Shown: piece after piece, positions 1 through 64,000 of the stretch
Layout: each line of letters opens with the position of its first letter
Position numbering within the stretch: the first letter of the stretch is position 1
NCBI GenBank assembly: GCA_965178125.1
Contig: OZ237771.1
Span: 62,001 to 126,000, forward strand
Reading direction: 5' to 3'
DNA from: Bilabrum cf. latius
Lineage: Eukaryota
DNA: 64,000 bases
Made by a program: the position numbers and the translations under genes
The notes under the pieces: model-generated
Database searches by the model: none
Told to the model about the DNA's origin: nothing
Seen by the model: only the letters and a program-made list of their open reading frames with translations

Positions 1-401
1 ATTGCGTCTGCGTCAGGGGCAACAGGCGGTGTGAGCGGGGCACCATTCGACGCTGTCACGGTGGTGGGCGGCAGCACTGGCAGAGGCTGGGGTTGAGGCT
101 GCCTGCTTGCCTGAATCAATGGATGGCTTATATCGCGACTAGCCTGCTGCCCAGAGCCGCCAGTCAGCTCTGCTGCTTGTGATTCCTCTGCTGCTTGTGC
201 GTCCGCAATAGCCGCGGCAATGGATGGGCCTGCTGCCTCATCCTTCGCAACTAACTGGAATCCACGCTCTAGAAGTATCCCACATGCTGCATCCAAGTTC
301 TTTCCCCCGCGAATTATCGCCAGCCGAATGTCCTGCTGGGACACGTGCTCGCCAAACAAAGACGCCAGTCGATTCGAAAGTCGAGCCATCGTTGACGCCA
401 T
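1..401 (-). CDS. 5' part of a gene running off the window; N-terminal UBA/CUE-like helical domain (resembles RAD5-family N-termini)
   Basis: ATG at 401, open to the window edge: MASTMARLSNRLASLFGEHVSQQDIRLAIIRGGKNLDAACGILLERG. The pattern resembles UBA/CUE-like domains; the family is not established. Confidence 0.5.
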   Translation of the reverse strand, partial: MASTMARLSNRLASLFGEHVSQQDIRLAIIRGGKNLDAACGILLERGFQLVAKDEAAGPSIAAAIADAQAAEESQAAELTGGSGQQASRDISHPLIQASRQPQPQPLPVLPPTTVTASNGAPLTPPVAPDADA

Positions 402-613
402 AGTAAGCGTCAGATGGAGCTAGTATCGCTCAGCCAGAGGTAGACACTATATTGGATGTCTTGTAAATGCTTGATTTGATTCAATACCGCCAAGTATCTC
501 GTGGATATTTGTACTGGCACTTGCTCTTGCGACCGAGCAAGATTCATCTCACTGTGGTGCACGTGCGCCCACCAACCTACATGGCATCTCCATTGCATAG
601 AAGCCTTGAGCAA

Positions 614-3431
614 TCATTTCTCCCTTCCAGACGGCAGCTACATCCGAACACCGCTTGCTGCGGATGGTGGCGGACTGGTGCCGGCGACCACCGCACCTTT
701 GCTCCCGGGATCGATCCCCACTGGCCTCGGGCTCCACCCCTTGACCTCGCCCTCCCTCGCGGTCCTCTGCCGACCGCTGGCGATCCCACCCGTCACTCCA
801 ATCACCGCAGCCTTGTCCCCCTGCAGCCCCCCCTCCTGCAGCCCGGCTCCGCTGGCAATGGGAGGCACACGCACACGCTGTCCAGCCACGACCCCCGCGG
901 CCGCCAGCTCCTCTTGCACGGCCCCCTATTGAATGAAGGCCTAGTCCGTGCGCACCCTATTTGATTTCGAGTCCCTTTGCTCCGCTGCCGGCCTCCATCC
1001 GCCCCTGCCACCTCCAGCAGCGGGCATCGCGGATCGAGGCCTCTGCCGCCGGACTCCCCTACTGCTGCTGCTTCGGCTGCTGTTGTCCGCGCTGCTGATC
1101 GCTTGGCCTACTTGCTTCCTCGATTGCATTGGTTTCTGGGCATACCGGCTCCCAGTCTTGCTCGTCCCACCATCACCCGTCCCCTGTCCCTCCAGTCTTG
1201 CCACAATCGAGGGCTCGGAGAGGGCATCGAGCCCGGCGGGCAGCAAAGGCTGCTTTTGTTCTGAGCGTCGGTGTGACGAGCCATCAATGCCAGAAACCAG
1301 CCCCGCCCCTCCTTCCCTATCCTGCTTCATCTTCATTCTGTCCCTCAGTGTCGCCCTCTCCTTCAGCCCCGGCCTGGGCGGACCGCTGAATGTCCCTCCC
1401 CCCTCGGTGGCTAGCCCCCCCTACAGCAGGTCCTTGCGCGCGGCGACAGCCCGGTTCCGCACGAGGCGGTGCATGGACGCAGTGAGCGGTCGTCGCCGCC
1501 TCTGGTTTGAATTCCGAGTCCCTTTCTGTTCCCCATGACTCGCGCTGCCGCTGCCCTGCCCTCCCTCGCCCAGCGGAGGCAGAGCGCCCGGCACAGCGGC
1601 GCCCCCTCTGCCAGAGAACAAGCCGCCCGATGCACTGTGACCGTGCTTACGCGGCATGGCGCTGTGGGGGCGCGTTCTGAGACCATGCCTATCCGTGGAG
1701 GCCAGCCGGGCTGGGGCCCCTGCTACTGCCCCTGCTCCCGCTCCCGCTCCGCCGCTGCTGGACAGGCCGTATCGCTGGTGATACCCATGCCCTGCCCCAC
1801 CGTGCAACTCACTCGTCGCACCAGTACTCTTCCGCGACCGTGGCATGGCAGAAGCTGGTCGATTCCGCGTTGCGCTACCGTGCAGTGCAGTTGCACTTCT
1901 CGACTGTGCCCTGTCCGACCCCACTCGTAGGCCAACTGCGGCCCTGCCTGCACCACCGTGCGATGCACCCGCACCCCACCCAAAGTGCGCACCACTCGCT
2001 GAGCTGCTTTGGCCAGGACTGATGGGCGACACAGCACCGGCGTGCAATGCACGCGTGCCCCATTCGGAGTCAGAATCGGCCCGGTTGCCTGCGGAGGGCG
2101 ATACGGCGGGAGGCGGCGGGCTGTGCCTATCGTGCTGCGGGTGCACTGCACGATCATGATCCTATTTCGCACCAGCTGCTTTCCAAGCCTCCAATCCATT
2201 GCCCTGCTGCTGCCAGTGGTGCACCTTCACCTCGGACCCCTCCACATTCCCTCCGCTCGCGATGCTCCTCGTGGCGTCGGTTGCACTCGTCACACGACCA
2301 TCCTTGGACTACATGTCTGTATCAGCATCTATATCTGGATCAGCCCCAGCCCCAGGCCCAGGCCCAGGCAGGCTGGGAGGCACGACCGCCCCGCGCCCAT
2401 CCCTGTCCCTGTCCCTGTCTCTGTCCTCGGGGTCCTGCTATCGATGGAGTTGGCGATGACCTGCACTCTCCTGGGACTGCCTGCGCCTGCGATCGCCCAC
2501 CCTTCCCCTGAGCGCCGCCTGCAGTTGTTCCCTGGCTATCTGCAGGTCTCTCCTGACCCTCCTCCTTTCGTCCTCGGACCGCTCTAGCCGGTGCACCAGG
2601 TCCTCCACCTGGGAGGCAGTGGCGGCCAGGCGGCTCCTGGCGTCCTTCAGCTGTGCCTGCAGCTCCGATGCAGTCAGGTCCTTGGCCCTCTCCTCCCGCA
2701 GGGTGGCCTCGACCGTCTCGGAGACGGCCCCTGCGAATGCTCGCTCAAGGGCTCGCGAGGCGGCCTGCAGCTCTTCTTGCATGGTGCCGCGCTCGTGCTC
2801 TCGACTGCGAGAGTTGCATTGTTTCCGGTACAAATGTATGGCAAGGCAAAACTTGGTCGAGTGTCGCATTTCGATGCAGATGGGGGGGGGTTCGATCGGT
2901 TGGCAAGGTGGTGAGTACCCTACGAAGCCTCTACTGCAAATTGTATTCGGCTGATGCTGCACTCCTTGGCACAGTATTAAAAATATCTGGACTAAACTGC
3001 GTGTGGCCCCGAGTATCATGCAGACGGACTCACTCTCTTGCCTGCGTCGCGATCTCGCCAGCTGCCTCCGCGAGACGATACGATAGACGACGATTCTCTT
3101 CCTCCAGCAGGTCCATACGGACCCGCACGGTTTTCATCTCCTCTTCAACTCTCTACCTTGCTCGATGGGCATCGCTCGCATCACGCTTCGCTTGCTCAAT
3201 TTCGTCTGCCATTGCCTCTTTTTCAACCAACTCCACTGCATTTCGGAGTGGATACCGCGGTGCTAGCAGTGCTGAAGTCGCATCATTCGTGGAACTCCAC
3301 TACTCTGGGCCAACCTCGTCCTGCAGCTCGGCTGACTTGCTGTCGTCGAGAGATTGGTGCTGCTACGAAGGTGGAGATTCCATGTTACTCGCAGAAATGA
3401 CGAGCTCCTCAGCTGGAACCGGAGACTACAT
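614..3431 (-). CDS. Hypothetical coiled-coil / low-complexity protein (intron-containing, needs TAG=Gln)
   Basis: ORFs 2438-3019, 1421-2146, 941-1336 and 638-919 are in one frame and each ends at TAG; first TGA after the last is at 614-616. Coiled-coil segments: MQEELQAASRALERAF..., EEEMKTVRVRMDLLEEENRRL. GTGAGT donor near 3034. The 5' exon structure is uncertain. Confidence 0.5.
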
Positions 3432-3697
3432 ACTGCGTCTTTAACAATCAGCGCAGCCCGGGTTCGTAGTGTGCCCCTTGGGCTCGGTTTGCTGTCACGC
3501 AATCGGAGTCGGGATTCGCCAACGGATGCCGAAAGGTGTGACGAGGCCCAGGGTGCCGTAGCGGTGTTGTGCAGTGAGCAGAGTTCGGTGAGGAGTGAAT
3601 GCACGCATCTGGCCTATACAACACGAAGACAGTAAACAACGACTACTACAATCACGCGTGGTAATCAGGATCACACGCCATAGATCCATTTCATCCC

Positions 3698-5267
3698 TCA
3701 GCTCACAGGAGCCCCACCCTCCCCTCCACCGGCACCGCTTCCACCACCGGGCAGCCCCGCCCGGAGCGCCCTAAACCGCGCCTCGAGCTCGTCGAACCCA
3801 GGATCCTCGCCAGGCGGCGGCCCACTGGTCGCACCACCGTGCGGCGCACCCATCCCCCCAAGTCCAGATGGGGGTGCCCCGGGGGCAGCCATGGAGCCCC
3901 CACCCTGGGGGCCAGCGCCCGCCTCCGAGCCGGACCCCGATCCAGGACCCCCGAACCCGGGCACAGACTTGCTATCCCTTCCGGCCATGCTTCCGGCCAT
4001 GCTTCCGCTCATGCTTCCGCTGTGCCCCGTGGCCCCATCGTAGTCTGGGGGTCCACCCGCAGGTGGCGGCCCCTGTCCCCCCATCCCCCCAGGGGGTCCC
4101 CCTGACCCCATGCCGGGGACGTACCCCGCTGCGGGGTACGTGCCCGAGCCTCCACCGGTGGATCCGGAGGACCCCACGCGCAGAGCAGCTGCCAGCGCAC
4201 CGGGGCCCGCCCCTGCCCCCGCCCCCGCTCCTGCCCCTCCCATGGCTCCCGGGCTGCCCCCAGCGCCGCTCCCTCCGCCCCCGGGGCCTATGGTCACAGT
4301 GACGGTCCCCTAACCCGGAAGTGTGGGGATCACCACGGTACCTCCCCCCGCCCCTCCGGTTGCTGGGCCAGATCCCCTTCCCCCTGTGCCCGCCACCGCC
4401 TCCGCCGAATCACCCATGAGACCAGCGCTGCCCTCTGGAGGCAGCAGCTCGTCCAGATCTACCGGCACCTTGTGGAGTGCCGCGATGGACCTGAGATACT
4501 CCCTCTTTACGGCGGGGCTCGGCGGTGCGATGCTCAGCCTGGCGCACACCTTGGCGTTCACGCAGGCTCCCTTCTCGCGGTTGTTTCTCTTGGCAATCGA
4601 GATGAACTCGTCTCCGAACTTGGCGCGGAGCTGCTCGACGACGGTCTTCAGCTCCTTAATGTGGCTTCTGCTCGCAGACCAGATGATCGTGTCGGTGGAT
4701 TCGCGCAGGTCAAGCGGGCAGTCGTCTTTTTTGCTCTCCTTAATGAGGTCTGCTCGCTCGTGCAAAAGATCGCACATCAACTGGATCACTCCATGGGCCT
4801 CGAGCTCTCGTTCTTTCCTGATGATGCTCTCAACCTTGATGTTTGCCTTGTCCAGCTGTCCGGGGTCGTCCGCAGCTTTTCCAAGCAGCTCTGCAACTGC
4901 GCGTTTCTCCATTCGCAATTCACCTTCTCGTTTATTGCGATACTGCGTTGGGAACGCCGAAATATTTGCAGTAGGATAGTCTCATGACTGGTTGTATGGG
5001 GTTCTTGCAGGCCGCCACGCAAATGCCGGATTTGCAAGGCAAAGAACAACGCTTTGGATGCAACGATACAAACAATACACTGTTGATGAGACTCAGTGCA
5101 CGAGTGTCCACACAAATATTTCGCAGAAAAGTGAAGCAAGACGGGTCCAACAAACCCGCTCGTACTCGCCACGGCATCCTCACGAGATCGATCCGCTTCT
5201 GTGCCATCTTCAGATGTGGCTTAAACTTAGAAATCTCAAACGATGGTCCAAATAATGCTGCAAGCAT
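3698..5267 (-). CDS. IST1: IST1 (ESCRT-III-associated regulator of Vps4)
   Basis: Exon 1 MLAALFGPSFEISKFKPHLKMAQKRIDL; intron ~5183-4943 (GTGAGG...ACGCAG); exon 2 YRNKREGELRMEKRAVAELL...KANIKVESII...CPLDLRESTDTIIWSA...ELKTVVEQLRAKFG. TAG at 4310 joins the Gly/Pro tail ending in the MIM1-like FDELEARFRAL. Stop TGA at 3698. Confidence 0.9.
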
Positions 5268-5508
5268 GGCCTTATATTCTCGACTTTCTGAGTGGCGAAT
5301 TGCGCCATTCACAAGTCTCCGGAACTTTCCGCGAAACCACTGAGAAGGTTCGTTCATGAAACCGCGGTCTGGACACTGAAGTCAGGCTCATCCGCTGCAA
5401 TTCGTACCATGTAGGCTCCCATGAAAATGTCGTAGATATATAGCTAAAGTGGCAACTGCCTCTAACACTAATCACGCATCCCTTGCACGCAACAGCTCGC
5501 ATGAGGCG

Positions 5509-7001
5509 TCAGCCGAGCACAAGGCCGTACGAGGCAGCGGTGCCCCCTCCCGCGCCTCTGCTCTCCAAATGGGCCCGTGCAGCCGCACCTGCCTCACGCC
5601 TGGGATCGGGCGGCGGAACCACCCGGGGAACAGGCGCGGCGCCGCGCTCCACAGCTGCAAGTCGCGCCCATGCCCCCCCGCGCCGGAGAGAAGGATCCGG
5701 AGCTAATTTCTCCGCCATCGTCCCACCTCCCGCTACCTCACCCGCACCCCTTGCACTTGTCACACCCAGACCCATCCTGGCCCCTCGCACGGCCCGGGCC
5801 TGCGATCCCCCGCCCAGCCCACCTCGCACCGAGGAGGATCCGGCACCGGCACCGAAAGCGTCGCCAGCGCGCCCGCGCCCGTCTCCCCCGAACAATCCAC
5901 CCCTGGATCCAGGGAACAACGGCCCCCTGGTCTCCCTCAGGGTCACGGGATCGTAGCCCATGCGGCCCACGGCCTGCCCCTGCCGCTCCGTGGGTCTCGC
6001 CCTCGTAAGTGCACGCTACTCCTCCGCCGCCCTCCGCGCGTCTTCCTCCCGCCGCATCCTCCCCTCGGCTGCCAGCCTGGTGGGCCTCACCAGGGGTCTC
6101 CTCTCCCGCCCGTCGCACCTCTTTAACCGCTCCGAGTCCCTCACACTGTGGCCCACGATGTCGTAGGCTGCGCCCTCCCTGTCAAGGACACGCACCGGCG
6201 CGGCATGGGCCCGGCGCTCCCGTTGTTCCCTGGCAATCCTCGCCTCCGCCTCTGCCTCCTCCCTGTCCCTGCCCCTGTCCCTCCACGTCTGCGTGAGGGG
6301 GTCAAAGGCGCGCTGCCTCCAGAGCTTCTCGGCAGCTGATCGCAGCGCGGCTTCTCTATCCGCCGCCGCTTTCTCCTCGTGCTTCTCCGCGTATCTGTTG
6401 GTGAGCACGTCGAAATCTCGCTTGGGCGCGGTGGCCAGCCTGGCTTCCCTCTTCCTGGCCGCGTCTGTCTCCCTGGCCTGCAGCCGGGCTCGCTCCTCGG
6501 GGAGGGGCTCGTTCGTGACGATGTTGACGCCCGCCCGGGTGGAAAAGGTGTGTGTCGGGGGCTTGCGCGGCGGGGGTTCATCGTCGTCGATGCGGGCAGC
6601 GTGCGTGACGATGTCGAACCGCTGCTGCTGGCGGAGCGAGCGGTCGAATCCACGGTTTGCGCGGCGGGTTGCGCGGAGCGTTTCCTCCTGCCGCTTAGAT
6701 TCTTCCTTTGACTGATCTCTGAATCTTCCTAGCAGCGGATCGAACTCACGTTCCTCCCTCTTGATGGTTGCGTGGGAGCGTGCGGGTGGTCTGCTGTGCA
6801 CTGCTTCCAGCAGGTGGTCTGCCTGGACCTTCTCGGACTGCGAGCAGGGGAAACATCAGCAAATATAATTGCAGTGAGGTCAAATCAATACGTACGGCAG
6901 CATTGAAGGAGCGGACGAATACATACACGGTAGCTGCGGAGCATGTCGCCCCATGACGATGGCCCTTTGGATTTGTCACTCGGCCTTCGTCGTTTGCCCA
7001 T
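5509..7001 (-). CDS. Hypothetical protein with repeated [FY]D[IPV][VL]T motifs and coiled coils (possibly flagellar/cytoskeletal)
   Basis: ATG 7001; phase-0 intron ~6926-6838 (GTATGT...TCGCAG). ORFs 6016-6801 and 5509-5970 are joined by TAG at 6016. Motifs FDPLLG, FDIVTH, VNIVTN, FDVLTN, FDPLTQ, YDIVGH, YDPVT. Stop TGA. Confidence 0.65.
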
Positions 7002-7558
7002 GTTACGTTGAAAACCACAGCCGCAGGGAGGTACAGCTGTAATTGACTGCGCCAATTGAAGCGAAATTGGCATCCGCTCGCGAACGGAACTTTAGCAGCA
7101 CCGGTTGCAACCACCAATTTCACCGTGCGACCAAAAACGCCGACAACCCATCGAAGTGGAAACCGTTCTTCTCGCAGAATACGCAACCAATCAAGGCGTG
7201 TTTGTGTCAAATTTGCCTGGATGTAAGTTTCTGTTATGACGCTTTGTATTTGGTCTGCTGTGATTGTGATTTCATGGAATTGTCGTATAGCATGCCGAGT
7301 GTTTGGGCTTGATGGCGTTGCGTCAATTTGCTGGAGGTGACTTCTCGGTGGCCTGGATGCAGGGTAAACTGTGGTGATTTAACTAAGAGCCACAATCAAT
7401 CGGCCTCATCGCATGTCGCAAGCAGCTATCACGCGCCTGGAACTGCTCACTCTCGCAGCGGTTTCAAGACACCTAACGACGCAGTGTTTGGCGGAGTCCC
7501 CCAGAGGTCATCCCCATTAGACTAGCATATTAAGTACTTTAGTTATACAGGAGAGCAT

Positions 7559-9166
7559 ATGCGGACTTTTTCTCTCATCGCTGCGGCTGCAGCCGCCATG
7601 GGTTGGCAGGCTAGCGCCATGCGAGTGAATAGCACCTTTTGCGGCCTGGCGCTTGCGGAGTGCTGCACAAGGTACAATTCCACATCGGGGTCATTTATGG
7701 AAGAGCAGGACTGCACCTGCGTGGAGGAGGGCCAGGACCCGATGCTGTTCGAATCGGTGCTGCCGGGAGAGGCGAATCTGTACCACTGGCGCGTGCAGGA
7801 TTTCCAGGGCCTGGACGATGCGGATGGAGAAAGAAGACGCATTTCGTTTGACGTGGAAGTGTGCCAGGGCTCTGCCCACATCTATGTAAAGGCGCTAGAC
7901 CAGCCCCCGGTCCCCAGCGCGGAAGACCATCATTTCTCTGCGACCGAGCATTATGGTCCGAATTCCATCGCGGTGCTCGCCCTCAGGGGCCAGTTCTACG
8001 TGTCGGTGGTGGGCGCGGATGACGACGAGGACATCGTGGCAGCGGCGGAGACCATCCCTTCTCTCAACTACACCGCCCCCTCTGCCTCTGCCTCCAACGG
8101 TAGCAGCAGCAGCAGCAGCAACGGCGTGACGACTATCCCCTCCCTGCAGATGCCCAAGGAGCTGGCAGGGTACGGGGCCAGGCAGCCGCGGACCGTGTAC
8201 CACATGCGCGTGCACTTCGACGATGACGGGGAGTTCGGCCGGCCCTCCCGCCCCGCCCTAGGGAACGAAGGGAACCTGACGGTGACCAACCTGTTCACCG
8301 AGCAGCTGGTGCTGGACGACGGCACTCTCAGCATGTACGTGGGGCTGACCACCCCTCTGGCCCCCGGGTACCCTCCCGCCAACTCGACCGATGCTGCGAC
8401 CACGGACTACCCAGTGCTCGAGTATCGCGTGGTGGTCGCAAGGAATGCGACCCCCACCGACGAGGAGATGCAGGAGGCCCAGGAAGCCTTGGCCGCGGGA
8501 GACGTGCAGGCCGCTGCGGCTGCAACCGACGGTGCGCTGCACTGCGGCTCGGGCGCGCACCCTGGTGCCTGCGTGACCTCGTCCCCCTGCGGCGTGATGA
8601 TGAGCATGGTGCCCCGGGGTGACTGGGTTGCGCTCCCCTCGGATGGCGGGGAACACACTCTCATCGCCGACGGGCTGCTGCAGGACGAGCCGTACCGCTT
8701 CGCCGTGATCGTGCGAGACCCCTCGCTTCCTGCTTCTCAGCGAGACGACCCCCTGAGGATGTCCGTGTACACGGCCACCGAGGGAACACCCGAGTACTTC
8801 AAGGAAGAGAAGCTGCACTCCAACCAGACCATCTACATCATCCTCGGGTCCGTGGCTGGCGTCCTCCTCCTGGCACTCGTGGGCGTGCTCGTGTGTCGCT
8901 GGAGGCTGGCCGCCACCATGCGGGAGAAGCAGGCCGAGCGCGCACTCATCACATCGGAGGAGGTCAAGGACCTGAGGAACAAGGCCAGAGAGAGGCAGTC
9001 GAGACGCTCTCTGGGGGGCAGGTCCAGGGGAAGCAGGGGAAGCGGCGAGAGCAGGAGCCGGTCCCGGTCAGCGTCGGGGGAGGAGCCGGGAAGGGCCCTG
9101 TCACAGCCAGTGACCGCCCAACCGGCGCCCCAGGTGGCCGGGGCCAGCCAGGCGCCCATGCTGTGA
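7559..9166 (+). CDS. Type I membrane glycoprotein of unknown function
   Basis: 535-aa ORF with a signal peptide (MRTFSLIAAAAAAMGWQASA), a Cys- and N-glycosylation-site-rich ectodomain, a single TM helix (IYIILGSVAGVLLLALVGVLVC) and a basic tail. Stop TGA. Confidence 0.8.
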   Translation: MRTFSLIAAAAAAMGWQASAMRVNSTFCGLALAECCTRYNSTSGSFMEEQDCTCVEEGQDPMLFESVLPGEANLYHWRVQDFQGLDDADGERRRISFDVEVCQGSAHIYVKALDQPPVPSAEDHHFSATEHYGPNSIAVLALRGQFYVSVVGADDDEDIVAAAETIPSLNYTAPSASASNGSSSSSSNGVTTIPSLQMPKELAGYGARQPRTVYHMRVHFDDDGEFGRPSRPALGNEGNLTVTNLFTEQLVLDDGTLSMYVGLTTPLAPGYPPANSTDAATTDYPVLEYRVVVARNATPTDEEMQEAQEALAAGDVQAAAAATDGALHCGSGAHPGACVTSSPCGVMMSMVPRGDWVALPSDGGEHTLIADGLLQDEPYRFAVIVRDPSLPASQRDDPLRMSVYTATEGTPEYFKEEKLHSNQTIYIILGSVAGVLLLALVGVLVCRWRLAATMREKQAERALITSEEVKDLRNKARERQSRRSLGGRSRGSRGSGESRSRSRSASGEEPGRALSQPVTAQPAPQVAGASQAPML

Positions 9167-9325
9167 CGAGTGCAGCAGGCAAGTGGTGATCACTAAATGA
9201 CGCCATGATGTTAGAATTAGTTAGTTCCAGCTGCAGCTGTATCCAGCGCACGCAAGCAACATGTATTAAAGCAGCGCACGCACATCTCAGCCCCTAGTCG
9301 ATGAGACCTGCGCATTCGCTACCCG

Positions 9326-10132
9326 TCAGTCCTCGTCCTCCCTGTCCAGCTCCGCATCCAGCAGCAGGTCGTACATCTTGTCTGCCTTCTTGGGGTTGCT
9401 GCACTGCCTTGCGGCGTCAAATGCCCGGCTGCTGTCCTTCCCATACTTGTAGAAATCCGCCCCCGCGTCGCACAGGACCTGCGCCGCCTTCATGGCGCCC
9501 AGCCGCGCGGCGGCCAGCAGCGCCGTGTCCTTGTGCTCGCTCGCGTCCGTGGCCTCGAGGTTGCAACCGGCCTCGATCAGGGCGGACACGCCCTTGGGCG
9601 CGTTCGCAGCGGCCGCCACGATGAGCGGGGTCATGCCGTCGCGGTCCACGGCCTCCAGCTTGGCCCCTGCTGTGACGAGTGCCCCCACGCACTTGCCCAT
9701 GTTTTTCTCGGCGGCTGCGTGGAGCGCGCTGCGTCCCCCCTTCGTGCTGGAATTGGGGTCGGCGCCGTTCTCTAGCAAGCACTTGACCGCCGATAGTTTC
9801 CCTTTGCTTGCTGCGTACACGAGAGCGCTTCCTCCAAACTCCGTTTCCCCATTCACGTCCACGCCAGAATCGAGCAGCGACTTTACGTCATCTACTTTTC
9901 CGGCACCTGCTGCACGTGCAAGCTCTGTTGCGGTGAGAGACAGGGTCACATTCTTCTCCATGTGCTCGTGCACCTTCGTGTTCTTTTGGCTGAGGCTCCT
10001 CTTCAGCACAGCCTTTCGATCCGATACTGTGGTCGAGGCCATCGCATCTTCTGCCACTCTCTCCGCTGCTTTGGTGGGATCTGCCGCATGTTCCGATGAG
10101 CTGCCTCTACCGGATCCGCTGACTGCCGCCAT
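9326..10132 (-). CDS. Ankyrin repeat protein
   Basis: About five ankyrin repeats (GGSALVYAASKG, GRSALHAAAEKN, GMTPLIVAAAAN, DTALLAAARLG). Stop TGA. Confidence 0.9.
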   Translation of the reverse strand: MAAVSGSGRGSSSEHAADPTKAAERVAEDAMASTTVSDRKAVLKRSLSQKNTKVHEHMEKNVTLSLTATELARAAGAGKVDDVKSLLDSGVDVNGETEFGGSALVYAASKGKLSAVKCLLENGADPNSSTKGGRSALHAAAEKNMGKCVGALVTAGAKLEAVDRDGMTPLIVAAAANAPKGVSALIEAGCNLEATDASEHKDTALLAAARLGAMKAAQVLCDAGADFYKYGKDSSRAFDAARQCSNPKKADKMYDLLLDAELDREDED

Positions 10133-10291
10133 TTAATTTAAGAGCGGAGCAGTTTGGACGAGAGTTGCACTTTGGAGTCGAACGGCCTTGTGTGCGATTT
10201 TTCGCCGCTGATAATTTGTACACGCAACTTCAAGAATCCATCTATTTTCACGGCTAGTTCTAGGCTCGCAATACCGCCAGCTCGTATTGGT

Positions 10292-10775
10292 ATGGCTTCT
10301 GCATCAGATGATAGCGATTCTCCGTCGGCCCTGGAAGGCGCGCTGGCCAAGCCTGCGGACGACGTCTTGCAGGGCTCAGCGGACCACCTGTCTGTCCAGC
10401 TGCGGCAAACTAAGACGTCCCTGGAATCCTTGACAAAAGCATACGGCGTTATCAATGCACAGATGCAAGAGGTAAACGCGCGGTTGAAGGGGTACGGTGA
10501 ATTCCGAAAGCTTTCGGCAGAGCAATCTGCCCGGCTGAGCAAGCACACAGACACGCTTGATGCGTTTGATGCCTCGCTGGACGAGTGCGAGAAGGTAGCT
10601 GCAGGTCTGGAAGCCAACGTCATCTAGCTTGGTAAGGCACTTACATTTCTGTTCCGTGTTTCGGGGCAATTGTGTCCAGTATCCTGTCTCGAACCAACCG
10701 CTTTGCTCTGCTTTGCTGTCCGCAGAAGCTGCTTATCGGCGCCTGCCGGCAGAGATAACTCGCGGAACAGCTTAA
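10292..10775 (+). CDS. BLOC1S2: BLOC-1 subunit 2-like coiled-coil protein
   Basis: ATG 10292; TAG at 10625 read through; intron 10632-10725 (GTAAGG...CCGCAG) gives ...LDAFDASLDECEKVAAGLEANVIQLEAAYRRL..., resembling the BLOC1S2 C-terminus. Stop TAA 10773-10775. Confidence 0.6.
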
Positions 10776-11470
10776 TTTATCGAATAGTATACTTTCTACT
10801 TGATGTATGCCGACGTGCGGTGGCGGTTTCGAGGGAATCCGACGCACGGCAGTTGTTGTGGCAGGTTCCGTGCCAGCGGCGGTGGCTGCTGTTTGGATAT
10901 CTATTGAGTGGATATGAAGTACTGCAACAAGGGCTTGTCATAGCAAACTGGTCGAGCCCCCATTCGCTGGGCTGCCACTGGGTTGGCAAGGGGAGGGGGG
11001 CATGCCGCTTCAATGGTACGAGGCAGGGTCCCAATGGCTGGCTGTACGACAAACGAATTCCCGCTCGGCCACGTCGGAGACGCCAGTGCTGGTGGTAAAT
11101 CCCACCAGTAGAGCATACAACGTGATAGATATACGGCATGGTGACTGTCGCTCGTGTACCAAGAGCATGACCTGGAGAGCACATTTCAGGCTGCATTCGG
11201 GTTTATGTCTTGTGTGAAACCAGCAATATTATTCTAAATACACGTGCAATGGCCGCATCGTCCACACGAAGAGAATCCAGCTCGCCACAGCCCTACGATG
11301 AGCTAACCAATGCCACTGCCAGCATCAGGACACCCCCCACCCGCACGAGACTAGACACCCGGTTCGACCCCCCGCATCCGAACCACTGCGGGCTGGTCTC
11401 ACAACGCGGATTCCTTACACGTCGATAGGTCCACCAGCACGCGGCGACAGCCACACTCGTCAAGATCTCA

Positions 11471-14400
11471 TCACTCGTCAAGCACCTGCGGCTGCGCCAT
11501 CCCGGTCTCCACCTCTGGCTCGCTGTTGTCGGCGCACGTAAAGCAAGTACCCCACTTCAGAACAGACCTCGCGTTGCATGTGTACCCGCTGCACCGCATG
11601 TGCCAGCCGGTCCAAATACCCGTCGCCCAGTCGAGGAAGACGAAGACAGGCAGCTCCAGACCAAAGTGCAGCGCGTTGATGCCAAACAGGACGAGGTAGG
11701 ACTCGTACCGGAGCATGGCCTCGAAAATGGCCGTCTGAACCGTCTCGTAGAACATCTGAACGGATTTGGAGTCGGCTTCGAGACGCTTGACCCATTCGTT
11801 CTAATTTATTGTCAGTTCGCTTGAGAGCACCGACGGGGTCTTCGCCTTGCCTGGGCCCCGCAGGATCCGGGACTCGCCGTCATCAAAGAAAGCGCCGTGA
11901 AGAGCCCCGGTCAGGCAGCTGCCCCTAACGCACAAGAAGGACCTAATCTAAAGCACCAGACTAAGTACGCACAGGGTCGCCATAGAGAGCGTGTAACACA
12001 AGTACGAGAACACCAGGAAGCCCAGAACCATTCCAACGGATGCCACGCTGGGCGGGGCTCCCAGATACGCCACAGCAAGCACAAAGCCCACGATCGCCGC
12101 AATCAGTGCGTAGATTGTACGAGTGCTTGGGGAAGGGACGACGTACATCCTCCTGGATGCATGCTCGCTTGCCTAACTGGGTTCACTCGTGCCTGACACC
12201 CCCCTGCGGTCGTTGCCCAAGCACTACGAGCATCGAAAAATACAAGATGTGACAAGAACCATCAAGGCGTAGGCAAATGACGACAATCCCCAAACGGTCC
12301 ACACATAGTTGGTTGCCACTGCAGGGAGCATGGCAGCAAGCGCGACGAGCAGCATCGCACTGATGATTGCTCGACAGAGCATGGCAGAGGTATGGCGCAG
12401 CTCTGTCTGTCCTTTAAAGGCCTTGAGTGCAAAATCATCGTCCGAGTTCTGTTCCTTGTTTGACGGGAGCACCTGCTGTATGGTCTTGAGCAATTCACCC
12501 CACCACGAGTTGACCCAGTGTGGGTTATAGAACGACAGTCCCACGAAGATGCAGATGGCATTAGTGGAAGCCAGCAGGCTCGTAGCGACGTAGAACCGCG
12601 TTGGCTGGATGGTGATGGATACAACACACAATAGCAGCTGGAAAATCGCGCTGTTGATCATGCGGAAATTGGCCGGCAGCATGCTGTTCCAGTCGAGACG
12701 GGCTCCGGCAGGACCCCTGTTGGTCTGCTGGTACATGGCCTCGCCTGTAAGCATCGAGTCGATGAATGTCTGCCCTACTGCCTGGTTCGTCACCGCGGCC
12801 TAAAGGACAATGGGAGGGTAGAATATGTCCCATGGGAGCCGGTTCAGCTCGCCTGAAGCTAACCTATCGATGAAAAGCTGCAGCACAGGCAAAAAGCCAG
12901 CCTGCACGACCCATGGCGCAGCCAGCGCCAGCCCAAGGTTGCCAAGAGACCGAGGAGTCTGGCCTGAGATGGCCAGCAGGGCAATCAGCACTGGCATAAA
13001 CACGCTCTGCATGTTGGCAACAGCGGCCGCGAGGTAGTAGCCGAAGATGCTTTGGGCCAGGGCAACGATTTTGTGCTGGCTGCTCGCGATGGTGATCTCA
13101 TGCATGTCCCTTGACCTCATCACGTTGGCCGCTCCCGCTGATATCTTAGTCCTGAACAAGATCGCTCCGTTGATTCTTTCTTCGCGGCCTTTGCCGAATG
13201 ACATTGCAAAGCTGTGACGGCTCGTATACCCGCGTCCAGAGGCGAAAAATCCGCTGAAAATGTCTTCGGACAGATTCAGCTGCGCGGAGGCCTTGGAGAG
13301 AGCGCCAGCCGTCGCTCGAACGTAGTGCGCGTTGAAACCATCGGGGTGGCCGTAGTGCATCCTCACACCTGACAGGCGGTCAAAGAATCTCTAGGACAAG
13401 CGGCCAAAAACCGACTCCGCTACAGCCTCTCCAGCTGCTGATGGGCCGTAGTCGGCAGTCGTGATCTCTTCGGGTAAGCCCACGAGCACAGTCGCGTGGT
13501 TTTCGTCTACACATCCATAGCCCGGGACTTGCGTTCGTGGAAACAGCTCAGTTTTCACCACGTATGGAAGCCGCATCATCTCAATGGCCCATGCGTCCTA
13601 GTTGCAGTCGATCGTGAAAATAGCGTGGCCAGTGGCAAACCGAAGAGCCAAGCCGTGGTTGCCGGCTTTGCCTTGCGTCTTCCACTTGCCTGTGCCGAGC
13701 AATACCGGGTAGAGCTGAGGGAGGGCCTGGAGAATGTCCAGGCGGATATGCCCCCGCTCAGACTGTCGCAGCGGTGCCCCGGCCCACCTCATTGCCGCAG
13801 CATCTGGGCCTCGATCTGCCCCTGCTCCCGATGCAGCGCCACCCTCTCCGGTCCCCTTGCCAGTATCAACTCCGCCTCTGCGGCCAGCGCCTGCAGCTGC
13901 TCCCGGTGCAGCGCCACCCTCTCCGGTCCCCTTGCCAGCGTCAACTCCGCCTCTGCGGCCAGCGCCTGCAGCTGTAGCCGATGCACCGTCAACCTCTCGT
14001 TGCCCCTTGGGAGTGGTAACTTCTTTGCCAAAGGTCACCGTCTCGGCGCCCACCAGCGGTTTTCCAAGCCTGACACGGAATGCCACGTTGGCCGCTATCC
14101 CTCCCATGGCAATGCACTGTTCGCAAAAGCTTTGGTACACTCCTAGCCTCTCCAAGTGGAGGAGGGTCTAGCCAAGCAGTTGTTTGTGAAACCAGTGTTG
14201 TTTCTCAATTAATGCCGGGCTGGTTTTAGCTGCATCTTTGCACGCGTTCAAAAAATCAAGTACCTTTTCTCTCTTCCAAGGTTCGGGTGCGGGGTCTTCT
14301 TTCTTTTTCTTTTCAGGGATCAGGCTGATCTCCAGTCTGGACGATATGACGATGTTCTTGCCCCTGATGTGCGGGTGCGTGACCAGGAGGCCGCATATCT

Positions 14401-17400
14401 CGTCTGCAAGTACACCTGGCGCACTGCTGGCAGACTTGGCGAAGGAGAGGTACTCTGGCTACGGAGCGGGACCTCCCGGCTGGTCCCCCGCCGGGGGTAG
14501 CGCTCCCGGCTATCCTTTGGAGAGCTCGAGCTTGCACGCACCTAGTGTTTGATGGGACATCAGCACCTGCAGTGCCTCATTTGCAGCCACCTCTGAGCCC
14601 AGGGATGCCTCGAGGGGGGCAAACCCGCTGGAGAGCCCAATGATAGTGCGACCTACGGACTGAGTCCGTTCAGTTACCCATAGAGCTGCTGCATCGAGCG
14701 CTGCACGGATCACCGACTTGCCTGCCTGCTTCTAGGGGCTCAAAACGCTCGATTCGGTCCAGTAGCTGCTGGACATTACCCGATGTGCATCAAAGAGACC
14801 GTTCATGAATGTCCGTGCGTCGTGGTGAGGGCTCACCCTGTAGCCCCTTTTGCCACCCTTCACTAGCCCAAGCTGCCGCAGAGCGCCCGCAGCACCAATG
14901 GGTAGGTGCTCATCCCAATCGAACCGAAGTCGGAGCGGGGTTCTGTACAACGTACTGATCCACCGCTTCCTGAAGAGTTCAAACTCTCCATGGACGATCG
15001 TTGCCCTCTGGGTCAGCAGGGTGAGAGGCAGGCCTCGGAACTAGGAGCGGGGGCCCAGCTCGTGAAAGATGTTCTAGACGGCGGGTGAATGCTCCCCATG
15101 CTACCCCCAGTTGCACCTGATGGCCTCTTCGTAGACCGGAACTAGAAGGGTAGTACTCTCGGGAGCGGACTCACCTGCCTACGAGCTTACAGAGGGGTCC
15201 GATGCGTTGGCGAGGCCGTCAAGGAAGTCCACGGCTCCCACAAGGTTCCGCATCCCGCTTCGGGACAGGCGCCCGACCTCCTCGGGAATGAACGGTGCTG
15301 CATCTTCCTCCCGGGTCCAGTCGTTGCAGATCGCGCGCTTCGCTCCCGCGCTCAGCAGGTCTCTATCATGAAGGTCGGCGAGGACGCGCCTGAGCAGACC
15401 TTCGTGATTGGACTCCCGCGCTTCTTTCCGCTTGGTCTACTCGTCCTCACTAGACCCTTTAGGCAGGCACACACCGTGGGAGCGAGTCAGGAGCCGCTGG
15501 AGCCCGAGGTGCAGGTCCTTCTTGGTGCCGCGGGCCAGGGCAAATCCGCGACACAGGTTGATACGCTCGGACGAGAAGCACATCCAAGTGACCATGAGCA
15601 GGAAGGACATGACCAGGCTGTACGTCATGGTAGACAGATAGCAAGCGGCCAGCACGCCGTACAGCGTCAGAGACGCCGCTCCGACCCTGCACGCCAAGCA
15701 CTGCTGAGACCACTGCACGCCTGCGATCCTGGATGACAGCAGGAAAGGCGTGTCAGGGAGAGGCGTGCCCTGCAGTATCTCTGCATCGCACGAGTCCTTG
15801 CACATGTTCTCGCTTGTGGCAGTCACGAAGTACTGCGCGACGAGAGAGTACACCACCCCGACAAAGGCCAGCGAGTACGCCAGGTGGGAACCGGCCAGCG
15901 TGCAGTGGTTCCTCTTGTTGGTTGCCACCTCGATCGACGTATCTGGCAGTCCAAGCACGAGTGCAGTAACGCAGCTGCATGTGCCAAATGATGTGAACGA
16001 CCCTGCGTAGGCCCCGTTCGTGGCCTTCATCGGTTGCTGCCCTGCGTAGGCCGCCGGCACAGGATCCGGAGAGCCACTAGGCGCTGCCAGGTCTTCTTTA
16101 GCTTGTTGGATAGCGTCCTGGTTCGTACTGGACTGCGTTAAGAGACTTGAGCTACTCTTGCTCTCGTGGTTGGGGATACGCTGCGCGGGAAATGACTAGA
16201 ATTCCAGGACGGGTGGCTTCTAACTGCGTGTCGTGCCGGATTCCTTCATAGCTTCTAGATCTATGCTAGGGAGGGCCCCGCCATGGCAGCAACACTAACT
16301 CAAACCCATTGCTGCTGCCTTCAAGTACGCCAACAACTCAATCAGAAGTACGAAAAATGCATATAGTACACAGAATGCTTGCCTCTCGATAGGCAAGAAC
16401 ACATCGGCTTTCTTTCCATCTCGAGCAGCTCCGGTGTCGTCCGGCAGATACAGGAGTGCAGCAGCAGCTGCCATGGTGATCACGAAGTCGATCCAGATCC
16501 GCGCCATGCCAACGGCCTGCGGAGAACAGGGCCACCCGCCCGTCGTGGGCGTGTCAGATGGTCGCCTGCACACGGTGCCCCGGGGGCGCCCGAGCAGCAC
16601 CAGCGCCCAAGCGCCCCAATAGCAGCTCGCCTGTCGAGATGCGACTAGAACCGTGGCACTACATATCGCTATGGCCTTGAGAAAGATCCACACACTAGTG
16701 CACAGAGTCAGCATAGCAACCACACGATCTGTTGGACCAACGACTGCAGTTGGAGACAGCTCGTCGGTGTCCTTGCGCCACGCGTACAGCGTGACGGCCA
16801 TCACTACCAGCCAGTACGTGTTGGCGACGTATGCCTGAAACTTCAGAAACGCATCGCAGCACTCGTCAGCGCCTCGAGACTCCGTGAACCTCTTCGTTGG
16901 ACTTGGGACGGTTTCCGATTTGCGGCTGCGGGAGTCTTGCTTCCAGGGAGGGACGGCTGCTGACGGTGCGTCGTACCAGTGTGCCTGCAAGTCGTCGTAA
17001 TTCATGCGATGCAAAGTGCCGTAGGCTGCCTGCGTGGATTCACCCCACGTGGAGCTCAGGTGCAGCCGCTCGTACACCTGCCGCTGCGCGTGATGAGCTG
17101 TTGACCACCTGTTGTGCTTCAGTCCGAGGTACCCGGCGTGCACCATTGATGGTGCATGCGACGAGTGGACCTGCACCTAGTGCGCGCAATGGAAGTGGAT
17201 GAGATCCGCCAGAAGCACCTCATGGTTCTCGGCTAAATGCCTCTCCTCGGTCGTCGCGAGGTCACCCATCTGCATACTTGCGGGCAGCTTGACGTGCAAC
17301 CGCTTCCACGTCTGCACCACGGCCCTTCTCCACACTTCCTTAGCCTCAAGTAGCGGCTAATCCCCCTCACTGTGGATGACTCGCATCATTGAGAGCACTT

Positions 17401-19763
17401 GGTGCACAACAATCGCAGCTGCACTGTTAACCGCGCCCGCCACGGTGGCATCGCCGAAGCCGCCAGAGTATCGCGCGATATCTACCGTCTGCTCGTCAAG
17501 CACCGCATGCGGCTCCTGTCCCTATTGCGTCCCAGGGCCTTCAGTGTCATTGATCTCACCCCATTTCCACTGCACCTAGTACCGCAAATCAGGAGATAGA
17601 TGCAGCGTAGCCATGTCCCGACCTGAAGTGCCCTCGAGCTTGCCACCTTCTTCAATTGCCTTCAAGATCAGCTTCAGTTTCCACGCGGTAGGTTGTGCAA
17701 CACTTTCACCTGGTTGTGTGCCACTTTTAACTGGTTGTGTGCCACTTTCACCTGGTTGTGTGCCACTTTCACCTGGTTGTGTGCTACCACTAGCAGTTGC
17801 TTCCCCAGGCTGAGGCTCGTCGGTCCTGCCCGACTGCTCATTGCTCGGTTTAGGGTCCTGCTAGTCCTGCTCTCCTGTCTGCTCGTCACTTTGGTTTGCC
17901 TCCTTCTACACTGATGCAACTGAACAAGCCATGCATGAAACTACCCATGCAGTCAGTGCAAGGAACATGACGCCGCACGAAATCACGACAGTTGTGGTCG
18001 GCACCGCTGAGTTGTCCTGGCCAGGCTTGGACTGATAGACAGTATTGATACTTTCGATGGCCTTACCGACCGATTCAGCTGCAGAGCTCATGCATGCCTC
18101 GCGCAGCCACCACAGGCCGGTTCGCGACGCCGAGACGTTAGCGCCCCATTGGTGCTTGTCGGTCAGGGCTTCCACGGCACATCTGGCCACCATGGTTGCA
18201 TTGCGCGGCACAATGTAGTTGGTCGAGCCACCGGCGATCAGCTCTAGAGAGGCGTGCGAGCCGTCGAACTGCCGGACCAGCCCCTCTCGCTGCACCGACT
18301 GCCCGACCCCCGGGTAGTCGAACTGGAAGGGATCCAGCTGCGTCTCGAGACACGCCGAATCGAAGGTCCAGACGGAGGCTGCTTCATCGGTCCCTCCGCA
18401 GTTCAACCTCCCGGTTGAGCTGGCCAGACGCCACAGCTGGTCGCTCCACTCGCTGAACACGATGCCGGAGATGATCTGCTTGTTCTTGACCTCGTCGCTG
18501 CTGGGCCACCATGCGTCACCTGCAGCCACAGAGGGTGCGATCCTGTCCATGTACCAGGCCACCTACTCCTACAGATTGGCCGCCTGCTTGTCGGGGCGCA
18601 TTTCTGCGGCCTTGCCGTTTTGCTGCCTAGGGATGTAGGCGCTTTGGGACACGTCCACCACGAGACGGAAGCGGTTGAGAGGCAGAGTGCCATTCAGGCC
18701 GGGGAGCATGAACCGGGGCAGCACCTCACTAATGAGTGGTGTGCCATACCTGTTCCCGACATACAGCATTATCCCATCGTACAGGTCGAAGTCTGGAGCC
18801 GAGTTGGGGTTCCTGATTGTGTCGTGCGACAGCGCGCCCAGTGCACTAGATGTCATCTGATCCAGGTTCATGTGCAGCATCACGGGGATAGACGAGAGGT
18901 CTCGCTGGCCCTCCCTGCCCCTTAGGGCAGACTTAAGAGCTCTCACAGACAGGCGCAAAAGCTCAGCCACGCCCTCTGCAGGGGCAGGGATGTCTCCTAC
19001 GCTGAGGACCATCGGCCACAAGCCGTCCTCTCTAGTGCCAAGCACAATGTAGGGGATGGTCGATGCCAGATTGCGCCTCCCAACGCACTTTCGGAGGCTG
19101 TCGGCAAACTGTGAGGGAGCAGACTAAGGCAAATACAGGACCCTATGCATGCCAAATGGTGCGGGCAACGGCTTGGTTTCATCAGTCTAGTGCGGGGCGC
19201 AGGCGGCAGCATGGTCTCACCAGGCTCATGGATCTCTGCATGGTATTGTCGTCTCCGATGAGCGCCCCAACCGATCAATCTGATTCCACAATCTGCCGCA
19301 TGCCGAGGGCGAGGGCGAGACGCGTCCCGTGGTAGCGAGTCACGTCGCACAGATCAGAGGTGACATGGAAGTGGATGTGGGTCGAGAGGCCAGACTGAGT
19401 GCCAAGAGACGCGCGTACGACAGCGTTCTTCCCCAGGCTTTTGGTGATCTGGCTGAAATCGCGGTTCATGTAGTTGCGTTGCTGCTGCCCGTAGAGCCAC
19501 CGGCTGACAGAATCCTCATTGTACGCGCCTATTCCGTCGGGGGCTGGGATGTATGACACTCCCGCGGTGGCGCCGCGCTGCGTAATGTTAGTCGGTAGTG
19601 GCTATGGCACCTTGTCCGCGCTTACAGCTTTCGGTGGGACTTCGGAGTGCGCACCACGCAACCACTAAGAGGTTCCGTAAACTGGCGCCGCGCTTGCCGC
19701 TGACATGTGGACCACCGCTGCCAGGAGCAGGGCTACCATGGCGATCACAGGCTTCTTATGCAT
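11471..19763 (-). CDS. 1,3-beta-glucan synthase (GT48, FKS/callose synthase family) with N-terminal signal peptide and glycoside hydrolase-like ectodomain
   Basis: One frame from ~19186 to TGA at 11471, interrupted in the parts I translated only by TAG (at least 20). GT48 motifs: GKAGNHGLALRFATG, IFTIDCN(Q)D, ESVFGRLS(Q)RFF, RMHYGHPD, LSKASAQLNLSEDIFSGF, FGKGRE, GEAMYQQTNRG, plus many TM helices. The 5' exons (signal peptide MVALLLAAVVHMSAASA; short introns near 19625-19578 and 19220-19187) are only partly resolved; an in-frame TGA at 19275 needs a further intron. Confidence 0.9.
13822..13975. repeat. 75-bp tandem duplication inside the GT48 catalytic region
   Basis: Two near-identical 75-bp units encoding (AAAGAGRRGGVD[A/T]GKGTGEGGAA)x2 just before the GKAGNH motif. 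Confidence 0.85.
17691..17784. repeat. 21-bp coding minisatellite (SGTQPGE repeats) in the glucan synthase
   Basis: About 4.5 copies of CACCTGGTTGTGTGCCACTTT; in frame on the minus strand as SGTQPGE. Confidence 0.85.
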
Positions 19764-20774
19764 ATGCTTGTAGTGTACACGCATATGGTTCTTGTTGTGC
19801 CGTTGCTTTTGAGCAAAATGTTCTGAATCTCCTGCGAGTGGTGCTTGCACGGAAATTCAAGAAGATCCGGCTGACGCGGCCCTCTCTTGGACGGTACATA
19901 GCGACGAAACCTCCTCCAAGTTGCTACTATACCTCATAATAATAATATGGTGTTAATGAAAGCGCCAAAACGTTCGATATACGCCAAATTCATGCCCTCG
20001 GTGGAGATAGCAAGCCGAGAACCTTTGCTCCCACTCTATGACATGACATGCGTGCAATGATCTCCTTTTGTCCGCCTTAGTGCGTATTTTTTGTATTATA
20101 TCGTTCTCACTTGCGCTAGATGCCATCTCAGATGCCGACGGTAGCACACTGCCAAAACCCTGGTGTGAACGGCGCGCGCGGCCCGCCGGACTCGAGGTGG
20201 AAAAAGTGCGCACAACCAAGAATATCTCAGATCCCCGAAGAAATGTCTTTTGCAACTGGCAGCGGCCTTGCAAACCTCTGTAGTAGCATGGGCGCACCAT
20301 CTATCTGTCACATATTACTAACATGCCGTGTAGAAGAGCGTGTTAAACCGAATACCTCACACTGTGGCACGAGCCTGTAGTATTCATGATCATAATTGGC
20401 ATTCGTTGGGAAGCTTGTGGTCGCACGACCCAAGAGTCACGTATTTATTGCAGTGTCACCAATGTATGTGCAATACACACGAAATTGAGCTTCGCATGAT
20501 ACTGGAGATTCCATGAGCTGAGTCGAGGTTTGTACAACAGCTGGCTGGGGGGTTGGACGGGCTCACTCGTCGATCCGGATGGCGACATTACGTCCACCGA
20601 TATCATATTGGCAATAGGAACTTCGCAGCCGGGCAATGACCTGACGAAATTTAGCATTGCATTCTAGCTTTTGCTGGCTGTTGCTCAGCGCGCCGGTGCG
20701 CTTCAACGATGCCTGACTTGGATCCATAGTTGAAAACTGGCGAGCACTGCCCCTCAGTGCCCATTAAGAACGCT

Positions 20775-21180
20775 GCTTGATTGCCACTCAAGTCTAGCTG
20801 TGACCTCCCAACTTCCTCATCCTCATATGGTCGGGTGCTCCGGTCCTCAGATCCGAGTCACTCGTCATCCACACGCCCGCACCTCCTTCTGCCCGGCCTG
20901 TGCCCCCCCCCCTTCCGATCCGCCGTATCAACCCGATGCCCTACCAAGCATCTCCTCCTGCACTGCTCCCTCACCCGCTTGGTGAACCGTCAGCACCCTG
21001 TACTCCGCCCTCATTCCCCCTCGCCCGCTCCTAGCCGCCCTTCCTGCTCATCATCACTACTGGCCTGATTGACCTTGCTCACTCTCCCCAGTGTTGCTAG
21101 GTTGCATCTGATCCAGCACCTGGAGCGGGTTCTGCGCCCAACGCAGGACCTCAATCTCAGAGACCTTGTTGGCCTCACCG
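20775..21180 (+). repeat. Dispersed degenerate repeat, copy 1
   Basis: Shares TGTGACCTCCCAACTTCCTCA..., CTTGGTGAACCG...TACTCCGCCCTCA and GAGCGGGT..TGCGCCCAACGC..GACCTCAATCTC.GAGACCT.GTTGGCCTCACC with 40495-40963. Confidence 0.75.
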
Positions 21181-21417
21181 GTGCAGAGCAATTGCGGTCG
21201 GGGTGGAGCCGCATCTATACCACACCACCAATGGCATCTCCAACTTGTTCTGACTGTCTCTTCCCAGGACTGCTTTGTGCGAACGGCGACACATCCAAGG
21301 CTGCGACAGTGCAGTAAACTGCCTCGCCACACATCGAACCTCGTCGAACGTTCCTTCCCGGCTGGACGGCAACTTGCAAATCCATCAAACCTATCTTGAG
21401 CACCACTAGCTCCACCA

Positions 21418-23804
21418 ATGAGCAATGATTCCCGTCACGGTTGCTGTACTAGACAAGGATGTGCACCTTTCGTTGGTGTAGGTAGTATCTTGGCAATCGG
21501 GGGCCTGGTCGCCCTTGTCACTGGCATTGGGGTGCGGCGCTCTTTGATTCAAGCCAATTCTGGGAATTCGATTCCCACTAGGCGCGTTCTACTGACTGGA
21601 TTTGGGCCATTCTTGAATTTCTCTACGAATCCTAGCGAAGAGGTAGCGAAGACCCTCCATGGGTACTGCAGCAACCTGCCTGCAACTCGTGCCCACGGCC
21701 CGGCACGAGTGTGTATAGATTCATTGATTCTTGACGTGAACCAAACAGGAGCACACAAAGTGTTTGATATGTTACAAGGGCATGCGCGGAGCTTTGATGA
21801 GGCAGTCCAGTCCGGTGAGACCGCGTGCCATCATTAGCCTGCTCGTGCGGGGTACTGATGAAGCCCCTGGAATTGTAGGATCGCTCACGATGCATCGCGC
21901 TCTTATAGGAGTTTTCAAATACCCACGCAACTGCAGGTTAGAACGAGCTTCCTTTCCCGACGTTTCCATACGACGCCATCATGCACATGGGGCTGGAAGA
22001 CTTCGCAAAAGGACTCCGAATCGAGGTGGCCGCAGCCAACTACAAAGCCAACGATTCCGGAGGACCTCCCCTGGGTCCTCTTGATGCCTCTGCTCCGCAT
22101 CTCCTGGGAACAACGCTGGACCTCGGACTGGTCTCCACACTGAACCTCACGCACCCCATCACACCGCTGCAACCTGCCGATGCCGATCGATCCACCGGCA
22201 GCTGGGGCAGGGGGGCGTCGTGGCCGTCATACACGGACAGATCAATCACCCATGCGGCAGTCATCGCGGCTGACGATGACGGCGACGATGACGGCGGCGG
22301 GGGCTCCTCCCCTCGCCAGGTGGAGGAGCTGTGGAGCAGGGACCCGGGGCAATACTACTGCAACCAGGTGTACTTTTCGTCCCTCATGTGGGTGAGGGGC
22401 AAGGGATTCAGGTCCAATCACACCGGTCAGCTGACTCCTGTCGTGTTTGTCCACCTACCCGCGGCCGAAGTGTCCTCGCCGAACCAGAGCGCGGTGATGG
22501 CGCTGCGCATTGCGGAACTGATTGCGGGGTCCACAGTGCCACCAGCTGTGAGGGCAGATCGGTTGGGATGGGTGGGCACACCCAGGGAACAAGCAAAGGT
22601 CGTGGGGAGGTTCGGGCCGGATCAGGACGGGCCCGCCCCCACCCCTGCGCCCGGGCTAGCTAAGGTGGGAGTGGGAGGGGCAGGCCAGTCACGGACGCGG
22701 CAGGTGCAACACGGTACACTAGAGCGTGGTGGTGGTGGTTTAGGAACTACTGCTACTAGCAGCAGCAGCAGCAGCGCTCAGGTGCGCCGGCACAATGGAG
22801 ACCTCCTCTTCTGGGGGGAAGGCACGGACATCGCGGTGCTGGGGGCCAACGGCCTCCCAGGGCAGGGGGTGCAGGTGGAGCGGCAGGGGATGACCCAGCG
22901 GGGAGTGGTGGTCCCCCTCGCGTGGGTGGTTGCAACCGCCGTGGGCGGGCTGGGCGTTGTGCTGGTGCAGTCGGCCTGTCTAGCCATGCACATGGCTTCC
23001 AGCGGCACGGTGTGCGGCGGGGTGGTGTGCGGGTCGGGGGCCGGGCCCAGGACGGGGGCCGATGGGTCGGGGCATGAAGGGGGAGGCGTCGTACGGTAGA
23101 AGCGGAGCATCGTACAGCGGTTGCAGTCGGCGGGGTCCACAAACACGGACGGCTCCATCCAGTCGTGGAGCGATGGGCCCATGCACGAGGGGACTGGGGG
23201 TGATGGGGGCGGGCGATTCGGGCCCAACGCGGCTGTTCCCCCAGGTGTGGGTGGGATGGGGGCGCGGATGGGGTCATGGAGGGGGGACTCATCACACGGT
23301 CTCAGGATCGGATTCAGTTCGGATACCACCACGTCATCGTCGTCAGGGTCGGGTCAACACCGAGGGGGTCCCCAGGGGTGGTCTTCCGAGGAGGACGACC
23401 TGACGCCCGGGAGGCTGGCGGCGGCCCAGCGGATGGCCGCCTCGCAGGGGGGGAGGTTGGGAGCAGGGCCCAGCGCCCCGCTGCTTGGAGGTGTGACGAA
23501 TGATGCTGCCCGTCGGCAGAGCGCCAGCAGCCGCGCTGGGAGCGGTTTGGTGGCGGTGGGCAGCCAGGGCGGCCGCGGCATGGGCCTGTTCCCCGAGCTG
23601 GTGGGTTCGTCCTCGCCAAGGAACGTTCCTGTTGGGATTGGAGTGGGCTCCCTGCCCGGGGGTGGCCTATTGCCGAGGTCAAGGCACGACGTCACGGCTG
23701 GCATGGGCATGGACGGTGGGGGCGCCGGTGGTGGCGCCGATAGGAGCGGTGGCAGCAGCATGGCGAGCTCCTCGGATGGCGCATCTGCTGGATCCCGAGC
23801 CTGA
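21418..23804 (+). CDS. Pyroglutamyl-peptidase I-like (peptidase C15) protein with hydrophobic membrane segments
   Basis: Motifs RVLLTGFGPF..STNPS, HMGLE, IEVAAAN (catalytic E), SRDPGQYYCNQVYF (catalytic C) and VFVHLP (catalytic H). Intron ~21815-21937 (GTGAGA...CTGCAG). TAG at 23097 joins the C-terminal tail. Stop TGA 23802-23804. Confidence 0.85.
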
Positions 23805-24245
23805 TTATTTGCGTGTAGTGCGTGCTGCATTTTTATTTGATTCGGTACTGCATCATTCGCATGCTGCCAGTAGTGCCGGTGCCTCTCGCCGACGTCTGGG
23901 TACCCAAACCGGAATTTCTGTGCCGAGCCCCCGGGCCGCAGCAGGGCAGATAGTCTACAGAGACAGCGAAGCCCAGATCTGAATGCACACATGAGAGACT
24001 TAGCTACATTATGTATCTATATGCTCTTCTGGGGGGCACTTGACACGTTTGCTTCTCGCAATGGGCTGAGCTGCGCCGTAGTTGCGAGAGCCGGCTTGAG
24101 AGATAACGACAGCTACGAGCTGTCATGCATCGCATCGAGCAGGAATACAACGGGTTAGCTCCATCCAGATTCATTTCATGCAGATGCCTATCCGCCGTCG
24201 CTGTCTTTGCTATAGCTACGGTAGTCGGCTAAGGGAGGCAACTTG

Positions 24246-26657
24246 ATGGAAGCAGTTCCTGCTCGCATGTTGCACACAAGGCTGCGGTTTCCAGCCATGT
24301 TGCACCATATACATGAATCAGGAGGGTAGTAGACGGCAGGTACGAGCCGCTTGGAGCCCGAAGATCTGCTTCCTTCCCGCACCGCACCACATCTTGCGTT
24401 CGGAGCGGCAGATGTAACGGGAGCACGGATTCTGCGGCTATTGCAGCACGGGGGACGTATATCCAGCGTAAAAAGCACCCATGATTCCCCTGCAGGAGAC
24501 ACTGCTCGAATTACCGCCCAAGCGTGCGCTCGTTCCGAGCCCAGGCACGTGGGCAACGATTGGCACGAGCACGAGACGGTGTGCAGCCTCTAGCGGTCGA
24601 CATCGCTGGGTGCCAAACCGTCGCCCTAGACTAGCGCTCGCCGAAGGAACCTGGGGCAGTTGCTGCAACTTGCTGCTTTGCGTGATGAGGCAGCATAGCA
24701 CTCGTCACATGTGGCTAGTGAGGATTCGTCCGCTGTGGCAGTGGAAGGCGCGGAGGCTGCAGCCTCTGAGGCGGCGCGGGCACACGCAGCTCTTGCGACC
24801 AAGTGTGACGAGCAATTCGGAGTCGGTACTCCAGGTTCGACCAAGTGCGCGGGGAAGGTGGGTGAAGCGACGCCGCCCACTCCGGAGATGCCAGTGCCCC
24901 CGGACCCCTTTGCACTCGTCAGGATGATCCTAAACGCAATCATGGCCATCATCAAGCCGATCCTGACGGGCATGATCCAGCCCGTTCTTGATCCGATCAT
25001 GGCGATCATCCAGTTCGTCCTCAGCACGGTGGTGGAGGCCCTGCTGCTGGGGGGGGCGCAGTCCATGATGTCTAGTCTGCAGGACCTGGCTGCCATGGCC
25101 ACCCAAATGGCGGCGGAGATGGCGAAAGCTGCACTCAAGAAAGCGATGAAAGCAGCTGAGAAAAAGGGTATGGAGATGGCAAAGCAGGCGCAGGAGAAAG
25201 CGATCGCCAAAGCGCAGGAGCAGGCCGCCAAATCCGCGGCGCAGGCAGGCGGCGCCGCGGCGGGTGGTTCCGCAGTGGGCGGCTCGACAGCCGCCGCCGA
25301 TGCGGCTCTTGCAGCCGCTCAATCCAACGACCCCGCCGAGCGCGCCCAGGCTCAGGCGAAGCTCCGTGAGGCCGAGTCTGCCACCGTCCAGCAGCTCGCG
25401 AGTGTGCCCGACGTGCAGGTACCCCCCGGCCTGGGACTGCTTCAGCGAGAGGCATCGACTGGCTCCAGCGGTCTATTTGGAGGTGTGACGAGTGTGAGCA
25501 AGGATAAGATGGACGCGTTCAGGGCCCGATTTCGAGCGTGGAGGAGGGGCCAGCTGGCGGTGCGCGGGCACAGACAGTCGGTCCGGGGAGGCAACCTGTG
25601 GAAGACGAGGGAGATGCAAGAGGAGACCACGCTCTGGGGAGAGAACAGTGGGGGGGGCCTAGGTGGTGCATCGCATGGCGGTGCAATGGGAGGCCTGTGG
25701 CAGTTTATGCAGGGCTCTTCGGGTGTGACGAGTGGGCACGGGGACCAGGGCACGGGGTCCTCCAGGATAGGATCGCATTCACGCTCCGAATCCAACTCAC
25801 GGTCCCAGGGAACAAGTGCTCATGGTTCCGGTTTTCCCCCCGAGATCCATACGGCCCCCGGCCTTGACGCCGGTCTTGCTGCGGAACTCAAGGCCTCGCT
25901 CCAAGCGCAGGAAGACGCGGACATGGCCTCGCAGGAATTCCCGCCGGGCGACGGGGAGAGCCATCTGAGCGACAAGGCACCCGGCGGCCTGGCCTCTGAG
26001 ATCTCGGACCAGCTTCAAAAGGTGCTCGAGGCGGACGTGCCCATCGCCTTTGCGACTCAGGGCGCGCGGATGGCCGCCGATGCGACCTCCGCAAGCCTTG
26101 CGACCAAGGCCGCCGCACTCGTCACAGCTGTCGCCGCGCCGCCCGCAAGGGCCCGCCTGTTGGCCGCCGTTGTTCCCCGGCTGGTGGAGCGGCTGCAGAT
26201 GTCTCTACCCCCAAGGATCGCGCTGGCAGCGGAGAGGAGGACGGTCAGGAGGATGGCGCCAGTGCTGGCCTCACTCGTCACACGGTCCGTGGTGAGCGCT
26301 GCGGTGCCGGCCATGGCCGCCACGCGATCTGTGGACATGGTAACCCTCTGGCATTGCCAGCGGTGCGCGCTGGACTCGGAATCGGAACAGGGAGCGGACG
26401 AGGGCCCCGACGGTTGGCTGGACGCCGGTGGTCCCAACTCGTTGGCATGCAGGGAGTGCGCCAAGCGGGGAGGAAGTGCGACGAGTGGGGAAGAAGTGGG
26501 AGGTTAGAACGGCGGGGCGCAGCAGGTGCATGCGATGCACTACGCCAGGTACTACGGGGAGTATTACGCTGTGCATGCCAGCGCGCTCGCGGGTCGGCTG
26601 GTAGAGGCAGAGGACGGGGTGGAGGAGGAGTGGGGAGGGGCGTGGGAGGCGGCTTGA
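24246..26657 (+). CDS. Hypothetical Ala-rich protein with C-terminal CxxC...CxxC and HYARYYGEYY motif
   Basis: ORF 24711-26507 extends both ways across TAG codons. The first TGA is at 26655; the start is uncertain. Confidence 0.65.
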
Positions 26658-27633
26658 TGCATTGCTTGTGTTCGGTGTGATTGAAAAGGCGTTTTAGTGT
26701 GCCTGCGCTGCTTTGTTTGGGCTTGTGGCGATTTTGCGGAAGAAGCAACCCTAACCACAGCATGTGACGAGCGAATCCCGACCCACTCTGCGTTTGTTTT
26801 TGCACTGCGGTCTTTCCTAGGATTGGGGGGCCGCTGGTCGTAAAATGCTAGAAATTGTTTCGCATAGTACGTTCGGTTCATTTGTTGTGCGCACTTCATG
26901 CGGTATATTTGTATCCTGCGTGGTTCTCGCTGCGGTAGCTGTTTGCGTTGGCGTGCGGGTGGTTCCGATCGAGGCTACCGTAAACGTTTCAAATTACTGG
27001 TAGCATATTGAGGTATCAGATGGTACATCACTAGGGTATGAGCTATTGTGGCCGGAAAGGCCTGCCTCAAAGCAACAACATGCCGCAACGAGTGAGAGCA
27101 ACCACGTCCTTAGCCCAGGAGCTCTGACAAACCGTCGATAAGCTCGCTTCAACTCACTTTGTAGTCCGAGCTGGCGAAGTTTTGCCAAATACTTGACAAT
27201 TTTCAAGTGCAATATCCAGCCTGCACGCAGGAAGAGTGCCGAACTCCCCGTCGAGCGGTGAGTTTGCGCTTCGAATTGCCATATCGTGGCAGGATAATAC
27301 TAATTAATGATTCGATAGCCGAACCTTTGCTTGTGTATACAACCGTATTATTACATTATGGTACGGTAGCAATTTGGTATGGTCTTTCCAGTGGTGGCGA
27401 GGTCGCATCAGCAGGCTTGCTGCCGATTGGTCGCGTGCCACTTCACGTGGCATGCATTGATCCATTAATCGCTAACTTTGCATCATCGTTGCTCCAATCA
27501 TGTCGTTCTATTATGTATCAATATATGTGAAATGCCTATTGTTTGTGTCGCAAGCTCCAACATTGTCTCTCAGTATCGCTATGGCAAACATTGAGGATTA
27601 GCCCAGAGGAGACGTTGCTGCCATAGACCGCAG

Positions 27634-30600
27634 GGGTATCCCAAATCGCGCGAGCAGTGCATAATGCGCTGGCAGCATTTGCTAGCACTAGTATAGTGCT
27701 TTTCATGCTGGTTTGTATCCGGTTGGCCTGCTGCAACAAGCCACTAGGCCGCGTCCTATGCCAACCATAGTGTGACCCGGCGTATTGTGTGGGAGCTGGG
27801 AGCTAGGAGTCGGCCGATACCCCAAGACTAAGCTAGTATTGCACAGCTATGGCCTAGTTTCCCACTAGAATCGGGACCTACCTCTGTGTTGATCGTGGAA
27901 CTAGCGAATCTAGCCATAATAGGATCTCCCCTACTAGTACAGAACTGCAGGCAATTGTTTCAGCGTGAGTGCGAAAATTTAAACAAATATAAGCATATGT
28001 CCATGCGCCCCTAGCAACGTCGCGCATTGCTGTTTGAATTGCCGAAGCGACAGTCACGCCTTTCCCACCCTGGTCCGCAGAGGCGCGTTGCTTGCCGCAG
28101 CCTCACTTGTCCCTACGCTGCTTGAGTACGTGCTCCAAGCGACCGGAGTAGAACTATTAGTACCTATGCTGGATACGATACATGGCCCGGACTCCCTGGT
28201 GCTCCCTATGGGACTGCTCCCCCTCACTTCCCTGCTGCTGCGTGCGATCTGGGTGGGGGCCGCAACGGTGGTGCTAGCCATGGTCACCAATAGCATAGCG
28301 GAAAGCACGACCGAGCCAGACGGTGGATCCAAGCGTGGTGCAGCAGACTGGCATCCCACCAGAATGTGGTCAGTCGCCCTGCTTGGCCTCGCTACGGCAT
28401 CGGGGGCCGTGGCATACGGGGCTCTCTCGGTTGCCCACAGGTCTTCATTGAAGGACGGGGCGTTGCGAGAGCTAGCTGTCAATCAGCGGCATTTCCTGAC
28501 TGAAGCAACAGGGTATGATCCTTCCAATGGATCCGTAGTCCAGCTGCAGGATATCACTGCGCAGTCGACGGCTGATGGAGGTGCCCAGTCGTGGGTCAGC
28601 TACCCGCTGCGATCCGTTGTGGCAGCCGGCACGATCCACGGGTGGACCAGTGGGTCGGAGCTGCACTGCACAGCGGAAGCTGTGAGAAGAGAGCAAATCG
28701 GCGCGATCGCTGACATGGCGGGACTGCGGGCAGCTGTTCGCTACAACGCCACGGTGCAAGACCTCGTGTCGTAGGTAGGCATGAATGGGACCGTATCGGG
28801 CATCGGCATCGGCAATGGCGCCGAAACCGAGTCAGGTGATAGCAGGGACGGATTGAACGTTGGCAAAAGCGGCCTGCCAGCGGAGCACCGCGCCGGTCTG
28901 CTGCGCCAAGCCACGCTCTAGTTCGTGGCTGCCATCCACCGCGTGTATGAGCTAGCTGCCACCACTCGGAGCCCAGCAGGCCTTGCCGGGGCCCTTGGCG
29001 TTGAGTACGAATCGGCGGTCAACTCAAGCTTGTTCGGTGACGCTGGCACCGATTTCGCGTGGAAGGCAAGAGCGCCTTTCCTGGGAGTGGGGGTGTTTGC
29101 CCTCTTCGCAGCAGTTGCTACGCTGGTAGCCGTCGTGAGCATCCCGGTAGCTGGGGGCCAAGACGGTATCAGCGAGATTGTCCTGTGGTGCGCATAGGCA
29201 TGCAGATAGCACGAACCACTGCGTTCTCTACAAGCAGATGCAGATGGATGCTGCAACAGCAGCAGCCTAGCTCCCCCTGAAAACCAACGCTCCTTCGCAA
29301 AGCCCTACCCGCGAGCTCAGGCCGGGCAGCTTGAAGCTTCATCCTAGCCCCCTCCATCCCCATAGCAACAAAGCTGGCCGGGCATGCCAGGGAGCCAGGG
29401 GAGCGAGTTGCCCCTTCCGGTATCGTATTTACCCGTGCAAGACTGCTCTCATCACACCGAGCATCGTGCGAGGGAGGTGGTCCGTAGGCTAAAGATGAGA
29501 GAGGTAGAGGAGGAAATTGCCGATCACGTCTCGAGTGCAGCCAGCACGGCCGCTGTCTCCATCAAGATCATGGTGCTCACAGCGGTTATAGTGCCGGTGT
29601 TGTGGCTCTGGCCTTACCGTGCGCTCGAGGAGAAATGTCCACGAATTGTTCCCTTTAGTATGGGCCAGCCGGCGATGCTCTCCGTGGGGGCAGACGTGCT
29701 TGAGTAGGCCACGATCCAGTTCGAATTGGGGCGGGCTGACCTACTGCCAACGGGGGTGCCATTTAGTAGCGGCCGACTCGGGATGTCTTCGTCTGCTGGG
29801 GATCTGCTGTGTGCTTCAACGTCCTAGGCCTTTCGTGATACGAACCAGCCGAATCAGCGCCAAGAGCAGGCAGCAAATGAAACGGAGGCTATTGGCATGG
29901 GAGACTCCCTGGCCCTGGCTAATTGCACACTCTTCGACTCGTTCTTTCGAAACAAAGACCACGACGATCCTATCCTTTTCCATGCCGTTCACGTCACGAG
30001 ATCGTACCAGAGAGCCCTTGCACCCGGAGGTGACCCAAGGACAGCTGTGCGGGCAGTGGCCAGGGCATAGCACGCAGCATTCGGCCTGAAAGAGGAGGAC
30101 AACCGAGCGATGGCTAGATCAATAACCGCGATGTGCGTTGTCATTTTGCTTGACATGGGTATCAAGCTGGCTGTGGCGCTGCTGCTGTATCGTCATGTGT
30201 CACTACAGGCCACCATGATGCTGGTCTCGCACTCGGCCAAGCTTAGGCGGCAGGTGCTGGTGTCCCGCATCCGGTACACGAGCCACGAGGTGCGGCAGCC
30301 CCTGAATTCGATCGTGCTTGGTCTGGCCGAGATCCAGGACCAGCGGCGCATGGTGGAAGACGCAGAGAACAGGCTGAAGGTGGTGCTTAGAACACTCAAG
30401 GCAATGGCCTAGGACGTGGGTGTGCCAGGAGGCATGCTTCTCGCCCTCAATGACGGATCCAAGACAACCTCTATGATGACCTCAGCTGAACCGAAGGCCT
30501 CTGTGTCGGCAATCAGCTCCAGCGCCTCAAGGGGAAGCAAGCTGTCAGCGACGCCAGCGATGCCAGCTATTACTCCACGGAAGGACATGCTGGCCAAGGC

Positions 30601-33600
30601 TCAAATGGCCATGATGCGCCCGTCGAAGGGAGCTTAGAATGAGCCAAACCATTCCGATCGTATTGAGACAGGTTCATCATCACACGAGAGCCCCAGCAGC
30701 AACAATAAGGGGTCTGGGGGCAGCGATTCTTCCCACAGTCGCGCCGGCTCGCGCGCAGGAAGCGAAGGTGGCCAAGGCCGGGGATCGTCCTCCAACGGAA
30801 GCAGCGGGAAGAACGTCAAAGCCAGAGGCAGCGCGAACATGCCAGCCGAACGCTTGGACGCACAAAGTAGCACACAGCACTTAAAACCTGAAGGCGCGCC
30901 TGATTGCAGCACTGCCGACAGAAGCAGGCGAGTTTCGTCCACCAGCACCAGCCGAGGTAGGGTCAGAAGCGTCGGCAGTCGTGGCCGCGCACCCAGTAGA
31001 ACGCAGCGTCAGTCCGTCGGAGCACAGCCTTCCAGTCCACACGGAAACAGCTTCACCGCTGATGCGGGGGTCCAGCTGGGCCGTAGTACTCGGGAAGAAT
31101 CCGTTGAGTTCGGGCAGCTGGGCAAGTCCGGTGCGGGCGAAGGCACAGGCACTGGCACTGGCACTGGCACTGGCACTGGCACTGGCACTGGCACTGGCAC
31201 TGGCACTGGCACTGGCACCGTGTCAGGTCGCAACCAGAAATCGGCAGTCTCCGTCCACGACAGGGCCAGTCCGGATGCCGGAGGCGCTAACGTCAGGACA
31301 GAAGGGGGGAACAGGAGCCCGCTGCTGGATCTGCTTGGTACGATGCCGCAAATTGCTCCAAGCGGTGACAGCAACGATCCGAACCGAACCGTTGGTATTC
31401 ATGCTGAGCTCGTCGATGACCGCGAAGAAGCACCTCGCTCTATTCAAGACGGGCTTCCGACCATTGAGCCCGCGAAGGTAGCCCCCAGCTCTCTAGGCGA
31501 GGAGCATCCGCAACAGCAGTTGAACCCGGATGCAGACACCCAGTTTTTCGTGGGACGGTAGGGAGTGAACATGCTCCGAAGGTGCATCGCCGACCTGCGA
31601 GGCATCCGATCGGAGCTAGACAAGGTGCTGCCCTCCATGGGGGCCGCGGCGGAGTCAACGATCTCCGTGTTGGACGACGTATCGGCCCTGCAGAAGATCG
31701 AGGCGGGCAAGCTGACCGTGGTGCCGCGCCCTTGCGACCTGGTTCACGTGCTGCTGCGGACCACCGCCACTGCATTCAGGGCGTGGGCCAGCGGTCGCGG
31801 CGTGGATCTCACTGCAATGAACGCGTGGTCCCCGTACAATGCCCGTCTTTATGCGAGCTTCCAACATGTAAGCACGGTGCACATTGCAGGGGCAGGGTCA
31901 CGCTCGAACGGGACCAAGCCTGTGGTGCCGTCCCTTCGATTCGCCGTCAGTCCTGAGCCCAGCTCCAGTAGCAGCAGCCGCAGCAGCGGGAACCGCCATG
32001 CACGGGCGGCCGAGCTCACAACATCTGCAGAGGCCGACGGTGATGCGAGGACCAGCGGGTATTTCCCATCGGCTGTTCCCTCGAGCTAGCACCCGCTCGT
32101 CCCCACATCAGCTGCTGCCTAGCTTGAGAGCCGCTAGCATGACTACGATCAGGACCAGGACCAGGATCAGGATCAGGATCAGGATCAGGATCCAACCACG
32201 GCGAGCCTTGCACTGGGCGGATCAGCTGCGCTGTCGCCGCACCGAATGGCCGGTATAGAGGAGAGTGAGTCGGCTCCGATCGTATCCGAGGCATCGACCC
32301 CTAACCCCGGAATGGGTGGAGAGGTGGGGTCAACTGAGCTGGAGATCGGGTCAGATCAGATCATGCAGGACTCGCTTCGGCCAAGCACTGATGATCTTCC
32401 CAGCCTGGTGCGGCTGCAATACGCTGGTAAGGAGTCGCGTCAGCATGACAGATCGAGTGACAGTGAGCTGCGATTCAGTTCAACTGACAGCAGCGGAATG
32501 CCATTACCGGCCCGCCCTGCGCCCACGCTGCCCGTGCCTGGCGTGGGCAAGTCCTCCTCCTCCACCTCATCCTCCTCGTCCCCCGAAGAGGTAGTTGTGT
32601 ACAAGGTCGCTGCAAAGCCAAGTCACGGGTAGACGAAACCGCAACGCGCGAAGCCTGCAGCTCCAGTTGCTCAGAGCACGGCTCGTCCCACCGCGAACGG
32701 AAACCAGGAGCCATCATCATCCGCTCCAGCATCTCCAGCAAACCTCTCGGGCTCCGGCTCCGAGTCTATGGGATACCGCCTGCTTGCCGACTCCCCCCGT
32801 CTGCAGCAGGTCTTCAGTAACCTTGCCTCCAACGGGGTCAAGCACGCCGCCCGGGTGCAGGCCGCCATCCAGGACGCGCTGGAGGCCGGGGAACTCGATG
32901 GGACGGAGGGCATTCTGAAGCGACGGAACACGGATGAGGCTAGAGATTTGTTTGATTCAGAGGGAGAGGATCCGGGCAAGATTGGGGTGAAGGACCTGAA
33001 CATGCAGGCCGTGCTGTCCGGCACGCTGCTGGAGCCTTCCGTGATGGTGGGCTGCTCGCCTCTGCCCCCCTTCCTGTGGTCGGCTGAGGAACAAAGGAGG
33101 AGGCTGGGGAGGAAGAGGAGTCGGCAGCTGCGGCGGATGGTGGGCGAGCTGAGTCCCGAGGTGTCCAAAGAGGTCAGATCTGGCCGGTTTGACCTGTACC
33201 CCGGAGTGTCGGAGATGGAGTCGACTGTTGGAGCATCGAGCAGCGCGCATGGCACGGGGAGGGCTCACGCACACGCAGACCCCAGCATGCACGATCGTAC
33301 CGGACAGTCCTCGCATATGCCCGATCGCCCAGCTCGCCGTGGTGGTATGCTAGCCGGCAGCGACGTGTCTGGTGGAATTCGGTCCCTGGACAGGAACGGC
33401 ACAGGGCAATTTGAGCGTCGCCGTGAACCCACGTCTAGCATGGGTGGCGCTGACATGCGATCCGTCCGTATCATATCCATGGATGAAACAAGCACCGTTG
33501 GTTCCCTCGCAGGAGCATCCCGGGGAGATGCGGGAGGTGGGGCCGTACATGCGGATCGGCGTGAAGGCGGTGACGGCCCCCCAGGCTCCGGAGTGCAGGC

Positions 33601-35812
33601 AGTCTCTCTCAGGTCGTTCCCAAGCGGTTCCAGCCAGCTGCCCACCGCAGGCCCCCAGTATCGAGGCGGCGTACAAGCTTTGAAAGCTTTTCCGCGGAAC
33701 GGGAGGCTTGCACGACAGATAAAGAACAGCAGGCTGGGTGCCACACCCGGGTTCGAACCGGAGACCTAGAACCCTGCAGGCAGCTTCGTTGGGCACGTGC
33801 TCGAGCGCATGCTCGGTATCGAGCCAGTGGTCGAATCGGACAACGAGGAAGACGATGATGGCGGGAGAACAGATATCGGCTCCGAATCCAGGCAATCCAG
33901 CGGCCAGCAAGCCTCCTCCGTGCGTCGTGCCGGAGGCACGTCAGTTGCTCGCCTCACTTCCCCCAGCGATTCGCGACAGACTGTGACGTCCAGCAACCAA
34001 TCTCGGGAACCGTTCGACGGCAGGGCAACGTTGCGTAACACGACGATGCCGCGTTGGGGTCGCGCACAAGCCCGTGGCTCCAGCACGACCGGGACGTCAC
34101 ATGGCGGCGGGTCATCAAGCGGTGGTCCGTCTGGAAATGACGTCCACAGATCAAGCCAAAAGTCCTACGTCTCTGTGCAGGTAGCAGCTGCGGCTGCAGT
34201 TGCCGCGGCAAGTGGCAGGAGCTCCAGTATGACGAGTATTGCCCCGCAGGAGGATTCAGCGATCATGGATGACGCTGGGGAGCTTGACGTGCAGCCCAGC
34301 GGCGGACGGCGATGGGGCGCTGCAGCTATCCCTGAAGGGGGTGAGGGGGAGGAGGACGAGGCGGAGCATGCACCGATGGTGGAATCCGGCTCCGGGTCCG
34401 GGTCCGGGTCCGCCTCGGGCTCGGGCTCGGGAAGTAGACGCAGCATTCGGGTGGATGACAGCGGGGCACTGGGGCGGCATCAGCTGCATCGCATTGCAGT
34501 ATCAATCCCAGTGCTCTCACTGGATGGTGCTGTCAGGCAAGCGATTGCAACCAGCGCGCTGGCGGAGCGACCTCCTGGGGGCCATGGTGGCCCTGTGCCC
34601 GCCACCTCTGACAGGCATGGCCAATTTGATGCCGCGGCTGTGTTCGCCCGTAGTGGCATGGATGATTACACTGCCAGTGGTAAGGGGAGACAGTAGGAGC
34701 CGCCTGGCTCCAATTCGCTGGGATATACCCAGCCAGGTAACAAGCATAGCACCCACCCGACGCCGTCGTAGTCAAGCGGTAAGACATCAACCGCTGCGCC
34801 GAGGCAGCAAACAGGCACCTCCGCTGCTGTCCTGCGGGATCTGGGGCCATCTGTGGATGCATCCCGTCTGTTGCTTGAGGCTTGCTGCTCTGCCTCCACA
34901 CGAGGGAACGTGGGCTGGGTGCTGGGTCTAGAGGATGAGTCAGGGGCTGGAGCAGGTGTGACGAGTGATGGGATTGCCCTCGAGGACTCTGGCCCCACCG
35001 GCATGCGGACCGTGTGTTTCTGGTCCTGGGATGGCGGGCCCGGCATCTCGCCCGGGGATCGATCCAAGGTGTTCGTTGAGTTCTCGCAGCTGAACAGCGG
35101 GGTGTTGCAGGACGGACAGGGCACTGGGCTCGGGCTGGCCATCTCGCAGGCGATCGTGGAGATGCACCGCGGGGTGATCGGGTGGGTGTCGTCACCTGGT
35201 GCGGGATGCATCTTCTTCTTCATGGTGCGAGTACCGTATCAACCGCATGGTTCTCGGCCTCGGTCCATCATCCAGCGCTAGTTGCAGCCCACGTCCGGCG
35301 GTCGGCTGACGGAGGCTGCGCTTCGAGCCATTGCGAAGGGCGGGCTGATGCTGCACCCGGCGGCTGGTAGCAGGAGCAGGAGCAGGCAAGGCCAGTCCAG
35401 CAACAGTGGAGGGTCCGACCATAGGTCTAGTTCCGGCTCCGGATCATCGCAAGCGGTCGCTGGTGGTGCCACAGCTGCAGGCATCAAGTACAAGTCCCTG
35501 CTAAGAGTGAATGCGGCCGGGGCCAGGGCGACCAGGGAGGAAGTTTGCATGCAACGAAGAAGTGATGTGACCGGCATGGCTGGTAGCGGCCCTCCGTCTG
35601 GAGGACCGTCCTCCTCTTCGTCATCTGGGGGAGCCCACAAGCGTGGGTTGCATCGTGGGTTGACCCGTTCGGCAGCAGAAGGGGGCAGTGGTGCTTTCGG
35701 TGGTACCGGCAGGGGGGCCATGCGGGGTGGGCTGGATGCGAGCAAGAATACCGGCAAGAGAGAGAAAGACAGGAGCAGGAAGAGAACGAAGAAGGGCAAG
35801 GCATGGTATTAA
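27634..35812 (+). CDS. Multi-TM sensor histidine kinase (HK1), 3' end interrupted by a retrotransposon
   Basis: Twelve listed ORFs from 28034 to 35812 share one frame, with TAG at the breaks. H-box RYTSHEVRQPLNSI, LDDVSALQKIEAGKL, N-box RLQQVFSNLASNGVKH, G1 DGGPGI, F-box VFVEFSQL, G2 GTGLGLAISQAIVEMHRGVIG. Intron 27965-28080 is at the same position and phase as in HK2. More exons probably lie upstream. The TAA stop lies inside the transposon repeat. Confidence 0.88.
31142..31218 (+). repeat. (GGCACT)n coding microsatellite, poly(Gly-Thr) in the HK1 linker
   Basis: About 12-13 tandem GGCAC[T/A] units in frame as GTGTGT... Confidence 0.9.
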
Positions 35813-36064
35813 GGAGACAGAGTCTGATTCGTTGTTGACGTCAAATGAGATGATAAGCGTCTGTGCGATGAGGATGGCTCTGCGAAGAAGGAGAACGCCG
35901 CAACACCTTGTCCGTAGGTGGGAAGAGGAATTGTAGCGTTAGACATCGTAATCTGATTAACGGAAGAGGCAGGCCACGAAGAGTGGAGGTTGGCATTTCT
36001 CCAGTCAATCGCCTCCATTCGGGGTGGAAGAGCTCAGGACTGACAGATCGTCTTGAATTCTTTT
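35804..36064 (+). repeat. Split direct repeat A1 (261 bp)
   Basis: TGGTATTAAGGAGACAG...GAATTCTTTT; appears identical to 39280-39540. Confidence 0.95.
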
Positions 36065-38203
36065 GTCGTGCCAGTGGAACCGTGGGTTCCTAGCAGTTGG
36101 GATGACTCAGCTGCGCCATCGCAAACGTGGGCAGCCTGGATGCGATCCCTGCAGGATGCGGAGGGGCGCAGTCGTGCCAGAGAGGCACCGCCAGCGCTTG
36201 GTAGACAGCACCAGCGACTGGTGGCCCACCTGACAGCGGACCCCATGGTGCTCACGGGTGACCCCGAAGCAGCACGCGCCACCAGAGCGAAGCAGGTGCA
36301 GTGGGCTACGTACCTGCGTGCAGCGTGCCCGCCTCGTACCTTCCGAGCCAAGGACTGGAAGGCCATGTCACCGGCTGAGCGGACGCTGTGTGGATTTGCC
36401 CACGGTTTCCCGATGGGCCGCACAGCAGCTGTCCAGCAGCAGGTCAAGCTGCCGACAAACTCCATCCCGACTGAGGCTGAGGCTGCAGTGCACTGCGAGC
36501 TGGGAGCCAGCCTGCGTGAGTCGCGTAGGTTGGCCATCGCAGCGTCATCTGCACCGAGCACCCCGGTAAGCGCGGTGGTTGCGATCCCTAAGAAGAAGGT
36601 TGGCGACTATCGGCTCTTGGTGGATGCATCGGACAAGCGGGCGGGCACCCTGTTGGGGGCCAACGTGGCAGTCGAATACGAGCGCTGGACGAGTGCCCCG
36701 ATGGCATCGATCGGCGAGCTGATGCGCAAGGCCGTGCGCATCTCGCAGCACACCTCCGAGCCCCTGGCGGGCCTGACAATTGACCTCAGCAAGGCCTTCT
36801 GGCAGTTCCCGCTGGCTGTTGGTGACATTCCGTATCAGCAATTGCGCATCGGCGACATGGTGCTGCTCGGCACGCGCCTCGGCATGGGCAACAAGAGCAG
36901 CCCTGGTCACGTCACCACGGCGACGACATGCTTCGGTGACGCCTTTGAGGAGCGCTGGAATTTCGATCCTGTGCGGCCCACGACTGCAACGTCGACCTTC
37001 GTGGATGATTTTGGTTTAGTGGCACCGTTGACGCGGATTGACCACTTGGCCATGCAGTTCGTGCATGATGCTGCGCGAGTGGGCCTCCAAGTCAGCGAGT
37101 CGAAAGCACTGGAAGTGGGCCCCCCGGGCCCTCGGTTCGATTTCCTAGGGTACACGGTAGCGCTGGATGAGTTCAAGGTGTACGTGCAGCCGTCCAAGGT
37201 CACGAAGGCGGTCGGGCTCATTGACGGCATCTTGGGGGCCACCCAGGCTGGGATCCGTCGGTCAACGGGAGAATCGCTGGTGGGCCTGCTGTGCTACGTG
37301 GCAGAAGCCATCCTGCCTGCCAAACCGCGCTGCAGACCTCTGTTCTCGTGGCTGCATGCCAACGAGCACGCCTCGGTACTCTCCGTTCCAGCCGAGGTTC
37401 AGAGGACCCTGCGATGGTGGCGACATGCCCTGCTGCACCAGGATGGCCGCTCGTTCCCGCGACAGCACGATCCCGAACGCGATCCAGTGATGTTCACGGA
37501 CGCATCGCTGCATGGATGGGGTGGCTACTTGGTCTGGCCCTCAGGTGCCACGTAGGCCATCTACGGCACGTGGCCGGATTCTACCTGCCTACTGTCCAAC
37601 GACATCTCGGCTCTCGAACTCGGATGCATTGAGATCCTGTGTGATCATTGGAAGAACGAACTGCGGGGACATGTGTTGCTTGTGCGGTGTGACAACTCCG
37701 CCTCTGTGCATTGTTTGCGTCGTGGGTTTTGTCGTAGTGTCCGCATGGCTCGCATCCTCGCTGACCTGTTCACCACCCTCTGCTCCCACGACGTGTAGGT
37801 TTGGAGCCGGCACATACCAGGGTTAGAGAACACCTGGGCCGACCGCTTGTCCAGGGAAGGTCACCCGACAAACTTGCCGCCGCACTGGGAATCGGTGAGG
37901 GAGCTCCCGACGCCTACGAGGACTTGGTTGAACTTGCGGCCATCAAGGCCGCCTCGAGCATCGAGGCGAATGGCACCACGGCACTTCGGCACTGGGCAGC
38001 GTACGGCCGCAGATACGGCCTCGACCTGGCGCCACCGGCCTTTGGCTCCATCGGTCCGGCACGCAACGAGGCCTTCGAAGTGGAACTCGGCAGATTCATC
38101 ACGTACGTGGCGGCGGCCGAGCCGGGCATCAGCGGCGCCTCCGCAAGCCAGTACGCAGCGCAAGTGGCGTCCTTGTACAAACGACTAGGAGGAGTCGCAG
38201 TAA
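36053..38203 (+). CDS. Reverse transcriptase / RNase H (pol) of the Ngaro-type element
   Basis: RT motifs IPKKKVGDYRLLVD, IDLSKAFWQF, LGMGNKSSP, FVDDF, FLGY. RNase H motifs FTDASLHGWGG, ISALELG, RCDNSASV, HIPGLENTWADRLSR are continuous only if TAG at 37553 and 37796 is sense. First ATG 36140; TAA 38201-38203. Confidence 0.9.
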
Positions 38204-39051
38204 AAGGACTCGGTGACTTTGGCCATGCAGTGGCCAGGCACTACACGGCAGCCAAGCCAACCCTTGCGAGTCTGCACCGCACGCCCATCCCGTTGTCGGC
38301 AGTGCGGCGCTTCTTTGAGTTCCAGCCATCCACCCCCGGCGAAAGTGCGGCCTAGTTGGCGGGTGCACTGGCCTTTGGGGGGACCATGCGCCTGGGCGAG
38401 GCCACCGGAGAGGCACGGGCTGCCTCTGACCCGCATCGCCTCAGGCATGTATCCTGGGCAATCGAGGACAATCAGGTGATCAGCTGCTCCCTGCACCTGC
38501 GGTTCACCAAGGCGGGTGGACCAGCCACGGTGGCTATTGCAGCCCGATCCCCTGTGTAGGTGGACAAAGGCGGGGTACAGGGCAGCACATGCTGCCCTGT
38601 TTACCTTCTCGTCCGGCACGTCGTGACAAGGTTGACCTCGGCGGGAATCCCGGTCACCTCGCCCCACCACCTGCACAACGCCTGCCAGAACAGTCAGGTG
38701 TTGTTGTTCCCGGAGATCGCATCGCAAGGTCGCCGTAAGACGCGGCACATCGTCGCAGCCGATGTCGTACGCCTGGTGCGGAGCTGTGCAAGCCACCACG
38801 ATGATGCGAGTGGGTGGCATGGGCACAGTTTCCGCATCACCAGCACCACCACAATGGTGCGACTGGGCATCGAGCACGGCATTGTGCAGCGTCTTGGACG
38901 GTGGGCTTCCACCAAGAGCATGAACACCTACATCCGGCAGGAGGCCGACGGGCTGCCAGCGATCGATATTGGTTGGACGCACCTTGAGCTGCAGCGAGCA
39001 CCACAGGCGGCGCTGCTCGAGGCGGTGGCCCAAGCTCGGGCGTCCGACTAA
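37801..39051 (+). CDS. Tyrosine recombinase of the Ngaro-type element
   Basis: Three same-frame ORFs joined by TAG at 38353 and 38557. Catalytic residues R (MRLGE), K (FTKAG), HSFR, GRW and Y (MNTYIR) are present. Overlaps the pol 3' end in another frame. Stop TAA; start uncertain. Confidence 0.9.
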
Positions 39052-39134
39052 TCCCAACTAACTTGGAGACACTTTGCTTTGCTTCAACGAGACCACCCTC
39101 TGCAACCTCCCGTAAGGAAGATATGGTAAGACAT

Positions 39135-39279
39135 GGAGAATTCGTTGTGTGTCTCCGCTGGTGGACAAATCCATCGGTGGATTCAGGCACATGGCGACGG
39201 CTCTGTGTTCGATGCCATGTCTGGTTGTATTTGGGTGGTTGAGTCTGTAAAAGAAGCTTTCATGGAAGTCACGATGTCA
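39135..39279 (+). repeat. Split direct repeat B1 (145 bp)
   Basis: GGAGAATTCGTTGTG...CACGATGTCA; appears identical to 39558-39702. Confidence 0.95.
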
Positions 39280-39540
39280 TGGTATTAAGGAGACAGAGTC
39301 TGATTCGTTGTTGACGTCAAATGAGATGATAAGCGTCTGTGCGATGAGGATGGCTCTGCGAAGAAGGAGAACGCCGCAACACCTTGTCCGTAGGTGGGAA
39401 GAGGAATTGTAGCGTTAGACATCGTAATCTGATTAACGGAAGAGGCAGGCCACGAAGAGTGGAGGTTGGCATTTCTCCAGTCAATCGCCTCCATTCGGGG
39501 TGGAAGAGCTCAGGACTGACAGATCGTCTTGAATTCTTTT
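39280..39540 (+). repeat. Split direct repeat A2 (261 bp)
   Basis: Direct copy of 35804-36064, abutting B1. Confidence 0.95.
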
Positions 39541-39557
39541 CCCACCCGCCCGGGCCC

Positions 39558-39702
39558 GGAGAATTCGTTGTGTGTCTCCGCTGGTGGACAAATCCATCGG
39601 TGGATTCAGGCACATGGCGACGGCTCTGTGTTCGATGCCATGTCTGGTTGTATTTGGGTGGTTGAGTCTGTAAAAGAAGCTTTCATGGAAGTCACGATGT
39701 CA
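39558..39702 (+). repeat. Split direct repeat B2 (145 bp)
   Basis: Direct copy of 39135-39279; right end of the element. Confidence 0.95.
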
Positions 39703-40494
39703 AAGAGAGAAGCTAACAAAGGGTGCAAGGTGAGTTATGAACGTGGGTAAAAAGCATCCGAAATGATGGGTGATGCGTGCAAGCATTGCAGGAATGCGCC
39801 TTCTGACTTGCAAACGCCGGCATTTGGTACTGTTCTAGGGACATATTGCGGGCAATCGATTGGATGCTACACCCCCCCCCCCCCCCCAAGGGGTTTGTGA
39901 CCACTAGATAATCGGCGGGGAGGGTGGTGGGAACATGGTGGGGGGGGGGGGGGTGGACCGGTGACCACATGTTCCCGGTAAAGAACGAAGTTGAGTAATC
40001 TGTTGAAATGGATCTACACAAAATAGGTCACGCAATGAATGTACACGCCACTATCCCGGGATTCCCATGCACGGGACTGGCAATCTTGGCGACTGGCCTC
40101 GTCGCTACATGGCTTCCTGTTCCTGTTCCCCGCCATAGGGACCGTGTGCTTTGCTCCCTGCATCGCCACCTTGGCCCTATCCTATCAGCTTGCACGCGCC
40201 GGTCCTGGCCGACCTGCCGTGCGCCCCATCCATCCACCCGCCTGTTGGCCCTCTGCGCGCTGCTGGCCATGAATCCCGCTGCCACTCGCGTCTCCCTTAT
40301 ACCTGGCACCTGGAGCCCCCTTCCTCCCGTTGTGTTCTCCCTGTTGACACCGCACTATCGTCGCCTGTGCCGGTGTCCCCCTCTTCTCCTCCACCTCCTG
40401 TCCTCCTGCGCACGCCTCGACTTCCCGCTCACCTCTGCTCCCCGTCGCTTCAATCCTGATGTCGGAGTACATATAACAGATAGCACGCGACTAG

Positions 40495-40963
40495 ACTGCC
40501 GCTCAAGCCTGATCCCTCTGTCTCGGGTTGTGACCTCCCAACTTCCTCACCTGCATGTGGTCGGGATATTCAATTCGATCTCTGATCCTGGCCACTCGTC
40601 ACCCACACACACCCACCTCAACCTGCCCAGCATGTGCCTCCCCCATTCAATCCACCGTACCAACCCGATAACCCCATCAATCATCTCCTCTTCCACTACT
40701 CCCTCACCCACTTGGTGAACCGCCGCCTCTCCCTACTCCGCCCTCACAACCCCCCCCCCCCCCTCGCCCGCCCCCCCCCCTCACAACCCCCCCCCCCCCT
40801 CGCCCGCCCCTAGCCGCCGCCCATGCCCGTAGGCCTACCTCACTGGACTGGCCTCGTCGACCGCGGTCTCCTCAGCATCGCCCCCTCTCCTCTGAGCCTG
40901 CACATCGAGCGGGTCTTGCGCCCAACGCGCGACCTCAATCTCGGAGACCTCGTTGGCCTCACC
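40495..40963 (+). repeat. Dispersed degenerate repeat, copy 2
   Basis: Homologous to 20775-21180, with internal C-rich duplications at ~40740-40810. Confidence 0.75.
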
Positions 40964-41157
40964 AACAATGATTATGAATCATGCTGTAATCCTACTTTCC
41001 AGCCTGAGATACCCCTGGTCGTAGACCACGAGGTAGGGTGGCTGAAAATGGCACGGTTTGGCCCATATATTCGTGACCACTCTAGATCTAGCCTAGTTAC
41101 CACCCCACCTTGAGTGGGGTCTGGCTGGATTTCACGACCGCCGACCAGAGAACCCCC

Positions 41158-42876
41158 TCATTCTTCCTAGGAGTTGCCAACATAAGCGAACACCTTTGCG
41201 AACCTTTCTTGCAGGTGTCCCTTAGGGGTCGAAGGGCCGGGACCATTGCCGATATCCGATATCACGGGATCTTCTTCGAGGTATACATAACCGGCATACG
41301 ACCACCAGATGGCTGAGAGCGTAGCCCGCTGGCTCAGGTACATGGTGTTCTCCAATAGCTTCAACAACCTAGGCTTGGGCCACATGTAGGACGTGTCGAT
41401 GCTCCACAGGTACGCCCCGCTGCGCATGTCTACGAGAGCAAGATCTCCCACGCGGTCGCACTCCTTTCCCGTGATGACGAGTGCGCACTTCCTGGCCTTG
41501 CCCTGGGTATCCGTCTTCCAGACTATGTCGCCGTCTCTGCTCGTCTCCACAAGATTGCAGTCGTTTTGTACCGTTAGAGAGGCCTTGCTGTCGCCGCCCT
41601 CCCGGAGTGACTGCCCCATGAGCAGCACCTCATTGTCCAACATGTAGTTCCCCTGGGCAGCAGGTCGCTTAGCAAGCGCCCTGCGTTTGCAACGACTCGG
41701 AGCCGCCCCATTGATGGCCGCCTGCAGCGCCACCGTCTTGAGACCATTGCCGAAGGTCTTATCGTCTTCATTACTATCCAGGTCCGCCGACCCCGCAGAC
41801 CACGCGATAGCACCTCCCTGCTGGAACAGGACGGCATTCCCGTCCCCCTGCAGACGAAGGGTGTCTGCAGCCGGGTCCATTAGCGAGGTAGACACCCGCC
41901 AGATATACTGCCCAGAGGCGCTGTCCACGATGGCCAGGTCGCCCTGGGTGTCGCACCCGTCACCCGTAATGACGAGTGCGCACTTCCCCTCGGTACCCTT
42001 GCCCCTTGTGTTGGTCGCAAACAGCGCCTTGCCCCCTCGGTACACCACCAGGTTGCAGTCTCCCTGCATGCGCAGCTCGACCCCCTCCCCCGCTCTCAAA
42101 GCGTCTCCGGCTCGGAGCACCTGCCCGGGCAACAGCACGGTGCCGTCGGTCAAGTGGAAGTATGACGATTGCAGGGCCTTTGCATCGCACTGCAGACTGT
42201 GCACGTCCTCCCGCACCTACAAATCGAAGTGGAAGTATCCCCCATGACTGTTGGTGTACGCCTCGTATTTAGTGCTCCATAGCAGGTGCGCGCCTTCCTG
42301 AAGTAGGACGACATTGCCATCATCCTGGACCAGAAGAGTGTCCACCTCGGGTGTGAAGAGAGATGATTCCACCCGCCAGAGATACTTGCCCGTATCCGTG
42401 TCGATGATGGCCAGGTCTCCCTGCGTGCTGCACGATGCATCGGTCAAGAGCAGCGCGCAGTGGTCGGCCCGCTCCCCACCATTACCCGAGAAGAACAGAT
42501 CCCGTTCGCCCTTGACAGCAACGAGTAGCGTGCAGTCAGTCTGGAGCCACACTATTGCCGAATCCTTGGACAAGGCATTTTTGCGCGGGCTGCCGGCGAT
42601 GGCGGACTGCAGAATCTCGCCTTTCCGGAGCCTGTCGCCCTCTGCCGGCTTCCTAGCGGCCAAGGCTCTGGTGCTGCAGGAGTACATGTCAACTTTATCT
42701 AAGCTCGGATTTGCGGGCTGGATAGTGCGCCTCGGGTATCTGCTGCTGGCGCGGACTGAGGTCGACGACGTAGAGCCAGCGCTGCGAAGGTGCTGCTGGC
42801 CTGTTACTCGTCGCCCGTGAACACTGAGCGCCGAGCAGGCGACGAGAGCCACTAAAATGGAAATGGTTGAGTGCAT
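41158..42876 (-). CDS. Secreted protein with three bulb-type (GNA-like) lectin domains
   Basis: Signal peptide MHSTISILVALVACSALSVHG. QxDxNxV-type motifs: QDDGNVV, QGDCNLVVY, QGDGNAV, QNDCNLV. Repeated CALxITxxxCxxxGDLAxxDxxxGxYxW. TAG at 42217 and 41167 read through; TGA at 41158. Confidence 0.88.
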
Positions 42877-42999
42877 TCCTGTGATGCGACCGCTGTGCCA
42901 GTTTGTACTGACGCAGTAGGTGGCCTGAGGAGCGTAGAGAAAGTGCACGTTACTAATTTGCAGTCGCAATTTGCAAAGAAGCAATCCTCTCGGATCCTG

Positions 43000-43929
43000 T
43001 GCAATTTGGGGACACCAAATGAGTCCCAAAATCCCCAAACAAGCGTTTACGAAAACAGTTATTTGGGGGTTATTTGGGGACGATCCAGGGATGTCTCACT
43101 GGCCCTTCCGATCGGCAGCCGATGGGTAGCAGCGCGGTGCCCTGGCACCGGCAGCCTATACTTGTGCCAACGCTCGCGTTCTTGCACGGGAAATGGAGGA
43201 TCACTACGCCCTTGCTTGCCTTTCGAAGATGACATGATACAATGGTAGATTAATAGTAGATGAGAGGGCCCCACCACTCTGTCTTGTCGTCCGACACCTG
43301 TGACTGCCGATTCTTCCGATGACGGCCTCTGGACTGGGAAAATGTATCCTCTCCTATTCGCCCAATCCAAGCCCTTGGCCTGAACCTCTCCGGGTCGCAT
43401 CACCCCCTTCCCACATTCCTGCCCTGTCTTTGCCCCACGCTTCATCCACCCCGTCCACCTTGTCCTCCTTCCATTTCCCACCCCCCTTTCTGACTCACCC
43501 CCATCATGCCACACGACTTGTCGACTCGCCCAAGCACTGCGCCTAGCGCGCGACCTCAGCCTTTAAGGCGCGAGCCCCTGACGCACAGACTCAGTGCGCG
43601 ACAGCTGACCTACCAACCTTCGCAGGGTAGTCTACCCACAAAAGGGCAGCACTCTCTGGCTCCGGCCCAAGCTTTCCGATGTAGGATCGTCAGTGATTTC
43701 ACGCATCTAAATCGCCTTCGCCCTAGGAAAATGAAAGTATTTATACGTGGCATAAGTTGCCAAGTACAACGCAAGCACACCCGGAATCCAGTTCCCAGAC
43801 CCAGTCTACAAATTACACATTACTACCGAACAAACACATATTTAACACAGATATAAATGTAATTCAAATATATGCCACTGTCCCCAAGAGCTTATTTGGG
43901 GATTATTTGGGGACAGTCCCCAAATTGCA
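43000..43929. mobile_element. Possible non-autonomous DNA transposon (MITE-like) with terminal inverted repeats
   Basis: TGCAATTTGGGGAC (43000-43013) is the exact reverse complement of GTCCCCAAATTGCA (43916-43929). Several subterminal TTTGGGG/CCCCAAA copies at both ends; no coding content; no clear TSD. Confidence 0.45.
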
Positions 43930-44244
43930 TAGGCTTGCCGGGTACGCACGTGGGCTCACTTGACCCAGACTACTCCAGGCAGAAATGCTATACTAACCCC
44001 ATATTCCCACTCAATTGCATCTCCTCATCATCACCGCCGCCCCCCAGCGCCCGTCCCAGTGCCCGTCTCGCACGATTCCACCTGCGGCCCTTCCCGTGGC
44101 CACCTCGTCGACGTCGCCCAACCCGACATCGTCCCACCTGTCGTCTGATGATTCCCCTTTTCGAGGCGCTAATGGTATATCCGGCGCCTGGGAGCAGTGA
44201 TTGCTGGCGGGGGTCAGGCACGACCCTGCCCAGCACTTGTTCCC

Positions 44245-44310
44245 TCGGGCCCCCAACCTGATGGTCAGGTACCCTCATCGGGCCCCCAACCTGATGGTCA
44301 GGTACCCTCA
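44245..44310. repeat. 33-bp perfect tandem duplication
   Basis: TCGGGCCCCCAACCTGATGGTCAGGTACCCTCA x2; a related CCCCCAACTGATGGT occurs at ~44933. Confidence 0.85.
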
Positions 44311-45158
44311 GAAACTGACATTGATTTGTACGTTACATCGAATCAGTTCTAGAACCTTCACGCAAATCAATCCCAGTTTCTACAGTTCCGGTCTTACTGA
44401 TTGTAACCCCAGACCTGCTAAGACTCCCCACGCCGGGACTCGACCTAGAGTCGGCAGTCCCCCGAAAGAAAAACTAAAAAAAAAACAATCTGAGCTAGCC
44501 CACCCCCATGATCGCTCCTATCACCTACCTCCTCGGCTAGGGTCTGCGTTGTGACAGAGGCTGGCACGGTCGTCACCCCGGGTTGGCCAGCTACCATTGA
44601 GGGCCAATCGCCCCACCACCCCAGTGCCACGTATAACTGATTTACCGCTCTTCTGCCCCACTGTGGAGGCATTATAAGAGCGGTGGATAGCCGCGCAAAA
44701 TACGTCCCACCCATGCTATGGCATTGGCTCGCTGCCGCCGCCGCTGCTCCAGACTCTCCTCCATCTTCTTCCGGTTTGGGTCACTAATCGGGTGGTGAAT
44801 CGATTGTAACCATTCCAGGCAATACCTGAGACTAAACTGGTCCCTACCGTAAGATAATCTATCGTTTCAATAAGTTTTTTTTGTAAACAACCCACTTTAA
44901 GAGCAGAGTCCGTCGGCATACTGCTTGTCATCCCCCCAACTGATGGTTATCTTTTTTTGCGAAAGACATGAGGTGCGCCGACAGTGGTACTAACGTATGG
45001 CTAAGTGATCTCACTAAAGTATTTCATGAGCGACACCTGTCATCTTCGCAGGAAATGGCAGACAGAGTGAGGACTACTTTACTAATATTGTCGGCATTTG
45101 TAATTGAAAAAATCGCCGACCTACCGCATTGTAGTTCAAGCCATTAGTTTTTTGATCC

Positions 45159-48100
45159 GTGCAGACAGCACAGCATGCTTTCAAAGTCCCTGTTTCAGCA
45201 GCTGGCATCGTTGAGTGCGAAGCTCAAGCTTCAAATGAATGCTCGACAACACCGGACCGCAGACACAGCCTGGCTGCTTCGGGTCGCGAACAAGCCTCAC
45301 AACCGATACACGCAGATTTAGCTCGCTTGGAAGCTTCAAGGTCAAATGCAGGCACGCGTTCGAGCGCTGCTTCGCAGTCGACGGGCACCACTGGCACGTT
45401 GCCTTCACCATTTCAGCGTACGGGGGGGGGGCATGCACCACTGGCAAGCCCTCAGGCTGGATGGGAACCAGTCTCATCAGCTGCACGAGTGGGTAACTGT
45501 TTAGGCAAAGCGGCGGACCTACCAGCCATCGGTTCGACTCGCAGAGAGTTCACCTGTTTTGGAGCGGGCCTGTCCCACCTCGGGACACACGGCTTCGGGT
45601 TCCGGATCGAGAGATGTGGTGACGAAGACTGCGACAGAGCAGGACGACAGGCCGCATATGAAGCCATCAAACGCACATTCCCATTGCTGCCTTTTGAGCA
45701 CAAGGTGCGAGCGCAATCGATGAAATACGTGATGGATCGCTTCCGCCGAGACGTCGCGCGTGCGCTAGAGAACTTTCCTCGGGTTTCCTTCATTTGGGCC
45801 GACCCAGAGAGGCGCAGCTACCCGGTGGGATTCACCGATGGCGATAAAGCGTCAATATAGTCTAGCACCGGGATCAGGTTCGTGAGTGTGGGGGGTATGG
45901 CCGGTGGGCTCAAGGCCGTGCATGCAGAACTTGGTTTGTTCTTCAAGTTCCCATTCGACGATCCAACCAGGCCCATCTACGGCAGCTATCGCATGGCAGC
46001 CAAGGCGGCCAAGCGGGAGGCGGCGGCGAGTCGTTGGGTGCATGCGATGGACAGCGTGCACGTGTCGACGCCACTGCTGGAGTGCGTGGACGTTACGGTG
46101 CCCCTCGAAGGACGAGGGGGCACTCGTGTCATTCGAGTGCAGGTAAGCGCGATGATACAGGCGGATAGTGGTACTTCCAGCGATTTAGGGCAGTTAGATG
46201 CAGCCACGCTCCGTGTTGGGTCTAGTGACGCGGGCAGTACAACAAACTGGGATGAGGAACAAGAGCGCGACGTCGTGGGGCCGTTAGCCAGCCACTTTGG
46301 TATCGCGGAATACGAAGATGCGGACGCATACGTGTTCCATCATTCGTACAATCGCAGCATAATCTGCCCCCGAGATCTAGCCGCACCCTCTAGTGCTACT
46401 CGAAACATGTCCGGCCCCGTGGGACACTCAGGCAACGGATCGGCTGGCGGCGGCGCCGCGGGAGCCGCGTCTGGCTGCCATGCTAGCCGACCTAGTTGCG
46501 CATCTGGTGGGATTTTATCTCCCACAAGCACTGAAATGTTGAGCGTATTGGTCCGACATGGACTAGATGAATCGTGTGCGCGCGAGCTCTAGGACTTGCT
46601 TGCATCGTCTAGCAGCGGTCTGGCCAAGCGACGGGTATGGGCAGGCAAGGCGCTGGGACAGCCTGGGACGGGGACATCTGGCGGATCTGTGCGAGTTTCA
46701 AGTTATGACGCAGGCAAGGCGCTGGGGCAGCCTGGGACGGGGACATCTGGCGGATCTGTGCGAGCTTCAAGCGATGACGCGGCGCATGCCGACTTGAACC
46801 GCTACATGCATGCCACGAGTATGATCAACAAAGTGGCCCTTGACCCTAGATCACTCGCGTGTCGTGTATGCCACATTGTGCAACCGTCGGCTAGCGGGGG
46901 GCCGTACAGGCAGCGCCTCCCGTTTGATGTGGAGGTGCATTAGCTTCCAAGCGGGCAGCGATTCGTGCTTGACACGCACCGGCTGCTGATTCCGGACGTT
47001 CCATGGATGGACTGGATGGAGTCAGATGAGGCAAGGCCTCGATGTTGGATAGCAGACATGCGGGACGCGCGGAGACCCCGTGTCAGGCATGCCGTGATGC
47101 GGCACCCCAGTTCAGTGTAGGATATTGTGGATGGCATCAACGACGCTTGGGCCAGAATGGTCGTTTTGAGCGACACTGAGTCATGTGGGGCAGCCGCTGG
47201 TACTCAAAGCAGCACTGGCCCCGGTGCTGGTGCTGGTGCTGGTGCTGGTACTGGTGCTGATGCTGGTGCTGGTGCTGGTGCTGATCCTGGCAGCAGCTCT
47301 GGCGCTAGTGGTGCTTCGGCACTAGGCACCAGCTCTGCTGCACCTGCTATTCCTTCTTCAGCTGCTGCACCGATCACAGCTGATAGCACGGATGTCATGT
47401 TCACGATCGAGCACCTCGAGCGGAGCCACGAGGCAGGCTGTTAGATTGCGCGTGCTGTCGGATCATCGGGCAGGATCATGGCTTTAGCTGTCGTGGCATG
47501 CCCCCGATGGTACCACGCCAGAGCGACTGCGCTCACGTGCCTGCTGCCTCCTTAGGCTACCCACCACATGAAAATGCTGAGTAGTTTCGAGCAGTTTGAG
47601 GGCCTGAGCCCAGACCAGATCATGCGAGGAAATCCAAGAGCCTGTACGACGGCGATCAGGTGGACGCAACGATTGAACGAGGCAGCACAAGCCAATGCAT
47701 CAAGGGTCTATAGCGAGTAGATCGGGAAAGAAGCGCGCAGGCTTGGAATTGGAATATATGCTCTATAGTCAGACCCGGTGCTGCACCGACAGGCAATCAA
47801 GCTGACGATGCATTCGCTTGGTCTTGGCTTAAGGCACGCTCGACTTGTGCTTAAAGTCTTATGCGACTCGAGTGAGTATCCTGATGGTTGCTCGCTTGAT
47901 GCGCCAACGTCAATGCTGGCCGCTGGGGGCGGGGAGGACTATGTCCCACGTACTCTGTCCGGCACTGGCCTCAGGCGAAGCATCGTGGCTGCCTTAGCGA
48001 TGGGACACCGGCAGCACTCGCAGCAGGCGAGTGTCATTGCAGGACTAGTGGACGAGTGCAAGAGCCGATGCGACTTGGTCTTGCACAATGTACTCGAAGG

Positions 48101-49520
48101 CATCGCTCGGGCGGCCATGTGCTACGCATCCAAGGGTGTGGTCGCTGAGGACGAATAGGTCCAAAGTCTCGTCATCCGAGACGATGCGGCCAGGAGCCAA
48201 CAAGGCAGCCCAGGCAGAGCGGCAGAGGCTACTGCGCAGCCAGAGCCTCGGCATGGAGCGCACCCACTGTCACATGCAATGCCCTCTGCTCCACTAGCTG
48301 TTCCACTTCCTGCAGCTGCTGCTCCATTCGATACACCGGCACTGCCAGCAGTGATGCGCCATCCGGCCCAGGATGCATATCCAGCCACCTGTGCTACGGT
48401 GGTTCACTTGCAACCCCTTACGTCACAAGCAGCCGCATGTATGCCCGGAGTAGCCCAATCATCGGAAGGCAGTTTGCATAGACCCGCCTGTGCGCTTGTG
48501 TCTGAGCTAGCGCACGTGCAGCGAGTGGGTGGAACAATGGAGCAGCAGCTGCTCGAAGATCTCGCGGATGTCGCCCGCCGCTCACACGGCATGGCCGATA
48601 TTGCCGTGAGGGCCAGTGCAAGGTGCTTGCAGCTGAACTTGAGAGCTAATGGGGGGCAGGGTGAGGACCCACATGTGTACCGATACGTATTCGATCTTGC
48701 GCTGTCGTTGCAACGTGCGGGACGGCTTCGGCTAGCTGCGACACTTTTCGGCTGCTGCAAGAGTATGCGAGATGCGGTGATATGCGCTGATGCTCGCGCT
48801 GAAGCTCAGTGCGATGGTCTGGGGTTGAGTTTGGCTACGATACATGAAAATCGAGGGCTATGCTTGGAATTGGAAGGGCGACTGGACGATGCTGTAGAAG
48901 TGTACTTGAAGTGCGTCAATGCCGAGAGTCTGCCCAGAACTGTATAGATGCTAGATAGTTGGCCTGCGGCTACACCATCCGCAGGATAGAGATCATCGTC
49001 TGAAGCGGCCTCGTCAGTTTCAGGCAGGACCATAGGCGAGCTGGCAGGTGTGCTGTCGATAGAGGAGGCAGCTGCAGTGTACCGCTGTGCCTGCTGCAGG
49101 CGGGCTCAGGGTCGTCATCACGAGGCTATTAATGCGCTCGAGCTGGTAATTGGCTTTCACAGGCAGTCGGCGAGTGTTTCGCATCCAATGTATGCGGCTG
49201 CATTAGGACAGCTGTTGGAGTGCCGCATAGTGCTCGAGGCGGGCGGTGCTGCCCCAGGACTAGCAGAGGACCCCCGAGTGACGGAGTATCTGACTGCCAT
49301 CACCGCCACAACCTCCGCAGGATTTAGTCGCCCTGAGCATGGTGCAGCACTTGCCGTTTGCGCAAGGTACCTCTCTAGGTTGGGCAAACATGAAGACGCC
49401 AAGGATGCCGCTTTGCAAGGAGTGGCGCTGCTTGAATCCAGTCTTGGTATAGAACACCCGGACTGTTTAATTGGTAGAATGTATTTGTCGTAGTGCAGGG
49501 AGACATCAGGCGCCTCCTGA
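45159..49520 (+). CDS. Clu-domain / TPR protein (clustered-mitochondria-like family)
   Basis: Seven listed ORFs in one frame joined by TAG. Clu-like motifs GGMAGGLK...FFKF...IYGS...AAKAAKRE, GSSDAG, PFDVEVH(Q)LPSGQRFVLDTHRL, MHSLGLGLRH. C-terminal TPRs ending LESSLGIEHPD. TGA 49518-49520; 5' exon uncertain. Confidence 0.75.
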
Positions 49521-49599
49521 ACAGCATCCTTCGATTGATAATCAGGAGTTTAATCTCACTCTCCCCAGCACCTCGAAAGTAGAGCGTGTGAGATATCCG

Positions 49600-49830
49600 A
49601 GGGAAAGTGGAGGATTGATGGAGGAGAATATTGCCGGGGTCATCCGGATCTGGTTGACACGCGGGATTGGAACGGGAAGACACAGGCCTGGCAGATGGAG
49701 GTGGGGGGAGAGGTGATTTACAGGTGGCCCGGATGAGAGAGTGGCTCCGAGTGATCGGAACAACGAATTAACTAACCGCACACAGATGGGGAAGGTGAGA
49801 GGTCACAATTAGACTTGAGCGGCGATTGAG
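49600..49830 (-). repeat. Dispersed degenerate repeat, copy 3 (inverted, more diverged)
   Basis: The reverse complement reads GCCGCTCAAGTCTAATTGTGACCTCTCACCTTCCCCA...CACCTCCATCTGCCAGGCCTGTGTCTTCCC, matching 20783-20910 and 40498-40645. Confidence 0.55.
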
Positions 49831-50017
49831 TTGAGTGCTGATTAGGCGATGAGGGACAGGCTCGGCAAACCGGGGGTTCTATCGTGCCCGGGGCAGGTTT
49901 GGACATGGGAGTCTCATGATGGGTCTCACGCTCCCAATCCACGAATACCCTAGACATGCTATGTATGGATAGATCCATCTATCCACGATCCTTTTTATAT
50001 ATCAATGGATGTGTAGA

Positions 50018-53000
50018 TCACGTGTACTTGTTCAGCACCCCCTGCACCTTGTCACGCGTCACCGGTTTCATCGCGATCTCGCTCGCACCCGACGCAAGGA
50101 ACAGCTCCCTGTCCTGCTCGAGCGCATTCCCCGTCACACCCACGATGGGAATGCCAGAGTACCGCGGGTCGCGCTTCAAAGCACTGGCAAACGTGGGCCC
50201 GTCCATGCGAGGCATGGAGAAGTCTAGCAGCACCAGCGAAACACCCTCGCCCACAGTGCGGCCCAGCCCCGCCCCCTCCTGCCCCTCCACGTCGGCATCC
50301 GCGTCTGCACTCCCGCCCTTGGCATCGACAGCCCGCATCTTCTCCAGCGCATCGAGTCCGTCCTCGCCAAGCAGTACATCGCAGCCCAGCTTCTGCACCA
50401 GCCGCTGCAGCATCCGCCGGTTGGAGCGGCTGTCGTCCACCACGAGCACCAGAGGCCGGGCTCGATCCCTGCTCGTTGATTGCTTCACACCCACATGCTC
50501 CTAGTGCGACTTAGCACCATATTTACCATGATCTAACTGACCGGCATGTGCCACAAGCCTCCCATTGTGTACTCGATGGGCAGTTGTACTGGCCAAGTGC
50601 TTGGTACCAGTGCTTGCGGGTACAGTCTCGCTCGACTTGAGCAAATGCTGCTGATGTTGCGGTGCGCCAGCAGATGATGCAAGACTACTTAACTTCCCCT
50701 GGCCTGGCCCTGCTCTGCTTCGCCTGACCACTGCACGCGGCTGCACCGGTACTCGCACCATGAAGAAGAAGATGCATCCCGCACCAGGTGACGACACCCA
50801 CCCGATCACCCCGCGGTGCATCTCCACGATCGCCTGCGAGATGGCCAGCCCGAGCCCAGTGCCCTGTCCGTCCTGCAACACCCCGCTGTTCAGCTGCGAG
50901 AACTCAACGAACACCTTGGATCGATCCCCGGGGGAGATGCCGGGCCCGCCATCCCAGGACCAGAAACACACGGTCCGCATGCCAGAGGCATCACTCTCAT
51001 CGTGAAGCGAATCTGCATTGGGGGCTCTGCCCGTACGCTTGCCCGCAGCCCCGCCTGCGTCTAACGACGACTCACCATTGCCATGGTTGTCTCCCATCAT
51101 ACCGTCACAAGCCCCTGACTCATCCTCTAGCCCCAGCACCCAGCCAACGTTCCCTCGCGTGGAGGCAGAGCAGCAAGCCTCAAGCAAGAGACGGGAAGCA
51201 TCCACGGATGGCCCCAGGTCCTGGACCTGGATATGGCTGGCATTCCCAGTCGTGGAGGTAGGAAGCATGGACCCAGACTCCAGCGCGATGCCACGCGAGT
51301 GGTGTGACGAATGCGGAGTGGACCGGGCTGTCTGGCCGCTCGCTGATGCTGATGCAGACTGGCGGCTGCCTCCGCTCGAGCTCCCCGTGGCGCCGCGCAA
51401 TTGATGTTCCGCAATCGAACCCACTGCCACGGCCTGTCTGACTGCCTCTCGTAGCGTACTGACGGGATTCGCCGCAATGCGATGCAGCATGCGCTCATCT
51501 ACTGGCAGGTTAACCGTACCATCACGCCCTCGATCCGTCGATGGTCTTATCTCACCGCCGCTATTGACCTGAGCCTGTCTAGTCGAATCTTTCAACGCCC
51601 CGCCGTTGGGTCGCTTCGCCGCCCCTTCACAGCTGCCTGCAATCGCTCCAGCCGCTTTGATGCTCAACGTGACTGAACCAGTTTTGCAAGCAGCCTTCGC
51701 GACCTACGTCTAAGCAGTGGCTGTGGCGATGATCCTATCGTTACTAGCTCGGGAGCTGCATGAGCCATGCAAGCTGCTTGTAGTCGACTCGAAATCGACG
51801 CGCCTCCGTGTCTGAAAAGCAGGCATGTCGGGTGCATCAGATCCTGGACTCGCGTTGCCCAAAGCTGCGAGCTACGGCGGGGGAACCCTACCAACCTTCA
51901 CCTACTAGTTGCCGGCGGTGGTATCCGCAAGAGGTGCGGGAGGCCCGCTGGCTGAGGATCCCCGAGATGACACCTCTCCGCATTGCAGTGTAGACGGCGG
52001 GTCGCGAGCCGCCTGAGAGCAAATCCCGACGTGGGATGGATCCGGCCAGGCTGCTTCCGCAAGAGGTCCGTGGTGAGCCCGGTCACCAGCTCCAAGCGAT
52101 CCACCAGATCCCACGTCTGTGTCCTTCACACCCAGCATCTTCTCTATCATAATTCCCACCGCCGCTTCGTTCTTGTTGCAAGACATGGCTGCCACTCGAG
52201 TCAATGATTCCTGGCCAGAAGAGGAATTCGACCCGCTGCGGTTCCATGCACGAGCACTGCCAGCTTTGCCGTTTAGATCAGCCCCCATGCCACTGATAAA
52301 GTCTTCCGCCCAGTCAGCCGGATCATCTGGCTAGTGGTACGCAGCCTCCTGCAGTAACTCTGGATTCGGACTGCTGGTGTCATTGACTAAAGCAGCATCA
52401 ACGGCCTCACGGTTAGGGCCTGATGGCACCCCAGGATCGGTGCCATTGTGCGCTGCACCAAATGGATTACTTGCAGTTTCTGTCGAGCTCTACTGGCTGT
52501 GTCCGTCTAGCACCAGGTCAAACCGGCCAGATCTGACCTCTTTGGACACCTCGGGACTCAGCTCGCCCACCATTCGCCGCAGCTGCCGACTCCTCTTCCT
52601 TCCCAGCCTCCTCCTTTGTTCCTCAGCCGACCACAGGAATGGGGGCAGGGGCGAGCAGCCCACCATCACGGAAGGCTCCAGCAGCGTGCCGGACAGCACG
52701 GCCTGCATGTTCAGGTCCTTCACCCCAATCTTGTCCGGCTCCTCACCCTCTGAATCAAACAAATCTCCAGCCTCGTCCGTGTTCCGTCGCTTCAGAATGC
52801 CCTCCGTCCCATCGAGTTCCCCGGCCTCCAGCGCGTCCTGGATAGCGGCCTGCACCCGGGCGGCGTGCTTGACCCCGTTGGAGGCAAGGTTGCTAAAGAC
52901 CTGCTGCAGACGGGGGGAGTCGGCAAGCAGGCGGTATCCCGTAGACGATACTGACCCAAGATGTGACCCGCTTGATGTGCTACCTTGGTCAAACTCGTTC

Positions 53001-56000
53001 GCACCAGTCGATTCGCGTACAGACCCCGACGCCTGCGAATTGGACGATTCAAAGTTGATGTCGCGGATCCTTGGGCCCGACTGGTCCACATTGTCAGTGT
53101 CGATACCGCCTGTCTTTGCCACGAGTTCAGCGCCGGCAAACACCCGATGCTTTTGCACGATTGACTGCTGTTTCGGTGCGCACTGGCTATTGCGTGTGGC
53201 TCGACGTTGCACTGAACTTCGCCTCTGCTCCTGCGTGGGCGTCCCAGTTGAAGAAGATACAACGGCCATGGGTGCCTTGAATCGAGCACTGACTGCAGGT
53301 AGAGCTCCGTACTAGGTCTAGCGCGATAACGATTCGCCATCCGGGCGTGTGCTGCTGCTGCTGCTGCTGGCCCGGTGGTCGCTTGGAGAAGCCTCCAGTG
53401 GCTGGACCCGTGTGTACGAGTCCGCATCGCTATCGTGCACTGCACCTGCTTGGCCCTTTTGACTGGTGCTCCTACCCCTGCGACGAGTTGAAGCACCGCT
53501 ATGGCCTCGGTCTCGGCCTCGTACGCTCGCTGATCCCGAAGAGCCCCGGCTCCCCGCGCTACGGTCGCGCGTCCCGCGACTCGATCGCTTGCGGAGCATC
53601 ATCCACGCCGCCCCGCTGCTAACATTCGGAGAAGATTGTGCCCTGAGCAGTGCTTCACGCGCTGCATCTTGCGACCATGCGTTCATTACAGTGAGATCCA
53701 CGCCGCGACCGCTGGCCCATGCCCTAAAGGCAGTGGCGGTAGTCCGCAGCAGCACGTGAACCAGGTCGCAAGGGCGCGGCACCACGGTCAGCTTGCCCGC
53801 CTCGATCTTCTGCAGGGCCGATACGTCGTCCAGCACGGAGATCATCGAATCCGCTGCGGCCCCCATGGAGGGCAGCACCTCGTCCAGCTCCGATCGGATG
53901 CCTCGCAGGTCGGCGATGCACCTGCGCAGCATGTTCAGCTTGTCTTCACCAATGGCGAGCACCGTGGGCTAAGTGCTCAGCAGCCCGTGACTGGGCCGAG
54001 ACGCGCGCAATGCAGCGATGGGCAATGCCGTGGAGGACAGCTGCATTTGCGATTGCCCACGCGATGTCTGGCCACCGGTTGGCAACTTGATGGTACCGTT
54101 TGATCGCGCGTTGCCCCCCTACTTCTTTTGTTTTCTCTTTACTACACGCCGCTTCTTCGGCGTGCTAGCATTAGGCAATTCCATGTCCTTGGCTTGCTTG
54201 GCTGCTGCATCAATTGGTGGATCAACGGCTAGACTATCCGCTTGGGCAAGCACTGTCGCAGTCCGTGCATCAGCAGTAGCCTTCATTGCCTAGATATCCT
54301 CATCAATAAGCCCCACTACATTCGATGGCACACCCACGTCCTGGGCCATTGCCTTGAGTGCGCTGAGCACCCCCTTCAGTCTGTTCTCTGCATCCTCCAC
54401 CATGCGCCGCTGGTCCTGGATCTCGGCCAGCCCGAGCACGATCGAATTCAGGGGCTGCCGCACCTCGTGGCTCGTGTATCGGATGCGGGACACCAGCACC
54501 TGCCGCCTAAGCTTGGCCGAGTGCGAGACCAGCATCATGGTGGCCTGTAGTGACACATGACGATACAGCAGCAGCGCCACGGCCAGCTTGATACCCATGT
54601 CAAGCAGAATTTTTGTGCACATGATCACGACTGAAAATTCAACGTCGTCGAGCTCCTTCTGGTCGATACCGAACGCGTGATGCTGCGTGCGAGCAATGGT
54701 TTGAAGCGCTTGCCGGAAGTCGCTAGAGAAGTAGCCTTGCATGTAGGCGCGGGACATGTGCAGTGCCATCGCCATCTCTGGGTTCGAATGAGAGGTCACT
54801 GCGGCGAAATCGTCCCAAGATGAGCAGTCCACACCTAACGCCCGAAAGCTCGCGAGCAATTGCGACGCGCTGGCAGCATCAAACCTGCTCGAATTTGCAA
54901 TAGAGCCACCTGCGTTTGCGGTGCCGTTCAATTGGCCGGTACCTAGCCCCACCGAGCTGACATTGAGCACGATTCTGTTATTCTCAACGAATTCAAGGAA
55001 GACGAAGTCCGGGGCTACGCAAAGAAGGCCTCGCGTACTAGGCCCGAGAATCATCAGAGGGTCAATCCCGAAGTTCACACCGGGCTCTGCGGTAGATGAT
55101 TCCTGATTCTCGTTAGAGAAGAGCCCTGATTCTATGACTGCATCACGTAGTGCCAGTTCTGCGATCAAGTAGCCTTGTAGCAGGTTCACTGGTTGCCCAG
55201 TCATTAGCGGCATGATCCTGGGACACTTTTCCTTTAGGACTGGCCTCGGAAAAGCGTAGGCCATCTGCATGATAGCACCACATACTGCTAGTGCTTTGAG
55301 CACCGATGCAACCGCCACGCTGCTGCCGGCCACGTACTTGGTCACCTCCTGCTCCGGCTCCCAGGGCTTGAGCCGCTTAACAACGCTGGTCTAGTCGTGG
55401 ACTCTGCTAGGTTCGCCACGCTCCCCGCCTTCCCCTCCCTGTCCCAGTCTAAATGGAGCAGATACATTGCCCTGGCTACAACAGGACGGGCACTAGGCAC
55501 AGCAGACTGTCGCTGAATGTGGCGAGTCACACCGTGCAAGTTCGCAACCACACATTTCCGTAAAACCGTTCTATCCACCTGCAACCGGGATTCCCAGCAC
55601 AATCAACACAATTGCAAGTAATGTGATGACAATTGAGGCTGCGAGCAACCCCGGCAAAGATCGCGCTGCAAACGTCTGGTCTACTCCTGCCTCTCCGAAC
55701 AAGTTGCGACGGACCACTTCTAAATAGGCAACGTTCATCACCTTTGCAAGCCTAAATGGGCTTTCTGATGGAGCATTGGCAGATCGATCGTAGATACTGT
55801 GCAGTTCACGGGCAAAAGAAGACGTCAGACTTTCTAGCCTGCCTAGCAGGGCCAATAAATTACCTTTGGTCTCCGCCTGTGCCAGGACGATGGAACGGTT
55901 GAACGAAATAACAGATCGAAACGCAGCCAAGTCTGCGACTACGCCAAGCTGTTCCCGTCTTGCAGCGTCCACAGAGCAGAATAGCTCGGCATTCCCCTGC

Positions 56001-57024
56001 CAGCGCTTGATAGAGTCTACTCCAACGAGAGCTCGTCCTGGGTAGCTGATCCAGTCGCCGTTGTTTCTGTCGAGCTCCATCTCGATCCGACTCAAATCCA
56101 TTCCGATTCCAGAGGCTGCAAATTCGTTGAGATTAAGCGCGGGTGCAAGTCTTTTCCTAGAAATGGTGCTCAACGCTTCTTCCCCCGCCCGTAAGCGCTG
56201 GGAGGCTGTCGCGGCATTTGAGCTCAAGCTCCCGATTACAAGCAAGAAGCTCAGACCCAGCAGTGTCCACGCGCTACTAAGGTTACCATTGGTGCGATTT
56301 GAACACGGACACAGCTAGAGGGAGTGTGCTGGATTTGTCGGTGCCCCCTATGGCTGTTCTTGATCCGAACGCTAGGGCGCGGCCGCCGTCTTCGGCACAG
56401 GCACACTCGGCGCCGAGGCTTGCCCAGTGACAAATATCAGCATGCTTGCCACGGCTCCGAGCCAGACGGTCCTGAGTGGCTGCGTTGTGATGGGAATAAG
56501 CCCACGGGGCAAAATGAGAGCGTCCGGCGCCGTCAGGTCGTCATGGAGCGAGTCGAGCGGCGGTAACCCCAGAGCTAGCAGGCCGTACTCGGTTGCGGTC
56601 GGCGCCAAGGAGACCGCAGCCATGAAACTCCCGCTGTGGGGTACGGATAGATAAGTACCAGGATGCAAACATACTTTATGCTATCATTTAGGAGCGAGAT
56701 CTGCATCGTGCGGTGCAAGGGATCCTTCACAGAGGGGGCCACCTCATTCAAGTCAAATCCTCACATTTGCACCAATCGTCTCATCTGGTCACTAAATGGC
56801 TTCTATTTGTCCACTTGAGATGCTGTTGTAGTGGTACCATCAGAAGCACACCCTGCTGAACACCATTTGCGCCTGTTCGGATTGGCGACGGTGGCGGCAA
56901 GATCGGGTGGGCACTCCCCAGTGCTATCACCAGATGTTGAGCTCATCTGTCCGATCACTAGAAGCAATATTAGGACGCAAATAATTAGTATCGTACAGAT
57001 AAGGGATAATCCGTTGAATACCAC
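50018..57024 (-). CDS. Multi-TM hybrid sensor histidine kinase with C-terminal receiver domain (HK2)
   Basis: Same-frame ORFs from 56635 to TGA 50018 joined by TAG. H, N, G1, F and G2 boxes match HK1. Receiver LVLVVDDSRSNRRML...LVLLDFSMPRMDG...GVTGNA...MKP. Intron 56765-56636 is conserved with HK1. Further TM-coding exons probably extend to ~57724. Confidence 0.9.
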
Positions 57025-58365
57025 CTAAAATACTCGGGCCGCCCTTTTGATGCCCGGTACGCCAGTTTGATCCCTTGACATCGAAATTGCAGTCCAGTCA
57101 TTTGCTGCGCACAAAATGAATCGCCCAAACTCTTGTGAAAAATGTACCTTTCGTGAAACAGGCTACTTGGTTTGGTTTTCATAATTGTTAACCGAATGTC
57201 CAAGACGCATATAGTCCCTCCACAGAAGTTTGCATGCTTAATATTCTTCAAATACTCTTTTAATTAGTGTGGAGCAGGCCTGGTGTGGAGGCCATCTAGG
57301 TACACATGATCCGGACATTTCACTCGAAAAGACTGCAAATGGAATGGACCTCTGCACAGAGAGCGCGGCTCATGTTTATACGCTCTCACCGGCATGCTCA
57401 GCTGCATTGGGCCCTGCGCAGATGTACTACAGCTTGGGACGTATCACATTCGGCGCAACTCGGGCAAAATAGTGCAAGGGTATCCAGACAGCTGTGGCAG
57501 CCACGGGAACTAGCACGCAAGACCAGCTCACCTGACGGAAACCCCAGCAGCTCCAACAAATTAACTCTGGGGACTATAACATCGTAGATAACGTTGTATT
57601 GGTCAGACTTCTGAAGATGATCCCAGTATTGACCGGAGGATACCACAGAGGACGTCTCAACCGACCATAAGATGACGCACATAGCGATAAACATCACGCA
57701 TGCGACTAGCACCGCCGCGGACAATTGTTTCAGAAACTAAGTGTCGCTAAAGCTGTTCATCTGTTGCACTTGGTCCACTGCTGTGGGTCCAGTTCGTCAC
57801 CGGTGTTTCGAGGGTGATGATGGCACCGCTGGTGGCACTTCGGAGGTCGCAAGTTGCCGGTTCTGCCTTCAATGGCACGCTGAATCGTCGCAATATCTAC
57901 CAGCACTCTCAGATGCAGAGTAAATGTAGCTGTGCCAAAGCTGAAGTGCAAACGTAGGCTGCACCGAGTTGGTGACCCCATTTCTAGTGTGTGACGAGCA
58001 AACGTATACCTGCCCCACCCCACCGAATGGCTCACCCATATTGGCACTACATGCGTTACAGGACGCACGACTAGGCTGGCAATCGTGCGTCACATAACAA
58101 TGATCATAGGTGAGGGGTCTATCGTCTCCGCATGGCAGCCACAAGCTGGCGGTCCGGTATTCACAGGGGGGGTGGACCGGGCGCATTTCACGTGCTTGCA
58201 CTCGTTTAACAAAGATCCATCATCCTTTAGCAATCAGCAAAGACTGGATTATCCAACCAAACTGCATCCAAGATGGATGCACACTGGCCCGCCCCAAGCT
58301 AGAACGCCTAGCGACTGTGCCTGTTGCCGGTTGTTCAATTCGACTAGACCCACTAGCTGTCACTC

Positions 58366-60840
58366 TCAGTCGCTGTCGCTGCCAAGGAAGGCCCCGCCGG
58401 GGACAGCCCGCCCCGGGACCTCTCTCATCACACCAATTATCCCACCGTAGCGGTCGTCACCATAGGCACCCTTCAACTGTGCCAGCTCCATCTCCGACGC
58501 ACCTGCTGCCGCAGAATCTCCGACACCTAAAGTGTGACGAGTGCGCCCACCGCTTTCCTCGCTGCTGCCGCTGCCCCACCCGCCGCCGCCGCGATCCACC
58601 CTGTACTCGTCATCCCTCGCGTGCTCATCACCGTCCTCACTCCCATAGCCATCCTCGTCGCTCGGCAGCTCGGTGGAGTCTGACGAGTGCGACCCTCTCC
58701 TGCCCCTGCCACCCCAATGCCTCCTCCCACCCCCGGCACCTCCACCACCACCACCAACATAGGCACCATTGCCACCTGCCATCAAGTCCCCCCGGTCCTC
58801 CTCGTCCAGACCAAACTCGGCCTCCAGCGCAGTGCCGTTATACTGCCCATTCCCCTGTCTCTGCCCCAGCCCCAGCCCCAGCCCACCGCGCGCGGCCGAT
58901 GCACGAGCCCCGGAGGGATACCCGCCCCTCGCACCACTTTGACCACCATGCGCCGCAATTCGATGCACTGGTAAATCGCCTAGTGCACCCTCCTCCGCCG
59001 CTTGTTCCCTGGCGATCCGATCCCTCTCCTCTGCCCGCATGGACTCCTCCTCTAGCCTCTCTCGCTCTTCCAGGGTCCACCACCCGGCGGGCGAATGTTC
59101 GCGAAGGTTCGGTAGCAGGGAAGGAACGTTCATGGATAGCATCGCCTGGAGGTTCCGCTTCCACCCACGGTCGTAGGGGTTGTCCAGCTCCGCCGCTCTC
59201 CTCCTGGTGGCCCTGCCTATATTGCAGGCGCAATCCAGGGCGTCTTCCCTCTCCTGCTACAGCCGATTGTGAGCCTCCTCGCCGATGGTCTGACGCTCTG
59301 CCGCCTCCTCCACCTCGGGTGGGTCGCGGTTGGCGCCGTCTCCCCACCTTCGGTCGAAGTGCGCCTTGATATACTCGTTCGTCGTCATGTTGGATACCAC
59401 CAGCTGCAGGTGCATGCCAGACATGCCGCCCACGCAGCATGTGATGCACAAGCCGTACACGCCCAGCAGTGCACTCGTCACACGAACAATGATGCCGGGC
59501 AAGTGAGCGTGCACAGCTCCGAATGACCATGGGCCTGGGCTGGTGCTAGATCCAGATTGGGTGCTTGCCGGCGCGCTGGCGGCTGCAGGGCTAGGGCGTG
59601 GGCTAGGGCCTGGGCTTGGGCTTGGGCTGGTTGACGGAGAGGACGAGGACGACGAGGATCTGCTCCCCTCATTTTGTTTCTCCTTCTCTTCTTTTAACTC
59701 CTACGTTCGCCTATCGGTACTGTCTTGCCATGTCCCCAGTGCATTGTCGCGGCAGTCTTCGCCCGCACCACAAGAGCGCTGCAGAAGCCCCCCTGCGAGT
59801 TGCCTGGCAGCAGAAGCACTCGCATCCCTTCCTATGTGTTCCCTATCCCCGCATTCGAAAGCTCCCTGCGGGTTCCCCTGAATTATCGGCCGGATGCAAT
59901 CGCTTTCCCAATCACCCCCCTTGCCCATCAGCCCGCCCAGCAGGAACCGACCCCCCCTCGTCCTGGTCCCGGTCCCTCCTCGGCTACTGCGCCGCGTGGG
60001 CCTGTAGTCTCCCATGTCGTCAACCATGCTAAACGCACGGAACCCACTCGTCACACCAACCAGCACGGCCAGCACGGTGGTGAAGAGGAGGAAGCTCACG
60101 AAGAACGGATAATTTCTCTCGGCCACGTCATTGGACACCCAGGGGCAGTAGTGGTCGAACCGCTTCACGCACGTGTTCGTGGTTCTCGAGTGCTTGGCCC
60201 GGGGCGGTCTCCATGTGTTGCACGTGTCGCAGTACTTGTAATTGAGAGGAGACTCTGGTGCGAGCAAGTACCAGCTGGCCGGGGGAGGCGGCGGCCTGAG
60301 CTCTGCCGGGCGCGGAGGCACTATCCCGGGATCAATAGAACTGGTTATTACCAGGCTGCCCATGCTACCCACGAATGCGATAGCAAACGCGCAACCGAGC
60401 AAAGTGAAAAAGCCGCTGCTCAGCGCAGGAAGCACAATCGCGCAGAACGCCAGGCTCGGGAATATGATCAGACAGGCCGCAAATATGCATAGGCCCGGTT
60501 TTGGGCCACAGTTAAGCCTGCCACCGCACGCAAACCACCGCTTTCCCGGAAATTTCAGATATCTCGGCACGTATCTCCCGTCTGCTGGGGTAGCACGACG
60601 AGCTTCATCGGCACTTCCGTTCATCGGCAGATGCTATCCTACGTTTGCAGCACGTTCATTGATTTGTGACTCATTTCTGTGCCCGTTCAGCAGGGTAGCT
60701 TCGTCATGAGACACGCTTGACGATGTCTCGCCATCCGAGTCCTTGCCGTGACCTGCAGCAGATAGGTACTAGGTCTATGAATGGCGTACTCTAAATGTAT
60801 GCGCTGAACGCGCGACCTAGGCAGTCTCTATCTCCTCCAT
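58366..60840 (-). CDS. DHHC-family palmitoyltransferase, DHYC variant
   Basis: FPGKRWFACGGRLNCGP N-terminal motif; DPGIVP; KYCDTCNTWRPPRAKHSRTTNTCVKRFDHYCPWVSNDVAERNYPFF; NMTTNE motif reached only through TAG at 59701. TAG 59257 also read through; TGA 58366. Start uncertain (60840 or 60624). Confidence 0.9.
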
Positions 60841-61055
60841 GAAAGCAAACACGAGGCTTGCGCCTCCAATTTAGGAATTGAAGTTTCCTCATAGCGCGTT
60901 CGTGCAATGCATTTTGATGTAACGTTTGAAATGCGGTATCTCCCGTTGCCTTCCGATTGCGCTGGGGCCAAGAACACTCGACAATTAATAGCTACGTCGT
61001 TATTTGCAAAGCTTTTTGAGATCCGTTTATCAATTTTCCATTAGATAATTGTCAC

Positions 61056-62470
61056 ATGGCATCGGTTGGATACCTGAAAGATGTTTTACACGGAACAAAT
61101 AAGAGAACTGGCTGGCTGGAGAATTTGCCGCTGCCAGTCCGGTCGCTGATAGCTGGGGCCTTCTCAGGGCTTGTGGAGACAAGCCTGACTCATCCTCTGG
61201 ATTTGAGTGAGAAGATTGGAATGTTTCTTTACGGATGATGTGGTCAATTGCTTGCATAGAAGCACATTAATGGTGTTCCGGAAGGTCTATCATCCGGTGT
61301 CCAACCGGACAGTTTGGACAAATGTCGTGCTCCATAGAGCTTCATGCTCACTTCCGGGCTAGAATCAGAATCACTAAGATCGCCATGTACACATGCAGGA
61401 GTTGCGTATTGATACAATTCGCAGCACAGCTGTTACGAAAGGGCTAAGATGAGTCTCGCAGCATGCGTCACACCGTCATACCCAAGTGCCAGTCACTTAT
61501 TGCCAACTTGTTCGCAGTTAAAACCAGGTATCAGCGATGTAGAAGTGCAGGTCAGTCCGCAACCTTGCTTGGAGTTGCTCGAGACGCTGCCAAGGACGGC
61601 CCGCTAACGCTATACCGCGGGTTCTTGCCCAAGATTGCGGGAGTTGTGCCAATGCGAGTGACCTTCTGGGGAGCCCAATCGGCTGCACTCAGATTCTTCG
61701 AGTCAAACGATAGAGGCTTGCCTCAGATCGCGAGAACGTTGGCTGTGGGTGTGTTCGCAGGCACTGCCCAGTCCCTTGTGGATGCACCGATGGACTACTG
61801 CAAGGTCAGGCAGATGACCTCCACGGATGCAAAACCCTCTGGAGTTGCGACAATATTCAGAGATGTGATATCACAGGGCAAGATACCGGGGGCTGTCCCA
61901 ACACTGGCCCGGAATGTGACGTTTGCGATGGTCTTCTCGACGGCTCTCCACTACGGCGCCGCGGACAGCGACGGCAGCGGAACCGTGTTCCTGCGCGGCG
62001 CCGCAGCGGGGGCCGCGGCGAGCATGGCCTCGCAGCCATTCGACACGTGGAAGACTATGAGCCAGGTTAAGGGGGCCAGGGAACAAGGCTTCTTCGAGCT
62101 GGTGGGTGGCCTAAACGGGAGGGGAATGGCGGGCAAGGCCAATGGCGGGGCAGCCGCTGCCGCCTCATACACTGGGTCGGTCAGCTGGTGGAGGTGTAGT
62201 AGTTCCAGATTGTTACCGCCAGCGGTGTCTGTGCTGATGAGCGGGTGGCAGGCCCGAGCAGTGCTAGCGACTACCAACATGGCTGTCGGCGCGCTGGCGT
62301 TCACAACAGCGATGGACGTGTTGACTCCCTCCAGAAAACAGGAGCAGTGGTCATACCATAGGAGAAATAGGAGGGGCTAGCAGGCAGAAGCTGTGCAGGG
62401 CGATCTGTCGCGTGCATCTGAGTTTCGTGGTGTGGGTGGGGTGCTGATGGGAAGCAGCAGCGGTGACTGA
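61056..62470 (+). CDS. Mitochondrial carrier family (SLC25) protein
   Basis: Three PxDxxK signatures: HPLDL|IKTRYQ across intron 61207-61517, APMDYCKVRQM and QPFDTWKTMSQ. With TAG 62378 read as Gln, the first stop is TGA 62468-62470. Confidence 0.88.
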
Positions 62471-63641
62471 GGCAGGCAGTGCGAGGCGTTCACAAAGATC
62501 GGGTGAGCAGCAGCGGTGACTGAGGCAGGCAGTGCAAGGTGCTCACATAGATCGGGTGAGCAGCAGCGGTGACTGAGGCAGGCAGTGCCAGGTGCTCACA
62601 TAGATCGGGTGAGCAGCAGCGGTGACTGAGGCAGGCAGTGCAAGGTGCTCACATAGATCGGGTGAGCAGCAGCGGTGACTGAGGCAGGCAGTGCGAGGCG
62701 CTCACATAGATCGGGTGAGCAGCAGCGGTGACTGAGGCAGGCAGTGCGAGGCGCTCACATAGATCGGGTGAGCAGCAGCGGTGACTGAGGCAGGCAGTGC
62801 GAGGCGCTCACATAGATCGGGTGAGCAGCAGCGGTGACTGAGGCAGGCAGTGCGAGGCGTTCACAAAGATCGGGTGAGCAGCAGCGGTGACTGAGGCAGG
62901 CAGTGCAAGGTGCTCACATAGATCGGGTGAGCAGCAGCGGTGACTGAGGCAGGCAGTGCAAGGTGCTCACATAGATCGGGTGAGCAGCAGCGGTGACTGA
63001 GGCAGGCAGTGCAAGGTGCTCACATAGATCGGGTGAGCAGCAGCGGTGACTGAGGCAGGCAGTGCGAGGCGCTCACATAGATCGGGTGAGCAGCAGCGGT
63101 GACTGAGGCAGGCAGTGCAAGGTGCTCACATAGATCGGGTGAGCAGCAGCGGTGACTGAGGCAGGCAGTGCGAGGCGCTCACATAGATCGGGTGAGCAGC
63201 AGCGGTGACTGAGGCAGGCAGTGCAAGGTGCTCACATAGATCGGGTGAGCAGCAGCGGTGACTGAGGCAGGCAGTGCAAGGTGCTCACATAGATCGGGTG
63301 AGCAGCAGCGGTGACTGAGGCAGGCAGTGCAAGGTGCTCACATAGATCGGGTGAGCAGCAGCGGTGACTGAGGCAGGCAGTGCGAGGCGTTCACATAGAT
63401 CGGGTGAGCAGCAGCGGTGACTGAGGCAGGCAGTGCGAGGCGTTCACAAAGATCGGGTGAGCAGCAGCGGTGACTGAGGCAGGCAGTGCAAGGTGCTCAC
63501 ATAGATCGGGTGAGCAGCAGCGGTGACTGAGGCAGGCAGTGCAAGGTGCTCACATAGATCGGGTGAGCAGCAGCGGTGACTGAGGCAGGCAGTGCAAGGT
63601 GCTCACATAGATCGGGTGAGCAGCAGCGGTGACAGAGGCAG
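62453..63641. repeat. 53-bp tandem repeat array, ~22 copies
   Basis: Unit AGCAGCAGCGGTGACTGAGGCAGGCAGTGC[A/G]AGG[T/C]G[C/T]TCACA[T/A]AGATCGGGTG. The GGGTGAG anchor recurs every 53 bp from 62501 to 63614. Confidence 0.95.
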
Positions 63642-64000
63642 CCCATGAGGGGTTCACTGCATGATATTTGCTCTCCTCCCGGCCCAGGAGAGGCGCGTCT
63701 TCTGGCCGTGAGGGAGGAGGCTGGGTCAGCTGGGCAAGTGTTAAATCGCAAGCTTGCGTGGTTGGTGCTGACCGAGGCGGACACGTGCGAAGTTGAGGTA
63801 TCATGCTTCGCCCGATTTCTTGATACGAGCAGGGCACTGGTGGGGTCATGCAAGCAAATATCAGATTGCAAGGGTCAACCGAAGGACTCTCAGGTCTGAT
63901 TGCAGGCCACAAACATGGCATGCGACCATCAAGGCGGATGCGACCGCGAGTGCAGCATGACACCGGGAAGGCACGATCCCGGCCTGCCATTTCTATCATA

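What the first reader, a model, noticed from the sequence alone, without database searches (positions are those of the whole stretch)
614..62470. Non-standard nuclear genetic code: UAG = Gln while UAA and UGA remain stops
Seen: nearly every long gene is broken in frame at TAG, and the genes I could trace end at TGA (e.g. 3698, 11471, 23804, 49520, 50018, 58366) or TAA (10775, 38203, 39051). The amino acid is fixed by (i) GT48 motifs IDCN*D (13598) and GRLS*RFF (13391), where FKS/callose synthases have IDxNQD and Q-R; (ii) paralog swaps: HK1 TAG at 30410 vs HK2 CAG at 54341 inside a near-identical DNA block, HK1 ARA*HAAFG (30068) vs HK2 ARTQHHAFG, and reciprocally HK2 IPVAGG*NG (55571) vs HK1 IPVAGGQDG (CAA at 29159). 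Established: UAA and UAG are usually reassigned together (ciliate code); uncoupled UAG=Gln nuclear codes are rare (e.g. the fornicate Iotanema). Inference: this GC-rich protist may be an independent origin, and standard-code annotation would fragment most of its genes.
Basis: partly seen in the sequence, partly recalled or inferred. Interest (0 to 1): 0.95.

Follow-up and report, generated by a model that had tools for sequence, protein, structure and literature searches.

The report
Nuclear code with TAG as glutamine
This GC-rich eukaryotic DNA reads the stop codon TAG as an amino acid, most likely glutamine, while TGA and TAA still end genes; this is a rare variant of the genetic code, and ordinary annotation chops such genes into pieces.

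Summary
Under the standard code the longest frame in the window is 602 aa. Reading TAG as sense opens frames of 2609, 2581, 2221 and 1454 aa; reading TAA as sense gains nothing, and TGA reaches only 947 aa. All cited coordinates are correct.

RNA-like runs from two studies show spliced GT..AG introns and keep TAG in the message. One TAG lies inside a BLOC1_2 domain that continues in frame across a confirmed intron to a TAA.

A small Codetta-style decoder got 59 of 61 standard codons right and assigns TAG to Gln, 8.1 log units ahead of Ser over 10 columns. Conserved columns show Q in 139/145, 85/86 and 80/127 sequences.

TAA is never in frame in 12,036 codons, against 24-44 expected if it were TAG's synonym.

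An independent metagenome contig (L001, 54% GC) shows the same signature.

The code itself is known (Iotanema, some ciliates). This genome fits none of those, so I rate it a new member of a known kind.

Still open: the organism's identity, tRNA-Gln(CUA), eRF1, and whether TAG sometimes still terminates (a TAG lies within the last 10 codons of 4 of 15 ORFs).

The parts
11471..19216 (-). GT48 (1,3-beta-glucan synthase family) gene. Frame of 2581 codons with 29 in-frame TAGs, ending in TGA.
   Evidence: (PF02364, E 1.3e-36).
13598..13600 (-). In-frame TAG in the motif IDCN[TAG]D.
   Evidence: Yeast FKS1 has Q here (IDANQD). The family column has Q in 80 of 127 and M in 45.
13391..13393 (-). In-frame TAG in GRLS[TAG]RFF.
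   Evidence: The family column has Q in 139 of 145. Yeast FKS1 has A.
27983..35812 (+). Histidine kinase paralog HK1. Frame of 2609 codons with 20 TAGs, ending in TAA. It has HATPase_c but no receiver domain.
50018..56683 (-). Hybrid histidine kinase paralog HK2. Frame of 2221 codons with 20 TAGs, ending in TGA directly after the receiver domain.
30410..30412 (+). HK1 TAG facing CAG at 54341 in HK2, inside a well-aligned block.
30068..30070 (+). HK1 TAG facing CAG at 54683 in HK2.
55571..55573 (-). HK2 TAG facing CAA at 29159 in HK1.
10292..10631 (+). BLOC1S2-like gene, coding exon 1. In-frame TAG at 10625-10627, two codons before the splice donor.
   Evidence: (PF10046, weak, E 0.0046).
10632..10725 (+). 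GT..AG intron of 94 nt, skipped in contigs of X5, X6 and X7.
   Evidence: table 5.
10726..10775 (+). BLOC1S2-like exon 2. The frame continues (...EAAYRRL...) to TAA at 10773-10775.
5509..6855 (-). Expressed gene of unknown family. In-frame TAG at 6016; intron at 6838-6926 (CT..AC on the + strand).
3698..4981 (-). IST1 homolog, main exon. 1 TAG (4310), ends in TGA. An upstream intron at 4943-5183 was seen in X7.
   Evidence: (PF03398, E 1.2e-33).
45156..49520 (+). CLU/TPR-like gene. 1454 codons with 12 TAGs, ends in TGA.
58366..60870 (-). DHHC palmitoyltransferase. 6 TAGs in the frame, ends in TGA.
   Evidence: PF01529, E 4.1e-27.
36044..39051 (+). DIRS-like retroelement. An RT ORF (36044-38203) overlaps a tyrosine-recombinase ORF (37765-39051). 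They carry 3 and 2 in-frame TAGs, and both end in TAA.
   Evidence: RVT_1; Phage_integrase.
41158..43095 (-). B-lectin repeat protein. 2 TAGs, one of them 3 codons before the TGA.
61448..62470 (+). Mitochondrial carrier family gene. 1 TAG 30 codons before the TGA.
614..3133 (-). Low-complexity ORF of 839 codons with 7 TAGs, ends in TGA.
7526..9166 (+). Highly expressed membrane-protein gene with no TAG in its coding part. A 5' intron at 7223-7458 (GT..AG) is present. Ends in TGA.

Best explanation
The window is nuclear DNA of a GC-rich (about 59%), intron-poor eukaryote. Its cytoplasmic translation reads UAG as a sense codon, most likely glutamine. UGA (the main stop) and UAA still terminate.

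Shown here: TAG is in frame in nearly all long genes; it is kept in spliced mRNA; it falls on Gln-dominated conserved columns; TAA and TGA never occur in frame and close every gene.

Inferred from established knowledge of such codes (PMC5304391, section 9), not shown here: a tRNA-Gln with anticodon CUA, derived from tRNA-Gln(CUG), decodes UAG but cannot pair with UAA. An eRF1 with weakened recognition of G at the third stop-codon position leaves UAA and UGA as the only efficient terminators.

The trait is shared by at least one distant environmental relative (L001). It is therefore probably a property of a clade rather than of one strain.
For: (1) ORF lengths. Only TAG read-through opens long frames: 602 aa becomes 2609, 2581, 2221 and 1454 aa. 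TAA read-through gives no gain, and TGA read-through reaches at most 947 aa.

(2) Domain continuity. Pfam domains lie on both sides of TAGs in single frames: GT48, HATPase_c plus Response_reg, IST1, DHHC.

(3) RNA. Runs X5, X6 and X7 (two studies) have very uneven depth (0.17 to 320). They skip four introns with GT..AG ends, or CT..AC for minus-strand genes. No base difference was reported at any TAG. Of the 39 in-frame TAGs in the laid stretch, 17 lie in listed RNA-like contig pieces. Two of them (6016 and 10625) are covered in all three runs. The spliced BLOC1S2-like message reads ...ANVI[TAG]L/EAAYRRL... and runs to TAA at 10773-10775.

(4) Amino acid identity. Family columns at TAG positions: GT48 has Q in 139/145 and in 80/127; L001's CBP/p300 protein has Q in 85/86 and in 33/87; yeast FKS1 has Q in IDANQD. 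The decoder, run on the same alignments, got 59 of 61 standard codons right. It gave TAG=Q with a margin of 8.1 log-likelihood units over S. Random sets of non-Gln columns decode as Q in 12 of 2000 trials. In the paralogs, 3 of the 7 TAGs with local identity of 0.40 or more face CAG, CAG and CAA.

(5) TAA and TGA as stops. Nine ORFs with 12,036 codons contain 0 in-frame TAA and 0 in-frame TGA, against 93 TAG. If TAA were TAG's synonymous partner, 24.5-43.9 would be expected. The off-frame TAA counts are 41 and 59. L001 has 0 TAA in 4,068 codons against 26.9 expected. Of 15 ORFs, 12 end in TGA and 3 in TAA; the spliced BLOC1S2-like gene adds a fourth TAA.

(6) A second organism. On L001 (54% GC) the longest ORF goes from 682 aa to 2065 and 2003 aa only when TAG is read through. 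None of the other 67 GT48 loci shows this.

(7) Fragmented relatives. Public protein fragments of relatives start or stop at TAG positions. P0003 ends at query position 1040, just before the window's TAG at 1041. P0078 ends at 558, beside the Q column at 560. P0001 ends exactly where L001 has a TAG.
Against: The assignment to Gln rests on few columns. Ten were usable, and 7 of them come from L001 rather than from the window's organism. Q is the commonest residue in only 4 of the 10; the other six are led by F, L, T/S, S, H and V. True Gln codons sampled ten at a time decode as Q in only 1688 of 2000 trials.

Opposite the window's TAGs, the closest relatives carry L and K (P0003, 79% identical) and E (P0022, 86%), so 0 of 3 are Q. 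P0001 has A, A, Q, Q, Y, and P0002 has Y.

In the paralog alignment only 3 of 30 aligned TAGs face Gln codons. The other 27 face S, A, D, M and others, mostly in poorly aligned low-complexity sequence.

The zero count of in-frame TAA and TGA is partly circular, because the frames are delimited by those codons. Its weight comes from the length of the frames.

The tool itself marks X5, the only run covering the GT48 TAGs, as 'RNA? (probably DNA)'. All the runs are contigs, not reads.

No tRNA gene was found in the window or on L001. No eRF1, no whole genome and no peptide data are available.

A TAG lies within the last 10 codons of 4 of 15 ORFs (P about 0.008, noticed after the fact). That leaves room for TAG still acting as a terminator at some gene ends.
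Confidence: 0.85

Rival explanations
1. Ambiguous code. UAG is read as Gln inside genes but still terminates translation at some gene ends, depending on context, as UAR and UGA do in Condylostoma or karyorelict ciliates.
For: Four of 15 ORFs have a TAG 3-9 codons before the TGA/TAA that closes the frame: B-lectin 3, RT 5, ORF 614 8, CLU 9. The probability is about 0.008 under uniform placement, and control slots further upstream hold 1, 1, 0, 0 and 2. The mitochondrial-carrier ORF has a TAG 30 codons before its TGA, after the last carrier repeat.
Against: The pattern was noticed after the fact in 15 ORFs. It is equally explained by fossil ancestral TAG stops that are now read through to a nearby back-up stop. 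In the BLOC1S2-like gene, a TAG 18 codons before the TAA is followed by further in-frame coding sequence (...EAAYRRL...) across a confirmed intron, so nearness to the 3' end alone does not make TAG a stop. If TAG were the true stop and the next TGA/TAA came by chance, most distances should be much longer than 10 codons.
Confidence: 0.1
2. Both UAR codons encode Gln (the ciliate, Hexamita or Amoeboaphelidium type, table 6), and TAA is simply too rare in GC-rich DNA to appear in 64 kb.
For: This is by far the commonest kind of stop-to-Gln code (PMC5304391 abstract and Background). TAA is the rarest of the three triplets in the window: 263 + 239 occurrences on the two strands, against 560 + 533 for TAG.
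Against: In-frame TAA is 0 of 12,036 codons, where 24.5-43.9 are expected from the A-ending share of CAR, GAR, AAR and TTR codons. L001 has 0 of 4,068 against 26.9 expected. Reading TAA through fuses no frames: 2609 becomes 2644 and 719 becomes 811. TAA closes 4 genes in the window and the GT48 gene on L001. That GT48 ends 25 residues after the last aligned block, where the window's ortholog ends with TGA 28 residues after it.
Confidence: 0.03
3. UAG is a sense codon for another amino acid: Ser as reported for Scotinosphaera, Leu as in the rhizarian exLh, or Glu, Lys or Tyr as in some ciliates.
For: Six of the 10 usable columns are not Gln-dominated. Close relatives show L, K and E opposite the window's TAGs. 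S is the commonest residue opposite TAG in the paralog alignment.
Against: Log-likelihoods are Q -27.1, S -35.2, L -37.6, G -38.4. The three most conserved columns are 96%, 99% and 63% Q. The Ser partners lie in Ser-rich, poorly aligned stretches with local identity of 0.10-0.35. L, K and E are single-base neighbours of TAG (TTG, AAG, GAG) in fast-evolving segments.
Confidence: 0.04
4. The TAGs are real stops. On this reading the genes are pseudogenes, or the TAGs are removed from the message by splicing or editing, or they are assembly errors.
For: None beyond the default expectation under the standard code.
Against: Frames of 2200-2600 codons lack any TAA or TGA. The same sequence is held by four DNA-type runs and three RNA-like runs from other studies without differences at TAGs. 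The introns that exist are ordinary GT..AG and do not coincide with TAGs. An independent contig shows the same pattern.
Confidence: 0.01

Closest known systems
Iotanema spirale (Fornicata) nuclear code: UAG=Gln, with UAA and UGA as stops (PMC5304391; abstract and sections 7 and 9 read)
   Same: The codon table is the same: in-frame UAG on Gln-dominated columns, no in-frame UAA or UGA, and UAG not seen as a clear terminator. The expected mechanism is also the same: a tRNA-Gln(CUA) plus an altered eRF1.
   Different: Iotanema is an anaerobic gut flagellate known from a transcriptome. UAA is its main stop (104 of 119 termini). Here TGA ends 12 of 15 ORFs, the DNA is 59% GC, and a mitochondrial carrier and a CLU homolog are encoded. 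The identity of the organism was not established, so a relationship cannot be formally excluded.
Ciliates with UAG-only reassignment to Gln: Protocruzia tuzeti and two phyllopharyngean lineages (PMC11687900; Discussion passages read)
   Same: UAG is read as Gln while UAA is kept as a stop. The code has arisen repeatedly and independently.
   Different: The window is a 64-kb multi-gene stretch at 59% GC, with introns of 89-241 nt and a DIRS-like retroelement. From my own knowledge rather than from any call, that is unlike the AT-rich, often gene-sized macronuclear DNA of ciliates. No ciliate marker was tested.
UAR=Gln codes (table 6): ciliates, hexamitin diplomonads, Ulvophyceae, Streblomastix, Amoeboaphelidium protococcarum
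   Same: A stop codon is reassigned to Gln, presumably through mutated tRNA-Gln genes.
   Different: TAA is not in frame here. Amoeboaphelidium genomes are about 40% GC (PMC10608142, Table 1 passage), against 59% here.
Other UAG-only reassignments: UAG=Leu in the rhizarian exLh (PMC5304391) and UAG=Ser in Scotinosphaera (cited in PMC11687900; original paper not seen)
   Same: UAG is uncoupled from UAA.
   Different: Leu and Ser score 10.5 and 8.1 log units below Gln in the decoder.
Code 15 in crAss-like and Lak phages (PMC9523058; search listing and abstract only)
   Same: TAG is read as Gln.
   Different: Those are phage genomes that use suppressor tRNAs in bacteria. This window has spliceosomal introns and eukaryotic gene families.

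Membership tests
UAG=Gln / UAA,UGA=stop nuclear code (Iotanema type; nominal NCBI table 15) | In-frame UAG inside conserved protein-coding genes. | tested here: met
   There are 93 in-frame TAGs in 12,036 codons of nine domain- or RNA-supported ORFs. Pfam domains lie on both sides of TAGs.
UAG=Gln / UAA,UGA=stop nuclear code (Iotanema type; nominal NCBI table 15) | UAG is retained in mature mRNA, neither spliced out nor edited. | tested here: met
   Contigs of RNA-like runs keep 17 of the 39 in-frame TAGs in the laid stretch, 2 of them in three runs from two studies. Introns are removed elsewhere. Caveat: these are contigs, not raw reads, and the tool marks X5 as possibly DNA.
UAG=Gln / UAA,UGA=stop nuclear code (Iotanema type; nominal NCBI table 15) | UAG aligns with Gln at conserved positions. 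| tested here: met
   Q in 139/145, 85/86, 80/127 and 33/87 sequences. The decoder gives Q with a margin of 8.1 over 10 columns, 7 of them from relative L001.
UAG=Gln / UAA,UGA=stop nuclear code (Iotanema type; nominal NCBI table 15) | UAA and UGA are absent from reading frames and used as terminators. | tested here: met
   0 TAA and 0 TGA in frame. Stops are 12 TGA and 3 TAA in 15 ORFs, plus TAA in the spliced BLOC1S2-like gene.
UAG=Gln / UAA,UGA=stop nuclear code (Iotanema type; nominal NCBI table 15) | UAG is never used as a terminator. | tested here: inconclusive
   A TAG lies within the last 10 codons of 4 of 15 ORFs. True C-termini cannot be fixed without relatives or 3'-end data.
UAG=Gln / UAA,UGA=stop nuclear code (Iotanema type; nominal NCBI table 15) | A tRNA-Gln with anticodon CUA is present. 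| not testable with these tools
   No tRNA was found in the window, on L001 or by Rfam. No whole genome is held.
UAG=Gln / UAA,UGA=stop nuclear code (Iotanema type; nominal NCBI table 15) | eRF1 N-domain changes (GTS, NIKS, YxCxxxF motifs). | not testable with these tools
   eRF1 is not in the window and no genome is held.
UAR=Gln code (table 6) | In-frame UAA as well as UAG. | tested here: not met
   0 of 12,036 and 0 of 4,068 codons, against 24.5-43.9 and 26.9 expected.
Ambiguous stop/sense codes (Condylostoma type) | The same codon is sense internally and a stop near the 3' end. | tested here: inconclusive
   TAGs are enriched near the 3' end, but a TAG 18 codons before a stop is read as sense in the BLOC1S2-like gene.
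UAG=Ser or UAG=Leu codes | UAG aligns with Ser or Leu at conserved positions. | tested here: not met
   Log-likelihoods are S -35.2 and L -37.6, against Q -27.1.

The most novel reading that the evidence does not exclude
The window's organism, a sister genome known only from chopped protein fragments (79-95% identical), and more distant environmental relatives down to 41% GT48 identity (L001) form a previously unrecognised, GC-rich, non-ciliate, non-fornicate eukaryotic clade. On this reading the clade reassigned UAG to Gln long ago and independently of all published cases. The TAGs sitting 3-9 codons before today's TGA/TAA stops would then be fossil ancestral terminators, showing how termination was re-established after the change.
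Probability: 0.4. Interest if true: 0.8.

Novelty: new member of a known kind. Interest (0 to 1): 0.62.

Why it matters
Changes in the meaning of UAG alone are among the rarest nuclear code variants. As of December 2024, UAG=Gln with UAA kept as a stop was listed only for Iotanema, Protocruzia and two phyllopharyngean lineages (PMC11687900).

A case in a GC-rich genome, backed by assembled genomic DNA and RNA data, would have three uses:
- It would add a probable further origin.
- It would allow the predicted tRNA-Gln(CUA) and eRF1 changes to be read directly from a genome. Pánek et al. (PMC5304391, section 9) could not do this for Iotanema.
- It would test the idea that such reassignments need AT-biased genomes in which the codon first becomes rare.

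On the practical side, standard-code gene callers have already split these genes into 96-135-aa pieces in public protein collections. Any annotation, BUSCO score or phylogenomic use of this genome and its environmental relatives therefore needs a TAG=Gln table.

Tried and rejected
- Whole genome: none is held, so no genome-wide codon inference, tRNA search or eRF1 search was possible.
- Word-indexed protein searches found nothing for the GT48 C-terminal part or for IST1.
- The first metagenome scan with the window's GT48 found no relative. The second, with P0001, gave L001 and 67 standard-code loci.
- The look-up of sequencing runs listed no holder on record as RNA; X5-X7 are RNA only by guess and by behaviour. 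Parts of the laid stretch have no RNA-like cover, for example GT48 13862-16441 and the IST1 TAG at 4310; nothing is concluded from these gaps.
- Rfam found no RNA family in the window.
- Aphelid hypothesis (Amoeboaphelidium, published as UAR=Gln): dropped, because its genomes are about 40% GC.
- Taxon placement failed. The atlas calls gave no usable taxa, and cluster look-ups gave no names. A careful tree timed out. The FastTree of CBP/p300 puts L001 on a long branch with unnamed sequences, outside the oomycete, diatom and streptophyte clades. The oomycete-first ranking of named hits is therefore only a weak hint.
- L001's GT48 TAGs fall almost entirely in unconserved stretches and add little on amino-acid identity.
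- Literature: 8 searches found no report of a GC-rich, non-ciliate UAG=Gln genome. The library holds open-access papers and bioRxiv only. Mikhailov et al. 2022 was not held. Supplements, for example the additional files of PMC5304391, were not opened.

Full report
**What is in the sequence**

The window is 59% GC and carries no tRNA or other Rfam-recognised RNA gene.

Stop-to-stop frames depend sharply on how TAG is read:

| Reading | Longest frames (aa) | aa in frames of 500 aa or more |
|---|---|---|
| Standard code | 602 | 1,651 |
| TAG as sense | 2609, 2581, 2221, 1454, 938, 839, 834, 719... | 14,118 |
| TAA as sense | 602 | 1,651 |
| TGA as sense | 947 | 7,243 |

The small TGA gain is what GC-rich DNA would give anyway. 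Reading TAA and TAG together lengthens the TAG-only frames only trivially (2609 becomes 2644) and fuses nothing.

That includes the three paralog swaps: TAG 30410 against CAG 54341, TAG 30068 against CAG 54683, and TAG 55571 against CAA 29159. The TAA at 10773-10775 is also confirmed.

**What the frames encode**
- A very large GT48 glucan synthase (11471-19216, minus strand, 29 TAGs).
- Two paralogous histidine kinases (27983-35812 and 50018-56683, 20 TAGs each).
- A CLU/TPR protein.
- IST1.
- A DHHC palmitoyltransferase.
- A B-lectin repeat protein.
- A mitochondrial carrier.
- A BLOC1S2-like protein (weak Pfam match).
- A DIRS-like retroelement with RT and tyrosine-recombinase ORFs.

These are eukaryotic nuclear gene families. 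The retroelement's ORFs also carry in-frame TAGs.

**Is TAG in the message?**

One search for sequencing runs found four DNA-type holders of one sample and three holders from two other studies that are RNA by guess. I laid the three RNA-like runs and one DNA holder on window 600-20599.

The three RNA-like runs behave like RNA:
- Depth ranges from 0.17 in the intergenic bin to about 320.
- Adapter sequence occurs at contig ends.
- Four stretches are skipped with GT..AG ends, or CT..AC for minus-strand genes: 4943-5183, 6838-6926, 7223-7458 and 10632-10725.

The DNA run covers all of these stretches. The only base difference listed is C>G at 1090 in one low-depth contig.

Of the 39 in-frame TAGs in the ORFs of the laid stretch, 17 lie inside listed RNA-like pieces. 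X5 covers all 17. X6 and X7 each cover the same two, at 6016 and 10625.

The clearest case is the BLOC1S2-like gene. The TAG at 10625 sits two codons before the donor site. The 94-nt intron is removed in all three runs. The frame then continues (...ANVI-TAG-L/EAAYRRL...) for 17 more codons to TAA.

Caveats: these are assembled contigs, not reads. The tool also marks X5, the only run covering the GT48 gene, as possibly DNA, although X5 too contains the spliced forms.

**Which amino acid?**

I masked TAG as X in all searches.

*GT48.* An exhaustive HMMER search with the C-terminal 1199 residues found 647 relatives, and I aligned the best 150. The two TAGs in conserved columns show Q in 80/127 (M in 45) and Q in 139/145. 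A third TAG lies in a variable hydrophobic column led by F (38/95). Solved FKS1 structures have Q at the first position and A at the second.

*A second organism.* A metagenome contig, L001, encodes the closest substantial relative of the window's GT48 (41% identity). It shows the same code signature. Its longest frame is 682 aa under the standard code, under TAA read-through and under TGA read-through. With TAG read through, the frames reach 2065 and 2003 aa, ending in TGA and TAA. None of the other 67 GT48 loci fetched shows this.

L001's second gene is a CBP/p300-type acetyltransferase. With 87 homologs, its TAG columns show Q in 85/86 and in 33/87. Four further usable columns are led by T/S, S, H and V.

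*Decoder.* To weigh all this without picking columns, I decoded every codon from the same three alignments with one likelihood rule. It got 59 of 61 standard codons right; ATC and ATG came out as Leu. For TAG it gave Gln at -27.1, then Ser at -35.2 and Leu at -37.6. Random sets of ten non-Gln columns decode as Gln in 12 of 2000 trials. True Gln codons taken ten at a time decode as Gln in 1688 of 2000.

*Evidence that does not point to Gln.*
- Only 3 of the 10 usable columns are from the window's own organism.
- Q leads in only 4 of the 10 columns.
- The closest relatives carry L, K and E opposite three of the window's TAGs.
- Only 3 of 30 aligned paralog positions face Gln codons, or 3 of the 7 with local identity of at least 0.40.

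These are unconserved positions, and L, K and E are single-base neighbours of TAG. They do not point to another assignment, but they show how thin the direct evidence is.

**Are TAA and TGA stops?**

In nine ORFs supported by domains, paralogy or RNA (12,036 codons) there are 93 in-frame TAG, 0 TAA and 0 TGA. The two off-frames hold 41 and 59 TAA, and 219 and 244 TGA.

If TAA were used as TAG's synonym, with the A-ending share seen in the CAR, GAR, AAR and TTR pairs (0.21-0.32), 24.5-43.9 in-frame TAA would be expected. L001 gives 0 of 4,068 codons against 26.9 expected.

The zero itself is by construction, since the frames end at these codons. The real evidence is that frames of 1,400-2,600 codons exist at all.

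Of 15 ORFs, 12 end in TGA and 3 in TAA, and the spliced BLOC1S2-like gene adds a fourth TAA. HK2's TGA follows directly on its receiver domain. The window's GT48 ends in TGA 28 residues after the last block it shares with L001's ortholog, and that ortholog ends in TAA 25 residues after the same block.

If TAG encodes Gln, it makes up 17.5% of Gln codons.

**An unresolved point**

Four of 15 ORFs have a TAG 3-9 codons before the closing TGA/TAA (P about 0.008 under uniform placement; five control slots hold 0-2). In addition, 7 of 15 have a second in-frame TGA/TAA within 10 codons after the stop.

I noticed this after the fact. There are two possible readings:
- TAG still terminates at some gene ends (an ambiguous code).
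- These are ancestral TAG stops that are now read through to a nearby back-up stop.

The BLOC1S2-like gene shows that a TAG 18 codons from the end can be sense. I cannot decide between the two readings with contigs alone.

**Relatives and annotation**

Public protein collections hold short pieces of close relatives of this GT48: P0004 (95% identical), P0022 (86%), P0003 (79%), P0041 (69%) and P0078 (50%). All are unnamed and come from environmental or run assemblies.

Their boundaries match TAG positions:
- P0003 stops one residue before the window's TAG at query position 1041.
- P0078 stops beside the 96%-Gln column.
- P0041 and P0002/P0153 begin at the first Met after that column.
- P0001 ends exactly where L001 has a TAG.

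This is what standard-code gene calling does to such genes. It also suggests several related genomes with the same code, although I could check the DNA only for L001.

**Comparison with what is known**

The codon table (UAG=Gln, with UAA and UGA as stops) is published for these lineages:
- Iotanema spirale (PMC5304391; abstract and sections 7 and 9 read).
- Protocruzia tuzeti and two phyllopharyngean ciliate lineages (PMC11687900; Discussion passages read).

The kind of code is therefore known. This genome does not look like any of those:
- Iotanema ends 104 of 119 genes with UAA, whereas TGA dominates here in 59% GC DNA.
- The long multi-gene stretch, with 89-241-nt introns and a DIRS-like element, is unlike ciliate macronuclear DNA. 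That comparison rests on my own knowledge, not on a call.
- Amoeboaphelidium, published as UAR=Gln, has about 40% GC (PMC10608142, Table 1 passage).

Eight literature searches found no report that fits. The library is open-access only, and I could not name the organism, so prior publication cannot be excluded.

Placement attempts failed. In a FastTree of CBP/p300, L001 sits on a long branch with unnamed sequences, outside the oomycete, diatom and streptophyte groups.

**Mechanism**

Shown: TAG is translated, and TAA and TGA are not.

Inferred from established work on such codes (PMC5304391, section 9): a tRNA-Gln(CUA), one mutation away from tRNA-Gln(CUG), reads UAG and cannot read UAA. A change in the eRF1 N-domain lowers recognition of UAG.

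Neither component could be looked for. No genome is held, and neither the window nor L001 carries a tRNA gene.

**Verdict**

This is a new member of a known, rare kind of genetic code.

Interest is moderate to high for three reasons: the lineage appears new for this code, it is GC-rich, and genomic DNA and RNA data exist that would let the tRNA and eRF1 basis be read directly. The code itself is already described. The amino-acid assignment for this organism rests on few columns. The claim of an independent origin is untested.

Noticed in passing
window 638, 38186, 41167, 49491 (TAGs); ORF ends at 614, 38203, 41158, 49520: A TAG lies 3-9 codons before the closing TGA/TAA in 4 of 15 ORFs (P about 0.008; control slots hold 0-2). 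These could be fossil ancestral stops, or a sign that TAG still terminates at some gene ends.
   Followed up: partly
window, the 10 codons after the stops of IST1, 7526-9166, GT48, 23841-26657, HK1, CLU and DHHC: Seven of 15 ORFs have a second in-frame TGA or TAA within 10 codons after the stop; in GT48 it is the very next codon. This may reflect selection for back-up stops, or AT-richer 3' UTRs.
   Followed up: no
window 35812-39700: A DIRS-like retroelement lies directly 3' of HK1. It has an RT ORF (36044-38203), an overlapping tyrosine-recombinase ORF (37765-39051), and a repeated segment coding the same ~40 residues at 38837-39259 and 39317-39682. HK1 lacks the receiver domain that its paralog HK2 has, so the insertion may have truncated HK1.
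   Followed up: partly
window 27983-35812 vs 50018-56683: The two histidine-kinase genes share blocks of near-identical protein and DNA separated by unrelated low-complexity sequence (867 identities in 2004 aligned columns). This suggests patchy gene conversion or recent partial duplication.
   Followed up: no
window 1949-2400, 4205-4207, 6217-6290: Many contig joints and loose ends in both DNA and RNA-like runs link these GC-rich low-complexity stretches to each other and to sequence outside the stretch. They look like dispersed simple repeats that break assemblies (tables 5 and 7).
   Followed up: no
window 23841-24700, 21819-21940, 60634-60870: The 5' parts of several TAG-read frames are dense in TAG (for example 9 in about 290 codons). 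They are probably untranslated leaders, so the number of truly coding TAGs is lower than the raw frame counts.
   Followed up: no
L001 6872-13069: The relative's contig carries a 2065-codon CBP/p300-type acetyltransferase (Bromodomain, PHD, KAT11, ZZ) with 22 in-frame TAGs next to its GT48 gene. In a FastTree it groups only with unnamed sequences.
   Followed up: partly
window 7526-9166: This is the most highly covered gene in the RNA-like runs. It encodes a signal-peptide and single-pass membrane protein with no Pfam family. Its nearest atlas clusters are unnamed 1700-1870-aa proteins and, weakly, fibronectin-III/NDNF-like families.
   Followed up: no
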